Shown: piece by piece, positions 1 through 64,000 of the stretch | Layout of the letters: each line of letters opens with the position of its first letter | Numbering within the stretch: the first letter of the stretch is position 1 | Assembly (NCBI GenBank): GCA_963770565.1 | Contig: CAVYQE010000001.1 | Coordinates: 320,001-384,000, forward strand | Direction: 5' to 3' | DNA length: 64,000 nucleotides | From: an uncultured Actinomycetota bacterium | Lineage (GTDB): Bacteria; Actinomycetota; Actinomycetes; JAFAQI01 | Notes under the pieces: model-generated | Told to the model about the DNA's origin: nothing | Seen by the model: only the letters and a program-made list of their open reading frames with translations | Database searches by the model: none | Made by a program: the position numbers and the translations under genes

Positions 1-603
1 TCAGCCGCTCGCAGACCGGCCCACCGCGGCAGCCGCGCCAGCCGCCGCTCGATCGCATGCCAAGCCGCGTCGGGCAGCAGCAGCAAGCCCGCGATGCTAG
101 CCCGCCGACCGCCGTGCAAATCAACGTGGCCCGATAGAGCGCCGCGATCCAGGCGGCCGTTTCGGCATGCCAGGCCCCCGTCGAGACCAGAATGCGCGAT
201 CGTCGCCAAGAGAAACATGCCGAACAGCCCGATCAGCCGGTCCACGACGACCGTGGCGACACGGCCTCGGCGCGGCGGCCTTGCAATTCGCGGGCGACGA
301 AGATCGCCTTGAACAAATCCCCCCCGACGAATCCGAACAAGAGAAAATTCAGCAGGCAGCCGAGATATCCCAGCCGCAGCGCAATCGCGCAGCCCGACCG
401 GCAAGTCCGAGCGCCAACATCAGCCAATGCCAGCGGACGATCGTCAGCGTGGTGCCGACCAACGTGAGGCCCAGCGCCGCGGCCAACAGATCCCAATGCT
501 TGCGGTCGCTGAGCTTGGCGAAGCTGTCGTTCGACGACAAATAATAAATCAGGTACGCCAGGATCGCCGCCAAGCACGCCCCATTGCACAACGCGGACGG
601 CAA
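1..603 (-). CDS. Lysylphosphatidylglycerol synthase TM-domain (YbhN/UPF0104-like) membrane protein; partial, frameshifted
   Basis: Hydrophobic segments 'TIVRWHWLMLALG' and 'GYLGCLLNFLLFGFVGGDLFKAIFVAR' lie in two frames; gene runs off the window edge; start approximate. Confidence 0.7.
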
Positions 604-957
604 TTCTGGCGGCGGAGTTTTTCAAAGCGGCGCGGTCTCGTAGCGGTGGCTTTCCGTCGCCGCGCTCCGGAGCACGATGCTCACGCAACGACCGGCGGGA
701 TCCCGATTCCCTGGTATGGCAAACCTCGGGAAGTCTGTCCGAGAACCCACCGGGCGGCGAGTTTCAAGTATAGGCGGAACGGCCATGCGACAATATATGG
801 GAATGGCGCGCCTTCGGCGCGCCGCCGCCGGCCGCCAAAAAAACTCGCTCCGATTGCTCTGGAGTCGGTTCGGCCCGGAAGCTATTCTACTCCCCCAGCT
901 TGCCGCAAATCGGCGATCGTTCTCGGATTGGCGGCGTTCAAGCCCAAGGAGGCGTTC

Positions 958-1962
958 GTGCGAAGGCTGCTGATTCTGTTGCTCGTGGCCGGCGCCGGCG
1001 GCTGGTTCTTCTTCCATAAGTATCGGATCGACGGGATCGACCGCATCACGTTGCGGCCGCGCTCTCCAGGCGGTGTTGCCGCGGCGGGCAATTCCGGCGG
1101 CAGCCCCGTCGCGACGCGGCAACGGCCGACGAATACGATCCGCATCGCTGCGTTCGATCTCGATCGATTCGATGCGGCGAAGCTCGGCAATCCCCCGGTC
1201 TTGAAAGCCCTGCTCGACGTGGCGCGGCAGTTCGACGTGATCGCCCTCGAAGGGATCACGACGCCGCGCGACGACTTGATGGCGGCGCTGATCGAGCAGC
1301 TTGATGCCGGTGGTCGGCATTTCGACTATGTGATCGGCCCCCGATTGGGACGCGACGCCACTCCGGAGCAGTTCGCCTTCGTGTTCGACGCCGCCAGCGT
1401 CGAGGTCGATCGGACCACGATGTACACGGTCAACGATCCGGGGCGACTGTTGCTGCGCGATCCGCTGGTGGCGACATTTCGCGTGCGCGGTCCGGCGGCG
1501 AAAGACGCTTTCACTTTCACGCTGGTCAACGTGCATCTCGATCCACAGCGCGCCCCCGGCGAACTCGACGCGCTGGCCGAAGTCTATCGCGCCGTGCGCG
1601 ACAATGGCCTGCACGAAGACGACATCATCCTGCTCGGCGATCTCGAGGCCGATGATCGGCGACTGGGCCTGTTGGGAGAACTGCCCAACATGACCACGGC
1701 CCTGGCGGGAGTGCCCACCAACACGCGCGGGACGAAGATGTACGACAACATCCTCTTCAATCGCGAGGCGACCAGCGAATTCACCGGTCGCGCCGGCGTG
1801 ATCGATCTGTTGCATGAATGCAGCCTGACAATGCCGCAGGCGCTCGCAGTTTCCGATCATCTGCCGATTTGGGCTGAGTTCAGCATCTATGAAGGGGGCC
1901 AGCCGGGACGGATGGCGGTGCCGGCAGGGGTCGGGGGTCGGGGGCCGGGGGTCGGGGAGTGA
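958..1962 (+). CDS. Membrane-anchored endonuclease/exonuclease/phosphatase (DNase I-like) family protein
   Basis: N-terminal TM; motifs FDVIALE, LVNVH, ILLGD, YDNILF, SDHLPIWAEF; GTG start at 958 within ORF 427..1962. Confidence 0.85.
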   Translation: MRRLLILLLVAGAGGWFFFHKYRIDGIDRITLRPRSPGGVAAAGNSGGSPVATRQRPTNTIRIAAFDLDRFDAAKLGNPPVLKALLDVARQFDVIALEGITTPRDDLMAALIEQLDAGGRHFDYVIGPRLGRDATPEQFAFVFDAASVEVDRTTMYTVNDPGRLLLRDPLVATFRVRGPAAKDAFTFTLVNVHLDPQRAPGELDALAEVYRAVRDNGLHEDDIILLGDLEADDRRLGLLGELPNMTTALAGVPTNTRGTKMYDNILFNREATSEFTGRAGVIDLLHECSLTMPQALAVSDHLPIWAEFSIYEGGQPGRMAVPAGVGGRGPGVGE

Positions 1963-2045
1963 CGGGCGCCGCGGACGAAGTACGTTGACAACCGCGATTG
2001 GTTCTCAACCGATCCACTCACCGCTCGCCATTCGCTGCTTGGCGC

Positions 2046-2075
2046 TTGAAATTGTGCCACCTCTTCCGATATAGT
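2046..2075 (+). promoter_or_regulatory. Sigma70-like promoter at the left end of the phage-like cluster
   Basis: TTGAAA (2046-2051), 18-bp spacer, TATAGT (2070-2075). Confidence 0.55.
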
Positions 2076-2088
2076 CGCGTGAGTTGAG

Positions 2089-2166
2089 CGGTATCAGCGG
2101 AGCCTGACAAGAACCAGGTATCTCAAGAGCCCGCCGTCGGACGTTTGTCCGGCGGCGGGCTTTTTT
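2089..2166 (+). ncRNA. Putative cis-regulatory leader RNA with intrinsic terminator (copy 1)
   Basis: CGGTATC..GAGCCTG-loop-CAGGTATCT..GAGCCCGCCG-hairpin-CGGCGGGC-TTTTTT; same architecture at 13788-13867. Confidence 0.65.
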
Positions 2167-2211
2167 CGTTGTTCCGCGTCCCCTCGCGTTCTCATTCCCT
2201 CGGAGGTTGCA

Positions 2212-2412
2212 ATGAAATTGTTTCAATGGTTGCTGGCCAACCAAGACGCGTTGTTGGCGATCGTCGCGGAGTTGGAGACGATCTTCGGCGGCTCGTCTCC
2301 TACGCCCGCGCCCCAGACGATCGATCTGAGCGGCATCCAAGCGTTCATCGCCGCGGTGGAAAAGTGGCTCCCCGTGATCGAAGCGATTGTCGCCCAGTTC
2401 GCGGCCAATTGA
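2212..2412 (+). CDS. Small amphipathic hypothetical protein (66 aa), first gene of the cluster
   Basis: ORF with GGAGG RBS upstream and host-like codon usage. Confidence 0.7.
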   Translation: MKLFQWLLANQDALLAIVAELETIFGGSSPTPAPQTIDLSGIQAFIAAVEKWLPVIEAIVAQFAAN

Positions 2413-2422
2413 TTGTTCCCGT

Positions 2423-2499
2423 TGGAGTTCACGCTTTGGCGTGCCGCGGAACGCACGAGTGTGATTTCGAACAAACGCACGCCGAAGCGTGAACTCCAA
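2423..2499. repeat. REP-like inverted doublet (GGAGTTCACGCTT..AAGCGTGAACTCC family)
   Basis: Inverted repeat; related copies at ~29559-29608 and ~55325-55465. Confidence 0.75.
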
Positions 2500-2554
2500 C
2501 GGCTGAATTCCAACTTTGTTTCCAATGCGATCTTCAACATGGGACTCTCGAACG

Positions 2555-3322
2555 ATGATTCTTCATGGAAAACTCGGCAAGCTGCCGGCTCGGCATGATG
2601 TGCGCACGCTCCGCTTCGCCCGCTACGACCGCGCCTTGCCCGCGCCGCCGGCCACTTGCGATTATTCGATCAAAGTGCCCTCCTGGCCGATGCTCGGCAA
2701 CGATCGCTATGGCGATTGCACGTTTGCCGGGGCGGCTCATCTCAGTCAATGCTGGGTGGACAACGCCGGCTCGACGCCGGGCGGATTCCTGCCCGACGAT
2801 CGGGCCGTCGTCGCCGAATACCTCGCCTTCACCGGTGGAGAAGACACGGGCTGCGTCGAGTTGGACGTGCTCAAGACTTGGCGGGCCGACGGGATCGTCG
2901 GGCACAAGATCGGCGCCTTTGCCGCGCTGCGGGCGGGCGATCACGACGAGGCGCACGACGCCGTGTTTCTGTTCGGCGGCGCCTATTTGGGAGTCGCCAT
3001 GCCGCTCTCGGCCCAGAAGCAGCAGGTGTGGGACGTGCCGCGGCGCGGGCCGATCGGCCGCGGCTCGCCCGGCTCGTGGGGCGGCCATTGCGTGGTCGTC
3101 GTGGCCTATGACGCGCGGGGGCCGATCGTCGTCACCTGGGGGCAGCTCCAGCCGATGACCTGGGCCTTTTACGACGCCTATGTCAACGAAGCGTATGCGA
3201 TTCTCGCAGCCGACTTTTTCAACGGCGCGAGCGTCGCACCCAACGGCTTCGATCTCGCTGCGCTCACGGCCGATCTGGCGCTGGTCGGCCGAATGGAATC
3301 CCCCTCGCGTGCCACGGTTTGA
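2555..3322 (+). CDS. Papain-like (C1-type) cysteine peptidase-like protein, phage-associated
   Basis: MLGNDRYGDCTFAG (catalytic Cys), GGHCVVVVAYD (His), VTWG. Confidence 0.65.
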   Translation: MILHGKLGKLPARHDVRTLRFARYDRALPAPPATCDYSIKVPSWPMLGNDRYGDCTFAGAAHLSQCWVDNAGSTPGGFLPDDRAVVAEYLAFTGGEDTGCVELDVLKTWRADGIVGHKIGAFAALRAGDHDEAHDAVFLFGGAYLGVAMPLSAQKQQVWDVPRRGPIGRGSPGSWGGHCVVVVAYDARGPIVVTWGQLQPMTWAFYDAYVNEAYAILAADFFNGASVAPNGFDLAALTADLALVGRMESPSRATV

Positions 3323-3516
3323 CGATCGCCGCGATCGACTTCGACCTTCGGAACAAACTCGACCGGCGTCCGTCAAGCCGTGCGACCCCGAGAGTTCGCC
3401 GCAGCCCGCACGGCTTGATCGGCGCCGGCAACGATCGTGCTCGACGCGGCGACCTGTTCGGCGTCGATCAAACAGTGGCACGAGCATCCCCCAACAAACA
3501 CACTTTATCTTCCTCC

Positions 3517-4996
3517 ATGCCGCGTCTTGCTCTACTTATCGCCGTCGTCCTGCCGCTGGGCGGTTCGCTTCGTGCGCAGTCGCCCACAAGCGAGTTGCGC
3601 GCCGCGGTGGCCGACATCGAGCGGCTGCCGGCGGAAGTGCGGCCGGGAGTGCGGTATCTATCGCTCTACGCGATTCCGGCCCGGCGCTGCGCGGAGACCG
3701 CGCGCGTCGTGAGCTACACGCTCAATGCCCTGAGCCGAACGCGGACGATCACGCCGCCGACCGCCGTATCGCCGACGCTGCTGCGGTTTTCGATCACCAA
3801 CTACATCGCCGACCGGGCGGAATTCGACGCCTGGGCGGCCGCCTGGGAACAGCTTGTCAAGGCCGATCCCTATTGGCATTTGCAGACGGAGATTCTCGCG
3901 GCGAGCGCCGCGAACCCCGCGTCGAAATCGGCTGCATTACACGCGACGCATCGCGCTCAAACGACCACCGTCACCGTCGATGGCGGCTGGCTCGATCTCG
4001 CCCTCGCCGCCAAGCTGTGCGCCGATTCCGGCAGTGCCGGAGCGCTGTTGCGGGCCGACGACTTCATCGCCCACGCCACGGCCGCGCCGCATTATTACGC
4101 GCTGGCCGGCATTCCGCCGACCGAGGCCGAGTTCGTCAAATCGCTGGGAGTCGATGCGGCGACGATCGAGCGGTTGCGAGCCGACGCCGGGGCGAATCTG
4201 CTGATTTCCGGAGTGACGCAAAAGCCGCGGCGAATCATCTGGTCGCAGGGGCCGCTCGGCGGCGTCTACGAAACGCTCGATGTCAAGCAAGTCGATGCCC
4301 GCCGCGATCCGATTCGCCGGCCGATCTCCGTCGGCAAGGTGAAACTGAAATACGACGCGGGGGAATGGTTTGCCGTCTGCGCCCAACGGTTTGTGGCGCG
4401 TCGCCCTGTACGATGCGGCCGGCAAGTTGCAACAGTCGGTCCCCGACAAAATCGCCAAAGACACCAGCGATCCCCGCGGCGACGGGATCGTCACGCCGCT
4501 GATCTCGTGCATCCGCTGCCACACCGAAAGCGGCTTGCGGCCGTTTCGCGACGATCAATCGCGATTGCTCGCCTCAGGCCGCGTCGATTTCGAAAGCGGC
4601 GATCCGGCGATCGTCCGCCGCGCGGCCGAATTCTATGACGAGCCCCGCTTGCAGCGGCAAATGGAGTTCGATCGCGAAACCTATGCCCAGGCCGTCGCGC
4701 GGGCGGCCGGCATGAAGCCCGAGGAATTGGCGGCCGCGTTGGCCCGCACGGTCCGCGAATTCGCCTATTTGCCTGTCACGCGCGCGCAGGCGGCCCGCGA
4801 ACTCGGCGTGCCGGAAGCGGAATTCGCCGCCGCGCTCCGTTCATCGCACGACCCGATCGTGCTGACGCTCATCGAAGGCCGCCCGGTGCTGCGCGGGCAA
4901 TGGGAGAGCAGCTTCGCCGAAGCGGCGGGGGGAGTCAGGGGTCGGGGGTCGGGGGTCGGGGGTCAGGGGTCGGGGGTCAGGGGTCGCGGGGAGTGA
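3517..4996 (+). CDS. Secreted hypothetical protein with a CxxCH heme-binding motif; frameshift near 4375
   Basis: Signal peptide MPRLALLIAVVLPLGG; SCIRCH at ~4505-4522; spans ORFs 3319..4638 and 4370..4996. Confidence 0.6.
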
Positions 4997-5099
4997 CGCG
5001 TGGCGCGTGTGGCACTGGCAAGCGCAGTCTGCCAGTGCCGTGTGGGTCGTGACGAGTGGCGAGTGGCGAGTCACAACAAACAACTGACAGAGGTTTTCC

Positions 5100-5674
5100 A
5101 TGAAAGTCGAACGCTTCACAATCTTTGCGCTCATGACGTTTGCCGCACTCTGGATGGTTGCCGGTTTTTGGGCTCCGAATGCGCTATCCGCCGCCTGCCG
5201 CGTGCAGACGGCGGTCGTGGCGGCCAATGTCGTGGCCGTGCCGGTCGCCCTGTCGATCGGAGTGCCGGTGGCCGACGCAGCGCCGTATCGATACAGCTAT
5301 CGAGCCTTCGCACCGCCGCCCCCCGAGCCGATCGGCGAAGCCGAGATCGAAGCGATTGCCGCGCGCGTGGCCGAGAAGCTACGGCCGGCGAACGGGAATT
5401 CATCGGCAAACGCAATTCCCGCTTCGCCACGACCGCCGCCAAGTCGGCCGCCGGCCGCCACGTCGCTCGTCGCGCAAAGTGTGCGCGATGTCACGGCGGA
5501 GCCGCGCCGAGAGCGAATCTCTCGTTCGAAAACCTCAACCGACTCGATTGCCGCACGCGCTTGGCGGCCGTTCGAGCCGTGCTCGACGAGTCGATGCCGA
5601 AAGACGGCCCGAGGCTCACCCCCGAAGAGGCCGGCCAAGTGCTCGAAGAATTGACGGATGAAAGGGGCAAGTGA
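5100..5674 (+). CDS. Secreted protein with C-terminal cytochrome c-like domain; frameshifted
   Basis: Signal peptide; KCARCHG at ~5477-5497 followed by 'ESMPKDGPRLT' (axial Met pattern) in the second frame. Confidence 0.55.
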
Positions 5675-5843
5675 CGAGGGTGTGCCACTGGCAGGCAGTC
5701 TGCCAGTGCCCGTGGCGCGTGACGACTGGCAAGGGTGTGTCACTGGCAAGCACCGCCCAGTGCGGCGTGGTGACGGGCGATGTGTGCTTCCAGGCAGAGC
5801 AAAGAACAAGATTATCGGTTCCCTTTTTCTCGGAGGTGTTGTA

Positions 5844-6197
5844 ATGAAGAAGAGTATGACGAGTCTGTTGGTCGTGACGGTTTCGATCTTCGCGGCCGCC
5901 GTCGGTTCGGCATCGGCTTGCCCGGTGGCGATCGGCCCTGCGGCACCTGTCGCGTTTGCAGTTCAAGCCGTCGCGGCGCCGGTCGTCGTGTCGGCGGCGC
6001 CGATTGTCGTGCCGACCGCGCCGATTGTCGTGCAGTACACTCCGGCCGTCTATCTTACTGCACCAGTGTTGACGGCGCCGGTGTTGGCCGCGCCGACCGT
6101 GTCGCTGTCGGCAGTTCCGCTGGTGATCGAGCACGTGGTGAGGATCAAGTCGCGGCGGGCGTGTCGCACGCCGCTGCGCCGCCGGCTGTTTCGCTAA
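5844..6197 (+). CDS. Secreted Ala/Pro/Val-rich hypothetical protein
   Basis: GGAGG RBS, signal peptide MKKSMTSLLVVTVSIFAAAVG, low-complexity APxV repeats, basic C-terminus. Confidence 0.65.
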   Translation: MKKSMTSLLVVTVSIFAAAVGSASACPVAIGPAAPVAFAVQAVAAPVVVSAAPIVVPTAPIVVQYTPAVYLTAPVLTAPVLAAPTVSLSAVPLVIEHVVRIKSRRACRTPLRRRLFR

Positions 6198-6295
6198 CGC
6201 AGCGCCCTTGCGATTTGTGGAACGGTCGGCTGATTCCGCTCCGGCGCCGCCTTGGCGTGCGTCCGGAGCTTGTTCCGACAGAGAGGTCACGATCC

Positions 6296-6523
6296 ATGAC
6301 GAATTCGGCTGGAAATCGCGTCAGCCTGACGCCCGGCGATTGGCTCAAGGTGGTGATGTTTCTCGTCGTGCAATCGGCGGCTTTGATCGGGGTCGGCGTC
6401 GATATGCGCGAGCGGCTGGTGATCGTCGAGACCCGGCTCCAGGCGCACGACGACAGCTTCGCCGACCTCCGCGGTGACGTGGCCGAGATGCGCAAGGAAA
6501 TCGCCGAGCTGAGGACGAAATAA
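6296..6523 (+). CDS. Small TM + coiled-coil protein (holin/XhlA-like architecture)
   Basis: One TM segment then a heptad coiled coil; GAGG RBS; stop overlaps the next ATG (TAATG). Confidence 0.55.
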   Translation: MTNSAGNRVSLTPGDWLKVVMFLVVQSAALIGVGVDMRERLVIVETRLQAHDDSFADLRGDVAEMRKEIAELRTK

Positions 6524-7076
6524 TGAACATCCGCGATCGAATCAAGGAATTGCGGCGCGTGAGGGCGGCGAGCTGCGCCCCAATCCGCGCAACTGGCGCA
6601 CGCATTCCGCCGCCCAGCGCGACGCTCTGCAAGGCATCCTGGCCGAGGTCGGCTACGCCGGCGCGCTCTTGGCCCGCGAGTTGCCCGACGGCTCGCTCGA
6701 ATTGATCGACGGCCATTTGCGGGCCGAGACGACCCCCGAGATGTCTGTGCCCGTGCTGGTGCTCGACGTGAACGAAGCGGAGGCGAACAAAATTCTCGCC
6801 ACGCATGATCCGCTCGGCAATCTGGCGGGCTGCGACGCCGCGGCGCTCGAATCGCTCGTAGCCGACGTGCAGACCGACAACGCCGCGCTGCAAAAGCTAT
6901 TGGACGACATGCTGCAAACGCCGGCAGGTTCCGAGCCGGATGAATTCCCGCGGTCCGAAACGAGCATCCCGCATTTGTTCCAAATCGTCGTCGAATGCCG
7001 CGACGAGGCCGAGCAGCAGTCGGTGTACGAGCGGCTGATCGAAGACGGATTGAAATGCCGGTTGATGATGTTGTGA
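6523..7076 (+). CDS. ParB N-terminal (ParB/Srx) domain protein; frameshift near 6575
   Basis: PNPRNWRTH and LIDGHLR motifs across ORFs 6523..6705 and 6669..7076. Confidence 0.8.
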
Positions 7077-7079
7077 GCC

Positions 7080-7726
7080 TCGTTCCCAGGCTCTGCCTGG
7101 GAACGCCCTGCACTTGAGGCTCCGCCTCAACGTCAGCAGCGGATCGAGCCGACTTCGCCGACAAACGACGAGGCAGAGCCTCGCAGGCAGTGCGTTCCCA
7201 GGCTCTGCCTGGCAGCGCAGTTTGTGAGATGGAATCGTATCGACGTTTATGCTGTTTTTGTTCGGGGCTTTGGAAAGGACGGCAGGAGATCAAGGAACCC
7301 GGTAGGGTTCCCAGACATGAGCCGGTGGTTGACGCCGTCAGGCCGATACCACCGGTCGTGAAATCGAACAATCCCTTTTGCACCCCGATAGGGGTGCCAG
7401 CGCTCTGCGACCCCTACCGGGGTCGAAGAAAAGTTTTCGCGTTCCGATGCCGGCGGTGTCGGCCTGCGGCCTCAACCGCCGGCTAATGTCTGCCATCCCT
7501 ATCGGGATGAATTTCATGCCACCTCGGAGTCGGGAATTGTGCGAGTACGTGGGCGGAACAAAAACCGACCAAAACACGAACTCGAATTCCACTTCGAAAC
7601 TCCACAGATTGCACAGCCCAGGCTCCGCCTCGTCATCACGACCCGCCACCAATCGCCACGCAACGAGCCGTGCCGCGCGGCAGAGCCGTGCCCGCAGTGC
7701 GTTCCCAGGCAGAGCCTGGGAACGAG
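7080..7726. mobile_element. REP (CGTTCCCAGGCTCTGCCTGGGAACG) cluster with an embedded ~400-bp composite non-autonomous element
   Basis: 7215-7620 recurs inverted at ~34794-35120 and internally deleted at ~48276-48505; ends ...TTGCACAGCCC. Confidence 0.7.
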
Positions 7727-7769
7727 ATGCGAACAGCCGACAACCGACAACCGACCAAGGACCAATCCG

Positions 7770-8905
7770 ATGCTCGAAATCATCAACTCCTGTCCGCTGC
7801 ACGATTCGTTTCGCGTCCAACAGGTCGCCGGGATGTTCGATGTGCCGCTGGCCGAGAAGCTCAGCGAGCGTTTTACGGTCGAGATGCCGGCGCTCGACGG
7901 TGATTGGCGGATCGGGCTGATCGTCGGCCCGTCGGGCAGCGGCAAAACGACGCTCGCCCGGCGGCTCTTCGGCGATGCGCTGGTCGAGCGGACCGAGTGG
8001 CCGGCGAATCGGGCCGTCGTCGATTGTTTCGGCGACCTGCCGATCGGAGAAATCGTCGGGTTGCTCATCGCTGTCGGATTCAGCTCGCCCCCGTCGTGGA
8101 TCAAGCCCTACGCCGTGCTCAGCGGCGGCGAACGCTTCCGCTGCGATCTGGCGCGGGCGTTGAGCGGAGGGCAGAGAGCAAAGAGCGGAGCGCCGGACAC
8201 TTCTCCGCTCTCTGCTCCCTGCTCTTCGCTCGCACCGCTTGTGGCCTTCGACGAATTCACCAGCGTCGTCGATCGCACCGTGGCGAAGTTCGGCTCGGCG
8301 GCGGTGGCGAAGGGAATTCGCAACGGGCGAATCGACTGTCGATTCGTCGCGATGACTTGTCATTACGACGTGATCGAGTGGCTCGCGCCCGATTGGGTGC
8401 TCGATATGGCCAGCCGCGAATTCCAATGGAGGTCGCTTCGGCGACCGCCAATCGAGCTGGACATCTTTCGTTGCCGGAGTCGTGCATGGGCCTTGTTTGC
8501 GAAGCATCACTATTTGAACGGCCGCTTGAACCGCTCGGCCCGCTGCTTTATGGCATTGTGGGACGGGCGCCGGCGGCGTTTTGCGCGACGTTGCCGGTCA
8601 TCGGCCGCGCGCGGCGATGGCGGATCACGCGGCTGGTGACGCTCCCGGATTTTCAGGGCATCGGCATCGGCTTGCGCCTGGCGGAGGCGGTCGGCGATCG
8701 GCATCGTGCCCAGGGAGAACGCTATAGCATCACCGCCAGCCATCCGGCCGTGATCGGCCATTGCCGAAATTCGCCGCGCTGGCGGGCGACGCAAGTGATG
8801 AAGACCGGCTCGCGGCCTACTCTCGGGATTCCGAGCTATCGCGGCTCGTGCGGTCGCGCCGTCGTGTCGTTCGAATACGTTTCAGCTTCGGAACCTCGAC
8901 CGTGA
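7770..8905 (+). CDS. ABC-type ATPase fused to GNAT acetyltransferase (phage-associated); frameshift near 8570
   Basis: Walker [14 protein letters not shown] signature, Walker B VAFDEF, TCHYD; GNAT motif [14 protein letters not shown]. Confidence 0.8.
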
Positions 8906-9209
8906 ACAAACCCATATTGCCCGTGACGGGAAACGGCTCGATCGCCTGGGCGTCGGCCAGCTCCCACGCATATTTATCGGCAGAACCCTCGAAGCCAGCC
9001 CCCGCGGCATCGCTCGGCAGAAAACGGCGAACATCAATGAGATTCACCACGCCGACGGCCACGCCGACCGGATCATCGCCGTGCGGCCGTTTGGTGGCGC
9101 AAATCAACAACGGCCCGCGATGCGACGTGGCCCACGAGCGGACCTCGATGGTCTTCTTCCCCGCGGCAATCAGCGAGGCCCAAGGTTGATGGACGGAGAG
9201 CGCTTTCAT
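8817..9209 (-). CDS. ASCH domain protein
   Basis: MKALSVHQPWASLIAAGKKTIEVRSW..RGPLLI is the canonical ASCH N-terminus. Confidence 0.85.
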   Translation of the reverse strand: MKALSVHQPWASLIAAGKKTIEVRSWATSHRGPLLICATKRPHGDDPVGVAVGVVNLIDVRRFLPSDAAGAGFEGSADKYAWELADAQAIEPFPVTGNMGLFTVEVPKLKRIRTTRRRDRTSRDSSESRE

Positions 9210-9354
9210 GGAGATGAAGATAGCGGCTGGCTTGCGAGAATCAAGGCGACGATGCACGTAGGACGGCTCTCCCGAGCCGTCGTACCAGACGGCTCGGGAG
9301 AGCCGTCCTACGGGATCCGCCACCCGTCAACCCGAGGCCATTCGAATCGCACCC

Positions 9355-9819
9355 GTGAAATCCAGCCGCTATAAACTCGACGAAACCAAGCAGCGCGAGA
9401 TCTGCGCGATTCTCGCCGTCGGCGGCACTCGGCTGATGGCCGCCGCGTATGTCGGCTGCTGTGTGGCGACGATCCGCCGCGCGGCGCTGCGCGAAGCGGC
9501 GTTCGCCGCGCAGCTTCGCAAAGCGGAGAGCAGCGCCGAGATCACGTTCCTCAAGAGCATCCACGCCGCCGCGAGCGACGTCAAGCAGTGGCGGGCCGCG
9601 GCCTGGGCCCTCGAGCGGCTGTTCCCCGAGCGCTACGCCCGCCGCCTGCCCGACTCGATCACCGTCGAGCAAATGACCGAAATCATCAAGGCCCTGGGAG
9701 CGATCATCGTCGGCGAAGTGCCGGTCAAGCGATATCGCCAGCGCGTGCTGGCTCGCTTGGCGGACTTGCTGGCGGAGCAGCCGCCGAACAAGAAGGTAAA
9801 GGCATCCCGTGGAAAGTAA
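9355..9819 (+). CDS. HTH protein, putative terminase small subunit
   Basis: N-terminal HTH; WRAAAWALERLFPERY motif; directly precedes and overlaps TerL. Confidence 0.6.
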   Translation: MKSSRYKLDETKQREICAILAVGGTRLMAAAYVGCCVATIRRAALREAAFAAQLRKAESSAEITFLKSIHAAASDVKQWRAAAWALERLFPERYARRLPDSITVEQMTEIIKALGAIIVGEVPVKRYRQRVLARLADLLAEQPPNKKVKASRGK

Positions 9820-11426
9820 TCTGATCTTCGGCTGGCGCGGGCTCGACGCGGCGAACCGTTCGCTCCGCATCCTGCACGAGTCGATCGAGAATGAGGGGAA
9901 CGTCGATCGCCGCCCGGCCGCAATCGCCCGGCAATGGAGCTTGCTCGATTGGGGCCGCGCTTATTTGCCCGATCATTTCCGCGTCGCCCCGTCGCGGATG
10001 CACGTCTGGCTGGCCGAACAGTTCGACGAAATGAAAAACCATCGCGGCCGAAAGCTCAATGTGCTCGGCCCGCGCGGCGGGGCAAAGTCGACGATCGCTA
10101 CGCTGGCGTTCGTGCTCCGCTCGGCCCTCGAAGGCCGCGAGCCGTATATCTGGATCATCTCCGACACCAAGCATCAGGCCATCGCGCATCTGGAAAACGT
10201 CAAGGCCGAGTTGCGCGACAATCCGCTGATCGCCGCCGATTATCCCGAGGCGGCCGCGGCGGGGCGACGCTGGCGCGAGAATCTCATCGGGCTGGCGAAT
10301 GGCGTCACGATCGAAGCCTTCGGCACGGGGCAGCGGATCCGCGGCCGCCGCAGCCGCGAGCATCGGCCGACGCTCATCGTGTGCGACGATTTGCAGGACG
10401 ATCGGCATATCGAATCGCGCCTGGCCGCGCGAACATTCGGCCCGTTGGTTTCACGGAAAGTTGCTGAAGGCGGGAACGAAGCGAACGAACGTGGTGAATC
10501 TGGCCACCGCCCTGCATCGCGAGGCGCTGGCCCTGGTTCTCGACGAGACGCCCGGCTGGATTTCGCGGCGGTTCGCGGCCATCGAGCGCTGGCCCGACAA
10601 TATGCCGCTGTGGGCCGAGTGGGAGCAGATCTATGCCGACGTTGAACGACCGGATAGCCGCGAAGCCGCGCGGGCGTTCTTCGAAGCGCATCGCGCGGCG
10701 ATGGAGGCCGGCGCCGAGTTGCTCTGGCCCGAGGAAGAGGACTTGTACACGCTGATGGCGATGCGCGTCGAGGAGGGGCGGACGGCGTTCGAGCGCGAGA
10801 AGCAGAATGTGCCGATCAATCCGGAAGCGTGCGAATGGCCCGAGGAGTATTTCGGCGATGGGCTGTGGTTCGACGATTGGCCGGCCGACGTGCAGGTGAA
10901 AACGCTGGCCCTCGATCCGAGCAAGGGGCACGACGCCGGCCGCGGCGACTATTCGGCCTTCGTCATGCTGGCCGTGGATCGCCGCGGGCTGCTCTATCTC
11001 GAAGCCGATCTGGCCCGACGGCCGACGCCGCAGATCGTCAGCGACGGGGTGGAACTCTGCCGGCGATTCAAGCCCGACGTGTTCGGAATCGAGGCGAATC
11101 AGTTCCAGGAATTGCTCGCCGGCGAGTTTGCCGCGGAACTCGCGCGGCAGCGCGTCTACAACGTCGCCCCGTGGGGAATCGAAAACCGGATGAATAAGCA
11201 GACGCGAATCCGCCGCCTCGGGCCGTTCTTGTCGTGCAAGCGGTTGAAGTTCAAGTCCCACTCGCCCGCCACGCGATTATTAGTGGAGCAGTTGAAAGAA
11301 TTCCCCGTCGCCGATCACGACGATGGCCCGGACGCCGCGGAGATGGCGATTCGCCTGGCGGCCGAATGGCTGGAAGGCCGGAAACCCTCGGATGGCTTGG
11401 GAGATCGATTTCGCTTGAGCGTCTAA
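9809..11426 (+). CDS. Phage terminase large subunit; frameshift near 10430
   Basis: PRGGAKST Walker A, RPTLIVCDDLQ Walker B, nuclease motifs LALDPS, GDYSA, HDDGPDA. Confidence 0.9.
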
Positions 11427-11730
11427 TGTCGCCTTTCGCTCCGCGAAAGAGCGTTTTCCCGCCGAGTTGTGGTCCGGTCTCGCGCGAGTTGTGGTCCGGT
11501 CTCCCGACCGGACCACTGTTGCCGACCGAAGGTCTCCGGCGCTTGGGAGACCTTCGGTCGGCTTGCGTGGCATGGTCGGGAGACCATGCCACAACCTGGA
11601 AACGATGTCGGCACTAACGCGGTCTGGCACCCCTATCGGGGTGCAAGGAGTTTTCTCGTTATCGAACCGGTGGTATCGGCCTTCGGCCTCAACCACCGGC
11701 TACCGTCTGCGAACCCTGCCGGGTTCGACT
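11426..11730. repeat. Cluster of REP-like elements between terminase and portal
   Basis: TGTCGCCTTTCGCTCCGCGAAAG, GTGG..GGTCTCCCGACC/GGTCGGGAGACC..CCAC and partial copy of the 7330-7500 element. Confidence 0.75.
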
Positions 11731-11772
11731 CGGAGTGTGTCTGCTACATTACCTTAACCCCGAGTTCAAAAT

Positions 11773-13149
11773 ATGACCACCAACACCACACCTCTCTCCC
11801 GTCTCGAAAACCGTCTTCAGGAAGCCTACGAACAATTCTGCTCCACCATCGTCAACCCGCTCGATGCGCTGTTCGACGGCGATGGCGCTGCCTGGTTGCC
11901 GCTCGGCGGCGGGCTCGATGCGACCGGCCTCGGCGGCTGCGGGCCGACCACCGAAACGCAGCTTCGCGAAATCCGCCATCAATGCCGGCTGCTCGCCCTG
12001 ACCAACGAAATCGCCATCAACGGCCATGAGAATCGGGTGAGCTTCATCGTCGGCGCGGGGCACACCTATCGGGCGGCCGTGAAGAAGGGGCAGCCGGCGG
12101 CGCCCGATTGGGCCGCGGCCGTGCAGAGCGTGCTCGACGAATTCATCAAGCTCAACTCCTGGCAGCGACGGCAGCAGGAGATCGTGCTCCGCCGCGATCG
12201 CGACGGCGAAGTTTTCCTGCGCCTGTTCGCAGCCCCCGACGGCACGACCCGCGTTCGCTTCGTCGAGCCGGGGCAAGTCGCCACGCCCGCGAATCGCGCG
12301 GCCGATCCGTCGGCCCAATTGGGCATCCTCACCGATCGCGACGACGTCGAAACCGTGCTCGCCTATTGCGTCGATGGCCAGCTCGTCGACGCCGGCGAGA
12401 TTCAGCATCGCAAGGCCAATGTCGATGGCAATGTGCGCCGCGGGCTGCCGCTGTTCTTTCCCGTGCGGAAAAATCTGCGCCGGGCGGAAAAGCTGCTCCG
12501 CAATATGAGCGTCGTGGCCGAGATCCAATCGGCGATCGCCCTGATCCGCAAACATCATCGCAGCAATCGCAGCGCCGTCGAGCAATTCGCCGCCGCCGGG
12601 GCCGATGCCCGCGTGACGAATACGCTGAGCGGGCAAACGACGAACGTTCGCCGCTACGGTCCCGGCACGATTCTCGATACGCATGCCGACATCGACTACG
12701 ACTTTCCCGCCGCCGCGATCGACGCCGGCAGCTTCATCGCCGTGCTGCAGGCCGAATTGCGGGCGATTGCCAGCCGGCTGGTCATGCCCGAGTTCATGCT
12801 GACTTCCGACGCCTCGAACGCGAACTACGCCTCGACGATGGTGGCCGAAGGGCCGGCGATGCGGATGTTCGCCCGGCTGCAAGCGGAGCAAGTGGCCGAC
12901 GACGTTGAGTTGATGACCCGCGTGGTGGCGAACGCCGTGGCGGCCGGCCGACTGCCGCGCGAGGTGCTTTCCGCGATCGAGATCATCGGCATCGCCCCGA
13001 CGCTCACTGTGCGCGATCAGATGCAAGAGGCCCAGCGGTTCCAGATCGAGCACGCCAACGGCATCCTCTCGCCGCAAACCTGGAGCCAACGGCTGGGACT
13101 CGATTACGAGCAAGAGCAAGCGAATTTCGCAACGCATGCCGGCCGGTAA
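11773..13149 (+). CDS. Phage portal protein
   Basis: RRDRDGEVFLR, RFVEP, DASNANYAS motifs; 458 aa; follows TerL. Confidence 0.85.
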   Translation: MTTNTTPLSRLENRLQEAYEQFCSTIVNPLDALFDGDGAAWLPLGGGLDATGLGGCGPTTETQLREIRHQCRLLALTNEIAINGHENRVSFIVGAGHTYRAAVKKGQPAAPDWAAAVQSVLDEFIKLNSWQRRQQEIVLRRDRDGEVFLRLFAAPDGTTRVRFVEPGQVATPANRAADPSAQLGILTDRDDVETVLAYCVDGQLVDAGEIQHRKANVDGNVRRGLPLFFPVRKNLRRAEKLLRNMSVVAEIQSAIALIRKHHRSNRSAVEQFAAAGADARVTNTLSGQTTNVRRYGPGTILDTHADIDYDFPAAAIDAGSFIAVLQAELRAIASRLVMPEFMLTSDASNANYASTMVAEGPAMRMFARLQAEQVADDVELMTRVVANAVAAGRLPREVLSAIEIIGIAPTLTVRDQMQEAQRFQIEHANGILSPQTWSQRLGLDYEQEQANFATHAGR

Positions 13150-13150
13150 A

Positions 13151-13490
13151 GTCGCGGAGCGACGACCGGCGAATAGCCGGGGGTGGAGCGTAGCGGAGCC
13201 CCGAATGCAGTCGCGGAGCGACGACCGGTGAATAGCCGGGGGCGGAGCGCAGCGGAGCCCCCGGTTTCGAATATCGGGATTTTCCCGCAGCCGCGTAGCG
13301 GCGAAACATCCCGCCGCGCCCTCATGTTTCGCCGCTACGCGGCTGGCGGTTCATATTGCCCGGCGACCGGGGGTTGCGCTGCGCTTCACCCCCGGCTATT
13401 CGAAGGTCGTCGCTCCGCGACTGCAAGATGTGATCGCTCCGCGACTGCAAGATGTGATCGCTCCGCGACTGCAAGATGTGATTGTTCCGC
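13151..13490. repeat. REP-like inverted/tandem repeats (GTCGCGGAGCGACGACC..AATAGCCGGGG) plus 23-bp tandem CGCTCCGCGACTGCAAGATGTGA
   Basis: Direct and inverted copies visible. Confidence 0.75.
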
Positions 13491-13560
13491 GACGGCGTTG
13501 GCGCCGGGCCGTTTCGAGCATCAAGACCACAGATTGTTTTTGAATGGCACAAAAATGTCG

Positions 13561-13589
13561 TTGAACCGAAACGTGAACATATGTATAAT
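13561..13589 (+). promoter_or_regulatory. Strong sigma70-like promoter with overlapping palindromic operator
   Basis: TTGAAC, 17-bp spacer, TATAAT; TGAAC-ATAT-GTATA at 13574-13587. Confidence 0.75.
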
Positions 13590-13595
13590 ACACCC

Positions 13596-13778
13596 ATGCT
13601 GACGCTACGAACCACGACCGCGAATCAAACGAAAGTGAGCCAGTTGGAAACCGCCTTGGCGGAACTGCTGGCCGAATCGCTCCGCCGCGGCTTTCACGGC
13701 AAAGCGGCCATCGAGCTGGCCATCCAAGATGGCACGATCCAGCATATCCGCCGCGTGGTCGAGCGGATCGAGAAATAG
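13596..13778 (+). CDS. Leaderless 60-aa DUF2292/YezD-like small protein
   Basis: ATG begins 7 nt after the -10 box; GFHGKAAIELAIQDGTIQHIRRVVE resembles the DUF2292 pattern. Confidence 0.65.
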   Translation: MLTLRTTTANQTKVSQLETALAELLAESLRRGFHGKAAIELAIQDGTIQHIRRVVERIEK

Positions 13779-13787
13779 GAAATCCAT

Positions 13788-13867
13788 CGGTATCGCGTCG
13801 AGCCCGCTCCGGCGGGCATCTGCGTGAGCCCACGGCGGTTCTGCAAAGTGCCGCACGTGGGTTTTTT
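13788..13867 (+). ncRNA. Putative cis-regulatory leader RNA with intrinsic terminator (copy 2)
   Basis: CGGTATC..GAGCCCG-loop-CGGGCATCT..GAGCCCACG-hairpin-CGTGGG-TTTTTT. Confidence 0.65.
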
Positions 13868-13895
13868 GTTGCGCCAAACAATGGAGAAAATCAGC

Positions 13896-15159
13896 ATGAA
13901 CGAAACGCTCTTGGAATACTGCAACTCGCGGGGAGTGCCGATCCGTGTCGATCGCACGGCCGGCGTGATCCGCGGCGTGAAAATTCTCGGCCTCCGCTCG
14001 CGCAACGGCCGCGAGTATCTGCCCGAGGCGCTCGGCCGGGCCGCCGCCCTCTATGAAGGGGCCAAGGTCAATGTAAATCATCCCAAGGGGAGCCCCGCCG
14101 CCCCGCGCGATTATCAAGATCGGATCGGCACCGTGCGCGGCGTCGCCGCCCGAGCGGGCGAGGGCCTGTTCGGCGATCTCCATTTCAATCCCAAGCACGC
14201 CCTGGCCGAGCAGCTCATCTGGGACGCCGAGCATGCTCCCGAGAACGTCGGCTTCTCGCACAACGTGCAAGCCCGCACCGCGCGGCGCGACGATTTGCTC
14301 GTCGTCGAGGAGATCACCCGCGTCGAGAGCGTCGATCTGGTGGCTGATCCGGCGACGACCCGCGGGCTGTATGAAGCGGAAGGACAGGGGTCGGAGAACG
14401 TTGTGCCTCGGTCTCCCGACCATGACCAAGTTGTGTCTCGGTCTCCCGACCACGTTGTGTCTCGGTCTCCCGACCACGTTGTGTCTCGGTCTCCCGACCG
14501 TGACTATGTTGTGTCTCGGTCCAATGTTGTGTCTCGGTCTCCCGACCATGTTGTGTCTCGGTCTCCCGACCGTGACACCCGCGCGACCAATGTTGTGTCT
14601 CGGTCCAATGTTGTGTCTCGGTCTCCCGACCATGTTGTGTCTCGGTCTCCTGACCGTGACACCCGCGCGACCGAAGGTCCACTGCGCGCCGGAGACCTAC
14701 GGTCGGATTCTGTGGCACGGTCGGGAGACCGAGCCATAACCGGCGTGGCACGGTCGGGAGACCGAGCCACAACTGCGGCCGAAGGTTCGAACGAGGGGTC
14801 AGGGGTCGGGGGCCGGGGGTCGGAAGGGCAAGCGGAACTCGCCGAGTTGGCGGAGCTTCGCAGCCGGTTGCTGCGGCCTCGAAGCCGAACATGCGGCCGT
14901 GCTGTTGGAGCAATCCATTTCCGACGAGCTGCTGGCCGCCCAAGTCGCGCCGCCGCTGGTCAGCGAACTCTTTCGCCAGCAGCTTCGCGCGGCGGGCAGT
15001 CCCGAAGCGCGCCGGCAGTTGATCGTCGAACGGTTGCAAATCGCCCGCGCGGCCGCCGCCGCCCGGCCGGCGAGCAAAGACCAGTATTTGGCCGAATCGA
15101 CCGCTCCGAGCCGATTGCCGACCGATCCCAAAAGCTTTGCCGATTCGATCACGGCCTGA
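13896..15159 (+). CDS. Head maturation protease/scaffold-like protein with in-frame REP expansion; frameshift near 14870
   Basis: SRNGREY, VNVNHP, GFSHNV, SVDLVADPATTRGLYE motifs; lies between portal and capsid. Confidence 0.75.
14399..14775. repeat. Intragenic tandem array of REP half-sites (GTTGTGTCTCGGTCTCCCGACC)
   Basis: About 10 direct copies plus inverted GTGGCACGGTCGGGAGACC; translates as VVSRSPDH repeats. Confidence 0.85.
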
Positions 15160-15262
15160 TGGCGCCGCAGCGGAATTCGCAAGAATTCCGAGAGCCGACC
15201 ACAACGACCGCGTCTGAATTCTTGCGAATTCAGCTACGACCCCCAACCCAAGGAACTCCTCC

Positions 15263-15954
15263 ATGACCAAGCTCATCGACTTGCTCGATCAACTCAAGCA
15301 TCGCCGCACGTTCGGCTTTCTCGACGATTTCGATTGGTATCTCAGCCCGCACCGCTGGACCAGCGTGTTCAGTCATAGCGGCACGGTGACGATCGCCGAC
15401 GCCGCGGGCGGGATCGCGACGATCGCGGCCAGCGGCGGATCGGTCGCCGCGAACGACGAAAGCTACGTGCATACCAGCCACGCCGTGTTCGAATTCGCCG
15501 GCGACAAGCCGATCCTGTTCGAGGCGGCCGTGCAGTTCAGCGAGGCCAACGTCGATCAAGCGAATATCCTCGTCGGCCTGATGGACTCGGTAGCCGCCGG
15601 AATGCTGGCCGACGACAACGCCGGACCGAAAGCATCGTACAGCGGCATGGTCTTCTTCAAGGCCGGGGAAGCAACGTCTGGAGCTGCCAATCGTCGGTCG
15701 GCTCGGCGAAAACGACGACCGTCACCTCGACTCCTGCCGGCGGCGCCGCCTATCAAACGCTCACCGGCCAATGGCAGCCGATCAACGCGACTCAAGCCGA
15801 AGCGGCGTTCTTCATCGACGGGCTGCTCGTGGCCCGGCAACTCTTCACGTTCACCGGCGGCGTGGCGATGCAACTTTGCGTCGGCGTGAAAAACGGCAGC
15901 GCCACGCTCGAAACGTTGAACGTCGATTACTCGGCCGGCTATCAACTGCGATGA
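15263..15954 (+). CDS. Putative capsid decoration/accessory protein; frameshift near 15670
   Basis: Beta-rich protein (FGFLDDFDWY..., GVKNGSAT.ETLNVDY) immediately before the major capsid gene. Confidence 0.5.
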
Positions 15955-15968
15955 ATGGCAGTTGTCCT

Positions 15969-16318
15969 GTTGTGGCTCGGTCACTGTTGTGGCTCGGTCT
16001 CACTGTTGTGGCTCGGTCTCCCGACCGTGCCACATGCCGCGACCGCAGGTCTCCCATGCATTGCGAGCCGTGTGGTGATTCGGGAGACCTTCGGTCGGAT
16101 CCGTGGCATGGTCGGGAGACCATGCCACAACACAGTGGCTCGGTCACTGTTGTGGCTCGGTCTCACTGCTGTGTGGCTCGGTCTCCCGACCGAGCCACAT
16201 GCCGCGACCGCAGGTCTCCCTGCCTCGCGGGCCGTGTGGTGATTCAGGAGACCTTCGGTCGGATCCGTGGCATGGTCGGGAGACCATGCCACAACACGGG
16301 AGACCATGGCCACAACAC
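15969..16318. repeat. REP cluster (GTGGCTCGGTCTCCCGACC / GGTCGGGAGACCATGCCAC), duplicated ~170-bp unit
   Basis: Two near-identical hairpin units. Confidence 0.8.
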
Positions 16319-16401
16319 CGGCGGACAAAGCACAACGGACAACGGACAACGGACAACTCTCGATTTCCAATCACTCTCAACCTATTCGGAGACGCTTGAT
16401 T

Positions 16402-17580
16402 ATGACCAAAGCCGTCAACTATCGCGAACTGAAACGCCTGTACGAAACGATGGGCTCCCAGCAGGTCTGCCGCCATTTGCGCGAGTCGCTCGGCGACGGG
16501 CATCTCCGCCCCGAGGATTTCTCGCTCCGCGATCTGGCCGAAGCGACGATCCCCGACGGCCGCGAGTTCGTCCGGCTGCTCGATCCGCGCTCGAAGGCCG
16601 GCGGGATCGATCTGCTCGAAGCGGCCGACGCCGTCGATACGGCCACGTTCAGCAATATCACCGGCCAGATCGTTTTCGCGAAGATCATGGAGGGCTTCTC
16701 GTCGGAGGCCTTCGTCGCCGGCCGAATGGTCGAGACGATTCCCACCCGCTTCAGCGGCGAGAAAATCCCCGGCATCGGCCCAATGGGCGACGCGGCCGAG
16801 GCGATCGACGAAGGGCGGCCCTACCCGCACGTCGGCCTCTCCGAGGATTACATCGAAACGCCCGCCACCACCAAGCGCGGCATGATCGTCCCCGTCACCA
16901 AGGAAGCGATCTTCTTCGATCGCACGCATCTCGTGCTCCAGCGGGCCGGCGAGGTCGGCGAGTTTCTCGGCCTCAACAAGGAGAAGCGGATTCTCGATTG
17001 CCTCATCGATGCCAACAGCACCGATCATCGCTACAAGTGGCGCGGGACGAGCTACGCGACCTATCAGACGTCCGACCCTTGGATCAACATCAAGGCGACC
17101 AATCCGCTGGTGGATTGGACCGACGTCGATGCGGCCGAGCAGCTTCTGGCCGACATCACCGATCCGAATACGGGCGAGCCGGTGCTGATCATGGCCGACA
17201 CGATCCTGGTGTGCCCCGAATTGCTGCACGCCGCGCGGCGGATCGTCGATGCCACCGAGATCGAACAGGTTGACAACCAGGCCGCCGCCAAGACGGTCCG
17301 CACTCTGGCCCCCAATCCGATGGCCGGCAGCTACCGCATCCTGTCGAGCCGGCTGCTGCGGTCGCGGCTCACGGCGGCCGGCCAGGCCACGAGCAATTGG
17401 TATCTCGGCAATTTCCGCAAGGCCTTCGCCTACATGGAGAATTGGCCGATCACCGTCACCCAGGCCCCGCAAAACAGCGAAGCCGAATTCACCCAAGACA
17501 TCATGATCCGCTTCAAGGCCAGCGAGCGCGGCGCGGCGGCCACGCTCGAACCCCGCTACGTCGTCAAGAACACGGCCTGA
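16402..17580 (+). CDS. Major capsid protein (HK97-fold, Mu gpT-like)
   Basis: 392 aa; FSNITGQ, EGRPYP, KRGMIVPVTKEAIFFDRT, RFKASERGAA..EPRYVVK; synteny. Confidence 0.8.
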   Translation: MTKAVNYRELKRLYETMGSQQVCRHLRESLGDGHLRPEDFSLRDLAEATIPDGREFVRLLDPRSKAGGIDLLEAADAVDTATFSNITGQIVFAKIMEGFSSEAFVAGRMVETIPTRFSGEKIPGIGPMGDAAEAIDEGRPYPHVGLSEDYIETPATTKRGMIVPVTKEAIFFDRTHLVLQRAGEVGEFLGLNKEKRILDCLIDANSTDHRYKWRGTSYATYQTSDPWINIKATNPLVDWTDVDAAEQLLADITDPNTGEPVLIMADTILVCPELLHAARRIVDATEIEQVDNQAAAKTVRTLAPNPMAGSYRILSSRLLRSRLTAAGQATSNWYLGNFRKAFAYMENWPITVTQAPQNSEAEFTQDIMIRFKASERGAAATLEPRYVVKNTA

Positions 17581-17581
17581 G

Positions 17582-17930
17582 CACTCATCATGCTCCGCCC
17601 TGTACTCATCACGCTCCGCGTGATGACACGTTCGCCGTGATGACCGTTCTGAATACTCATCACGACGGAGCGTGACGACGACGGTTCATCACGACGGAGC
17701 GTGATGACCACAATTGTACTCATCACGCTCCGCGTGATGATCGCTCCGCCGTGATGACCACGTCGTCATGCTCACGGCTCAGCCCGATTCGCACGCCAAG
17801 CTTCGTCACGACGGAGCGTGATGACGACGGTTCATCACGACGGAGCGTGATGAGTACATTAAATATTCATCACGACGGAGCGTGATGAGTACATTTGTAC
17901 TCATCACGCTCCGCGTGATGATCACGCTTA
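17582..17930. repeat. REP cluster (CATCACGCTCCGCGTGATG / CATCACGACGGAGCGTGATG)
   Basis: About 10 palindromic copies; same family at 28105-28290. Confidence 0.8.
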
Positions 17931-17978
17931 CCGCTGCCCTCACAAATCTCCCGGAAAACCCAGAAACGCGGCTCAGCC

Positions 17979-18194
17979 ATGTTGACCGACTGCCAAACGA
18001 TTGCGGCCATCCGCAGCCAAGCCCTCGCGCAATTGCTCGATCTGCGGGCGAATCCCAAGCCGACTTACACGATCGACGGGCAAAGCGTCTCGTGGGAGAG
18101 CTACGCCCGGTCGCTGCAAGAAACGATCGATTGGTGCGACTTGAAGTCGATCGGATTGGCGCCGTTCGAAATCCGCTCGCGAGGAGTCACCTGA
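17979..18194 (+). CDS. Head completion (gpW-like) protein
   Basis: 71 aa; PTYTIDGQSVSW hairpin motif; follows capsid. Confidence 0.6.
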   Translation: MLTDCQTIAAIRSQALAQLLDLRANPKPTYTIDGQSVSWESYARSLQETIDWCDLKSIGLAPFEIRSRGVT

Positions 18195-18838
18195 TGGCCG
18201 CGGCATTCGACGTGCAAGCCGATTTCGCGCAAGTGGCCGACCAGCTCGAGGCGGTGACGCTCGAGCGGGCCGACGGCGCCGAGTCATCGCCGCTCGCCGG
18301 CGCGCTGCGGCGTGCGATCGGCACGCGCGAAGCGGCCGCGAGCGGCGGCAAGTACACGGCCGCGGATGTCCGCTGGCATCTCGCGGCCGCCGTGTTGGCC
18401 GCGGCGCCGCGGCTCGGCGATCGGATCATCGACGCCGCGGGTGAGGCTTGGACGATTTTGGAAACGCGGCTGGCCACTTGCGGTTCGCGCTACGAATGCG
18501 CGAGCCGCAATCTGGCGATCGCCGCCGGGCTCGACACTTCGATCACGATCCGCCGCGAGCAGATCGCGAAGAGCGCCAGCGGGGCCGTCGAACGCTGCTG
18601 GACGGATTATCGCATCAATGTCCGGGCGCGGATTCAAGAGCAATCGGCCCGCCGCGGCGAGCAGCACGGCCGCCAATCGGGAATCGTGACGGCCAAGATT
18701 TATTTGGCTGAGCAGATCGCGATCGACAACGGTTTTCGAATCGTAGCCGCCGACGGCACGCTCTATGAAGTGATCGGCTGCGCCAACCCCGACTCGATTA
18801 CCGGCCTATTCACAATCACCGCCGAACGTAGGTTGTAA
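18194..18838 (+). CDS. Head-tail adaptor/closure protein
   Basis: Translationally coupled (TGATG); two beta-barrel-like repeats (PRLGDRIID..WTI; GFRIVAADGTLYEV). Confidence 0.55.
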   Translation: MAAAFDVQADFAQVADQLEAVTLERADGAESSPLAGALRRAIGTREAAASGGKYTAADVRWHLAAAVLAAAPRLGDRIIDAAGEAWTILETRLATCGSRYECASRNLAIAAGLDTSITIRREQIAKSASGAVERCWTDYRINVRARIQEQSARRGEQHGRQSGIVTAKIYLAEQIAIDNGFRIVAADGTLYEVIGCANPDSITGLFTITAERRL

Positions 18839-18982
18839 CGAACGCGAGGCAATGTCGCCTTTCGCTCCGCGAAAGTCGCGCTCTCTTTCGCGGGAGCGAA
18901 AGGCGACATCGAACTCCTCCCCGACCCCAATCCCTGCCCCCTCCTCCCCGACCCCCGACCCCCGACGCCCGACCCCTGCCCA

Positions 18983-19414
18983 GTGACCATCGAACGCGCA
19001 ATCCACGAGCATTGGAGCGGCTGGCGCCCGCTGACGGCGCTGGTGCCGCCCGAGCGGATATACACCGGCTTGCCGCCGATCTGCGACGCCGCGGGAGAAA
19101 CGCTGACGTTTCCCTACGTGTCGATCGCCGCCGAGCAACAGGACCGGCAGACGCGCACCTCGAGCGGCACAACATTGGCCGTCGAGCGGATCCGCTTTTC
19201 GATTTACGGCCAAAGTTACGACGCGGCGCGGCGGATCGACCGCGCGATTTGCGAGTATTTCGACCGCCGCGATTTCGCCTGGTCGGAGGGCCGAGTGCTC
19301 GACATGCAGCCCGCCGGCCGCACCGAGAGCGAAAGCCCCGACGACGGCGTGTGGCTCGTCGCCCGCGATTTTCTCGTTCGCTTTTCCGACACGTTTGGGA
19401 GCCAACTTCGATGA
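18983..19414 (+). CDS. Tail terminator/completion-like protein
   Basis: 143 aa; LVPPERIY..FPYV..IRFSIY pattern; synteny. Confidence 0.55.
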   Translation: MTIERAIHEHWSGWRPLTALVPPERIYTGLPPICDAAGETLTFPYVSIAAEQQDRQTRTSSGTTLAVERIRFSIYGQSYDAARRIDRAICEYFDRRDFAWSEGRVLDMQPAGRTESESPDDGVWLVARDFLVRFSDTFGSQLR

Positions 19415-19923
19415 CCACGCTTGCCAGTGAAATCCGCGTTTCGATGCAGTGGCTATTCCAGGAGCCGCTGGCCTTGACCACGGTCGGCGACGCTTCGCAA
19501 CTCGCTTACGACGAAACGCTCGCCAGCGGCACAGCGGCCGACCAGGCCGACCGCATCTGGTCGGACCAACGCACGCTGGCGGCCGGGGCGGATGACGACC
19601 TCGATCTGACGGCGCTTACGCAATCGCTGTTCGGCTCGACGGTGACGATCGACTTCGCCCGCGTGAAGGCGATCTTGATCGTTCACACCTCGACCACGGC
19701 CGGGGAAAAGCTGTCGCTCGACTCCTCGGTGACCAACGGTTTCACCGGCCCGTTCGCCGGCTCCGCCACGAGCAAGCTGGAGATCGGCGCCGATAGCGCC
19801 GCCCTGTTGGCCAGCAAGAAAGACGGCTGGGCCACGGCCTCGGGCAATAAAGTGCTGCGAATCCACAACGGCGGCTCGGCCACGGCGATTTACAACGTCG
19901 TCGTGCTCGGGACGAGCGCGTGA
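19411..19923 (+). CDS. Hypothetical virion protein
   Basis: ATGA overlap with the upstream gene; beta-rich 170 aa. Confidence 0.65.
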   Translation: MTTLASEIRVSMQWLFQEPLALTTVGDASQLAYDETLASGTAADQADRIWSDQRTLAAGADDDLDLTALTQSLFGSTVTIDFARVKAILIVHTSTTAGEKLSLDSSVTNGFTGPFAGSATSKLEIGADSAALLASKKDGWATASGNKVLRIHNGGSATAIYNVVVLGTSA

Positions 19924-20076
19924 AGCTGAAGGATGAAGGCTGAAGGCTGAAGGATGAAGGATGAACGCGGCGGTCCAATGCAATCGCGATGATTGCACTG
20001 CGCTGCACGGGCAACTGACGACTGACAACTGACAACTGACAACCGGCAACCGGCAACTGACAACCAACCGCCAATC

Positions 20077-20460
20077 ATGTCCCAACCTATCTCCGGCAAA
20101 AGTGGCTTCGTCAAGATCGGCGACGATGCGGTCGCCGAAGTGACGCGCTGGTCGTTCGCCAAACAGGCCCACTCGAGCCGGTATGCTTCGAGCAGTACGG
20201 GCGGATTTACGCGGAGCATTCCGGGAGTGAAATCGGGCAGCGGCGAAATCGAATTCGCGTTCGACATCGCCGCCGCCGGCCCGCTGGTCGAAGGCGCCGC
20301 CGTGACGCTCCAGCTCTACCTCGACGCGACCCACTTTTACTCCGTTCCCGCGATCGTCACCGGATTGGAAGTCGAAGTCGATATCGACAGCGGCGCGGTG
20401 ATCGCGGGCACAGCCCGCTTCGACACCGACGGCGCCTGGACGGAGCCGGACTTGGGATAG
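20077..20460 (+). CDS. Tail tube protein-like
   Basis: 127 aa; ISGKSGFV..VAEVTRWSF..SIPGVKSGSGEIEF pattern. Confidence 0.6.
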   Translation: MSQPISGKSGFVKIGDDAVAEVTRWSFAKQAHSSRYASSSTGGFTRSIPGVKSGSGEIEFAFDIAAAGPLVEGAAVTLQLYLDATHFYSVPAIVTGLEVEVDIDSGAVIAGTARFDTDGAWTEPDLG

Positions 20461-20555
20461 GAGCAGGGAGCGGGTAGCAGGGAGTAGGGAGTAGGGGGGG
20501 AGCAGGGAGCGGGGAGCGAAGGGTCGGGAGCAACTTTTTCCGCAAGGCGATTTTC

Positions 20556-21269
20556 ATGGATAAGCATCATGCCATGGCCGGCGTCGGGGGGACGATCCGC
20601 ATCGGCGCGATCGACTTTCGCCTCCGGCCGCTGACGCTCGGTGATCTGGCCGAACTCAAGGCCCACGTCGTCGCCCGGCGCGAGCCCGCTCGAAACGCTC
20701 GCCCGCGATCTCGAGCGCATCGATCCGCGGCAACATGCCGAGCGGATTCGCGATGCTTGGGCGCTGCGCGGATCGGGCGCGGCGCGACGGCCGAAGAAAT
20801 CGACGATTATCTGCAATCGTTTCGCGGCACGGCGCATTTGTTCTGGCTCATGGCCCGCGAGGATTGCCCCGCGCTCGATTCGTTGGCGGCGGCCCGCTCG
20901 TGCCTGGCGGAATATGCCGAGGGCCGGCTGCTGGAACTTCACGGCCGTCTCGATCAAGCGACCGGTTTTCTTTCGGACACGGCCAATTTGGCCAACGCGC
21001 CGAGCGCCGGGACCGCCGGTTTTCATTGGGCGCGGCTCTATCGTCATTTGAGCCTGACCTATGGTTGGACCCCGGCCGAGATCAACCGCCTGACTCCGTT
21101 TCAAGCGACGATGTACGCGAATCCGCAACTCTCGGAAAACGGCACGATCCGCATGAAACTCAGCGATGCAGTCGGGGCCGGAGCGCGCCGTGCGCCGCGG
21201 CGGCCACGCGGCGAACCTTCCGACGCCGGCAATATCGGCCGCGGCAGCACCGGTGCGCGATTCAGATAG
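20556..21269 (+). CDS. Tail assembly chaperone-like protein (G/GT-type), frameshifted
   Basis: LRPLTLGD N-terminus; YGWTPAEINRLTPFQ C-terminal motif. Confidence 0.5.
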   Translation: MDKHHAMAGVGGTIRIGAIDFRLRPLTLGDLAELKAHVVARREPARNARPRSRAHRSAATCRADSRCLGAARIGRGATAEEIDDYLQSFRGTAHLFWLMAREDCPALDSLAAARSCLAEYAEGRLLELHGRLDQATGFLSDTANLANAPSAGTAGFHWARLYRHLSLTYGWTPAEINRLTPFQATMYANPQLSENGTIRMKLSDAVGAGARRAPRRPRGEPSDAGNIGRGSTGARFR

Positions 21270-21386
21270 CCTATTTCAGAGTGCGGGCCGAATCGGGGCT
21301 GCGCAAAACCCGCAGTGTCGATGCCATCTGCCGTTGGCGCTTTCCCTATTGTTTTTGTTTCGGCGGATTCATCCTGCGCCGCAGAA

Positions 21387-21510
21387 AGGGGTCGGGAGTC
21401 GATTTCGCCCGCTGAACGACCCGTAGTGCCGGCATCATGGCGAAATCGACTCCCGACCCCCTTTGGCAACGCCCGCCGGAAGATATGCCGGTTCTCAAAC
21501 AGGTTCCTAG
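21387..21510. mobile_element. Partial copy of MITE-A (GGGGTCGGGAGTCGATTTCG..CGAAATCGACTCCCGACCCC)
   Basis: Same core at 27961, 43127, 50807 and 56277. Confidence 0.75.
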
Positions 21511-21564
21511 GCCGCCGGCTGGAAGCCACCGCTACGAGATCTCAACCCCCAACCCGTCGCGCAC

Positions 21565-22431
21565 ATGTCCATCGCCTTTCAAGAACTCGCCGGCTCGCCG
21601 CGATTGCGGATTCTCGAATCGGGGCTGATCGTCGGCGAGCGCGATTTTCAAGTCGCCTGGGACGATTGGGTTCCGCTCGTCAACGCGCTGCGAGGGCTTT
21701 ATTTCTCGGCCGGCTCGCAGGGGGCGGCGCTGATCAGCCCCGCTTATTTTCCCGGCAATCCGGCGCTGCGCGTCGTCGCGATCGCGATGACGCCATTCGA
21801 CGAGCAATCGCCCGACGGCGACGCGGCGCTGGCCGATCTCTCGACGGGGCTGAACAGCTATGCAGGGGGCGCGCGGCTGCATGTGGAATATGGCCTGGTC
21901 GAGGCGGCGGCCGACAAGCGCAAGCCGCCGCATCCGGCCGGCACGTTTCTGCGTTGGGAGCGCGACGTGGGGGTCGATATGCTCTCGATCCCCGCCCGCT
22001 ATTGGAAATGGTCCGGCGGCCCGAACACGATTCTCGAAGACGACTTGCCGATCGGAGTTCGGGTGCCGACGGCGACGCACACGCTCATTTGGAGCAACGT
22101 CGCCCGGCCCCCTTACGACACGATCCAAGCCACGCGCGGCACGGTCAATTCCTCTGCGATTCTCGGCGCGCCTGCCGGCTGCCTGCTGTTCGTCGGGGCG
22201 AAGATCACCGAGATCTATCAGCTCGACGGCACGCTTCGTTATACCTTGCGGTACATTTTCGCCGAGAAGACCGTCCCCTTGATCGCGGATCCCGACACCG
22301 TGGTCGGCCACAACTACTTTTATTACGGCCCCGGCTCGAGCGGCGAGAATTGGTTCGAGGTCGTCTCGGTCGCCGGCGGGCACGCGGTCTACCCGGCGAC
22401 CGAGTTCGGGCCGTTGTTTCAATACGAGTAA
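21565..22431 (+). CDS. Hypothetical tail-region protein (288 aa)
   Basis: Clean ORF; RGTVNS..LGAPAGCLLF motif; lies in the tail module. Confidence 0.65.
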   Translation: MSIAFQELAGSPRLRILESGLIVGERDFQVAWDDWVPLVNALRGLYFSAGSQGAALISPAYFPGNPALRVVAIAMTPFDEQSPDGDAALADLSTGLNSYAGGARLHVEYGLVEAAADKRKPPHPAGTFLRWERDVGVDMLSIPARYWKWSGGPNTILEDDLPIGVRVPTATHTLIWSNVARPPYDTIQATRGTVNSSAILGAPAGCLLFVGAKITEIYQLDGTLRYTLRYIFAEKTVPLIADPDTVVGHNYFYYGPGSSGENWFEVVSVAGGHAVYPATEFGPLFQYE

Positions 22432-22452
22432 GCCAGAGGCTCACCGGATGTC

Positions 22453-25396
22453 GAACCGCCAAGGACGCCAAGGACGCCAAGAAGCTATTCGATAATCTCA
22501 TTTCAAGTCTTGGCGTCCTTGGCGTCTTGGCGGTTCAATGCGACAATCCGCATGACACAGACGCAGAAACGTGTTTTTCGACAACTCCTTCGGACCTCAG
22601 GGAATGGAGTCGACTGAAATCGACCAAAGCTGGTTTTAGGAACACTAATCGGCGCTAATTAGCGCTAATCAGCGATGATTAGTTTTCCCAATCTGTCATG
22701 CCGCCGTTCTTTCTCGCTCTCGGTTTTTCCGTGACCTCGTGTAAAAACTTGGTTGCGGCGTGACGCCCGCGCTATGCAATCTGTGGATAAAAATATCTCT
22801 GATTTCTTGGCGTCCTTGGCGTCTTGGCGGTTCAATGCGACAATCCGCATGACACAGACGCAGAAACGTGTTTTTCGACAACTCCTTCGGACCTCAGGGA
22901 ATGGAGTCGACTGAAATCGACCAAAGCTGGTTTTAGGAACACTAATCGGCGCTAATCAGCGCTAATCAGCGATGATTAGTTTTCCCAATCTGTCATGCCG
23001 CCGTTCTTTCTCGCTCTCGGTTTTTCCGTGACCTCGTGTAAAAACTTGGTTGCGGCGTGACGCCCGCGCTATGCAATCTGTGGATAAAAATATCTCTGAT
23101 TTCTTGGCGTCCTTGGCGTCTTGGCGGTTCAATGCGACAATCCGCATGACACAGACGCAGAAACGTGTTTTTCGACAACTCCTTCGGACCTCAGGGAATG
23201 GAGTCAACTGAAATCGACCAAAGCTGGTTTTAGGAACACTAATCGGCGCTAATCCGCGCTAATCAGCGATGATTAGTTTTCCCGATCTGTCATGCCGCCG
23301 TTCTTTCTCGCTCTCGGTTTTTCCGTGACCTCGTGTAAAAACTTGGTAGCGGCGTGACGGCCGCGCTATGCAATCCGTGGATAAAAATATCTCTGATTTC
23401 TTGGCGTCCTTGGCGTCTTGGCGGTTCAATGCGACAATCCGCATGACACAGACGCAGAAACGTGTGTCTCGACAACTCCTTCGGACCTCAGGGACTGGAG
23501 TCGACTGAAATCGACCAAAGCTGGTTTTAGGAACACTAATCGGCGCTAATCAGCGCTAATCAGCGAAGATTAGTGTTCCCGATCTGTCATGCCGCCGTGC
23601 TTTCTCGCTCTCGGTGTTTCCCTGACTCGTGTAAAAACTTGGTAGCGGCGTGACGGCCGCGCTATGCAATCCGTGGATAAAAAGATCTCTGATTTCTTGG
23701 CGTCCTTGGCGTCTTGGCGGTTCAATGCGACAGTCTGCATGACACAGACGCAGAAACGTGTTTTTCGACAACTCCTTCGAATCTCAGAGAAATGGAGTCG
23801 ACCGAAATCGACCAAAGCTGGTTTTAGGAACACTAATCGGCGCGTAATCAGCGCTAATCAGCGATGATTAGTGTTCCTGATCTGTCATGCCACCGTGCTT
23901 TTTCGCTCTCGGTTGTTCCGTGACCTCGTGTAAACACTTGGTTGCGGCGTGACGGCCGCGTTATGCAATCTGTGGATGAAAACATTTCTGCCCTCTCGGC
24001 GTCCTTGGCGTCTTGGCGGTTCAATGCAGGGCGATTGCATCATGTTGCATACGATGTGGAAGTTTGCGGTATCGCCGACACGGCCCAGTTCATCTTGACG
24101 TAACCGACCAATTATGCCGCGGAGGCTGAAGCTGCTGCTCGCATACTCGATCTCGCCATTTCGAATCAATACCGAATGTTGGTTGCCCAATCCCCGCCAT
24201 CATTGCCAGTGTGGTGCAATCGCCCTGCGGTTCAATGCGACAGTCTGCATGACAAAGACGCAGAAACGTGATTTTCGACAACTCCTTCGGACCTCAGGGA
24301 ATGGAGTTAACTGAAATCGACCAAAGCTGGTTTTAGGAACACTAATCGGCGCTAATTAGCGCTAATCAGCGATGATTAGTTTTCCCAATCTGTCATGCCG
24401 CCGTTCTTTCTCGCTCTCGGTTTTTCCGTGACCTCGTGTAAAAACTTGGTTGCGGCGTGACGCCCGCGCTATGCAATCTGTGGATAAAAATATCTCTGAT
24501 TTCTTGGCGTCCTTGGCGTCTTGGCGGTTCAATGCGACAATCCGCATGACACAGACGCAGAAACGTGTTTTTCGACAACTCCTTCGGACCTCAGGGAATG
24601 GAGTCAACTGAAATCGACCAAAGCTGGTTTTAGGAACACTAATCGGCGCTAATTCGCGCTAATCAGCGATGATTAGTTTTCCCAATCTGTCATGCCGCCG
24701 TTCTTTCTCGCTCTCGGTTTTTCCGTGACCTCGTGTAAAAACTTGGTTGCGGCGTGACGCCCGCGCTATGCAATCTGTGGATAAAAATATCTCTGATTTC
24801 TTGGCGTCCTTGGCGTCTTGGCGGTTCAATGCGACAATCCGCATGACACAGACGCAGAAACGTGTGTCTCGACAACTCCTTCGGACCTCAGGGACTGGAG
24901 TCAACTGAAATCGACCAAAGCTGGTTTTAGGAACACTAATCGGCGCTAATCAGCGCTAATCAGCGAAGATTAGTGTTCCCGATCTGTCATGCCGCCGTGC
25001 TTTCTCGCTCTCGGTGTTTCCCTGACTCGTGTAAAAACGTGGTAGCGGCGTGACGGCCGCGCTATGCAATCCGTGGATAAAAAGATCTCTGATTTCTTGG
25101 CGTCCTTGGCGTCTTGGCGGTTCAATGCGACAATCCGCATGACACAGATGCAGAAACGTGATTTTCGACAACTCCTTCGAACCTCAGAGAAATGGAGTCG
25201 ACTGAAATCGACCAGAGCTGGTTTTAGGAACACTAATCGGCGCTAATCAGCGCTAATCAGCGATGATTAGTGTTCCCGATCTGTCATGCCGCCGTGCTTT
25301 TTCGCTCTCGATTGTTCCGTGACTCGTGTAAACACTTGGTTGCGGCCTGACGGCTTTCTGCTTTCTTGGCGTCCTTGGCGCCTTGGCGGTTCAATC
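22453..25396. repeat. Tandem array of nine ~297-bp non-coding units (5+4) starting from a REP doublet
   Basis: Anchor CTTGGCGTCCTTGGCG at 22509, 22806, 23103, 23400, 23696, 23995, 24503, 24800, 25096, 25365. Confidence 0.95.
24027..24227. mobile_element. 201-bp MITE with 13-bp TIRs and 10-bp TSD
   Basis: CAGGGCGATTGCA..TGCAATCGCCCTG flanked by CGGTTCAATG at 24017-24026 and 24228-24237. Confidence 0.8.
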
Positions 25397-25408
25397 GGAG
25401 ACTGACCG

Positions 25409-26218
25409 ATGAGCAATCTTGGAAAGGTCGCCCCCGGCGAGCCGATCACGGCCGAGTGGGCCAATGCGCTGGTCGAGGCCGTGGTCTCGCTGGGGCGGAT
25501 CGTCGGCGTCGCGCCGGTGCTAGTCCAATATAGCGACGTCGGAATTCAGATCAGCCTGCCCACGCTGCCGCGGTTCGATCTCGTCGAACTCAAAGACACG
25601 ATCGAGGCCCGCGACACCGACAAGCAAGCCGCGCGATTCTCCTTCGATCCCGCCGCCACCGACAAATGGATCGACGCCGCTCAAACGCTCGACCACACGG
25701 CCGACGCCCAGCAGGGACTCGCTCTCGCCGGCGAACGGCATCTGACGTTCTTTCATCCGGCGGCCGGCCAACGGATTCCGTTGCCGGGCGTGCAATACCA
25801 TTTCGGCAAGTTGAGCGCGGCGCTCGCGGCCGGCGGCTCGGCGGCCTGCGCGGTTTGGAAAGTCGCCGGCGGCAGCCCGGCCGATTCGACCTATAGTGTG
25901 ACCGTCTACGACTGGCTCTTGCCGCCCGGCGGGCAACTCGCGTCCGGAACGCCCGTCATGCTGCTCTTTCACTTGCAGTCGAAACGATTCTATGTCGCCG
26001 CTTCGAATTCCATCGGCCTGGTGATCGGAAAATCGTCCGGCCCGATCGACAAAGGGGCCAGCGGCACGGTCGCTGTTTATAACGGCGCGGCCGGCAGCGA
26101 AACGGACTCGGGAAGCACGATCGCAGCCTACAACCCCTTCGCCGACGTGGCCGACGGCAAGTGGGTCGCGGCCGGAGAGATCAACGGGCAATGGTATCTG
26201 CTGGCCGCAGAGTGTTAA
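25409..26218 (+). CDS. Hypothetical tail/fiber-associated protein (269 aa)
   Basis: KVAPGEPITAEWANALVEAV start; two internal repeats (GKL..AL.AGGS / GKS.GPI.KGAS); ends WYLLAAEC. Confidence 0.65.
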   Translation: MSNLGKVAPGEPITAEWANALVEAVVSLGRIVGVAPVLVQYSDVGIQISLPTLPRFDLVELKDTIEARDTDKQAARFSFDPAATDKWIDAAQTLDHTADAQQGLALAGERHLTFFHPAAGQRIPLPGVQYHFGKLSAALAAGGSAACAVWKVAGGSPADSTYSVTVYDWLLPPGGQLASGTPVMLLFHLQSKRFYVAASNSIGLVIGKSSGPIDKGASGTVAVYNGAAGSETDSGSTIAAYNPFADVADGKWVAAGEINGQWYLLAAEC

Positions 26219-26369
26219 GCGGCGGGAAGAAGAAAACGCGACAGAGTATGAGGATGACGATCTCGCGATCCTAATCCTTCTCGTACTCCTGCTCGCAGTC
26301 CAATTCCCAATCTTAATCCTTATCCTACTCCTGCTCCGCTCCCCGTTCACCCTTCAGCCTTTCCCAACC

Positions 26370-27007
26370 ATGGGCTTTAAACTCTTCGGCTGCGGATGCT
26401 GCGGCGGCCGGGATTGCTCCCCCTGTTGCTCGGCGAGCCCGGCGACGGCGACGATCGATTGGCCCGGCGGTTTGACCGCCTTGGCCGATTGCGACGGCTG
26501 CGACAAGATTCCCGTCGGCGATTATGTCGTCGCGGCCGAGACCGATTACGCGCCGTTCGGCGAAGCCTGTTATTGGATCATCGAGCTGGGCGCGGCGACG
26601 TTTATCCCGATTGCGACGCGGGGTTGATCTTCGGGACCGATCCCGCCGCGCCGGGCCCGGAGGCGACCTTTCTGGCCGCTCTGGTGTACGATCTCGTCAG
26701 CGGCCAGTGCTATCTGGCCGTGACCGTGTCGGTCGCGATCACGAGCGCCGCGAGTGGAGGCGGAAACACGGTCAACTTCCTGGCCGGAGCGCTGTATGTG
26801 AGCGAGCCATCCGACGAGGCCGATCGTTTTTGCAGCGGTACGTTCACATTGAACCTCGTCTCAGCCGATCCGGGCTACCACGATGCGGCGGGCAATTTGC
26901 TCTGGACCGAGCCGAATTTCGGCGACCCATTCACGACGACCGATTTCACGCCGTACAGCGGCGGCTGCGCCGGCTCGCTGCCGAGTTCGTTGACCGTGAC
27001 ATTTTGA
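26370..27007 (+). CDS. Cys-rich N-terminal hypothetical virion-associated protein; frameshift near 26605
   Basis: MGFKLFGCGCCGG..CSPCC; spans ORFs 26370..26627 and 26396..27007. Confidence 0.55.
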
Positions 27008-27080
27008 GGTTTAAGGCCGCGGACCGCGCGGATTGAAGAAGAGAATCCACGAGAATCCGCGAATATCCGCGGCAAAAACA

Positions 27081-27498
27081 ATGCCCGAATGCGTTTTCGA
27101 ATTGATCGGCGAGCAAGGCGCGGCGTTCCTGCATCGCTGCCGCCATTGCGGCCGGCCACACACGTCGCGGCGTCGCCGATCCGAGCGCGATCCATCGCGC
27201 GTGCCGCGTCTCTTCGCCCTCCGCTCTTCGCTCTTTGCTCCTCCCTTCGCTTGCCCGCCGCGCCCTGAATTTCGCCCGCAGCTTGCCGCCGCATCTCTTG
27301 GCCGGGGCGCCGCTGGCAACTCAAGAGCAAATCGACGCTCGGCTGGCGATCTGTCGAAGCTGCCCGCACTTCACCGGCACGCGTTGCGGGCACTGCGGCT
27401 GCCAATGCCACGGCCGCCGCGTGTTTCTCAATGCCCTGGCCTGGGCCGACAAGGCTTGCCCGATCGGACGCTGGGGGCGGCTCGATCGGCCCGGTTGA
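27081..27498 (+). CDS. Cys-rich protein (DUF6171-like C-terminus), frameshifted
   Basis: RLAICRSCPHF..RCGHCGC..LAWADKACPIGRW. Confidence 0.6.
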
Positions 27499-27524
27499 CA
27501 AGGACATAAACGTATGTATACTAT
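27495..27524 (+). promoter_or_regulatory. Sigma70-like promoter with palindromic operator
   Basis: TTGACA 27495-27500, TATACT 27517-27522; TAAAC-GTAT-GTATA 27507-27520. Confidence 0.6.
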
Positions 27525-27580
27525 TCGGCGGCAGGAAAAACTGTCGAATTCGCGAATTGGCCGAATCGGGAGCGACCACC

Positions 27581-27913
27581 ATGACAACCGCGCGGGCGAA
27601 GACCTGGCCTCTGTTTCGCGTTTGGATCACGCGGTTCGAGCGTTGGCAGCCGCGGGCGTGGGACGAACTCCCGCCGCGGGCGACCGCCGTCGAGCCGGCG
27701 GAGCCGATGGCCCTGTCGGCCCGCGAGGCGATCCGCTTTCTCGAAGGCTTCAACCGCACGATGCTCGCCCGGCTGCTGCCGATCTGGGCCGTGGCCGTGC
27801 CCGTGACGATTCATTATGAAGGCGATTTGCGGGAGGGCGCGATCATCACGCGGCGGGTGAAATTGCTCGATTGCCGGCGGCCGGTGGCCGAGGAGCCGGC
27901 GGCGGTCGGTTAG
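27581..27913 (+). CDS. Hypothetical protein (110 aa) at the right end of the cluster
   Basis: GGGAG RBS, own promoter, globular-looking sequence. Confidence 0.65.
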   Translation: MTTARAKTWPLFRVWITRFERWQPRAWDELPPRATAVEPAEPMALSAREAIRFLEGFNRTMLARLLPIWAVAVPVTIHYEGDLREGAIITRRVKLLDCRRPVAEEPAAVG

Positions 27914-28088
27914 GAGCCTGTCCGTGAAACGGCCGCGGCGAGGGGATGCTCGCCGCGAAAGGGGTCGGGAGTCGATTTCGCCGACTGAACGATTCGTAGT
28001 GCGAACCGACATCATGGCGAAATCGACTCCCGACCCCCTTTTGGCAACGCCCGCCGGACGATAAGCCGGTTCTTGGACAGCCTCCTAG
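27911..28088. mobile_element. MITE-A, full copy
   Basis: TAGGAGCCTGTCC..GGACAGCCTCCTAG termini with internal hairpin. Confidence 0.75.
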
Positions 28089-28478
28089 TGAGTGGCGAGG
28101 GGTTGTACTCGTCACGCTCCGCCGTGACGAATATTGTAGTCGTCACGCTCCGCCGTGACGAAAGGGGTGACGAAAGGTCATCACGACGGAGCGTGATGAC
28201 TACGTCATCACGACGGAGCGTGATGAGTACAGCGCTATCACGACGGAGCGTGATGAGTACAGTGCCCATCACGACGGAGCGTGATGAGTACAGAGATACC
28301 TTCCAGACAGTCAACTTTCGGTTCCCCCTCCGCACCGCGCTTTCCGCCGCGCGACTATCCGCGCCAAGGCTTGCAAGCAGCTTGGCTCCCCGCAGCGGCG
28401 TGGGACGATAAGGGGACTGTCTGGAATGGCACTGCGACCATCGGGATCGACTTGGCGTGGTAGATTGCAGGGCGCCTG

Positions 28479-28823
28479 CTATTCGCTTAGCGTTAGGTTG
28501 AAATAAGGCATCGACTCGAGGTGTCGATCGTCCCTGCGGTCCCACTCGAAGGCGCGCACATAGTCTGCCGCAGCGGCGTTTGTGCGCTCAACGAATTGCT
28601 CCCAGTCCTCCCCGTCATGTTGCCGTGTTTCGAATGTATAGATAAACGGTGTCGGTATTCTCGGGCCCGGAGTTGACGGAAGCCAGATTTCCCCGCCCAG
28701 TACGGCTATGTGCGACGCAGACGCCAGATCAATCACTTTCAACGCTTCGTGTCGCGGCCATCCCGGCTCGCCGTCGAACGAGAAAAACGCAGTTGACAGC
28801 AAGTCATCGGGAATCTGCAGCAT
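28479..28823 (-). CDS. Imm40-like immunity protein (orphan)
   Basis: GEPGW..EAL.VI..IAVLGGEIW..W.FVERT..YFNLT; lower GC than flanks. Confidence 0.5.
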   Translation of the reverse strand: MLQIPDDLLSTAFFSFDGEPGWPRHEALKVIDLASASHIAVLGGEIWLPSTPGPRIPTPFIYTFETRQHDGEDWEQFVERTNAAAADYVRAFEWDRRDDRHLESMPYFNLTLSE

Positions 28824-29619
28824 CGTTACACCGTTCGCTCTCGGGCGGATAGATCGGTGATCCTGATAACAACCGAGTCTCGAGAATCCAAGTTTCATCC
28901 AGGAGCAGCAAATGTCTGGCGCGTATGAAACGAAGAATTCATTCCAGGCTCTCACCTATTTGAGCGTAGCATCGGCAATTAGGCAAGTTGCTGTTACTCG
29001 TTGGTTCCCTCTTTCGTCCGCCAATCTCCAGCGGCCGACAGGATTGACGACCGTGCGTCGCCGCCAGCCTTTTCATGTAGCCCCAGCACTTATGCCGGGG
29101 GATTCGGCTTCAGCGGGCCTCAATTTGGCGGCTTCAGCCATGGTCCGTTTGTCGAGGAGAATCGAGCACCTCCGGTGGCGCCGATGGCTAAAGCCGGCCC
29201 GATGGGTAAGTCCCCTGAAGGGGACTGGAATCGCCGGGGGCAGGGCGCGGTCCCAGGCATAAATGCCTGGGCAACGTATAAGGCGCGGCCCGAGTTTACG
29301 CGAGACCAACGGCTCGGGCACGACTCGCGTTGATTCCGAAGCACCTGCCGCAATCGCCCGCGCGGAACAAAAGATCAACGAAACCGCCCCTCCCCGCGCC
29401 GCAACGAATCGAGCATTTTCCACAGCCTAGAGCAGGGGTCGGAGAGCAGGGAGCCGGTTCCTGATTCTTCTCGTACTCGTAGTCCCACTCCTAATCTTAA
29501 TCGTACTCCTCATCCTTCTCGACGCGACCGACTGCGGTGGCCATCGCAAGACCGCCGTTGGAGTTCACGCTTCAGCGTGTAGGCGGCACGCTAAAGCGTG
29601 AACTCCAGCGAACTCGTCG

Positions 29620-32133
29620 CTATTCATAGCGCAGGGCTTCGATCGGATCGAGGCGCGAGGCTTTCCAGGCCGGGTAGAAGCCGAACACCAGGCCCACCGT
29701 CAGCGAGACGGCCACCGCCGCGATCACCGCCGGCAGCGAGAATTGGGTGGGCAAATGCCCGACCCGTCGCGCGACGACCGAAATGATCCGCGCGATGGTG
29801 ATCCCGATCGCCCCGCCGAGCAAGCAGATAATGACCGCCTCGGTGATGAACTGGCGGAGGATGTCCTTGGGCCGGGCGCCGACGGCCATCCGCAGCCCGA
29901 TTTCGCGGGTCCGTTCGGTCACCGAGACGAGCATGATGTTCATGATCCCCACGCCGCCGACCAACAGCGAAATGCCGGCCACCACCAACAGGAAGATCGT
30001 CATCGTGCCGACGACCTTGAACAGGGCATGGCTGATTTCGGTCATGTCGCGGATGCTGAAATCGTTGGGATTGCCCGGCTTGATGCGGTGCCGCTCGTGC
30101 AACAGATCGGTGATCTGCGCGATGGCGGCGGGCACCTCCTCGGCCGAGCGGCCTTGGACGAGGATTTGGTCGACCGAAGTGAAGCGGATCGGCTGCGGCC
30201 GATCGGCGGCCTCGGTCGCCGAAAGGGCCGGATAGAGCGAGGTCACGACGCTCGGATAAAGCTGGTTGAGCGTGTTGACCGCGGTGCTCGTGCTGCCGTT
30301 GGCCGCGCTGGCCGAGGAACTCTGATTCACGTTGCCCAGCGACGAGCCGCTCACGCGATACTTGATCGTGGTCCAGGGAGCGAGCACGAAATCGTCTTGA
30401 TCCATGCCGAAAGTGTTTGCCCCTTTGACGCTCAGCAGGCCGACCACGCGGAACGTGACGTTCTGCATCCGCACGTCCTTGCCGATGGGCGATTCGTCGC
30501 CGAAGAGATTCTTCGCCACTGTTTGGCCGAGCACGCAGACGGCCGCGCTGTTGCGGACGTCGCGATTGGTGAATACCGCCCCGGCCGCCAGATTCTCCCA
30601 ATCGCGGATCTTGAGAAAATCGGGCGTGCTGCCGTAGATGCTCATCGGCACCCAATTGCGGCTGCCGTGGACGATCTGGCAGCGGGCCCGCACCACCGGC
30701 GCGACGGCCGTGACGGCCGGGCATTCGCGGGCAATCGCTTCGGCGTCTTGGGGCGTGAGCGTCATCACGCTGCCGCTGCCGAAGCTCACTCCGCCGCTGG
30801 AGGCCGTTCCCGGCATCACCTGCAACAGATTGGCCCCCATGCTGGCCATCGTCTTCTTCATGGCGGCCGACGAGCCTTGGCCGATCTCGATCACCGAGAT
30901 CACCGCGGCAATCCCGATGATGATCCCCAGGGCGGTCAGGATCGAGCGAAAGATATTCCGCTTGAGGGCGATCAGCGCCGTGCTGATGGTTCGCGGCATC
31001 AAGCGCACCGCCGGCATCCGCAGCGGGACGGCCCTGGCGCGGCGGGCGGCGATCGATTCGATGACCGGCTCCGCCACCGCCGGCGCGGTTGCCGATGCCG
31101 CCGCCGGCTCGGCTACCGCGACGGCCGCCGTGGCCGCGTGGATCGGCGCGACGCCGGCCTGCGTGTCGTCGCCGCCGCCGCCTGCCGTCGCCACCGCAAC
31201 CGCCTCGGGTGCCCGTGCCTCGATCCGGCCGTTCCCCGACGCGAAACCGTTCCCGCCCGACCCATTTCCGTTCGACCCATTTCCGCCCAACCCATTTCCG
31301 CCCGCCCCGTTTCCGTTCGACCCGTTTCCGCTTGGACCATGACTGCCCGCGGCGCGGTCGTGATCGACCGACCCATTGCCGTGGTGCGAATTGGCTGATC
31401 CGTTTGCCCCGCCGGGACCGGCGGGCGCGACATCGAGCGAACTCTCCATCCCGGCGGGGTCGCCGATCAGGCCGTCTTTGATGAAGATGATGCGATCGGC
31501 ATGACGGGCGACGTTCATATCGTGCGTCACCAAGATCACGGTGATGCCTTGCTCGCGATTGAGCCGCCGAAACATTTCGAGGATTTCGACGCTTGTTTTG
31601 GAATCCAGATTTCCGGTTGGCTCGTCGGCCAGCAGGATCGGCGGATGATTGACCAACGACCGCGAGATGGCGACGCGCTGCTGCTGGCCGCCGGAAAGCT
31701 GCGACGGCTCGTGGTAGACGCGATCGCCGAGGCCCACCTCGGTGAGCAGCGCGGTAGCCCGCTCGAGTTCGTGGCGATTCGACCAGGGCTTCAAGGCATA
31801 GCTCAGCGGCATCCGCACGTTGTCGATGGCGGTGGTGCGGGCGAGCAGATTGAAGCTTTGAAAGACGAACCCGATATTGCGGTTGCGAACTCTGGCCCGT
31901 TTGTCGGCGGAGAGTTGCGACACCTCCTCGCCATTGAGCCAGAATTGCCCCGAGGTCGGGCGATCGAGCAGCCCGAGGATGTTCATCAGCGTCGATTTGC
32001 CCGAGCCCGAGGCGCCCATCAGCGCGACCATCTCCCCCTCCGCGATCGCCAACGAGATTCCCTTGAGCACAGGCACATCGACCTCGCCCAGGAAATAGGT
32101 CTTATACAGATTCTCGATGCGGATGATTTCCAT
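29620..32133 (-). CDS. macB: MacB-family ABC transporter (ATPase + permease fusion)
   Basis: GASGSGKST, LSGGQQQR, GGVGIMNIMLVSVTERTREIG, LDPIEALRYE. Confidence 0.93.
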   Translation of the reverse strand: MEIIRIENLYKTYFLGEVDVPVLKGISLAIAEGEMVALMGASGSGKSTLMNILGLLDRPTSGQFWLNGEEVSQLSADKRARVRNRNIGFVFQSFNLLARTTAIDNVRMPLSYALKPWSNRHELERATALLTEVGLGDRVYHEPSQLSGGQQQRVAISRSLVNHPPILLADEPTGNLDSKTSVEILEMFRRLNREQGITVILVTHDMNVARHADRIIFIKDGLIGDPAGMESSLDVAPAGPGGANGSANSHHGNGSVDHDRAAGSHGPSGNGSNGNGAGGNGLGGNGSNGNGSGGNGFASGNGRIEARAPEAVAVATAGGGGDDTQAGVAPIHAATAAVAVAEPAAASATAPAVAEPVIESIAARRARAVPLRMPAVRLMPRTISTALIALKRNIFRSILTALGIIIGIAAVISVIEIGQGSSAAMKKTMASMGANLLQVMPGTASSGGVSFGSGSVMTLTPQDAEAIARECPAVTAVAPVVRARCQIVHGSRNWVPMSIYGSTPDFLKIRDWENLAAGAVFTNRDVRNSAAVCVLGQTVAKNLFGDESPIGKDVRMQNVTFRVVGLLSVKGANTFGMDQDDFVLAPWTTIKYRVSGSSLGNVNQSSSASAANGSTSTAVNTLNQLYPSVVTSLYPALSATEAADRPQPIRFTSVDQILVQGRSAEEVPAAIAQITDLLHERHRIKPGNPNDFSIRDMTEISHALFKVVGTMTIFLLVVAGISLLVGGVGIMNIMLVSVTERTREIGLRMAVGARPKDILRQFITEAVIICLLGGAIGITIARIISVVARRVGHLPTQFSLPAVIAAVAVSLTVGLVFGFYPAWKASRLDPIEALRYE

Positions 32134-32237
32134 GGGATTTCATTCGTCCTTGCGCCGATTCGCTGTGCCGCGCGAGTGCGTTCGGCGGCGGTGGGCGTGA
32201 TCGAGCGCGATGCTGTGGGTGCGCGGCGGATTGGACT

Positions 32238-33551
32238 TTAGTGGTGCTTGCCGAACAGTTTCGGAGCAAACGGATTCTCGACCGAGCCGCCGGCGTCGCC
32301 GTGCGATTCGCCGGTGACGACCTGGTCGCCTGCCTTGATGTCGCCGCCGGTGATTTCGGTCGAGGTGCCGTCCGAGGCGCCGATCTTCACCTTGATCGGT
32401 TGCACGAACTCTCCGTCGGCGAGCCAAAGCGTGCCCTGCTGGCGCTGCTTCTTCTCGGCCTTCAGGTTGGGGGCCTTCCCCGCGCCCTCGGAACCCTCAG
32501 GGGGGCCGTTATGACTTCGCGCCTTGAGCTGCTTGGCGAAGGCCGCCCGGTCTTCCGGCCGGACTTGCTGCACTTGCGGCCGCCAGCGCAGGGCGATGTT
32601 CGGCGCCAGGACGACGTTGTCGTGCTTGCCCGCGTCGAACTGCACATTGGCCGTTTGATAGGGGAGCAGCTTGCCCTCGGAGTTGTCGGCCGTGATCACC
32701 ACCGTGTAGGTCACGACGTTTTGCGTCATCTGGGCGTTCAAGCGGAGTTGGCTGACCGTCCCCTTGAAGACCAGATCGGGCTGGGCGTCGACCGTGAATG
32801 TCACGTCCTGTCCCGGATGGATCTGACCGATATCGGCCTCGTTCACCGCCGACCAAATCTGCATCCGCTTGAGATCGCGGGCGATCAGAAACAGGCTGGG
32901 GGCGTTGAGACTGGCCACCACCGTCTGGCCGACGTTCACGCGGCGGTCGATGATCGTGCCGTTCACGGGCGATTTGATTTCGGTGTAACCGAGGTTGATC
33001 TTGGCCTGCTTGAGAGCGGCGTTGGCTTGGTCGACTTCGGAATGGGCCAGGGCCAGCGACGCGATGGCCAGTTTCTGATTGGCCACCGCGGCGTCGTAGT
33101 CGGCTTGGCTGATGGCTTGGCTCGGCAATTCCTTCGTATCTCGGTCCAAATCGGCCTTGGCTTGGTCGATCTTTGCTTGGGCCGAGAGGACATCGGCATT
33201 GGCCTTCTCCCAATTCGCCTGGGCCGAATCGACCTGCGTTTGATAAAGGGCCGGGTCGATATGCGCCAAGAGCGTGCCCGCCTGGACCCGCGAGTTGTAG
33301 TCGATCGGCTGGTCGGGATGATCGAGATCATGGCCGAAAGAAACGATCAGGCCGGCCACCTGGGCGCCGACGTCGATCACTTCTTCCGGTTCGAGCGTGC
33401 CGGTGGCCCGAATCACCAGATCGAGATTGCCGCGATCGACCTTGACGGTCGTGAAATGAGTGGCCGGGGCGCTCTCGTAATTCTGATAGAAATAGTATCC
33501 GCCGCCGGCGACCATCGCGATGAACGCCAGTGAAATGATGAAGGTCTTCAT
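32238..33551 (-). CDS. MacA-like efflux periplasmic adaptor subunit
   Basis: ATGTLEP..VGAQVAG, IKSPVNGTII.R.VNVGQTV, VNEADIG. Confidence 0.9.
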   Translation of the reverse strand: MKTFIISLAFIAMVAGGGYYFYQNYESAPATHFTTVKVDRGNLDLVIRATGTLEPEEVIDVGAQVAGLIVSFGHDLDHPDQPIDYNSRVQAGTLLAHIDPALYQTQVDSAQANWEKANADVLSAQAKIDQAKADLDRDTKELPSQAISQADYDAAVANQKLAIASLALAHSEVDQANAALKQAKINLGYTEIKSPVNGTIIDRRVNVGQTVVASLNAPSLFLIARDLKRMQIWSAVNEADIGQIHPGQDVTFTVDAQPDLVFKGTVSQLRLNAQMTQNVVTYTVVITADNSEGKLLPYQTANVQFDAGKHDNVVLAPNIALRWRPQVQQVRPEDRAAFAKQLKARSHNGPPEGSEGAGKAPNLKAEKKQRQQGTLWLADGEFVQPIKVKIGASDGTSTEITGGDIKAGDQVVTGESHGDAGGSVENPFAPKLFGKHH

Positions 33552-33909
33552 GGTAGGATGTCTTTCAACGGGATGGCTTGACTCTCGACGATTCCATTTA
33601 TCCATTACGCGGCTTGAGAAGGCGGCGTTCGACTGGCATTATAGGCGAAAACCGCTCGTCCCACCTAGATTATCCTGTCGGCTTGTCCCCGATTCCCCGC
33701 CAAGTCGGAGATTTCGTCATATCTACCGCTGCGGAAATGGTTTCGGTCGATTCGGCGACTGCGCAGCGGCCGACGACGCGCTGATCTGGAATAGAATTGC
33801 CGTTCGGCCGATTTACCGGACAAATTCGACTGACAACGGACGACGGCTCACCGACAAAGTTCAACCGCGACCCGCCAGGGGGGCGCGGCAACGGACCACG
33901 AACCCCCCC

Positions 33910-34743
33910 ATGAAATTCGCGATCTGCAACGAGACGTTCCGCGATTGGCCGTTGCCGCCGGCTTTGGACTTTGCCGCCCGTTGCGGCTATGGGGGGATCG
34001 AATTTGCCCCCTTCACGCTCGGCCCATCGGTCGGCGAAATCTCGGCCGAGCGGCGCCGCGAGGTGGCCCGCGCGGTTCGCGAGGCCGGCTTGCAGACCGT
34101 CGGCCTGCATTGGCTGTTGGCCCAAACCGAGGGGCTGCATCTGACTTCCCCCGACTCGACGGTTCGCGGCCGGACGGCCGATTATCTGGCCCAACTCGCC
34201 CGCCTTTGCGCCGATCTGGGCGGCGCGCTCATGGTGCTCGGCTCGCCGCAGCAACGCAATCTCGCGCCGGGCGTCGGCGCGGGCGAGGGGCTGCATTATG
34301 CCGCCGACGTGATTCGCAGGGCGCTCCCCACGCTGGAAGCGACCGGCGTGGTGCTGGCGATCGAACCGCTCGGTCCGGCGGAGGGCAACTTCCTGCTCAC
34401 GGCCGCCGAGGCGGTGCAATTGATCGACCTGATCGGTTCGCCCCACTGTCGGCTGCACCTGGATTGCAAGGCCATGTCGAGCGAAGCGACGCCGATTCCG
34501 GACCTGATCCGCCGGCATCGGGAGCAACTTGTGCATTTTCATGCCAATGATCCGAATCGCCAAGGCCCGGGGTTCGGCGAACTCAAGTTCGAGCCGATCC
34601 TGGCGGCGCTCGAGGAGATCGGCTATCGGGGTTGGGTTTCGGTCGAAGTGTTCGACTACAGCCCCGGCATCGAGCCGCTGGCCCGCCGCAGCATCGAATA
34701 TCTGCGCGCCTGTGAGGCGCGGATTGCCGCGGCCAACGGATGA
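33910..34743 (+). CDS. Sugar phosphate isomerase/epimerase (D-tagatose 3-epimerase-like)
   Basis: IEPL, LHLD, HFHAND, GWVSVEVF metal ligands. Confidence 0.88.
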   Translation: MKFAICNETFRDWPLPPALDFAARCGYGGIEFAPFTLGPSVGEISAERRREVARAVREAGLQTVGLHWLLAQTEGLHLTSPDSTVRGRTADYLAQLARLCADLGGALMVLGSPQQRNLAPGVGAGEGLHYAADVIRRALPTLEATGVVLAIEPLGPAEGNFLLTAAEAVQLIDLIGSPHCRLHLDCKAMSSEATPIPDLIRRHREQLVHFHANDPNRQGPGFGELKFEPILAALEEIGYRGWVSVEVFDYSPGIEPLARRSIEYLRACEARIAAANG

Positions 34744-34793
34744 TCCAGAGGAGTGGCAAAGGCGTCCGTCTCGCATAGCCGCGGGCTGCGCAC

Positions 34794-35120
34794 GGGCTGT
34801 GCAATCTGTGCGGTTTCGAAGTGGAATTCGAATTAGTGTTTTGGTTGGTTTTTGTTCCGCCCAAGTACTCGCGCGATTCCGACTCCGAGGTGGCATGAAA
34901 TTCATCCCGACAGGGATGCCAGACACTAGCCGGCGGTTGAGGCCGCAGGCCGACACCGCCAGTATCGGAACGCGAAAACCAGCTTCGACCCCGGTAGGGG
35001 TCGCAGAGCGCTGGCACCCCTATCGGGGTGCAAAAGGGGATTATTCGATTTCACGACCGGTGGTATCGGCCTGACGGCCTCAACCACCGGCTAATGTCTG
35101 GGAACCCTACCGGGTTCCTG
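34794..35120. mobile_element. Inverted copy of the composite element at 7215-7620
   Basis: High similarity on the reverse strand. Confidence 0.75.
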
Positions 35121-35339
35121 GTGCTCGACCACCATCGACAAACGGACCAAGGCTGAGGTCGCCGAAGGGAAGCCCGCTCGAGCGGGCTGCCGAAATTCTT
35201 TCCGTGCGGAATCCCGCGGCATAAATGCCGGGGCCACGTGAAAAAGCCGGCGCCGCCTTTTGCTCGTCCTTATTGGCGGTCGCCCTCGCCGCAGACTGTG
35301 CGATCCGTGACGGTTTTCGGCCGATTCGGAGCTGCGCTG

Positions 35340-36721
35340 CTACTTCGTCTCGCGTTGTGCGACGGTCACGACGCGCAGGTCGCAGACGTTGGTGTGCGTC
35401 GGCCCGGTTTGCAGTAGCGCGTCGAGCGGCTGGAAATAATGGTAGGCGTCGTTGCGATGCAGGAAATCGTCGGCGTCGAGATTCCGCCGCTGCCCGGCCG
35501 CGATGACCGCCGCATCGACAATCGCCCCGGCCGCGTCGGTCGGACCGTCCTCGCCGTCGGTCCCCGCGGAGACCAGCGCGATGCCTTGCGGATCGTGCTG
35601 AGCCAGGCGGATCAGGGCGGCCAGGGCAAGCTGCTGATTTCGCCCCCCCAGGCCACGCTCTTGTTCGGCCACGAGTCGCACCGTCCCCTCGCCGCCGGAG
35701 ATCAAGCAATCGGGGCCCCGCGAGTCGCGCATTGCCAGCGCCATGTCGGCCAGATGTCGGCCGATCTCCTCGACCGGTCCTTCCGGCTGCGTCGCGGAAA
35801 TCATCGCGTGAGAATAGCCGAATCGTTCCGCTGCGAGCCCCGCCGCATCGACGGCCGTCGCATTGTTGCCGATCACGACATTCGTCACGCGGCAACGCGG
35901 GGCACTTCGCCGCAAGTCCGGCCCGCGCGACGCATCGGCTGGCGAGAGATGCTCCCTCACGCTCGCGGGAATCGCCGTCTCATCTGGATCGAATTGCTTG
36001 AGCACGGCCAGGGCTTCGGCGGCCGTCGAGCGATCTTCGACCGTCGGTCCCGAGGCGATCACGTCGAGCGGATCGCCGGGCACGTCGGAGATCACCAGGG
36101 CCAGCAGCCGGCCGGCGCGGCAGGCCCGCGCAAGCCGCCCCCTTTGATGCGGCTGAGTTGCTTGCGCACGATGTTGAGTTGCTCGATATTCGCGCCGGCC
36201 GCGCTCAAGTGCCGCGTGACGGCGAGCAGATCGGCGAGCGAAATCCCGGCCACGGGAGCGGGCAACAGCGCCGATCCCCCGCCCGAGATCAGGGCGATGC
36301 ACAAATCGTCGGCCTCCAACGCGCCGACAATCCGCAGAATCTCTTCCGCCCCGGCGATCCCTGCCGCAGTCGGCTCGTTTTGCCCGGCGGGACGCGCAGC
36401 GTGCAGCCGAATCCGGTCGAGCGGCCGCACGCAATCGGCCGGCACATTGACCCAGCCGTCGAGCCGCTTCGCCGCGGACCACTCCGGGCCGATCGTCTGC
36501 TCGAGCGCGGCGGCCATTCCGGCCCCGGCCTTCCCCGCTCCGACCACGGCGATTCGCCCGACGCCGCGCAAATCGATCGGCTCTTCATCGCCGGCCGTCA
36601 ACCAGTGGTCGTCGAGGCGGAGCGCCTCGGTCATCAACCGCTCCGACTGCACGGCTTCGAGCCCGGCCCGCCAAATCTGCAGGGCCTCGTCGCGCAGTTG
36701 GCTGGGGGAGCGATGGTTCAT
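35340..36721 (-). CDS. Glycerate 2-kinase (DUF4147/MOFRL) family; frameshift near 36140
   Basis: GAGKA, ISGGGSAL, SDVPGD, GGRNQ, GTDGEDGPT, TGPTHTNV. Confidence 0.9.
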
Positions 36722-37220
36722 CGTTCGATGCGTGGGTTGGCGATCCAGATTGTTCGTCGCGCGAGGGTCGGGCGGCGTATCGTGCGGCGCAGAGCTTGAT
36801 TATCTTCCGTCGGCGGCCGGATGGGCAAGCGGATTTGCGACGTATTCGCGGGCGGAAGCTGGCGCGGTGCGGGAAGCTTTCCTGGCGACGATTGTGCCAC
36901 TGCTTGGCGGCTACCACCGGCGGTGAAGTGTCACCAGGAATCGCGACGGCAGCCGCCAAGCAGTGCTCGCGGCAACCGGCGCGCCGCACTGCTTGCCAAC
37001 CGCCGAACAGCCCGACTCTTGGGGCATCGACAACCGCGACGGTTGGCAAGCAGTGGCACGAACTGCCGACGCTGCACCCTCACCGGAATTCCGGTATCGC
37101 CAAAAATCCTTGCCGCGCTGCGCCCGGCACCGCGCCTGGCACCGAGGGAGCAAAACCGATCGACGTCTGTTACTATAGGGAAAAATGCTTTCGATTCACG
37201 CAATCCGAGGCCCGATTGGC

Positions 37221-39554
37221 ATGAAAACATTTCAAACTGTCGCCGTGGCGCCGTTCGCGGTTCGCAACCCCGCGATGACTGCTCGCTTGGCCCGCCGCGC
37301 GCTCGTTAGCGCGAGCGGCTCGTTGCTGCTGCTGCTCGCGGCGGCCGGTCCGCTCCGGGCCCAGGGGACTCGGGCCGATTACAACCGCGCGAATCATCTG
37401 GCGGAGACCGTGCGGCATAAAGTGTTTCGCGCCACGGTCACGCCGCATTGGTTCGCAAAGGATCGGTTTTGGTATCGAAACGATCTGGCCGGCGGCGGCC
37501 GCGAATTCATCGTGGTCGATGCGGCGGCGGGAACGCGCCGCCCGGCATTCGATCCAGTCCGGCTCGCGGCGGCGCTCGCCAAGCGCTCGGGCCAGGAGAT
37601 CGCCGCCGACAAGCTGCCGATCGACCGCATCGAGTTTGCCGGATCGGACGGGCCGCTCGTGTTCGCCGCCTTGGGCCGCGGTTGGCAACTCGACTTGGCG
37701 ACCTACAAGATCAAAGAGCATGCGCCGCCGAAGCCGCTCGACGATCGCCCGCAACGGCGCGGCGAGCGGGGCGGGCGCGGCATTCGCGGCGGCCGCCGGC
37801 AAAGCCCGCCCCCCGACGCCGACTCGCCCGACGGCCATTGGCGGGCCTTCGTCAAACACAACAACGTCTATCTGCGCCACCTGAAAGACGGAGCCGAATC
37901 CAAACTCAGCGACGACGGCGCGCCCGACGACGCCTACTCCGGACAATTCTACTGGTCTCCCGACTCGAAGCGGCTCGTCGCCCTGCGCACCAAGCCGGGG
38001 CAGCAGCACAAAGTCTATCTCATCGAATCCTCGCCCCCCGACCAATTGCAGCCGAAGCTCCTCTCTTACGACTATCTCAAGCCGGGCGATCGCATCCCGC
38101 TCACCAAGCCGCACCTTTTCGACGTGACCGAGAAAAAGCAAATCCCCGTGAGCGACGAACTGTTTCCCAATCCTTGGAGCATCGGCCAGGTGCGCTGGGA
38201 CCGCGACTCGCGGCGATTCACGTTTCTCTACAACCAGCGCGGCCATCAAACGCTCCGGATCATTGCCGTCGACGCCGACAGCGGCGCAGCCCGCGCGCTC
38301 ATCGACGAACGCAGCAAAACCTTCATCGACTATGCCGGCAAGACGTTCGTGCGCTATCTCGACGCCCCGGGCGAAATCATCTGGATGTCGGAGCGCGACG
38401 GCTGGAATCACCTCTATCTCTACGACGCCAAGACGGGCAAAGTGAAGAACCAGATCACGCGCGGCTCGTGGGTCGTGCGCGGCATCGATCGGGTGGACGA
38501 CAAGAAGCGGCAAATCTGGTTTCGCGCGGGGGGAATTCGTCCCGAGCAGGATCCCTATTTCATCCATTATTGCCGCGTGAATTTCGACGGCAGCGGCTTG
38601 ACGATCCTCACCGCGGGAAACGGCACGCACACGGTCGCGTTTTCGCCCGACCGCCGGTTCTTGCTCGACACCTGGTCGCGCGTCGATCAGCCGCCGGTCA
38701 CCGAGCTGCGCAGCGCCGAGAGCGGCAAGTTGATCTGCCCGCTGGAAAAGGCCGACGCCAAGCGTCTGTTGGCAATCGGCTGGAAGATGCCCGAGCCGTT
38801 TGTGGCCAAGGGGCGCGACGGCAAGACCGATATCTACGGCGTCATCTATCGGCCGATGCAGTTCGATCCGCACCGGAAGTATCCCGTGCTCGAAGACATT
38901 TACGCCGGCCCGCAAGATTCGTTCGTTCCCAAGTCGTTCCGCGAATTTCGCCGCCAGCAGGCGATGGCCGAATTGGGATTCATCGTCGTGCAGATCGACG
39001 GGATGGGGACATCGAACCGCTCGAAGGCGTTTCACGACGTGTGCTGGAAGAATCTGGCCGATGCGGGGTTGCCCGATCGGATCGCTTGGATCAAAGCGGC
39101 GGCGGCGAAGTATCCGGCGCTCGACACGCAGCGCGTCGGCATCTATGGCACGTCGGCCGGCGGGCAAAGCGCGCTGGGGGCGCTGTTGTTCCACGGCGAT
39201 TTCTACAAGGCGGCGGTCGCCGATTGCGGCTGCCACGACAATCGGATGGACAAAATCTGGTGGAACGAACTCTGGATGGGCTGGCCGATCGGGCCGCAAT
39301 ACGCGGCAAGTTCCAATGTGACCAACGCCCACCGCCTGAAGGGCAAGCTGCTGTTGATCGTCGGCGAGACCGATCACAATGTCGATCCGGCCTCGACGAT
39401 GCAAGTGGTGAATGCCCTGATCAAGGCCGACAAGGATTTCGACCTGCTCGTGATCCCCGGCGCCGACCACGGCCAAGACGGCGCGTATGGCAACCGACGC
39501 CGCGAGGATTTCTTCGTGCGCAATCTGCTGGGGGTCGAGCCGCGGGCCAAGTGA
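37221..39554 (+). CDS. S9 family peptidase (DPP IV-like)
   Basis: GTSAGG nucleophile motif, D.NV, DHG; beta-propeller N-terminus; start uncertain. Confidence 0.92.
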   Translation: MKTFQTVAVAPFAVRNPAMTARLARRALVSASGSLLLLLAAAGPLRAQGTRADYNRANHLAETVRHKVFRATVTPHWFAKDRFWYRNDLAGGGREFIVVDAAAGTRRPAFDPVRLAAALAKRSGQEIAADKLPIDRIEFAGSDGPLVFAALGRGWQLDLATYKIKEHAPPKPLDDRPQRRGERGGRGIRGGRRQSPPPDADSPDGHWRAFVKHNNVYLRHLKDGAESKLSDDGAPDDAYSGQFYWSPDSKRLVALRTKPGQQHKVYLIESSPPDQLQPKLLSYDYLKPGDRIPLTKPHLFDVTEKKQIPVSDELFPNPWSIGQVRWDRDSRRFTFLYNQRGHQTLRIIAVDADSGAARALIDERSKTFIDYAGKTFVRYLDAPGEIIWMSERDGWNHLYLYDAKTGKVKNQITRGSWVVRGIDRVDDKKRQIWFRAGGIRPEQDPYFIHYCRVNFDGSGLTILTAGNGTHTVAFSPDRRFLLDTWSRVDQPPVTELRSAESGKLICPLEKADAKRLLAIGWKMPEPFVAKGRDGKTDIYGVIYRPMQFDPHRKYPVLEDIYAGPQDSFVPKSFREFRRQQAMAELGFIVVQIDGMGTSNRSKAFHDVCWKNLADAGLPDRIAWIKAAAAKYPALDTQRVGIYGTSAGGQSALGALLFHGDFYKAAVADCGCHDNRMDKIWWNELWMGWPIGPQYAASSNVTNAHRLKGKLLLIVGETDHNVDPASTMQVVNALIKADKDFDLLVIPGADHGQDGAYGNRRREDFFVRNLLGVEPRAK

Positions 39555-40272
39555 ACGCATTCGCGGCCGGCGGCGTGCGGCAAACCGCAACAGGCAGCGG
39601 CAGCGCAGCGTGCCAAGCGGCTCGGTTCAGTCGCGCGCGTCCTTCGCGCGACGCTGCGCGCTGCATAGCCCGGCCGGCAAAGACGCCGGAACCAGAACGA
39701 GCCGGAAATGAATCGAACAGCGCCAAAAAGCGTGGGGGGGACATCCAGGCCACGACCAGGTCGTCGAACTTTCGATCCCTACAGCCGCCGCCCCCCAAGC
39801 GAAAATTCCAACTGATTTATCCAGGTCCGCGAAAAACCAAGCTCGGCGCAATCTCAGCGCCGTTCGATCCGCCGGGATCTTCTTGCCTGGGAACCCACCG
39901 ACCGGCTGGCTCAGGCAAACGGTCGCGGGCCATCATCGGCCGCGATCGCCAACAACTAGAACTCAGCCGCCGAGCCTGCAACCACCCAAAAAACTTCTCA
40001 CTGGGAATCCGCTGAATTGGGAATCCAGTGAAGTTGAATTGCCGAACTGATGGAAACCTACGCGCAACGCGCTGGAATCAAAACGACATTTTGCTGCGCG
40101 TTTCCAAATTGTCAAGCAACAATTCGATGAAGTTTTTTCTCCCCGCGCAGAGGCTTGTTTTTCTCGAGCCGGCGCTCGCCGAAGTGCTAGCACGCGCACA
40201 GCGACGCGGCGCTTCGAACCGGCGCCATGGCGCAATCGACTCCCGGCCCCGCCGCGGCTTGCTGCGCCTCGA

Positions 40273-40710
40273 TCAGCGCACCGTCGGCGACCGACGCGCC
40301 TCGCGCAGCGCCGCGGATCGCCCCGCGATCACGGGAATCGCCAACGCCGGTCGCGGGCCATGCCAGGGATAGTTGAATGTCTCGCGATAATCGTACGGCA
40401 CCGCATAGTTGCCCGGATAGAACGCCGCACAATCCTTCAGCAGCCAAACGGGAGAATAGTTCCGGCAGCCGATCCACCCGTCGCGCGCGTCGATCCCGCC
40501 GGCGGGCGAAAAAGCCCGCGACTGCGGTTCTGCATCGCCGATCAGCCCGCGGCCGGTTGGAGCGGACACGACGCATTCGCCGACTTGAGCCGCCTGGGGC
40601 GCCGGCAGAGACTGCGCGACCACGATTGCGGGGGGATTCGCCCGCGCGCGGTCGCCCGAATTACCGCATGCGCCGGCCATCAACAAAACGGAAACAACGG
40701 CTGCTTGCAT
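40273..40710 (-). CDS. Hypothetical secreted protein
   Basis: Signal/lipoprotein-like N-terminus; PYDYRETFNYPW. Confidence 0.45.
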   Translation of the reverse strand: MQAAVVSVLLMAGACGNSGDRARANPPAIVVAQSLPAPQAAQVGECVVSAPTGRGLIGDAEPQSRAFSPAGGIDARDGWIGCRNYSPVWLLKDCAAFYPGNYAVPYDYRETFNYPWHGPRPALAIPVIAGRSAALREARRSPTVR

Positions 40711-40919
40711 CACGCGCTCCTTCAAGTGCCCGAGTCCGGCCGGCGCAACCGCGCGGGAGGTCGGCGCAAAACCGGCCGGAAGATCTGGATGTGTTAGTCT
40801 TATCGGCTCGGATGGTGCAGTCGCTTTAATCGGAAAAGCGAGTTCTCGCGGCGAATTCCCGAATCGCGGAGTTTCGGCTCTCGGCGATTCGGCGATTCGG
40901 CGATTCGGCGCTCGGGGCG

Positions 40920-41510
40920 TCAGCTCGCCGGGCCGGAGCTGGCCAGCAACAGCGAGATCTTGCGGTCGATTTCGGTCATCCGGGTGAGCAATTCGGTTTG
41001 GCGAACCACGTCCGGACCCGGCTTGACGGCGGCGAAGGAAATGACGCCGCCCGGTTCGAGCACGGCCCGATCGACTTCGCTCAAGCTGGCGAAGCCCTGT
41101 TTGTGGGCGGCGATTTCCAACTCGGCGAGCGTCATCAATTCGCTTTTGAGGCGCTCCATGCGGACTTTGCCGTTTTCGACAAGCACGTCCGGATCGCCTT
41201 CGATCAGCCGATCGAGCTTTTCATGCTTGTAAAGAAAGCGCACGAACAGGGCATTGGTGACCAACAGAGAAGTCGCCCCGATCACCCCCCCGCTGATCGA
41301 ATTGTCGGCGCCGATGATCGCGTTTTGCACGGTGTTCGAGAGCGTGAGCAGCACGATCAAGTCGAACGTGTTGAGCTGGGCCAGCTCGCGCTTGCCGGCC
41401 AACCGCAAGCTGATGATGAGAAAGAAGTAGACGATGACCGGGCGAATGATTTTTTCGAGCACCGGCAACTCCGAAACGAACATCCGTTGCAGCGCAATAT
41501 GATCGAGCAT
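40920..41510 (-). CDS. DUF421 (YetF) membrane protein
   Basis: LRLAGKRELAQL..FDL, LSNTVQNA, IEGDP..LVENG, AVLEPGG.IS. Confidence 0.9.
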   Translation of the reverse strand: MLDHIALQRMFVSELPVLEKIIRPVIVYFFLIISLRLAGKRELAQLNTFDLIVLLTLSNTVQNAIIGADNSISGGVIGATSLLVTNALFVRFLYKHEKLDRLIEGDPDVLVENGKVRMERLKSELMTLAELEIAAHKQGFASLSEVDRAVLEPGGVISFAAVKPGPDVVRQTELLTRMTEIDRKISLLLASSGPAS

Positions 41511-41734
41511 GGCGGCCTCGGGGCAGTGGGGGAGGGTAAAGTCGCCCATTATGTCAGGGCGCAGGGGGGGAAGGGAATCGGCCCCCGCCGCCGGACGCGG
41601 CAAAGTTTTCTTGGCGATGCCGGCGCCGCGGCATGGCGGCTGCCCTACACAATGCAGATTTTGCGGAGGCCGCGGCGCACCCGAGTAGGGACCGGCTTAC
41701 TGAGTAGGGACCGGCTTACCGAGAAAGGACCGGC

Positions 41735-42913
41735 TTACGGGGCATGATTCAGCGTCGGCACCTGCCGCGAGACGCTGTGCAATGCGCCCCGCTGCGAAGT
41801 CAGCCGCGAGCAATCGATGCCGATCACTTTCCAATCGGGCAGCGCTTCGTGATAGACGCCGAGGGCCACGCGATCGAGATCGGGATTCGTGTCGGGATAT
41901 TGGGGCACGAGGACGACGCCGTTGGCATAGATGACGCTGGTGTACGTGCGCCATACGCCGTCGCGATGGCTGGGCATCGGAATGCGGAGCACCTCGAGTG
42001 GCCCTTTCTTCGTCGCCTCGCCCTTGAGCACCGTCGCGTTCCGATCGAGAATCAGGGCGTTGACCGGGTCGTCGTCCAAGCGATAGAAGCCCAGGATGGC
42101 TTTGTTCGTCGCCGGCAGCGTGAGAAAGGTATCGACGTGGCCGGTCGGCTCGTCGTCGAGCGGCTCGAGATGCACCCAGCGGTTGAAGTGAAAGTGGTCG
42201 TGCAGGAAACCGCCCGTCTGCTGCTCGTCGTAGCCGCGCTGCATGTTGCGGGCCCGGAGCTTCGTCGTGCTGACGCACATTCCGTCGCCGTTCGAGAGTA
42301 GATTGCCCCCTTCGAGCGTCAGGTGGGAATGATCGTAGTGCAGGTGAAAGGTGGCCGCGAAAGCCACGTTGAAATCGTCTTCGAGATCGCGATTATGCTC
42401 GGGATAGGCGAAATCGACGACGGTCGCGTGCTCTCCGACGACGAAAAACGGCCCATAATCGCGCATGCACATCGCCGCCACCGGCCAGTGGAAGAAATCG
42501 ACGCAGCTTACCGGAAGATGGTTGGCCCGGAGCAGCGCGATCGCTTGCCGCTGCCGGTCGTCGTCGGCCACGACGCCGATGATCTTGATCCGATCGTGAA
42601 CGGCCGCGATGATCTGCGCCAGGATCTCGGGATGGTCTTGGAGCAGATCATCGATCCCCAGAATCAGCGCCGCTTGATGCTCGAATTCCCCGTGAATCCG
42701 CCCGTGGGTCGTCGCATCGGTCACCGGCCGGACGTGCTCGTCGATCGTCCGATTCAAGGAGTGGGCGCCAGCGGCGGCGGGAACGGCCGGGCGAACGGCG
42801 GCCTCGGTGCGCACATCGCCATGCTCCTCGACTTGGCTCCCGGCGAAAAAACCCGCCAAAGCCAGCAGAATTCCGCAAACCAAGAGTATGGGGAGGGGTC
42901 GCCTCTTCGGCAT
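41735..42913 (-). CDS. Agmatine deiminase (PPAD)-family protein
   Basis: GEFE, RDYGP, EGGN, TGHVD motifs; C-terminal GALHS rather than the usual HC. Confidence 0.85.
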   Translation of the reverse strand: MPKRRPLPILLVCGILLALAGFFAGSQVEEHGDVRTEAAVRPAVPAAAGAHSLNRTIDEHVRPVTDATTHGRIHGEFEHQAALILGIDDLLQDHPEILAQIIAAVHDRIKIIGVVADDDRQRQAIALLRANHLPVSCVDFFHWPVAAMCMRDYGPFFVVGEHATVVDFAYPEHNRDLEDDFNVAFAATFHLHYDHSHLTLEGGNLLSNGDGMCVSTTKLRARNMQRGYDEQQTGGFLHDHFHFNRWVHLEPLDDEPTGHVDTFLTLPATNKAILGFYRLDDDPVNALILDRNATVLKGEATKKGPLEVLRIPMPSHRDGVWRTYTSVIYANGVVLVPQYPDTNPDLDRVALGVYHEALPDWKVIGIDCSRLTSQRGALHSVSRQVPTLNHAP

Positions 42914-43073
42914 GACGCGCGCGATTCTGGGAGGTTCCGGCTCCCGGCCAAATCATCCAGTTTGCCCCTGGAGTATAAAGTATAACCTCCCGCGGACCGT
43001 TTTGTATCGCGAATTCCTGGTCGAAGTCGAGCAAAAACCGTTTCGCTCGGTGATTGCCACACCAACCCGACGC

Positions 43074-43460
43074 GACACCAGGAGCCTGTCCAAGAACCGG
43101 CTGCGGCGAGGGGATGCGCCGCGAAAGGGGTCGGGAGTCGATTTCGCCGGCTGGACGATCTGAAGCGCGAACCGGCGTCATGGCGAAATCGACTCCCGAC
43201 CCCCTTTGGCAACGCCTGCGGGAAAGCGAGCCGGTCCCCGCCGGTTCATGGACACTCTCCTAGCCCGCCGCGCTACGGCCTGTTGATTTAGTCCGAAAAA
43301 TTCATATCCGCCGACATGAAATAACGACTTACGGCAATTGCTGTCGTTGTAACTCGTTATTTCGCGTCGCGTGCGCGGCTAAATCAACAAGGCGGCTAGC
43401 GAGGGAATACGTTCGCCCATTGCGACGCTCCGACTCCCTCGCTAGCGCTTCGGGCTAGTG
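43074..43460. mobile_element. REP carrying two nested MITEs (MITE-A ~43080-43263; 119-bp MITE 43276-43394)
   Basis: TIRs CGGCCTGTTGATTTAG/CTAAATCAACAAGGCG with GCTA duplication. Confidence 0.7.
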
Positions 43461-43485
43461 TCGCCGGAATCGAGATTGGCGGCGC

Positions 43486-44600
43486 TTAGGGAATCAAGAA
43501 GGCCGTGCCGGTCGCGGCCGAGCATTCCAGCACCATGCCGCGCAGACTGATCGGGACGGCGTCGATGATCCAGGGGGCGCAACTCCCCGGCCGATAATAG
43601 CCCAGCGAGTATTCGCACTCGTTCGGCGGCTCGACCCCCATTTCATACGGCAACAGCGGCACGCACACGAAGAAGTGGGCCGCCGACACGAGGGGATCGA
43701 GGATCGGCCCGCGCGAATGCCCATAACGCTCGAGATTCACCTCTTCGAAATACAGCGGTTTGTGGCAAGTGGCCGCCGCTTTCCAGGTGTAGGTGATGCA
43801 CGACCAGGTGCGCGGCACGAAGCGCGCTTGGCCCAGGCCGCATTCGCCGGGCAGCTTGTCGGATCCCCGCAGGGGCGGCGCGATGTCGATCCGCACCTTG
43901 TCCACGGTGTCGGCCATCAGTTGCCGCAATTCTTTATCGCAACTGTCCTTGTTCGTCGTGGTGTTCACGTTGGCCGGCGGATTGGGGCTCGGAATGAGCG
44001 TCGGGGGAAGCGCCGGCGTCTGGTCGCCCGGAAAGCCGGGGTTCGTTCGCGCAGGGGCGAACGGATTGCTCGGCGGAAGGGCGGCCGGCCCCGACTCCGG
44101 CAAGCTGCCGTCCGGCAAGCTGCCGCCCGGCAAGGCCGCGGCGGGCGGATTCGAGCCGGGCAACGTCGGCGTGCGCGTCGCAGGGCCGGGCAACTCGGTC
44201 GCTTTCTTCTGTTGGTCGTCGAACGGATTGGCCGGCGGATCGGCGGCCGCCGCTTGGCGAACGCGACCGTCGCGCGGCCTCCGGCTCTTCGCCGGGGCGC
44301 ATTGCCGAGCGGTCCGTCGGCATCGGCAACGGGCTCCTCGTCGCTGGTTTGCGCACAGCCCGGAGCGAATGGCTCTCGACCCGTTCGGCCGGCCGCGCCG
44401 CAGCCGCCGAATGAGCGGGACGACACGGCCGCCAGCGGAGGTGCGATCCGTGCGTTTGATCGACTGTGGCCCAGCCGCCGGCCGATGGCGCAGCGGGCGC
44501 TTGGGGAGCGGCCGCTTGCGGAGCATTGTCGCCCGCCAGCGTGAGGGCGGGAAATGCGACGGCGGCGGCCAGTGTCAGCAAGCCGATGGCCACATGGCGG
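43486..44600 (-). CDS. Planctomycete-type secreted hypothetical protein, frameshifted
   Basis: C-terminal YTWKAAATCHKPLYFEEVNLERYGH; Pro-rich linker; start approximate. Confidence 0.65.
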
Positions 44601-44642
44601 GCAGCGGGGACGAGGCGCGCGGCGGCGCCCGGCGCGTGGCGA

Positions 44643-46135
<1,493 letters not shown>

Positions 46136-46451
46136 TTCGGGTTCCTCTCTGCCGGCGGCCGATGAGCAGGGTGAATCCCGAATTATGCCGATTGCCGGGC
46201 GATTTGGCAACCGACGAGCAGCTCCGATAGTGGTATCGTTTGCGTTTCGGATCGTACTCCTCACGCTCCGCGTGAGGAATTGTTCACGCGGAGCGTGAAG
46301 ACGACTTCGCCAAGCCGTGGCACGATCGTCGCCAAGAGACCTTGCCACACCCTATCGTAAATCGGCGAATGCTTGCTTGATCTGCGGCCGCGCGCTCATA
46401 ATGAAGCCGGGGCATCATCGGGTCGTCTTTCGGAACCAAGGAGATCGCGCT

Positions 46452-47226
46452 ATGACTCGGCAGCCGCAGCTTTCGATCGGACGATTCGCAGTCGCGGCGG
46501 CGCTCGCGGCGCTGCTGCTCGGGGCGACGTTGCTCGGGGCGACGTTGCTCGTTGCGGCGCCGCGCGACGCTGCGAAGAGCGACGCTGCGAAGAGCGACGC
46601 TGCGAAGAGTGAAACTGCGAAGAGCGACACCGTCTCGATCCACGACGATTTTTCCCACGGGGCGACGCGCTGGCAGCCGAGCGATCCGGCGGCCTGGAAA
46701 GTGATCAAGACCGATCGCGGCCCGGCCTATCGTCTCGCCAAGCTCAGCAAGTCGAAGCCGCCGTTTCGCAGCCCCTTCGGGTTGAGTCTGCTCAAGGACG
46801 TCGTCGTGACCGATTTCACTCTCGCCGTCGATGCCAAGAGCACGACCAAGGAGTATCCGCACCAGGATATTTGCCTGTTCTTCGGCTACCAAGACCCGGG
46901 CCATTTCTATTACGTCCATCTGGGCCGCAAGACCGACGACCATTGCAATCAGATTTTCATCGTCAACGGGGCGGACCGGGCGAAGATTTCCAAGAAGACG
47001 ACCGCCGGCACTCGCTGGGGCAAAGGTTGGCACCATTTGAAACTCGTCCGCAACACGGGCGATGGCTCGATCGCCGTCTATTTCGACGACCTCAAAACGC
47101 CCGCCATGACCGCCACCGACAAGCATTTTCTTTGGGGCCGAGTCGGCCTCGGCTCGTTCGACGACACGGGGAACTTTGCGAATTTCGAACTCACCGGCAC
47201 GCTGCGCGGTGGCCGTGCCTATCGTG
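46452..47226 (+). CDS. Secreted concanavalin-like/DUF1080-like hypothetical protein; 3' end approximate
   Basis: Signal peptide, DAAKS repeats, FYYVHLG, GRVGLGSFDD. Confidence 0.65.
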
Positions 47227-47367
47227 AAGAAGAAGTAGCGCTCGCGCGATTCCGAGGGCCAACGGCCCGCAACATTCCAGCCTGGGGCAACGCCCCAGGA
47301 CCACTACACGCACCAACCGCGGACCACACAGTCGATCAAGGGCTGAAAGCCCGCAACATGGCGATGC

Positions 47368-48256
47368 ATGAACGCCGAGCAACCAAGACCGATCGCCGCC
47401 GATCCGCCGCCGACGTTCTCGCTGCGGACGATGTTTCTGATCGTCACATGCGTTGCGATTTTTTGCGCGGGGTTTCGGATTGCCGGGCCGAGCGAACGGC
47501 TCTGGTCTGCGCCGGCTCCTCTTTTCGGCTTCCTCATCATTTGGTTCTTGCTTACGAAGCGTCTCTGCGCCGCGCTCGAGATATTCCTAGCGGTCGCCGC
47601 GGTTTTCCTTGTTGCGTTGCCATTCCTTTTGCCTCGAGTTCGACAGCCATCCCTCTACGCCGCGCGAGGTGTGCTCGAACGAACTCCGCGAAATCGGCTT
47701 CGCCTTGCAAGAGTATCGCCAGCATTACGGCAGCTTTCCCCCGGCGTATGTGGCCGATGCTCGCGGCAAGCCGCTGTTCAGTTGGCGCGTCATCATCCAG
47801 CCATTTCTGGATCATGACAGTTTCTACAAGGCATTTCATCTCGACCAGGCGTGGGACAGCGCCGCCAACCGCCAGCTATCGCAGATGGGGACGGACTATT
47901 TTTCTTGTCCGGCGGATGGACAAGCGAGGACGATGACCAACTACGTCGCCGTGGTGGGGCCGAACACGGCCTGGCCCGGCGCGAAGGGGAGCAAGCTGGC
48001 CGACTTCAAGGATCCGAGCAAGACGATCCTTTTGGTCGAGGTGGCCAACTCGGGAATCCACTGGGCCGAGCCGCGCGATCTGTATATCGGCCAAATGGCC
48101 CCCGGCGTGAATCCGGCCGGCGGCCAAGGCATTTCCAGCGAGCACAAAGGAGGCGCCAACGTCCTCTTCGCCGACGGCCACGTCGAATTCCTTCCCGACG
48201 ACATCGATCCGAAGAAGTTCGCGAGAATGCTGGAAATCAATCCGGCGGCGCCGTAA
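47368..48256 (+). CDS. DUF1559 domain protein with H-X9-DG motif; frameshifted
   Basis: CSNELREIGFALQEY, SWRVII.PFL, HKGGANVLFADGHV. Confidence 0.85.
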
Positions 48257-48515
48257 GGGGCCGGGAGCAGGGGTGGGCTGCGCAGTTTGTGAGATGGGAT
48301 CGTATCGACGTTTATGCTGTTTTTGTTCCGGTTTTTGGAAAGGACGGCAGGAGTTCAAGGAACCCGGTAGGGTTCCCAGACCATCCCTATCGGGATGAAT
48401 TTCATGCCACCTCGGAGTCGGAATTGCGCGAGTACGTGGGCGGAACAAAAACCAACCAAACCGCCCCAGCCCGGCGCCGCAACAAATCGAGCATTTTTCA
48501 CAGCCTACGCCTGGG

Positions 48516-49780
48516 CTACCCAAAAAAGTCGGCCAGATTTCCGGCGGCGTCGAGCGGCAAATCGCGCGGGGCGGTCAGGATCTCCAGATCGGCGCGGTCG
48601 GTCGCCTCGGCCAAATAGGCCACAGAACATTCGACCTCGGCCAGTTCCAGCGTGTTTTTGATCCAGAGGATTTTGGCGTGCGGCGGCTCGACCAGGCCGA
48701 TGATGGCCAAGGCCGCGTCGAGCAATTCGCGGTCGGTCTCGAAATGCAACGGAAAGGCGGACAGCGCGACCGAGCCACTCGTCAGGCCGTTCACCCAGGT
48801 CGCGTCGCGGTCGGTCTCGCGAATCAGACGGCTCTTGCAAAAGTCGGCCAGCCCGACCCCATGCGCGATTCCTCCCGTCGCCGCCGACAAACCGCGGACG
48901 ATGATCCGCCGCACCTCGGGCTCGGCGGCGGCGGCCCGCCGCCCGGCGCGGTACTTTCGCCCCACGACGTTGGTGTCCATCCCCGTGCCGCTGATGTTCT
49001 TGCCGATCTCGTCGACGATCAGGAGATGGGCGAAGGCGAAAGGAAGTCGCGGCATCCACTGCTTGGCCAGCGGAGCAGCGCCTCGTCGGCCTGCTCGAAA
49101 TCGTCGGGCGCGACGGCGGCCAGCCGCGCCACTTCGTTGTAAGCATTCTCGACGATCGCCAGACCGCCGCGGATGTGCTGCCCCGCGAGCACGCGGCGTC
49201 CCACGCGGCGGACGATCTCGTCGAAGGGGAAATCGTGAATCGCGCGATGAAACAGCTTGGCTCCCTCGTGCTTTCCCAGCCCGACGAGCAACATCTTCAT
49301 CAGGCCGCTCTCGATCGGGCCGTCGAAGGTGGTGTGCGGCTTGACCCGCGCCGCGAGGAACACGTGATCGGCCTCGGCGGCGAGCCGGTCGAAATGGATC
49401 GGAAAGCCCAGGGCGGTCCGATCGATCACCAGCGTCTCCATGCCAGCGCGGATCGGGCAGCCGCAAGACGACTCGGTGATGCCGTACGATGCGAGCAGCC
49501 GTTGCTGGCCGGCGGCCGTGGCCCCGCCGTGGCTGCCCATCGCGGGGACGATGAAGGGCCGCGCGCCGAGCCGGATGAAATGGCCGACGATGCCGCGGAC
49601 GATCAGCGGGATTTCGGCGATCCCGCGGCTGCCCACGGCGATCGCGACCGAATCCCCCGGCCGCACCTGCCGCGCGAGTTCGAGCCGCGCGAGTTCGGCG
49701 TCGAGGGCCGCGGGCAGATCATCGATCCGGGGCCGCTCCCAAATCTGTCGCACGCGAAATATCTGCGGGTAAGGGGACAT
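48516..49780 (-). CDS. Lactate racemase (LarA N-terminal/DUF2088) domain protein; frameshift near 49075
   Basis: AVGSRGI, PAMGSHGGAT, RVKPHT, GKNISGTGMDTNVVGR. Confidence 0.85.
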
Positions 49781-50180
49781 GGCGGATGAGCGGCTGGTGA
49801 GCGGCTGGCGATCGCGGGCCGGGCAACATGATTTATGATTCATCGCACCGGCCACGTGCAATCCCCGCGGGCGAACAGGAATTGCACATTGCGGCGCAGC
49901 GCCGCCGACCGCCCCGCGGCTTCGAATTGAGGGTGCCACTGCTTGACCGACGCCACAACAGGCATTGGCCTTGCGAGAAACCACTGTTCGGCGTCGGTCA
50001 AGCAGTGCGTGAATTCACGGGAATCCGATTGAGTCGGCGGAGCGGGATCGCAGAAACAGATTGGCACGCAATGTGCATTCTTAAACGGGTGTTTGCCGAT
50101 GCGGCCTTCGTGGCCGCGTTGAATCTTCGGTCGCCGGGCGGACGGCGGCCAATCGGTTTCTTGAACAAGGAGAAGCGATC

Positions 50181-50504
50181 ATGCCACGGGGAGATAAATC
50201 GAAATACACCGGAAAACAGAAACGGCAAGCCGAGCATATCGAGAAGGGATATGAAAAACGTGGAGTTTCGGAGAAGGAGGCCGAACGCCGCGCCTGGGCG
50301 ACAGTCAACGATATGACTCACGGAGGCAAGAAGTCCGGCGGCAGCGGACGCGGCAAAAAGACCGACAAATCGGCCGCCAAAAAAGGAGGCCGCCTCGGCG
50401 GCAAGGCCTCGGCCCATCGCTCCGCCGCCGAACGATCGGCCTCGGCCAAGAAAGCAGCCGCCACCCGGCGGCGTCATAAAAAAGAACATGCCCACAGCAA
50501 GTGA
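50181..50504 (+). CDS. Small basic stress-associated protein (often annotated plasmid stabilization protein)
   Basis: MPRGDKSKYT.KQKRQAEHIE..Y..RG...EAERRAWATVN. Confidence 0.8.
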   Translation: MPRGDKSKYTGKQKRQAEHIEKGYEKRGVSEKEAERRAWATVNDMTHGGKKSGGSGRGKKTDKSAAKKGGRLGGKASAHRSAAERSASAKKAAATRRRHKKEHAHSK

Positions 50505-50530
50505 CAACCGACAATAGGAGGGCGACAATC

Positions 50531-50680
50531 ATGATCCGCAAACTCGCATCCGGAGAATACCGGCTCTATTCGCGGAAAAAGAATCCCGACTCCGGAAAAC
50601 GCCGCAACCTCGGCACCTTCAAGACCCGCAAGGCCGCCGAGAAACACGAACAAGAAGTCCAATACTTCAAGCATCATTGA
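50531..50680 (+). CDS. 49-aa basic hypothetical protein (not in ORF track)
   Basis: AGGAGG RBS; MIRKLASGEYRLYSRKKNPDSGKRRNLGTFKTRKAAEKHEQEVQYFKHH. Confidence 0.75.
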   Translation: MIRKLASGEYRLYSRKKNPDSGKRRNLGTFKTRKAAEKHEQEVQYFKHH

Positions 50681-51021
50681 CGCGGCGAGACGAGCCGCGC
50701 CGACGGCCCGATTCCGACACTAGCCCGACGCGCTAGCGAGGGAGTCGGGAAGGTAGACTCGATAACCGGAACCGACTAGCTCATCTTCTGGCGGGCGTTG
50801 CCCAAAGGGGGTCGGGAGTCGATTTCGCCATAATGCCGGTTCGCACTGCGGGTCGCTCAGCCGGCGAAATCGACTCCCGACCCCTTTCGGGATGCGGCTG
50901 GGTTGGATCGAACGCCGATCGTCGACCTCGCGCGTACGGAGGTCCGCAAGCGAACCGGCTAACGCGGCGGCCGGCGAGCATTGGCGGTGGTGGTACAGTT
51001 TTGAAGTAGTCTTCACGCTCC

Positions 51022-51140
51022 GAGCTTGTGAATTTATTAAGATGATCGACGTAAGTCCTTATTCGCCGTGCGAAGCTTTGACGTTCGAATAAGGACTTAC
51101 GACAACAAAATGTAACCGCGGCCAATAAACTCACACGCTC
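51022..51140. mobile_element. 119-bp MITE inserted in a REP
   Basis: TIR GAGCTTGTGAATTTATT / AATAAACTCACACGCTC, TCC duplication. Confidence 0.7.
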
Positions 51141-51333
51141 TCCGCGTGAAGACATCCTCACGCGGAGCGTGAGGAGTACGATCTGAAACGCAAACTATAC
51201 CACTATCGCATTGCCACGGCCGTACACTTCGCGACGCGGATTCGGTATGATGGGGTGGTTTCGGTCAGCCCCCGGCGAGCGCGGAAAGCTGCGCGATGCC
51301 CGGCGGGCCGAAGTTCCCCGCCAGTCGCCATCA

Positions 51334-53649
51334 GTGACGATCGTCCGCGTGTCGCACGTTTCCACCACCACGCCTCATCTCGATCCGGCCGCGGCGACGC
51401 TGGCCCTGGAGCAGGTGTCTGCGCAGCGTCGATGAGCTGATCGGGGCCTGGGAGTCGCCGCAGCGGCCGCCGACACTGAGCCAATTCCTTCCCGAGCAGC
51501 CGCTCGAATTGCGGCGGCTGGTGCTGACGGAATTGATCAAGGTCGATTTGGAATATCGCTGGCAGCAGCATCATCTGCCCAAAACGATCGAGGAGTACCT
51601 GACCGAGTTTCCGGAATTGGCCGAGACGGGGAAGATTCCCTGCGATTTGATCTATGAAGAATATCTTGTCCGGCGGCGCGACGCTTCCCCTCCCGAGCCG
51701 GCCGAATATCTACGACGATTTCCCGAGCAGGAGCAGCAATTGCGGCGGATGCTCGATTTGCAGGACAATCCGACGACGACGCTGGCGGTCGGCCGCCGGC
51801 GTCCGCCGACGGACATCGGCCAGCAGATCGACGATTTCGACGTGCTGCTCCGCTTGGGCGAAGGGGCGTTCGCCTCGGTCTATTTGGCGCGGCAGCGGTC
51901 GATGCAGCGGTTGGTGGCGCTCAAGGTCTCGCGCGATCATGGGACGGAGTCGCAAACTCTGGCCCAGCTCGACCATCAGGAACATCGTCCGCGTTTACGA
52001 TCAGCGAATCTTGCCGGCCGAGCATTTGCGGCTGATGTATATGCAGCACGTGCCCGGCGGCACGCTGCAAGACGTCGTTCAAGCCGCGCAAAGTGCCGGC
52101 GACGACTTGGACCGGCAAGACGCTGCTCGGGGCGATCGACGCGGCGTTGGAAAAGCATGGCGAAACGCCCCCCGACGGGTCGCCGATCCGGCGGCGGCTG
52201 GCTGCGGCGAGTTGGGGAGAGGCGGTCTGCTGGGTGGGGGCGCGGCTGGCCGCGGCGCTGGCTTATGCCCATCGCCGCGGCGTGCTCCATCGCGACGTGA
52301 AACCGGCCAATGTGCTGCTGTCCGCCGAAGGATTCCCCAAGCTCGCCGATTTCAACATCAGCTTCAGCTCGAAGCTCGACGGGGCCACTCCGGCCGCCTA
52401 TTTCGGCGGCAGCCTGGCCTATATGTCGCCCGAGCAACTCGAAGCGAGCAATCCCGAGCACAATCGCCAGCCCGACAGGAACTCGACGGCCGCAGCGACA
52501 TTTATTCGCTGGCGGTGATGCTCTGGGAATTGCTCACCGGGGTGCGCCCTTCGGCGACGAGCAGGTGGCCGCCAACATGGCCGAAACGCTCAATCAGCTC
52601 GCCGCGCGGCGGCGGGCCGGCGTGCCCGAAAGCGCGATTGCCGCCTTGCCGCCGGACTTGCCGCCGGGGCTCGACCAGGTGCTGCTGACCTGCCTGGCGC
52701 CGAATCCCGACGACCGCCCCGCCTCGGGCGCGCGAAAGCGCTCCGCCAACTCGAGCTGTGTCTGCAGCCACAAGTGCAGCGGTTGCTCCGTCCGCGGGCC
52801 GGCTCGCTGCGGCAAAAGATGCGCGATTTTCCGATTCGGGTGTTCATCATCGCGGGAGTGATTCCGCACGTGGTGTTCAGCGTATTGAGCGTCCTGGTCA
52901 ATAAATGGCTGGTCATCGATCACCTGCCGACGGAAGCCAAGAATCTGTTTTGGAATCAGGTGGTGGCCGTGAATTCGCTGGCCTATGGGCTGGGGGTCGG
53001 TTTGGGCGTGTACTTCGTGTGGCCGGTCATCAAAGCGGTGCGCGGGTTTGGCCAGAAGACTCCTCCCGCCCGCGAGAATCTTCCCGGCCTGCGGCGGCGC
53101 AGCTTGTTGATCGGCGATTATGTCACTTGGCTTGGGTTCGGACTGTGGTTGATTTCGGGATTCGTATTTCCGGCCTGGCTGCGGGCCGCCGGCTATTATG
53201 ATCCTCAAAAGACGAATGATTATCTCTACTTCTCGCTGTCGCAGGTGATCTGCGGTTTGATTGCTTCGACTCAGACCTTTTTCATGTTGACGTTCTTGGC
53301 GGTGCGCGGTTTTCATCCGATGCTGGTGCAAACGGATCAGATCGACCTTGACGAAATCTCTCGGCTGGTCCGGCTGGATCGGCGCGTCTATTGGTATCTG
53401 GGCTTGGCCATCGTTGCTCCGTTTCTGGCGATCATCGTGTTCGGCCTGATCGACCTTCCCGGTGCGGGCAGCAAATGGGCCACGGTCGGTTTGGCGGTGA
53501 TCGGGATTCTCAGCGTGGTTCTGATCTCGTTTTTGTTGAAGGCGATTCGCGGCGATATCGCCGCGTTGCTGGCCGCCGCCGATCCCGAGCGCAAGGCGCC
53601 GCAATCGGGTCTGGGCACGCTCGACTCGTTTTGGATCTCGTCGCGATAG
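51334..53649 (+). CDS. Hanks-type Ser/Thr protein kinase with C-terminal TM domain; several frameshifts
   Basis: LGEGAFASVY, VALK, HRDVKPAN, LADF, YMSPEQ, SDIYSL; start approximate. Confidence 0.9.
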
Positions 53650-53839
53650 AATATACTGGGGGGCCGAGACGGTGAAACACATTCGACCGCGGTGCATGGC
53701 GAGCGCATTTTTTTGCGCTCGATCGGCGCCGCGAAACATTCCGAATACCGGACCGTTTTCGGCAGCCTGCGCCCGACCTGATTTCGGAAGAACGATCCCG
53801 CTTGGCGGCGAACATCCATACACACCCCGGAAAGACCCC

Positions 53840-54622
53840 GTGCCCGCGCTCAAAATCGGAATTCAACTGGCCAGTTTTCGGGAGCCGTTTCGGGCGGCCT
53901 TGGCATCCGCGCATCGCTTGGGTGTGCAGGGAGTCGAACTCGAAGCCCGCGGCGAACTCCGTCCCTCGCAAATGACCGAGACGGCCGTCCGTCAGATTCG
54001 CAAGCTGTTGGAAGACTACAGCCTGCGCATCGCCGCGATCGACTTTCCGACGCGCCGCGGATACGACGTGGCCGACGATCTCGATGCCCGCATGGCCGGC
54101 ACGAAGGACGCCATCAAGCTGGCCTATCAGCTCCGCGCCCCGTCGTGGTGATCCAAGTCGGGCCGGTTCCCGCCGAACCAACGGGGCCGGTTTGGAATCA
54201 GCTCGTCGATGTGCTCGGCGATCTGGGGCGATTCTCGCATCGGGCCGGGGCGATGCTGGCGGCGCAAACGGGGACCGAAAGCGGGGCCGATTTGGCCCGT
54301 CTCGTCAACGCACTTCCCGCCGGGTCGCTGGGCGTCGATCTCGATCCGGCCGGCTTGATCGTCAACGGCTTTTCGCCGCTCGAGGCGGTCGATGCGCTGG
54401 CGGCGCACATTCTGCACGTTCATGCGACCGATGCCGTGCGCGATCTGGCTCGCGGCCGCGGCAGCGAGGTGCCGCTGCGGGCGCGGAATGGCCGATTTTC
54501 CGAGTTTGCTGGGCAAGCTGGAGGAGCGGAACTATCGCGGCTATCTCACGATCGCACGCCACGCGGCCAACGATCCCTTGGTCGAGATCGGCGCGGCAGT
54601 AGAATACTTGCGGAGTCTGTGA
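53840..54622 (+). CDS. Sugar phosphate isomerase/epimerase (AP endonuclease 2 TIM barrel), frameshifted
   Basis: LGVQGVEL, LDPA, HVHATDA, YRGYLTI. Confidence 0.75.
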
Positions 54623-54727
54623 GTGGAGAGCAGAGGGCAGAGAGCGGAGGGGCCTTTGATGCTGGGATTTCTCGTTCGGAGTGCTGGGTTCTTTGTTTCG
54701 GCAAACGCCGAGAAATGGAGATCGTCA

Positions 54728-55290
54728 TGCAACGCATAGCGCCAAGAGTTCTGTTTACCGCCGCAATGGCCGGAGCATTGTCCGCCATAATGGCCGCCGC
54801 CGGGGCCGCCGTCATTATGTCGTCGTCGATCGCTCGGGCTGCCGACGCGCCCGCGGAAAAGGCAGCCCAGCCGCAGCCGACCGCCAAGGCCATGCAAAAA
54901 TCGGCGCATCGAAAAGAAGTTCGCCGAGAGCCTCAGCGGCGCAACGCTCGACGGCTACTTCACGGAGGACTCCGGCGATGAATCCAAACCGGAAGCGTCG
55001 AAGTACGTCCTCACGAAGGTCTCGAAACTCAAGGGCAATCTATGGGTCTTCGAAACGCGGATCAAATACGGCGAGCACGACGTGACGCTGCCGATCCCGC
55101 TCACCGTCCGTTGGGCGGGCGACACGCCGGTCATCACGCTCGACAACGCGGGGATACCTGGCCTGGGCACCTTCACGGCCCGCGTGCTGATTTACGACGG
55201 CGCCTTCGCCGGAACCTGGAGCGGCGGGGAGCATGGCGGCCAACTTTATGGTCGCGTCGTCAAGACCGGCGCAAAGACAAGACGAAGTGA
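54728..55290 (+). CDS. Conserved secreted hypothetical protein, frameshifted
   Basis: WAGDTPVITLD..IPGLGTFTARVLI..FAGTW..GEHGG. Confidence 0.6.
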
Positions 55291-55567
55291 GAGAATCTCG
55301 CGAGCCGCTTGTTTGTCGGGCGGTTGGAACTCACGCTTCGGTGTGCGTCGCGTTGGAGCGCACGCTTCAGCATGCTTCGCCGCGCCAAGCCCGCCGTGTT
55401 GGAGTTTACGCTTCAGCCTGCGTCGCATATTGGCGGACACGCGGACAAGCTGAAGCGTACACTCCAACAATGGGGCGGCAAGCGGATGAGCCACTTGCCG
55501 CCGTCGAGTGTTCGCCGGGGGTAGACGTCGATTTCCATGTGACCATCCCTTGCCGGACCTCCAGCCG

Positions 55568-56177
55568 ATGTTTCTCTACTTCGATCTTGGCAACGTCGTG
55601 GCGCGTTTCGACCATCTCCACGGCTGCCGGCAGGTGGCCGAAGCGGCCGGCATTGCGCCGGAGCAAGTGCTGGCGGCAATTTACGACAGCGGTTTGGGTC
55701 GCCGGTTCGAATTGGGCGAAGTCTCCAGCGACGCGTTCCACGCGGAATTCTGCCGCGCGACGGGAACGCATCCCGAGGTGGCCGCTTTCTTTCGCTTGGA
55801 ACGACATTTTTGCCCTGAACCGGTCGTTGATTCCCGTCATCGCGGCCTTGGAAGCGGCCGGCTATCGGTTGGGAATCCTGTCGAACACGTGTGAAGCGCA
55901 TTGGCAATGGCTGCTCGCCGAGGATTACGGAGTTTTGCCCACGGCGTTTTCCGTCTTCGCGCTGAGCTTTCGGATCGGCGCCATGAAACCCGATCCGCGC
56001 ATCTATGCCAAGGCGGCCGAATTGGCCGGCGTCGCCCCCCGCGAGATTTTCTTCTGCGACGACATCGCCGGACACGTGGCGGCCGCCAACGAGGCGGGCT
56101 TCGATGCCGTTCAATACACGACCACTCCCGCGCTCGTCGCCGCCATGCGCCGCCGCGGCCTGCGCTTCAATTATTGA
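55568..56177 (+). CDS. HAD family phosphatase, frameshifted
   Basis: FDLGNV, LSNT, KPDPRIY, FFCDD. Confidence 0.88.
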
Positions 56178-56227
56178 CTCGCGACGAGAGTTCTCGCGCT
56201 CGCCGGGCTTTCCGCTCGCTCAGCCCT

Positions 56228-56403
56228 GCTGGGCCTGTCCAAGAACCGGCTTATCTTCCGGGGGGCGTTGCCCAAAGGGGGTCGGGAGTCGATTTCGCCA
56301 TGATGTCGGTTCGCACAACCGAGCGTTCAGCCGGCGAAATCGACTCCCGACCCCTTTCGCGGTGAGCATCTCTCGCCGCGGCCCGTTCTCGCGCGGCCTC
56401 CTA
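56228..56403. mobile_element. MITE-A copy (inverted)
   Basis: Same core and termini as 27911-28088. Confidence 0.7.
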
Positions 56404-56862
56404 ATGGGCCTGCATCGCGACCAGCCGCCGTTGCATCTCGTCGGCCCCGACATCTTCGATGTGCGTGCCGAGGGTCCAGGTATGTCCGAACGGGTCTTCG
56501 AGCATCCCGGAGCGGTCGCCATAGAATTGATCCTTCACCGGGCGCAATTCCTTGCCCCCCGCGGCGATCGCCTTGGGAAATTGCTCATCGACGTTTTCGA
56601 CGTAGAGCATCAGGCTGATCGGCGAGCCGCCGAGCGATTTGGGGCTGCGGGCCCTCATTTCCGGATGCTCGTCGGCGAGCATGACGACCGAATCGCCGAT
56701 CAGGATTTCGGCGTGGCCGATCTTGCCGTCGGGACCGGGCAAGCGGAGCGTCTCGATCGCCCCGAACGCCCGCTTGTAATAGTCGATCGCCGCCGTCGCG
56801 TCGTGGACGATCAGATACGGCGTCACGGAATGATAGCCATCGGGAATCGGTTTGACGGTCAT
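56401..56862 (-). CDS. VOC/glyoxalase (PhnB-like) family protein
   Basis: IPDGYHSVTPYL, AIDYYKRAFGA, DQFYGDRSG..DPFGH.W. Confidence 0.92.
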   Translation of the reverse strand: MTVKPIPDGYHSVTPYLIVHDATAAIDYYKRAFGAIETLRLPGPDGKIGHAEILIGDSVVMLADEHPEMRARSPKSLGGSPISLMLYVENVDEQFPKAIAAGGKELRPVKDQFYGDRSGMLEDPFGHTWTLGTHIEDVGADEMQRRLVAMQAH

Positions 56863-56971
56863 GAGGGATGATCTCCTGGGAATGGGGTGCCGGGCTGAAT
56901 CTCGGCGCGGGCGACGCAATCGGTATGAGGGAAAAGCTGAAACAATCGATCTCGATTCTCGCGATCGGCGA

Positions 56972-57349
56972 TCATTCGCGAGGCTCTTGGTTGACGGGCC
57001 GCTCCAGCCGGCGGAAGGGGCACCAAAAGCCGATGGCGCCGCCCAAGGCGATCATGAGCAAAGTCACCGTCCGCAAGCTGAAAAGGTGCTCGACGAAAAA
57101 GCGGAGGCTCTGATCTTTGGCAAAGGGAAACTCCAGCCATTCGGCGAAAACGCCCAAGGCGAGGGCGAACAAGCCGCACAGAATAGCGACGAAAATCGAC
57201 CGATTCTTGGTGAAGCTCGCGCCGATTCCCGCCGAGCCGCCGGGCAGAATGAGACCATACAGCCCTTGCGCGAGCAGCCATTGGAATCCGACAAGGCCGA
57301 CGGTGCCGCCGATGATTGCGCCCCCCAACGCGAGCAAATTGTGTTTCAT
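56972..57349 (-). CDS. Small membrane hypothetical protein
   Basis: Four hydrophobic segments; GAGG RBS. Confidence 0.65.
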   Translation of the reverse strand: MKHNLLALGGAIIGGTVGLVGFQWLLAQGLYGLILPGGSAGIGASFTKNRSIFVAILCGLFALALGVFAEWLEFPFAKDQSLRFFVEHLFSLRTVTLLMIALGGAIGFWCPFRRLERPVNQEPRE

Positions 57350-57498
57350 GGCCTCGCCCCGCTCGGAGATCCGCTTGCCGCGCCCTCAAGGTTAGCGGAT
57401 TCCGCGGCGAAGTTCAATTCGCACGACGGGCCGAACGGGCCGATCGCGGCAGATTCGTTGGCGACGATCTTGCCACTGCTTGGCGGCTTCCACGACTT

Positions 57499-57735
57499 CA
57501 ACCCCAACGGGGTTACGGCTCTAGCCCAGGGTTGACCGCGCCAGCGGCCTATCCTGGGTCCGAAAGGTAACAAATCCTGTTTCTTCACAACCCCAACGGG
57601 GTTGCGGCCCGCGCCGGCGTGCGACGTCGGCCGCAACCCCGATGGGGTTGAAAGGGTGTTGCGCCGATTCGAACCTAGGGTAGATTGCCTGCGGCAATCA
57701 ACCCTGGGCTAGAGCCGTAACCCCGTTGGGGTTGA
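57499..57735. repeat. REP cluster (AACCCCAACGGGGTT / AGCCCAGGGTTG)
   Basis: Multiple palindromes in inverted arrangement. Confidence 0.75.
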
Positions 57736-58631
57736 TTGCTGTCGAAACAGCCTCGGTGACCACGCCGCGCATGCCTGAGCGGGACAAAATGTGGATAAAC
57801 TTTCGAACTCTCGAAGGGCGGATTTTTCACAGCCTAGACTGGGGGCTTGTCCCCAGACCCCCAGGATTTTCAAGGCATGGCTCAGGCGTTCAATGGGGGC
57901 GGGCAGCGCGGCACTTCGTAGACCTCTATCACTCCAGACCGGCAACCCGGCCTGCTGGCACCCTTCTCGGCTCCGAAACACCGCTACACTTTCCACAAGG
58001 CGGGATGCGCAAATCCCGAGGATTTTCGCTTCACCCACTCAAAAACTCAGTACAGCCGGTTTTAGGAACACTAATCGGCGCTAATCGGCACTAATTAGCG
58101 CTAATTAGCGCTGATTAGCGCTGATTAGTGTTCCCAATCTGTCATGCCGCCATGCTTTCTCGGTTGCGGCCTGACGGCTGCGCCATGCAATCTGTGCGAC
58201 GGCAAGCCGCCAAGCAGTGCTCGTGGCAGCCGGGCGCCGCTCTGCTTGTCAGCCGCAGAACAGGCCGACTCCGAGGGCATCGACAACCTCGGCGGCTGGC
58301 AAGCAGTGGCACGAACCCCCAAGCCAGCCCCCCAACACTCCCCTTTACGGAAACGGCGGGGTTAAGGATAATGCCGTAATCCGCGGTCTGGAGGAAAGAT
58401 CGGCGAAACCGGCCGCCGCGACCGGCGGAATGAGTCGGCGGCAGTGCATAGCACTCCGCCAAGGTGCGCATTGTTCCGGCGGGCCGCGTTTCCGTACAAT
58501 TCATCCGGTCAGTACACGGCGCGCGAGCGACGAGCCGGCCGACGATCGAGAATGCCATCCGCGGAACCACGCGGCGAATCGCCGGCAGGAGGCCGATCGC
58601 TCGTCTCTAACGCTTTTGAGGAACACAACTT

Positions 58632-61531
<2,900 letters not shown>

Positions 61532-61627
61532 AGCGTTTGCTGGCCGGCCTGCGCGGCCAAAGCAGCCCGAAACGAACGCCGCCACCGACAACTGACAACC
61601 GACAACCGACAACTGACACTTCCCGCC

Positions 61628-63082
61628 ATGGCCTGAATTCAAACTGCCGGACCTTGGTGAAAACATTGCCTCGGGCGACGTCGTGAGCCTGCTGGTCAAC
61701 GAAGGAGACGTCGTCCAGGCCGCAGCAGAACGTGATCGAGATCGAAACCGAGAAAGCGACATCGCGGTCCCCTGTCCGCTCGGCGGCCGCGTGAAAAAGA
61801 TTCACGTCAAGCCGGGGGAAACCGTCAAAGTCGGCCAAGTGCTGCTCTCGCTGGAAGAAGCGGCGTCCGCTGCCATCAAGCCGCCCGCACTGGCAAACAA
61901 ACCGCCTGCGAGCAAGCCTGCAGCGAACAAGCCTGCTGCAAGCAAACCCGCTGCGAGCAAGCCCTCCGTCCACGCAGACCAAGCCGCCAAGCCGCAGCCC
62001 GCCAAAGCGCCGGCCAAGCCCGAGCCGACTCAGGCCAAGCCCCGTCCTGCCGCGGCCCCCGAGCGCTCCGCCGCGCCATCGGCGGCCAGGCATGGCAACG
62101 GCCGCTCCGCCGAGCCGATCCCGTCGCGGGCCGCTCCGTCGATGGCCGCGCTGGATCTTGAAGAGGCTGCCGGCCCGGAGGCGGCCCCCGCCGCGCCGGC
62201 CGGTCCCGCCGTGCGCCGCTTGGCTCGCGAACTCGGCGTGGAACTCTCCCACGTCGCGCGGCACGGGGCCCGACGGGCGGATCCTCCGCGAGGACGTGAT
62301 CGCGGCCGTCCGCCATGCGACCGGCAACGCCGCGGCGTCCGCCGGCCGACTCCCCGAGGCGCAGGATCGCGACGCCTGGGGGCCGATCCGCCGCGAGTCG
62401 CTCCCCAAGATGCGCAAGACGATCGCGACCAACATGGTCCGCTCGGCCTTCACGATTCCGCATCTGACGAATTTCGACGACGCCGACATCACCGAACTCG
62501 AGCGAATTCGCAAAGGGAGCGTCGCCGACTACGCCGGCTCGCACGTCAAGCTCACCTCGCTCGTCTTCGTGATGAAGGCGGTCGCCCTGGCCCTCAAGCA
62601 GAATCCGCTGCTCAACGCCTCGCTCGACATGGAAGGGGGCGAAATCATTTACAAGGATTACGTGAATCTCGGGATCGCCGTCGACACCGAGCGCGGGCTG
62701 GTCGTGCCGGTCGTGCGCGACGTCGACAAGCTGACGATCTCCGCACATCGCCCAATCGCTGACCACTCTGGCCGAACAGGCCAAGGCCACCCGCTACACG
62801 CTCGACGATCTCCGCGGCGGCTCGTTCACGATCAGCAATTTGGGCGCGATCGGCGGCACCTATTCCACGCCGATCATCAACTATCCCGAGGTCGCGATCC
62901 TGCTGGTCGGCCGCTCGCGGAAGCTGCCGGTCGTCGTCGAAGATCGGATCGAGCCGCGGCTGATGATGCCGCTGAGCCTATCCTACGACCACCGCCTGGT
63001 GGACGGCGCCGCCGCGGCCCGGTTTTTGAACGACGTGATCGCCTACTTGCAATCGCCGGGCCGGCTGCTGCTCGCGCCGTGA
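61628..63082 (+). CDS. aceF: Dihydrolipoamide acetyltransferase (PDH E2); frameshifted
   Basis: Lipoyl domain ETEKA, PAVRRLARELGV, LSYDHRLVDG. Confidence 0.9.
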
Positions 63083-63308
63083 ACCTGCTCGCCATTTACC
63101 GAAGACGACATTGTTGAGATCGTCGTTACGCACGATCAATGGGATTTCGGCCGAGAGAAATAGGCGGCCAACAGAGGCCGGAATACCCCGTTTTTGCCCT
63201 GACCGAAGGTTTCCCGGTCCCGATTCGAAATAGCCCGCCACTTGATTCCACTGTTTGCAACCGCGAGAATAATCGAAATGTCGTTTACTTTGGAACGGGA
63301 AATCCAGG

Positions 63309-63540
63309 ATGTCCATCGCGACGCTTGAAATACGAGTGGCGACTCTCGAAAAACAGGTCCGAGAGTTGCTCGCCAACGGCGGTCGAGGGCCGCGGGCCAA
63401 GGATTGGCGCCGCACTCGCGGAGCCTTTACCGGCGACGATCTCATGCGGCAGGTTTTCGAAGAAGGCCGCAAAGCGGCGCGAATCGCAAAGAAAGGCGGT
63501 CAAGCCTTCAACCCGAAAGAAACGGCAAGCCCGTCCATGA
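63309..63540 (+). CDS. Putative antitoxin preceding a PIN-domain remnant
   Basis: TLEIRVATLEKQV..KDWRRT.GAF..DD; likely frameshifted, true stop probably overlaps the ATG at 63537. Confidence 0.45.
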
Positions 63541-63715
63541 TCCTCCTCGATACCGATCACCTTTCGGTTTTCATGGACGAACGCGATGCTCGACATGGAC
63601 CGCTGAATACACGCATGGAAGCCGCGACCGAGCGGGTTGCACGCACGATCGTGAGCGCAGAGGAAATGCTTCGCGGGTGGTCAGCCGCTATTCATCGCCT
63701 GCGTGAGGAATCCAA
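63537..63715 (+). pseudogene. Truncated VapC/PIN toxin
   Basis: MILLDTDHLS..TIVSAEEMLRGW, then similarity to PIN domains stops. Confidence 0.6.
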
Positions 63716-63761
63716 AATCACGCGCAGCCCTCCGCTGCATCTCACCTCCGAAAGGCTCGCT

Positions 63762-64000
63762 ATGCTTCGCTCATGCTCCGTCGTCCGTGCCGCGTGTTTC
63801 GTCCTGCTGTCGCTGGCGGCGACGGCGCTCTGTGCCGAGCAGTACAAGTTCGGGCCCGATTCGCAGCGCCACGAGGGGGTGCCGCGCGGCGTGGTGGCCA
63901 AGCATCTGTGGAAGAGCAAAATTTTCGCCGGCACCGTTCGCGAGTATTACGTCTATGTGCCCAAGCAATACGATCCGGCGAAGCCGCCGCCGTGATGGTG
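63762..64000 (+). CDS. Enterochelin esterase-like alpha/beta hydrolase; partial
   Basis: Signal peptide; GPDS..EGVPRG.V..SKIFAGTVREYYVYVP.QYD. Confidence 0.75.

Follow-up and report, generated by a model that had tools for sequence, protein, structure and literature searches.

A vertically inherited phage morphogenesis gene cluster in one planctomycete order is a candidate gene-transfer particle

The stretch of DNA analyzed here (the window; 64,000 nucleotides) carries a real chromosomal set of phage genes for heads, DNA packaging, and tails. The phage-like cluster spans positions 427 to 27913 of the window, and its size can be put at ∼23 to 28 kb. Profile searches of the window assigned the cluster to the morphogenesis type, with all genes on the + strand and head genes preceding tail genes. 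A preliminary description, made from the sequence alone, had proposed such a head-then-tail run starting at 2046; the run itself was confirmed by family matches, but the element begins ∼1.6 kb further to the left, at ∼427. That description had also named a planctomycete as the host. This holds for the ∼400-kb segment to which the window belongs, which is planctomycete-like, but the contig is chimeric and the rest of the metagenome-assembled genome (MAG) is actinobacterial. Two other features it had pointed out, host-like base composition and host repeats in most gaps, were borne out by measurement: GC3 is 0.79 for cluster genes versus 0.80 for adjacent host genes, and repeats that are also found elsewhere in the organism's DNA occupy 11 of the 18 intergenic gaps.

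The packaging genes comprise TerS (9355 to 9819; phrog_4102, 6.9e-13) and a TerL of the psiM2/T7-like type (9809 to 11426; phrog_38). TerL is held in two frames here, an ATPase part (9809 to 10645) and a nuclease part (10299 to 11426), with an uncompensated +1 base near 10427; in the relatives checked, it is a single frame. The lambda-family portal follows (11773 to 13149), matching phrog_21 (1.7e-35) and PF05136 (4.2e-17; 62.8 bits, above the gathering cutoff of 32.9), and after it comes a small conserved protein, OG13 (13482 to 13778). The next large gene (13824 to 15156) encodes a T4-gp21-like prohead serine protease whose C-terminal part is helical and resembles a scaffold. Its layout in the window consists of the protease domain (13824 to 14397), tandem repeats (14398 to 14672), and the C-terminal part in another frame (14878 to 15156); a repeat insertion of ∼349 nt, together with a change of frame, causes the interruption. 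A structure model of the protease (pLDDT of 78.6) was matched by Foldseek to T4 gp21 (5jbl) with an E value of 1.9e-6, a probability of 1.00, and a TM score of 0.58 to 0.63 on the target. H62 and S121, which we take to be the catalytic pair on the basis of their spacing, are invariant in nine sequences, and the window copy has both. The decoration slot is occupied by OG30 (15263 to 15951; two frames here) and in other lineages by a Phage_cement_2 decoration protein. The major capsid protein (16420 to 17580, in a frame open from 16267; PF25209, 5.6e-14) is 92% identical to that of genome G123. The head-tail connector region (17882 to 18838) contains OG29 (17979 to 18191, in another frame) and OG9, a head-completion protein with a weak match to PF05521 here (2.1e-4) and a match of 1.8e-5 in relative L077.

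The tail genes begin with a gp17-like tail completion protein (18983 to 19414), for which the match to PF11367 is weak in the window (6.9e-4) and reaches 2.7e-10 in the G082 homologue. OG11 (19012 to 19923) matches phrog_22694 (2.8e-27), its conserved part being the C-terminal ∼170 amino acids, and OG23 (20077 to 20460) is a possible tail tube (phrog_1407, 4.1e-4, a weak match). The protein at 20556 to 21269 is placed in the chaperone/tape-measure slot by position only; at that slot, G175 carries a 578-amino-acid TMP_2 protein. A conserved tail-end protein, OG10 (21565 to 22431), gave a structure model of too low confidence for fold placement, and in G051 an in-frame stop replaces an invariant Trp of this protein. 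The tail genes are then separated by a tandem array of a 297-bp unit (22508 to 25352, no strand assigned; ∼9 copies, 2.85 kb, GC of 0.53 to 0.55). The array is an inserted host repeat: the tail genes that flank it are adjacent in L008, L025, L077, and G123, and a 175-bp core of the unit recurs elsewhere in the segment. To its right lie OG42 (25409 to 26218), related to the N-terminal part of OG39 (a 913-amino-acid tail protein of G082), an open reading frame with no match in the profile searches (26396 to 27007), and OG14 (27431 to 27913), the conserved gene furthest to the right. The OG14 of other lineages adjoins a divergent Cro/C1-type helix-turn-helix (HTH) gene, which 6 of the 16 mapped genomes have at the right end; a search of the window yielded no HTH regulator. 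Across the mapped genomes, the tail module exists in two variants with no detectable similarity to each other. In G088 and G167, tail genes are absent or incomplete, and the clade of G000, G051, and G123 lacks a long tape measure, its OG39 homologue being truncated.

To the left of the packaging genes, the leftmost conserved gene (427 to 1962) encodes a nuclease of the DNase I (EEP) family that has a hydrophobic anchor at its N terminus. A profile built from nine homologues, covering the whole catalytic domain, retrieved DNase gamma (7kiu) at 6e-41 and DNase I at ∼1e-37; with a single sequence, Pfam gave no better than 0.015. The SDHxP motif and the hydrophobic stretch are both seen, and the gene holds the same position in 11 of the 16 mapped genomes. 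The neighboring protein (2516 to 3322; phrog_19005, 4.8e-27) has no assigned function, and the equivalent slot in relatives holds a subtilase or trypsin-like protease. OG7 (3319 to 4996) is spread over two frames here (3319 to 4638 and 4370 to 4996); it measures ∼460 to 600 amino acids in relatives, is a single frame in L077, occurs in 9 of the 16 mapped genomes, and falls in the Atlas solely within "hypothetical" clusters, most of them from viruses. The small OG22 (5000 to 5674; two frames here) has a planctomycete cytochrome-c-like domain, with a weak match to PF13442 here and matches to PSCyt1 in relatives. The remaining left-arm genes encode a ParB-like nuclease-domain protein (6669 to 7076; phrog_620, 3.9e-4 here and 4.9e-10 in L077; 11 of 16 mapped genomes) and a P-loop ATPase (7539 to 8639; phrog_11143, 6.7e-71), which in L077 carries a fused GNAT acetyltransferase domain. 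Several conserved proteins of the left arm have no assigned function.

Given its repeat insertions and its frame breaks in an error-prone assembly, the window copy may or may not still be working. Whatever the nature of the family, it seems to us possible though doubtful that this copy is defunct in its lineage. Compared with their relatives, TerL, OG7, the cytochrome-c-like gene OG22, and OG30 are each split over two frames, and this reading would likewise account for the insertion and frame change inside the protease-scaffold gene, the 2.85-kb array between tail genes, the repeats that fill so many gaps, and the missing HTH regulator. Host housekeeping genes of the segment, however, are frame-broken equally often (Mfd, in three pieces, Hsp70, a transketolase-family gene, and an IMPDH paralogue), so errors of assembly may account for most of the breaks, one of which falls within a run of G. 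The repeats have mostly inserted between genes, the protease retains its His and Ser, and dN/dS relative to G123 is 0.08 to 0.18. With host genes of the segment broken as well, open and broken reading frames alike carry no information on integrity in this assembly, and this includes the portal and capsid frames that the preliminary description called intact.

No module for integration, replication, or lysogeny was recognized. Scans of the window and contig agreed with the preliminary description in finding no integrase, att repeat, repressor, or replication gene: there was no match to a tyrosine or serine recombinase in C1:300-384 kb, no tRNA at the cluster, and no direct repeat of at least 13 bp linking the two border zones. 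Integrase and replication Pfam families were absent from the 23 open reading frames of the G051 element and from 118 internal open reading frames of 14 further relatives, so that the linked genes that would have spoken for a phage were found in none of 15 relatives; the one exception is IMG/VR contig G041, which carries an obvious secondary insertion. No excisionase or lysis family was recognized in any copy examined. The cluster thus lacks the hallmarks of an intact temperate prophage, and by its gene content it appears not to be self-transmissible, several of its conserved proteins having no assigned function. Temperate phages or satellites that cospeciate with their hosts, using an unrecognized recombinase and one preferred site, with the window copy in decay, are nonetheless conceivable, and we consider this reading very unlikely. 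It is favored by the several conserved left-arm proteins without assigned function and by the 65 related loci in IMG/VR, where 7 of 10 opened records are classed as provirus. On the other hand, no relative was found among 50,697 sequenced phage records.

Relatives of the cluster are widespread in one planctomycete order. In an even sample of 201 genomes of this order, mostly labeled Pirellulales, 136 have a relative of the portal and 131 a relative of the capsid, a distribution that is not patchy. Among the matches listed, most genomes have one match and only a few contain stops. A portal match is absent from 65 of the 201 genomes, for which loss or incomplete MAGs may be the explanation. In a class-wide sample, 23 of 201 genomes matched, all of them already present in the order sample; among the matches listed, none belongs to a genome first drawn at class level. 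For a temperate family, this largely single-copy presence in about two-thirds of the order would be unexpected, although second copies do occur in a few genomes: G059 carries a pair of portal-plus-capsid loci, and a single contig of one MAG bears both L086 and L094. The preliminary description had proposed testing for a conserved locus, and the same host flanks do recur in distant members among the 16 mapped genomes. The left flank (HEAT, MoCF) is common to 6 of them and the right flank (M20 peptidase and others) to 4 or 5. Mosaic tail modules and the uncommon host contexts of G000 and G051 again favor a temperate family. In G051, host genes directly adjoin the element, with an S41 peptidase on the left and LeuA on the right, and no integrase lies between them.

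Gene and host divergence run in parallel. The genomes nearest to the window by portal are G123 (88%), G051 (77%), and G084 (76%), and host Mfd ranks them identically (87%, 83%, and 80%). Portal and Mfd distances are correlated (Mantel r = 0.87, p = 1e-4, slope of 1.10; 21 genomes, 210 pairs), where 20 genomes were hand-picked among the matches listed with portal and Mfd coordinates and are nonindependent through kinship. The two maximum likelihood trees, built from this same selection, have 10 of 18 splits in common, compared to 0.3 on average and never more than 4 across 2,000 shuffles. Between G000 and G123, dN/dS is 0.10 for the portal, 0.08 for the capsid, 0.18 for TerS, and 0.16 for both OG10 and OG42, against 0.09 for Mfd; dS is 0.60 to 0.83 for cluster genes and 0.88 for Mfd. 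The cluster has therefore been inherited vertically with its host over a large clade, and its structural genes are under purifying selection about as strong as that on the housekeeping gene Mfd. This proportional divergence, with similar dS, is a further argument against a temperate family. The earlier proposal of a long-resident, GTA-like or otherwise capsid-derived system rather than a recent prophage is thus supported by distribution, by codivergence with Mfd, and by dN/dS; neither a phage-like phylogeny nor neutral decay was observed.

The cluster can split into two distant loci with neither half decaying. In 71 genomes with packaging and head genes on one contig, the distance between them is at most 5.5 kb in 57, 7 to 15 kb in 5, and 22 to 864 kb in 9, and both halves remain intact in the split clusters, of which G104 and G088 were mapped. 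A phage that packages itself could not tolerate such splitting. An ancient prophage that was grounded, its capsid and packaging genes being kept for another host function (e.g., a PBSX-like killer or defective particle, biofilm DNA release, or a defense role) and its tail being dispensable, would fit vertical inheritance and purifying selection equally well. Several lineages have lost, shortened, or replaced tail genes but kept TerL, portal, protease, and capsid, which points in this direction, as do the exported DNase I-type nuclease, itself conserved, and the secreted-type proteases linked to the cluster. We regard this explanation as unlikely, since many lineages retain tail completion and tube proteins, the 578-amino-acid tape measure, and the 913-amino-acid distal protein, and since selection on the tail-end genes OG10 and OG42 (dN/dS of 0.16) persists.

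Several known systems resemble the cluster in part. RcGTA of Rhodobacter capsulatus and its relatives in the Alphaproteobacteria is reportedly also a chromosomal head-to-tail cluster of structural and packaging genes, with no integrase or replication gene found, inherited vertically over a large clade under purifying selection, with parts that may lie at separate loci and incomplete versions in some lineages. The two differ in phylum, and beyond general phage folds the structural genes gave no sign of homology to RcGTA gene families. No GTA-named NCBIfam model matched any of the 29 proteins scanned, although RcGTA-specific models are presumably present in that library; only general terminase and portal models did. 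The window cluster instead has a lambda-family portal, a T4-gp21-like protease, a psiM2/T7-like TerL, and extra left-arm genes (DNase I-type nuclease, serine protease, ParB-like protein, and ATPase-GNAT). PBSX-type defective prophages of Bacillus are likewise conserved, nonpropagating, host-kept elements of phage origin, and a Cro/C1-type regulator accompanies many copies here; PBSX, however, is known only from close relatives within a single species group, and its tail is contractile, whereas the present element is order-wide with a siphovirus-type tail set. Capsid-forming satellites (cf-PICIs) are also small elements with their own capsid, portal, and terminase, but they have integrase and replication genes and are mobile and patchily distributed, none of which was found for the window cluster. 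Gene order (TerS-TerL-portal-protease-decoration-capsid-connectors-tail) and family matches (portal PF05136, protease, decoration, and HK97-fold capsid) are shared with the lambda-like siphovirus head module, from which the cluster differs in lacking lysogeny, replication, and lysis modules and in behaving as a host locus.

Taken together, the cluster encodes a TerS/TerL/portal motor, a prohead protease, a capsid, connectors, and a short siphovirus-type tail set. Being inherited across the order without recognizable copying or insertion genes, it qualifies as a strong candidate for a gene-transfer particle that is new and evolved independently. We put a probability of roughly 60% on its being an ancient phage-derived cluster in the chromosome of one planctomycete order, GTA-like, with particles that serve the host. 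The host cell would express the cluster in the fashion of a GTA, the terminase would package DNA into small capsids, and tailed particles would be released from the cell. Because the cluster seems unable to propagate itself, such particles would serve the host, through either gene exchange or a PBSX-like effect on neighbors; nothing here separates transfer from other particle uses. The exported DNase I-type nuclease, the serine protease, and the ParB-like/ATPase pair might be accessory, for instance in DNA processing or release, which is a guess. A more specific version, which we advance tentatively and at somewhat short of even odds, is a Pirellulales GTA that evolved independently from a lambda-like siphovirus in the ancestor of the order and recruited the nuclease and protease; its packaging and head-tail modules are proposed to act in trans because they are separable by hundreds of kilobases. 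We know of no natural transfer system in the planctomycete phylum. If this version is true, the cluster would be a main route of gene exchange in the phylum and would provide a ready-made genetic tool.

The element is a run of plus-strand phage morphogenesis genes in head-then-tail order, as the preliminary description had proposed. Family scans of the plus-strand ORFs identified a ParB-like protein (6669-7076), a P-loop ATPase (phrog_11143; 7539-8639), TerS (9355-9819), TerL (9809-11426), and a portal of the lambda family (11773-13149; PF05136 at 62.8 bits, the cut-off being 32.9). A capsid protein (PF25209, 5.6e-14) follows the protease region on the same strand, with head-completion, tail-completion, and tube genes, all weaker family matches, downstream of it. 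The start, previously placed at 2046, had to be moved: the element begins at ∼427 with a 511-aa gene (427-1962). Among the 16 mapped genomes, this is the leftmost gene shared between different host contexts; 12 genome loci and 2 viral loci have it at the same position, 4 to 5 kb to the left of ParB. A profile built from nine homologues of this gene matched DNase gamma and DNase I (6e-41 to ∼1e-37), and the DNase I-type protein carries a hydrophobic N-terminal anchor.

The gene after the portal had no named match in the family scan, just an unnamed PHROG. A close homologue modelled with AlphaFold (pLDDT 78.6) matched gp21, the prohead protease of T4 (E 1.9e-6, probability 1.00); a His and a Ser are invariant in nine sequences and kept in the window copy, and a helical C-terminal part follows. 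The earlier call of this gene as protease/scaffold therefore holds. Neither the protease profile nor that of OG10 (an ORF cluster represented at 21565-22431) matched PDB sequences. The OG10 structure model was set aside (mean pLDDT 54.5); none of its Foldseek hits in the PDB, a scatter of baseplate and Dit names, fell below E 0.2. OG7 (3319-4996) matched only "hypothetical" clusters in the Atlas, mostly viral. A Pfam scan of 25 ORFs, covering both window ends and the small genes, gave no family, and the Cro/C1-type HTH gene that stands at the right end in 6 of the 16 mapped genomes was not found among them. In the chaperone/tape-measure slot, the window has a protein in a single frame (20478-21266), and the locus fetched from the close carrier G051 has it in two overlapping frames (L077:17936-18630). 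The protein could be a tail chaperone made by programmed frameshifting, or the single frame of the window could be an assembly artefact.

The window lies within a planctomycete-like segment of ∼400 kb that is joined to an actinobacterial MAG, and its contig, C1, is chimeric, based on four observations. GC is 0.61 to 0.65 up to ∼400 kb and 0.68 to 0.71 beyond; the tetranucleotide signature switches at ∼395 to 400 kb (11 to 16 kb past the window end), the second signature being that of all ten other contigs; DUF1559, a hallmark of planctomycetes, is confined to C1:39.6 kb and 367.7 kb; and repeats from the gaps of the element have hundreds of matches in the low-GC part and one in the remaining genome. 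Relatives chosen through the MAG taxonomy are consequently misleading for the window. Portal and capsid searches found neither gene in any of 40 "relatives" of the source MAG, and this apparent patchiness was rejected on this ground, as those genomes are kin of its actinobacterial bulk.

Several genes of the window copy are broken. TerL is in two frames here and in a single frame in the relatives checked, with an uncompensated extra base near 10427; OG7, the cytochrome-c-like gene, and OG30 (15263-15951) are likewise in two frames each. Nucleotide alignment to relatives is too noisy at such divergence, and only the TerL and OG30 breaks were placed. Host genes of the same segment are broken too: Mfd is in three pieces (L003:16144-19365) and Hsp70 in two (L003:7499-8862) in the locus that holds both, a transketolase-family gene is in three (C1:176301-177313), and an IMPDH paralogue is in three within the window. 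Within the window, split housekeeping genes lie at 44709-46102 and 58.8-63.2 kb, and the actinobacterial part of the assembly has intact copies of such genes (e.g., IMPDH at C1:732 kb). The split housekeeping genes suggest a low-coverage, error-prone assembly of a minor organism. Because host genes are equally broken, frame breaks in the window copy cannot be read as decay, nor its open frames as maintenance. Whether this copy is itself dead is a separate question from the nature of the family; heavy invasion by host repeats speaks for a dead copy and the equally frame-broken host genes around it speak against, and we consider such a death possible but rather doubtful.

The invading repeats take several forms. 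The protease gene contains a ∼349-nt insertion of 24-bp tandem repeats between two conserved parts. Tandem Repeats Finder (TRF) located copies of a ∼19- to 24-bp host repeat within or beside coding sequence at 14398-14672 and 15967-16297; one such array splits the protease and scaffold-like parts of one gene, and its 24-bp period preserves the reading frame. A larger array (22508-25352; ∼9 copies of 297 bp, GC 0.53 to 0.55) separates genes that are directly adjacent in three fetched loci (L008, L025, and L077) and in the close carrier G123. We rejected this array as a decayed tape-measure gene: every unit has stops, GC is 0.53, the core is dispersed elsewhere, and relatives have no counterpart. 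The planctomycete segment carries a dispersed ∼175-bp repeat with an internal palindrome, in tandem arrays with periods of 297, ∼395, ∼305, and ∼620 bp (window 22508-25352; C1:1056-4005, 185582-186360, and 196824-198857) and as single copies (e.g., window 58089-58162).

In composition and context, the element resembles its host. GC3 is 0.79 in element genes and 0.80 in neighboring host genes, and 11 of the 18 intergenic gaps contain repeats also found at other places in the DNA of this organism, so that both the host-like composition and the host repeats noted earlier in most gaps were confirmed. The same is true of the reported lack of integrase and att repeats: C1:300-384 kb has no tyrosine or serine recombinase domain, ARAGORN found no tRNA, and no direct repeat of ≥13 bp joins the two border zones. 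When 23 ORFs of G051 and 118 from inside the element in 14 relatives were scanned with Pfam, families for integrase, replication, and lysis functions were all absent. The recombinases seen in relatives lie ∼18 kb outside the element (G055) and in an insertion between TerL and portal on an IMG/VR contig (G041). The latter (L069, 8 to 15 kb) encodes one serine and two tyrosine recombinases and resembles a separate mobile element that has entered the cluster.

The portal had no tblastn match among 50,697 phage records. It has 65 relatives in IMG/VR (of 10 records opened, 7 are classed as provirus, with CheckV completeness of 36 to 66% at 18 to 34 kb) and 228 among species-representative genomes. 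Eighty of the latter were kept, of which 79 are labeled Planctomycetota (39 Pirellulales, 22 under the loose label Planctomycetales, and others without an order). An even draw of 201 genomes from the order to which one carrier (G052) belongs gave a portal match in 136 and a capsid match (E≤1e-40) in 131; about a third of the sample lacks a portal match. Most carriers have one match per genome. Extra matches are mostly pieces of one gene or 31 to 37% identical portals of unrelated prophages, and a few genomes hold a second copy: G059 has two loci (on C130 and C10), each with portal and capsid, and L086 and L094 are two loci on one contig. These may reflect duplication or rare horizontal gain. 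In one further locus (L081; G235:C1, ∼6.19-6.21 Mb), a full portal gene is accompanied by two partial copies, and genes with ankyrin and LRR repeats separate the copies. Internal stops are rare among the listed full-length matches, the exceptions seen being the G137 portal (one TGA) and the G117 capsid (one TAA). A class-wide sample gave matches in 23 of 201 genomes (E≤1e-60), all met already in the order sample; among the matches listed, no genome lay outside it.

To map the locus, 28 to 61 kb around the portal was retrieved from 16 genomes and the ORFs were clustered. The portal is present in 15 (the 16th has it by genome search), TerL in 14, the ATPase in 13, protease and capsid in 12 each, DNase and ParB-like genes in 11 each, OG7 and TerS in 9 each, and head completion and OG10 in 8 each. 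Pfam scans of relatives added a 578-aa tape measure (TMP_2, 7.9e-11; G175), Phage_tube_2 (2.7e-26; G053), tail completion gp17 (2.7e-10), a cement-type decoration protein, and lectin and CBM domains; in the left arm, relatives carry a planctomycete cytochrome-c-like domain and a protease of either subtilase or trypsin-like type. The locus is partly conserved. A left flank, in which HEAT-repeat and MoCF-type genes adjoin the DNase gene, is common to 6 of the 16 (G052, G053, G054, G055, G088, and G175), and a right flank, with OG14 (27431-27913 in the window), a PolB-exonuclease-like gene, an M20 peptidase, and others, to 4 (G052, G053, G082, and G084) and partly to G127; these genomes span most of the portal/Mfd tree. 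The source MAG (Mfd left, MacB right) and G051 (S41 peptidase left, LeuA right; a ∼23-kb element that host genes abut directly) have the element elsewhere.

In three mapped genomes, no capsid module follows the portal and an intact capsid gene lies elsewhere. G104 carries its complete head-tail module, together with the HTH gene and OG14, on a different contig; G167 has a partial set 39 kb away; and in G088 a module of protease, capsid, and OG29 (17979-18191 in the window), followed by the HTH gene, lies 31 kb upstream, the stretch fetched around it showing no tail genes. Among the matches listed, portal and capsid share a contig in 71 genomes: 57 pairs lie within 5.5 kb, 5 at 7 to 15 kb, and 9 at 22 to 864 kb. 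A self-packaging phage could not survive splits of 22 to 864 kb; a host-run system can. That the element is an unrecognised family of mobile phages or satellites, which such splits speak against, is highly improbable.

Inheritance was gauged against Mfd, a host marker present in 197 of the 201 order genomes (the query being the 586-aa piece adjoining the element). Identities to the source MAG rank alike for Mfd and portal: 87% and 88% in G123, 83% and 77% in G051, and 80% and 76% in the carrier G084. For the source MAG and 20 carriers, chosen to span the range among matches listed for both proteins, pairwise portal and Mfd distances are correlated (r = 0.87; Mantel P = 1e-4, 9,999 permutations, 210 pairs; Spearman 0.77, slope 1.10, intercept 0.06). 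Maximum-likelihood trees have 10 of 18 splits in common, including all strongly supported clades, compared with 0.3 on average and at most 4 in 2,000 label shuffles. With Mfd as proxy, the portal tree largely follows the host. Nei-Gojobori comparison of the source MAG with its closest relative, G123, gave dN/dS of 0.10 for portal, 0.08 for capsid, 0.16 for OG10, 0.16 for OG42 (25409-26218), and 0.18 for TerS, all below 1 as predicted, next to 0.09 for Mfd; dS is 0.60 to 0.83 for element genes and 0.88 for Mfd. Element genes and Mfd are under equally strong constraint and of an age of the same order.

The tail is less uniform. Its end exists in two variants without detectable mutual similarity among the mapped genomes, tail genes are only partly present in G167 and were not found in the stretch fetched from G088, and the clade of the source MAG, G051, and G123 has no long tape measure. 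In G051, a short-read MAG, OG10 (L077:19081-19944) has an in-frame stop at an invariant Trp, which may be a real inactivation in that lineage. Together with the genomes that lack a match, the second copies, and the repeat invasion of the window copy, this variability of the tail counts against a working GTA. Since tail genes are variable or lost, selection is clearest on the packaging-head half. None of 29 proteins scanned against NCBIfam matched a GTA-named family. The same inherited element may instead serve some other particle function, a reading we hold to be unlikely.

Taken with its prevalence, co-divergence, dN/dS, and the lack of recognisable linked integrase and replication genes, the element fits the earlier proposal of a long-resident, GTA-like cluster rather than a recent prophage. 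We favor, at a probability of roughly 60%, a domesticated phage-derived particle system of GTA type, its particle function being read from gene content. The host would trigger expression of the cluster, TerS and TerL would fill capsids through the portal, the gp21-like protease would mature them, connectors and a short siphovirus-type tail would be added, and the tailed particles would be released from the cell; the predicted exported DNase I-type nuclease and the protease might act as helpers. The portal, protease, and terminase types of the Rhodobacter capsulatus GTA differ from those of this element. The best-supported origin is one in or before the ancestor of the order, independent of that GTA.

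No publication on such an element in Planctomycetes or Pirellulales was found in the main text of openly readable papers. Among the papers listed by a literature search on GTAs in Planctomycetes, none dealt with such an element by title or abstract, and one concerns Alphaproteobacteria. This host locus seems to account for at least 65 IMG/VR entries, and virus catalogues and host-virus links for planctomycetes may accordingly be inflated. To our knowledge, GTAs have arisen separately just a few times, in Rhodobacterales/Alphaproteobacteria, Bartonella, Brachyspira, Desulfovibrio, and Methanococcus. A candidate inherited vertically across an order of Planctomycetota, whose cell biology is unusual and for which genetic tools are scarce, would add a new origin, and the split clusters and the loss of the tail in some lineages offer a natural experiment on which parts selection keeps.

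Follow-up and report, generated by a model that had tools for sequence, protein, structure and literature searches.

The window analysed here, a 64,000-nt stretch of DNA, contains a phage-derived cluster (about 2.0 to 22.4 kb) in which one short terminator-bearing element occurs twice, and the question raised by this locus is what the two copies do. We give a probability of roughly 0.55 to the reading that both are 80-100-nt cis-acting leaders acting as conditional intrinsic terminators (attenuators). Judging from sequence comparison, the leader would most likely decide whether the downstream genes are transcribed. Besides the terminase, portal and capsid genes listed in Table 1, the cluster holds head-completion-like and tail-completion-like ORFs, and two of its genes are split over two reading frames.

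Table 1 Features of the two leader copies and of the surrounding cluster (positions in the window).
Feature	Position	Strand	Description
Left promoter	2046..2075	+	TTGAAA-18-TATAGT; GCCA box in spacer
Copy 1 module 1	2090..2104	+	GGUAUC (a, 2090-2095) - AGCG - GAGCC (b, 2100-2104)
Copy 1 hairpin P1	2102..2119	+	GCCUG / CAGGU; from fold and covariation
Copy 1 module 2	2117..2132	+	GGUAUC (a', 2117-2122) - UCAA - GAGCCC (b', 2127-2132)
Copy 1 intrinsic terminator P2	2125..2166	+	18-bp stem to 2164 with 12 G-C pairs; U-tract 2161-2166
First ORF after copy 1	2212..2412	+	66 aa, no family match
Small terminase	9355-9819
Large terminase	9809-11426		Split over two reading frames
Portal gene (lambda-type)	11773..13149	+	Last gene of left operon; anchor for finding relatives
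Right promoter	13561..13589	+	TTGAAC-17-TATAAT; -10 box ends 6 nt before small-ORF ATG
Sp60 (small ORF)	13596..13778	+	60 aa; helix and beta-hairpin; motif RGFxG...QDGTIQ
Copy 2 module 1	13789..13804	+	GGUAUC (13789-13794) - GCGUC - GAGCC (13800-13804)
Copy 2 hairpin P1	13802..13817	+	GCCCGC / GCGGGC
Copy 2 module 2	13815..13831	+	GGCAUC (13815-13820) - UGCGU - GAGCCC (13826-13831)
Copy 2 intrinsic terminator P2	13828..13867	+	Stem to 13862; U-tract 13862-13867
First gene after copy 2	13896..15266	+	456 aa, phrog_29592
Major capsid protein	16267-17580

Both copies are present, at 2090-2166 and 13789-13867, with the letters that the initial annotation had described. Each consists of a module GGUAUC-N4-6-GAGCC, a hairpin (P1), a second such module and an intrinsic terminator (P2). 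In copy 1, the columns of module 1 are conserved at 0.88-1.0 among 83 relatives, and the predicted fold extends the base of P1 to G2100-C2122 and A2101-U2121 with A2120 bulged. The folds compare favourably with those of shuffled sequences (copy 1, -49.2 kcal/mol, z -6.3; copy 2, -48.5 kcal/mol, z -5.0). Both copies place a G+C-rich hairpin directly before a U-tract, as intrinsic (Rho-independent) terminators do, and the U-tract columns are conserved at 0.8-0.99 in the family alignment. Across the whole 4.43-Mb genome, searched on both strands, the tandem pattern occurs only as copies 1 and 2. Relaxed matches to a single module number 132, and the four that precede a stable hairpin and a T-run are exactly the four modules of these copies. 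A third match of the covariance model in this genome proved to be the 3' end of the 5S rRNA with its terminator and was rejected as a family member.

A covariance-model search of Planctomycetota had been set beforehand as the test of the element; it returned homologues and covariation, and no known repeat was matched in Rfam. The model was built from 16 copies in an alignment of 16 relatives, MAFFT having misaligned the two window copies when given these alone. With the portal protein as anchor, relatives were found in 65 IMG/VR loci and 231 species genomes; the best 80 of these 231 genomes were analysed, all of them Planctomycetota MAGs (Pirellulales, Thermoguttaceae and the like). The model gave 36 full-length coding-strand matches in the viral set (34 of the 65 IMG/VR portal loci, and the window) and 83 plus-strand matches in the 80 Planctomycetota genome loci. 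The family comprises more than 120 copies, all on the coding strand and 80-100 nt long.

The covariation of the first stem (GCCTG/CAGGT versus GCCCG/CGGGC), noted initially from the two copies, holds true, as more than 100 relatives confirm. The terminator stems, said to differ in sequence and to keep their pairing, indeed stay paired in the relatives through compensatory changes. In the viral set, 92.2% of cells were paired, with double changes in 12 of 17 pairs, and the genome set gave 92.5% and 13 of 17; slid controls were 27-52% paired and 0 of 500 shuffles was as good in either set, figures that are indicative and not probabilities, since the alignments were fitted to the model and consist of related, possibly redundant sequences, so that the shuffle statistics overstate significance. 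The letters of GGUAUC and GAGCC are conserved at 0.86-1.0. Conservation of 0.8-1.0 extends over GGUAUC and GAGCC of module 1, (GG)UAUC and GAGCCC of module 2, the GGGC partner and the U-tract. The module spacers (4-6 nt) and the loops vary freely, and the P1 loops differ in sequence and in length, from 4 to more than 30 nt, across 121 copies.

Rfam 15 gave no match at gathering thresholds over the whole window, and at E<=10 only sub-threshold terminator-like noise, far below gathering scores, appeared around both copies. An exact-pattern scan of IMG/VR yielded, among the matches listed, at least 117 stretches, of which 80 loci were retrieved, mostly chance occurrences; three of these 80 scored at least 61 bits, on contigs already included, and four more were marginal at about 21-22 bits. 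A search limited to the open-access literature found no published description of the element. Its initial designation as undescribed is therefore upheld in that no Rfam 15 family corresponds to it and that it is unlike the Rhodopirellula-1 motif in the printed alignment rows compared. On comparative sequence evidence, the element is a well-supported new structured RNA family, uncatalogued so far.

Each copy had also been placed between a sigma70-like promoter and the downstream genes. Promoters do lie just upstream of both copies, but copy 2 is separated from its promoter by a small conserved ORF of 60 codons (Sp60), which the initial annotation overlooked; copy 2 is therefore a 3'-UTR or intercistronic element and not a 5' leader. 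Within positions 1-20000 of the window only two sigma70-like promoter matches were found, each just upstream of one copy. This number is not above chance (2 found vs 2.6 expected), and it is the positions that carry the information. Copy 1 lies at the extreme left of the cluster, 14 nt past the -10 box, and copy 2 sits in the interval that separates the portal gene from the next large gene. In the same 20,000 positions, neither the 11-kb left operon nor the head operon showed a further consensus promoter ahead of it, so that expression of both must run through P2. In other genomes, the promoter architecture cTTGAAAnnnGGCCAg...TAnnnT ahead of 34 left copies is strikingly conserved, and in Sp60 promoters GGTGGCCAAAAA stands shortly before the -35 box. 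An HTH protein is encoded by the first gene after the left copy in many relatives. The gene following copy 2 in the window may fill the place of a prohead protease or scaffold, a role suggested by its position only.

The cluster looks acquired in the genome of the window, because the sampled genomes of its own group lack both leader and portal: portal relatives were absent from 60 genomes sampled from its genus, family and class and from 400 phylum-level genomes, and the leader was absent from 150 class-level genomes, for which filters were stricter and few candidates were scored. The best named relative of one window host protein comes from a 'Pirellulales bacterium'.

The modules also allow a fold that competes with the terminator. 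The base of P1 is formed by b (GAGCC) and a' (GGUAUC) through G-C, A-U, a bulged A, G.U, C-G and C-G. The other two segments, a (the first GGUAUC) and b' (the second GAGCC), can form the same helix through G-C, G-C, U.G, a bulged A, U-A and C-G. This a:b' helix encloses P1 and uses the bottom five nucleotides of the terminator 5' arm, and it thereby excludes the terminator. In total, 97.9% of its cells are standard pairs. The outermost pair, C10:G108, is C-G in 69, U-A in 8 and C.A in 1 of 83 copies in the genome set, and C-G in 32, U.G in 4 and U-A in 2 of 38 in the viral set; U-A pairs were seen in left as well as right copies and in a number of different clusters. Compensatory change is thus seen in one of the five a:b' pairs, the other four being invariant or one-sided and neither supporting nor refuting the helix. 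The GG of a and the G-C/C-G pairs at the P2 base are invariant, while the equivalent P1 pairs covary; such invariance would be expected if b' had two partners. Where an A-to-G change turns GAGCCC into GGGCCC, it is compensated within P2.

When RNAs were cut just after b', the MFE fold contained a:b' in 93 of 115 cases, and in the full-length RNA the terminator fold was favoured by about 11-12 kcal/mol. No co-evolution of spacers or flanks that would extend a:b' was found (in 171 of 200 permutations, stability matched or exceeded that of the native pairs), and spacer-spacer pairing was no better than that of permuted pairs. We rejected a hairpin formed inside one module, by a and b or by a' and b', since b and a' covary together and a and b' are fixed. 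The leader accordingly has the alternative folds that are characteristic of transcription attenuators, a likeness that rests on a single covarying pair.

Each leader lies downstream of a strong sigma70-type promoter and comprises the four segments a, b, a' and b'; b and a' form the P1 base, and b' is the 5' base of the strong P2 terminator, which is followed by the U-tract. In the mechanism that we propose, the a:b' helix could form once b' has been transcribed, before the 3' arm of P2 exists. Because a:b' is weaker than P2, termination should be the default outcome: transcripts begun at the left promoter would stop after ~85 nt, and those begun at the right promoter would be Sp60 mRNAs of ~270 nt. 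For polymerase to continue into the left operon (~11 kb, reaching terminase and portal) and into the head/tail operon, something would have to stabilise a:b'. With the P1 base, which is identical but points the other way, a:b' would make up a duplex of pseudo-twofold symmetry that surrounds an internal loop; a dimeric protein or a symmetric ligand could find a site there. The comparisons establish the conservation, both helices, one covarying antiterminator pair, the setting of promoter and terminator and the two-copy arrangement; that termination and readthrough take place, which way control runs and what acts as trigger are what we infer here. The small size of a:b', and the prediction that P2 outcompetes it at equilibrium, count against an attenuator.

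The arrangement of the two copies is shared by many relatives. The portal gene is flanked by at least 9 kb of upstream and 3 kb of downstream sequence in 42 genome loci, of which 22 hold both copies, 9 the left copy only, 4 the right copy only and 7 none; under stricter filters, copies were missing from 11 of 31 portal-bearing genomes of one order. Both sets of absences count against the attenuator reading. The distance from the left copy to the portal gene downstream is 4.8-9.6 kb, except at two loci whose sole copy is ~250 nt upstream of this gene, and one IMG/VR provirus has the same pair of copies 10.7 kb apart. Rare variants (GGUUUC/GGGCCC, GGCAUC, GGCGUC, GAGCCU) are usually common to the left and right copies of one cluster, with four loci as exceptions. 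For example, another IMG/VR provirus has GGCGUC for GGUAUC in the modules of its left copy and (G)GCGUC in both modules of its portal-adjacent element. This concerted variation suggests, at the level of sequence, that both copies answer to the same constraint.

In the 31 aligned viral examples of Sp60, G32, G35 and G46 are invariant, and at least 369 database homologues exist, the named ones all hypothetical and the organism-labelled ones all from Planctomycetota MAGs. AlphaFold predicts a confident helix and beta-hairpin (pLDDT 87). No Pfam or PHROG family was found for Sp60, a fold search (Foldseek against PDB and BFVD, and VIA-align wide) gave nothing above noise (best Z 4.9), and a sequence-profile search of the PDB gave nothing with E below 0.79. 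For DUF2292 (YezD-like, PF10055), the window Sp60 had no match and two of 31 family members matched, with a best E of 0.29. The nearest Atlas cluster with a Pfam family scores 0.78 for Sp60, a weak DUF2292 lead at most. The correlation between a residue of Sp60 and the motif (Q44 to A/S/T with GAGCCC to GGGCCC) was set aside because it is confounded by clade.

Sp60 might itself be the trans factor of a bipartite antitermination system, made from the terminated transcript and binding the modules of both copies, probably as a dimer; it would then work by analogy with lambda N/nut or conAn1/conAn2. Its ORF is closely linked to the element, 46 of 50 Sp60 ORFs in genome loci having the RNA within 400 nt downstream, one having a divergent version and three having none, and the same arrangement is seen in IMG/VR loci. 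Conversely, the right-hand copy is nearly always preceded by Sp60. The mRNA is predicted to be leaderless, because the ATG starts 6 nt after the -10 box, and with this start and its own strong promoter Sp60 would be made also while the terminator is active. One Sp60 gene per cluster is accompanied by two RNA sites, and at two loci the right element has been lost with Sp60 and the left copy kept. In one order, 19 of 20 Sp60-bearing genomes also have the RNA, and five genomes with no apparent Sp60 close to the portal gene proved to have it, together with the element, on another contig. Against this, four of 23 RNA-bearing genomes have no Sp60. In one of these, the well-assembled G617, three copies precede host-like operons, and neither Sp60, searched as far as E<=1, nor a portal gene was found. 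Moreover, the lack of any family or fold match leaves Sp60 with no sign of an RNA-binding fold. We therefore regard Sp60 as a rather unlikely trigger, and a host protein is another candidate for this part.

The genomes with separate contigs also bear on where the leader occurs. Two of the five have six or seven leader copies. In the family of one such genome, the leader was present in 6 of 6 genomes, and among 41 sampled genomes of its order, the leader was found in 23, Sp60 in 20 and the portal in 31; 19 had leader and Sp60, four the leader only, one Sp60 only and 17 neither. The extra copies follow consensus-like promoters and precede host-like operons in related Planctomycetota. These operons encode a histidine kinase with a sigma54-dependent regulator, a 1516-aa secretin protein, BlaI/BlaR-like proteins, WHH and SHH nuclease toxins with immunity genes, and subtilases, a glycosyltransferase and a transglutaminase-like protein. 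In G617, the three leaders lie on contigs of 177-252 kb. The trans factor of the initial proposal is conjectural. The proposal of an attenuator or antitermination site was thus largely right in kind, as terminator, alternative fold and promoter context indicate, but was drawn too narrowly in confining the leader to phage-like operons, since the same leader also heads host-like operons in related Planctomycetota genomes.

This distribution would suit a riboswitch, in which the duplex of a:b' and b:a' with its internal loop binds a small molecule (for example, a symmetric second messenger), stabilising the antiterminator and placing the genes in a one-signal regulon. The leader heads many unrelated operons in some genomes, with the phage-like cluster among them, it occurs without Sp60, and its antiterminator/terminator layout is that of transcriptional riboswitches. 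There is also a precedent for very small aptamers embedded in a terminator, the HMP-PP riboswitch, as far as the accessible text describes it (PMC6478431). However, neither the sequence nor the length (4-6 nt) of the internal-loop spacers is fixed, unlike in a ligand pocket, and the conserved letters are mostly explained by pairing. In addition, the regulated genes have no common metabolic theme, and the element is restricted to a single bacterial lineage and to the mobile elements of that lineage. A riboswitch is thus, in our judgement, decidedly unlikely.

It is also conceivable that the short terminated RNA is itself the product, a multi-copy sRNA whose GGUAUC/GAGCC sites titrate an RNA-binding protein or pair with targets, its position ahead of operons being secondary. 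The strong promoters with conserved upstream boxes would fit such a role, as would the compact, terminator-ended left RNA of ~85 nt and the presence of 2-7 copies per genome in some carriers. RsmY/Z are sponge RNAs with direct repeats of a short motif, and the repeated short motifs of the leader resemble them by analogy. Yet every case examined has the element on the coding strand, with genes following directly, and no other consensus promoter was found for them; intramolecular pairing largely accounts for the conserved segments. Counts of the complement GAUACC in the genome are at chance level. We consider an sRNA of this kind very unlikely.

A constitutive element would need no trigger at all: a leaky terminator, or a signal for RNA stability or processing, could fix the ratio of short to long transcripts (for example, high Sp60 and low head genes). 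Intergenic terminators are common in phage late operons, and a hairpin with a U-tract alone would explain part of the conservation. This would leave unexplained the invariant upstream GGUAUC, the duplicated module, the a:b' covariation and the placement right after promoters with no gene in between, which makes it highly improbable. A site acting at the DNA level, with GGTATC-N-GAGCC as operators of a DNA-binding protein or as a sigma54-like GG-N10-GC promoter, would fit the direct repeats about 27 bp apart and the GG-N10-GC that a module with a 4-nt spacer spells, but is barely credible, as the spacer varies from 4 to 6 nt (on which ground the sigma54-like promoter was rejected), compensatory changes keep P1 and P2 paired and the element is strand-specific relative to the genes.

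To our knowledge, gene regulation and phages of Planctomycetota are almost unstudied. As a conditional terminator, the leader appears to control entry into both transcription units of the phage-derived head/tail cluster and, in some genomes, into toxin, protease, secretin and two-component operons as well. The portal-bearing cluster is widespread (31 of 41 sampled genomes of one order), and the leader provides a testable handle on its switching. The design is unusually compact, two copies of one module yielding both the base of a hairpin and the antiterminator, and if the trigger were a small molecule or a 60-aa protein of new fold, a new regulatory principle would be at hand. A bolder and quite doubtful proposition is that one signal controls a lineage-wide regulon in Pirellulales-type Planctomycetota, with the leader as its common switch. 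A phage-derived particle cluster that is inherited vertically (gene-transfer-agent-like and sometimes split over loci) would in this way be coupled with toxin, protease, secretin and signalling operons, and the leader, with its two copies of a quasi-self-complementary module, would represent a new riboswitch class that senses the signal directly.

In the open-access literature available, the sole RNA motif associated with Planctomycetes that we found in print is Rhodopirellula-1 (Weinberg 2010). Compared by eye, its printed rows read AACAA..GAU..GAAC...GUUAUC, with no tandem GGUAUC/GAGCC and no terminator. Among regulatory systems, the leaders of RfaH/ops and LoaP are similar in that a short conserved leader marks several long, often horizontally acquired operons for secretion, toxins or surface functions. 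The ops element, in contrast, is a DNA element not known to show hairpin covariation. An RfaH- or LoaP-like system is unlikely in the genome of the window and this reading was rejected, because there is a single NusG gene: PF02357 is represented by one gene, at C1:666488-666793, outside the window, and no NusG paralogue was found in this genome.

The conAn system of Gram-positive conjugative plasmids consists, in the accessible text of its report, of a protein gene and, directly after it, an RNA element that opens a long operon; there, the conAn2 RNA is 260-600 nt long, has no terminator and antiterminates processively, and ConAn1 has at least 172 codons (constructs of codons 1-103 and 82-172) (PMC8191782). 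The locus studied here is alike in that a mobile element has a protein gene directly followed by an RNA, a likeness of layout. It differs in that the RNA measures only 80-100 nt including the terminator and the ORF 60 codons, where conAn, so described, has a large RNA. The put RNA of phage HK022, as far as its description could be seen, forms two stem-loops in nascent RNA, occurs twice in the phage genome and affects termination in cis (PMC9378689). The leader likewise occurs twice in the cluster and has two stem-loops, a resemblance of layout. HK022 put is not known to have a U-tract, to be a terminator or to act through an alternative fold, whereas the second stem-loop of the leader is a canonical terminator.

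The lambda N system with nutL and nutR is similar in having two copies per phage genome, each downstream of a promoter and one after a small ORF, nutR following cro, and in combining a linear conserved sequence with a hairpin. However, lambda N reads the boxB loop, and the P1 loop of the leader is variable over 121 copies where boxB is conserved. Furthermore, in the present case the terminator is part of the leader, and no arginine-rich N-like protein was recognised. Classical attenuators (trp, pyr, the bgl/sac RAT, the T-box and riboswitch platforms) differ in that the sequence and architecture of the leader match no Rfam family and that its antiterminator is built from two copies of one quasi-self-complementary module. 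They share with it an intrinsic terminator between promoter and genes, and an upstream segment that pairs with the 5' arm of this terminator in mutually exclusive folds. Judged by its predicted folds, the leader is in kind a terminator/antiterminator attenuator.

The cluster was not found in samples drawn around the taxonomy of the window genome, with counts of 0/60, 0/150 and 0/400 at the family, class and phylum levels, respectively; the family and phylum samples were searched with the portal, and the class sample was searched with the leader under stricter filters that scored few candidates. The relatives fetched, the best 80 of 231 species genomes, were all Planctomycetota MAGs (80/80), and the best named relative of a host protein of the window genome came from a 'Pirellulales bacterium'. 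The mismatch between the taxonomy of the window genome and the relatives of its cluster may reflect either a sampling effect or horizontal acquisition by the window lineage.

We viewed the left operons of L092, L113, L116, L140, L150, L152, L155 and other related loci. In many relatives, the left leader is followed first by genes for an HTH protein, a ~190-aa unknown protein and a ~500-aa trypsin-like protease, the last being replaced by a subtilisin-like protease in locus L133. From the leader to the terminase, these left operons showed neither an integrase nor replication genes. In the window, two genes of this operon are split (see table), and the homologous parts of both are each in a single frame in the provirus G062. 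The splits are either frameshifts, as in a decaying element, or assembly errors. The small terminase gene starts only 32 nt away from the ASCH-domain gene. As for the 511-aa ORF, 14 of the 80 genome loci have a homologue immediately ahead of the left leader, with 40-55% identity across the C-terminal portion that matched. The ORF either belongs to the element or is a favoured neighbour of it.

Features of the left operon and the cluster ends in the window
Feature	Position	Strand	Remark
511-aa ORF	427-1962		immediately left of left promoter; weak endonuclease/exonuclease/phosphatase match
P-loop ATPase/GNAT-like gene (phrog_11143)	7539-8905		split over two overlapping reading frames
ASCH-domain gene (phrog_3193)	8817-9323	-	within left operon, otherwise on + strand
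Large terminase gene	9809-11426		split over two overlapping reading frames
297-bp tandem array	22508-25352		right end of phage-like cluster

The tandem array comprises two stretches of ~5.1 and 3.8 copies that are 94-95% alike. It has ~50% G+C, compared with 68% for the genome, lacks codon bias, and contains shorter, nested CTAATCAGCG repeats.

Comparison of window positions 2030-2080 and 13540-13600 with the regions upstream of the leader copies of L084-L160 revealed a conserved promoter architecture: GGTGGCCAAAAA precedes the -35 box, TTGAAAnnnGGCCAg lies within the spacer, or both are present. The palindromic TGGCCA promoter boxes look like putative operators for a DNA-binding regulator common to all leader-bearing units. 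A leader sub-type that carries an additional conserved leader of ~50 nt occurs at L302 (G072:C65), L309 (G582:C16) and L312 (G599:C24), upstream of polymorphic-toxin-like cassettes encoding WHH or SHH HNH nucleases together with SUKH, DUF2019 or DMP19-type immunity genes. In the window genome, a 29-bit match of the leader model outside the window (G000:C1:68522-68590) was rejected as a false positive, being the 3' end of a 5S rRNA (…GAGAGUAGGUAUCGCCGG) followed by a terminator.

Among the papers listed in a search of an open-access library, judged by their titles, none was on a gene-transfer-agent-like element in Planctomycetes. Of 41 genomes sampled from one Planctomycetota order, 31 contain the portal family, mostly as one copy, and some genomes carry the part with terminase and portal on one contig and the part with Sp60, the conserved 60-aa ORF, and the head genes on another (G071-G075, G072 order sample). 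This distribution resembles that of a domesticated, gene-transfer-agent-like element more closely than that of an ordinary prophage.

Follow-up and report, generated by a model that had tools for sequence, protein, structure and literature searches.

Results

The small ORF lies within a phage-derived gene cluster

The window, by which we mean the whole stretch of 64,000 nucleotides analyzed (contig positions 320001-384000), carries a cluster of phage-derived structural genes on its + strand. Genes for the terminase subunits and the portal come before a small ORF, and a head-protease-like gene followed by the capsid, head closure, tail terminator, and tail tube genes come after it. The portal gene (11773..13149) is the last one ahead of promoter P2, and the ORF (13596..13778) encodes a 60-aa protein. 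The ORF stop ends at 13778, the motif CGGTATC of a leader RNA (leader 2) starts 10 nt past it at 13788, and the first gene that leader 2 would gate, a head-protease/scaffold-like gene with repeat insertions and a likely frameshift, occupies 13896..15266. A preliminary description of this DNA had reported the same order of 60-aa protein, RNA motif, and head genes, and our coordinates bear it out. At the start of the cluster, leader 1 (2090..2166, + strand) contains the same hairpin and terminator with no small ORF ahead and would gate the first block of genes, including terminase and portal. Of 150 genomes of the order, 105 have the major capsid gene (16402..17580), most of them as a single copy.

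Contig C1, on which the window lies, is chimeric. Its first ∼400 kb are planctomycete-like in composition and the remainder matches the other ten contigs of the assembly; the window falls inside the ∼400-kb segment, in a bin assigned to another organism. The named homologues of the ORF belong to Pirellulales, and the lexA and recA genes on contig C1 look actinobacterial. Since the window is planctomycete and the assigned clade is wrong, a search for relatives in that clade was uninformative.

The cluster mostly occurs once per genome, and in many genomes its neighbor is the same host gene, which is nuclease/phosphatase-like. Its mostly single-copy head-tail genes, found in 105/150 genomes of the order, and its fixed chromosomal site across a clade are likenesses to gene transfer agents (GTAs) and domesticated prophages. 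In GTAs, particles package and transfer host DNA; the Pirellulales cluster is described here at the level of genes. Judged by this gene content, the cluster resembles a domesticated, GTA-like system that has a regulon. We found no description of a GTA-like system in Pirellulales in our literature search, and no integrase or replication genes among 30 chosen ORFs of this assembly, which contains frameshifts. Some cluster genes are split across frames (7539-8905, 9809-11426, and the head-protease-like gene, at 13896-15159). More than one frame was spanned by 3/5 cluster genes versus 2/6 genes outside the cluster, and because host genes are split as well, assembly errors are likely, with decay of the cluster in this genome as an alternative. 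We also observed dense REP-like and tandem repeat insertions within and between cluster genes (13150-13480, 14400-14780, 15950-16330, and about 22500-25300); in relatives, such repeats often sit between the ORF stop and the hairpin. Lastly, in genomes G509, G543, and G571 (L415, L416, and L418), leader 1 lies beside the usual host gene, with portal, capsid, and small ORF undetected. These leader-1-only loci are either reduced clusters or missing assembly.

The ORF is a conserved gene with a leaderless layout

Promoter P2 (13561..13589, + strand) consists of a -35 element TTGAAC at 13561, a 17-nt spacer, and a -10 element TATAAT ending at 13589. The ATG is at 13596, leaving 6 nt between the -10 element and the start codon, and the predicted transcription start coincides with the ATG or is adjacent to it. 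These positions agree with the promoter reported earlier, for which an ATG 7 nt past the -10 and no RBS had been noted. P2 is the sole sigma70-type site in 12500-15500 (shuffled sequences gave a mean of 0.5). Lack of conservation of the ORF had been named as a ground for refutation. A word-indexed search returned 160 homologues; the family comprises 180 clusters at 50% identity. Over 155 homologues, differences at codon positions 1, 2, and 3 numbered 1858, 1056, and 3459, a pattern of coding selection. A promoter-like match lies upstream in 147 of 158 loci, and its -10 is within 9 nt of the ATG in 130/158. SD-like cores were found at 15/158 ORF loci versus 76/85 head genes. At the level of sequence, this confirms that the ORF is a real gene under coding selection with a conserved leaderless promoter-ATG layout, the start site being predicted. 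A phylum-wide search, in which up to 16 candidates were scored per genome, gave at least six real matches in 401 genomes.

The protein is predicted to dimerize and is a remote relative of DUF2292

AlphaFold predicted an alpha-beta-beta chain with a helix at residues 8-28 and strands at 35-44 and 47-57 (pLDDT 83). When modeled as a homodimer, the protein scored 0.67 versus 0.01 for the best control; the mark used for this score was reached by 20/30 solved pairs and 1/23 single chains. The dimer runs showed at least 94% contact agreement with pLDDT of at least 79, and the two beta1 strands paired about residue 39 in an antiparallel sheet. The net charge of the protein is only about +2. A structure-fold search returned nothing clear (best Z 4.4), and a viral fold search returned no match at E 0.001. 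Similarly, no sequence relative was found in the PDB and no match in PHROG, nor any in annotated phages. When Atlas was queried with the homologue P0065, we obtained viral and planctomycete clusters without names, with DUF2292 only at 0.76, which we treat as a lead.

The earlier label "DUF2292-like" stood as to remote profile homology and the same predicted fold, but did not stand as a family assignment. The 60-aa protein had no Pfam match, the 22-bit cut-off of DUF2292 (PF10055) not being reached. The DUF2292 profile matched 3/88 homologues below that cut-off (best E 0.15), and the present assembly contains no PF10055 match at cut-off. In the reverse direction, 30/30 DUF2292 proteins scored 5-15 bits on the family profile A2, and 3/600 shuffles reached 5. 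Alignment of the profiles by hhalign gave 82% at E 1e-5, and 94% at E 1e-7 when the family profile was broadened by distant phage members. Both families have the motif G..QDG.I, and they share the predicted helix and beta-hairpin elements. By profile comparison, the 60-aa protein is a remote relative of DUF2292 and not a member.

Canonical DUF2292 genes stand as separate genes in the same genomes, and were found in 42/201 Planctomycetia genomes. Downstream of 19/30 true DUF2292 genes we found a CCGAC..GAGG hairpin with a 2x1 internal loop, unlike the leader hairpin in sequence; Rfam gave no match for it in the two loci tested. Among the Planctomycetia DUF2292 genes (L276-L305), these 19 are followed by one to three such hairpins, often before genes that by eye are prepilin-like or BON-like. 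The likeness to DUF2292/YezD/OscA thus extends from the helix, beta-hairpin, and G..QDG.I motif to a 2x1-loop hairpin just downstream. The differences are a score below the Pfam cut-off, a longer first helix, and another hairpin sequence; moreover, phage head genes follow here, with no CCGAC..GAGG hairpin and no sulfate-type neighborhood. As described in PMC2996968, oscA is linked to sbp and sulfate starvation.

The leader RNA is predicted to fold as either a two-loop hairpin or a terminator

Leader 2 can be folded as a candidate antiterminator hairpin (13789..13830, + strand) with two opposed 2x1 internal loops. The first GGUAUC pairs with the second GAGCC as an outer helix, and the first GAGCC pairs with the second-unit GGCAUC as an inner helix; the two UA/G loops are alike and opposite in orientation. 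The predicted intrinsic terminator 2 (13826..13867, + strand) uses the second GAGCC in its base. Since this one GAGCC serves both the outer helix and the terminator base, the two folds are mutually exclusive. The consensus reads GGUAUC-N4-6-GAGCC-stem-loop-GGUAUC-N4-6-GAGCCC-terminator. By script, no strong terminator-like site other than leaders 1 and 2 was found on the + strand in 1900-29700; a generic terminator scan had missed terminator 2.

Covariation supports both folds. Across 82 aligned leaders, whose rows were picked by a regex favoring the motif, the long hairpin and upper terminator stem were 90.4% paired, with double changes at 22/25 pairs. This level was reached by 0/500 shuffles, and the terminator model was likewise supported. 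Alignment A3 excluded 13/93 leaders with unusual lengths or a doubtful parse. In the outer helix, compensatory changes from C-G to U-A were present in 4/93 leaders, and its two G-C pairs are invariant and yield no covariation; the linker pair gave 28/59 versus 16.7 expected. The lowest-energy fold was predicted to be the terminator in 92/93 parsed leaders, the outer helix costing a median of 9.2 kcal/mol. An alternative fold with two small hairpins was weaker: only 3 cells showed double changes, and two of the unit-2 pairs were broken in 7 and 4 cells. Rfam gave no match for the leader RNA. Four further CM matches in the loci had E values near 1e-3. A third model match on the contig, at C1:68520, was rejected because it looks like the end of a 5S rRNA (recognized by eye) plus a terminator.

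The ORF and the leader occur together and are lost together

Among the 160 ORF loci, a leader lies within 2 kb after the ORF in 138 (80 of them training rows). The regex finds a leader in 105/160 loci and none on the reverse strand, and the distance from ORF stop to hairpin ranges from 3 to 222 nt. Co-occurrence of protein family and RNA motif, a check put forward in the preliminary description, was evident when we surveyed 150 genomes of the order, in which the protein was found in 74, the RNA in 82, and the capsid in 105. The RNA was present in 71/74 protein-positive genomes versus 3/31 capsid-positive, protein-negative ones; as the genomes are related, these counts overstate independence. 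The 31 genomes yielded 16 usable regions upstream of head genes, 15 of which lack both ORF and hairpin and one of which is cut by a contig end. Several of the regions lacking both retain the promoter.

Exceptions exist on both sides. No leader 2 was found at 22 ORF loci, and in 21/22 a crude test detected no terminator-like site either. Four such loci (L030, L032, L041, and L054) retain a leader at another position, and one protein-positive genome region lacks leader 2 (L436). Conversely, 11/82 RNA-positive genomes have no detectable protein, and some of them carry up to 7 leaders. When five of these 11 were searched again with two profiles, we obtained weak matches only (best E 0.025), one of which was a canonical DUF2292. 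In small-genome planctomycetes, distant homologues occur with a variant hairpin before a prohead-protease-like gene.

We also observed satellite promoter-leader-terminator units, up to 25 extra per genome, before scattered genes, some of them long (L254-L273; G555, G558, G539, G509, G562, and others). The genes behind satellite leaders may belong to the same regulon as cargo or accessory genes.

Phages carry the same pairing. A strict two-loop pattern was preceded directly by the protein in 24/25 viral contigs. With a 21-nt one-loop pattern, a query free of the terminator, a terminator then followed in 18/18 matches (about 15 distinct sequences) versus 2/123 control sites. Judging translations by eye, the one-loop hairpin is mostly ahead of portal-, head-protease-, or tail-like genes. 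A distant homologue lies upstream of 12/18 of these phage hairpins, nine at 10 bits or more, and the remaining 6/18 have no homologue within 2.5 kb. In phages, the adjacency of ORF and hairpin holds down to homologues of 16-30% identity.

Promoter elements suggest two possible kinds of upstream control

Leader 1 has its own conserved promoter, P1 (2046..2075, + strand; TTGAAA, 18 nt, TATAGT), without a small ORF in front of the leader. A TGGC(A/C)CAA box lies 5′ of the P2 -35 element (13545..13552, + strand), and its reverse complement lies just past the -35 of P1 (2052-2059). The core TGG[CT][CA] was found 30-80 nt upstream in 129/158 homologous promoters. The box is conserved across the order and was seen at satellite leaders as well. 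Because it is kept where the protein is lost, the box would belong to another regulator.

A putative LexA (SOS) box, TGWWC-N4-GTWYA, overlaps the P2 -10 element (13574..13587, + strand) and is the sole exact match in the 64-kb window. The consensus was drawn from the very promoters that it matches (8/8), those of lexA and recA in 4 Pirellulales genomes; the lexA of the organism that carries the cluster is absent from the present assembly. It is exact in 10/158 homologous promoters versus 8/3160 shuffles, and 30/158 match with at most one mismatch. As just 10/158 are exact, only some lineages would be under SOS control. In G043, the single genome in which this was tested, the motif was not enriched genome-wide (17 strand matches versus 15 in the control). 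In the same genome, a LexA-type box stands before an HTH-like gene ∼17 kb from the small ORF (L466, C1:6180600); this gene had no match in contig C1 of the present assembly. Another promoter-like copy of the LexA-type box is at contig C1 position 302156. From the box at P2, the trigger in this genome would probably be relief of LexA repression upon DNA damage.

Discussion

Taken together, the conservation of the ORF, the covariation of both RNA folds, their overlap, and the co-occurrence and joint loss of protein and RNA, combined with the predicted protein fold, dimer, and folding energies, suggest that the 60-aa protein is a homodimeric, RNA-binding antiterminator that opens both leaders within a feed-forward delay circuit, a reading in which we have good confidence. 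The role of antiterminator for both leaders, as proposed in the preliminary description, is likely on this combination of co-occurrence, joint loss, terminator overlap, predicted dimer, and default fold. In the proposed mechanism, both promoters would by default yield short terminated RNAs, as the predicted fold implies for leaders without the protein. The ORF's own leaderless transcript would be made upstream of terminator 2. Once LexA repression is relieved, the promoter would switch on, the protein would accumulate, and the gates would open: the protein dimer would stabilize the two-loop hairpin and keep GAGCC off the terminator base, so that RNA polymerase could pass both leaders and transcribe the genes for packaging and for head and tail.

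The same observations bear on several other explanations. It is unlikely, though the most serious of these, that the hairpin-terminator answers another ligand, such as a metabolite, a host protein, or a canonical DUF2292, and that the ORF is a co-regulated neighbor. The 11 genomes with leaders and no detected protein, several of them with more than one leader, would fit a different ligand, as would the diverse genes behind satellite leaders. Yet the ORF, hairpin, and terminator vanish jointly from loci where the promoter stays, and the adjacency persists to the phage homologues of 16-30% identity; in two of the protein-negative genomes, moreover, the cluster genes end after the portal, resembling decay or missing assembly. 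A ribosome translating the ORF could instead attenuate leader 2 in cis, its protein product being incidental, and a hairpin that begins 10 nt past the stop here would suit such coupling. We consider this the least probable explanation of all since the stop-hairpin distance varies from 3 to 222 nt, no such ORF precedes leader 1 or the satellite leaders, and the amino-acid sequence is strongly conserved.

Somewhat doubtful too, and in our estimate quite unlikely, is the bistable master switch with N-like processive antitermination and positive feedback that the preliminary description had favored. One type of element would gate two operons on either reading, the small-protein gene lies within the leader-1 unit, and no strong terminator was found between 2166 and P2. 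Nevertheless, the element overlaps the very terminator that it would control, and up to 29700 we found no terminators farther downstream for which processive action would be required. Positive feedback is poorly supported because the ORF, with a promoter of its own, precedes terminator 2 and lacks an SD; without one, it would be expected to be translated poorly from leader-1 readthrough mRNA. The antiparallel sheet of the predicted dimer and the TGGC box common to both promoters would also be compatible with beta-sheet DNA binding, either to that box or to the GGTATC-N5-GAGCC pseudo-palindrome, with a Q-like action on initiation or paused polymerase. This is improbable given that the TGGC-box promoter survives in protein-less genomes, that the variable stems covary as RNA, and that the spacing between units varies. 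A feed-forward delay that starts at a promoter probably repressed by LexA would suit the anatomy of the locus better than positive feedback.

Among known systems, the BglG/SacY/LicT family offers the closest parallel. According to PMC3105407, LicT acts as a symmetric dimer that recognizes two internal loops in a hairpin. The CAT domain and RAT hairpin of these proteins (PMC3105407, PMC12591593) resemble the present pair in combining a small symmetric dimer, predicted here, with two asymmetric internal loops, and in a leader whose antiterminator hairpin excludes an overlapping intrinsic terminator. In contrast, here a free-standing alpha-beta-beta chain of 60 aa makes up the whole protein, with no CAT/PRD domain (no Pfam match), the loop sequences differ, control is apparently exerted via the protein's own transcription, and the genes gated are phage structural genes rather than sugar operons. 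By analogy, RAT-style antitermination by an unrelated protein is likely the best fit. ANTAR dual-hairpin antitermination, which appears in Table 1 of PMC12591593, is similar in that its RNA unit is repeated and the second of the copies overlaps the terminator, but we found no ANTAR match here, and the two-hairpin fold is worse, with substitutions that break its pairs.

The analogy to lambda N/nut drawn in the preliminary description does not carry over. Lambda N is an arginine-rich peptide without a fold of its own; acting with Nus factors at boxA/boxB sites that lie far from the terminators, it modifies RNA polymerase processively. The likeness is that of a small phage protein proposed to permit readthrough of two units via an RNA site. 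Here, however, the site overlaps and competes with the terminator as RAT does, the second GAGCC being part of both, and the structure predicted for the protein is that of a folded alpha-beta-beta dimer.

Our search of the literature and Rfam found no description of the protein-RNA module; the RNA may be an anonymous candidate in the supplements of PMC10690425 or PMC5737381, and it was not matched in the three supplement files of PMC10690425 that we searched. The protein-RNA module is real and probably undescribed. A broader proposal, to which we give an even chance, is that DUF2292-like alpha-beta-beta mini-proteins constitute a widespread, unrecognized superfamily of RNA-binding antiterminators, each with its own 2x1-loop hairpin. 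In that case, the branch described here would switch on the late genes of many phages. In Pirellulales it would be the master switch of a domesticated, GTA-like particle system that is so far undescribed; satellite cargo genes would be tied in through copies of its leader, and some lineages would add SOS control. If true, this would provide a testable function for the long-unexplained DUF2292/YezD/OscA superfamily and its relatives, and a mode of phage late-gene control distinct from N, Q, and late sigma factors. A 60-aa protein and a 40-nt RNA with natural specificity variants would also make a compact, possibly orthogonal transcription switch. For the Pirellulales themselves, it would reveal the trigger of an apparently domesticated phage-particle cluster found in about 70% of the sampled genomes.
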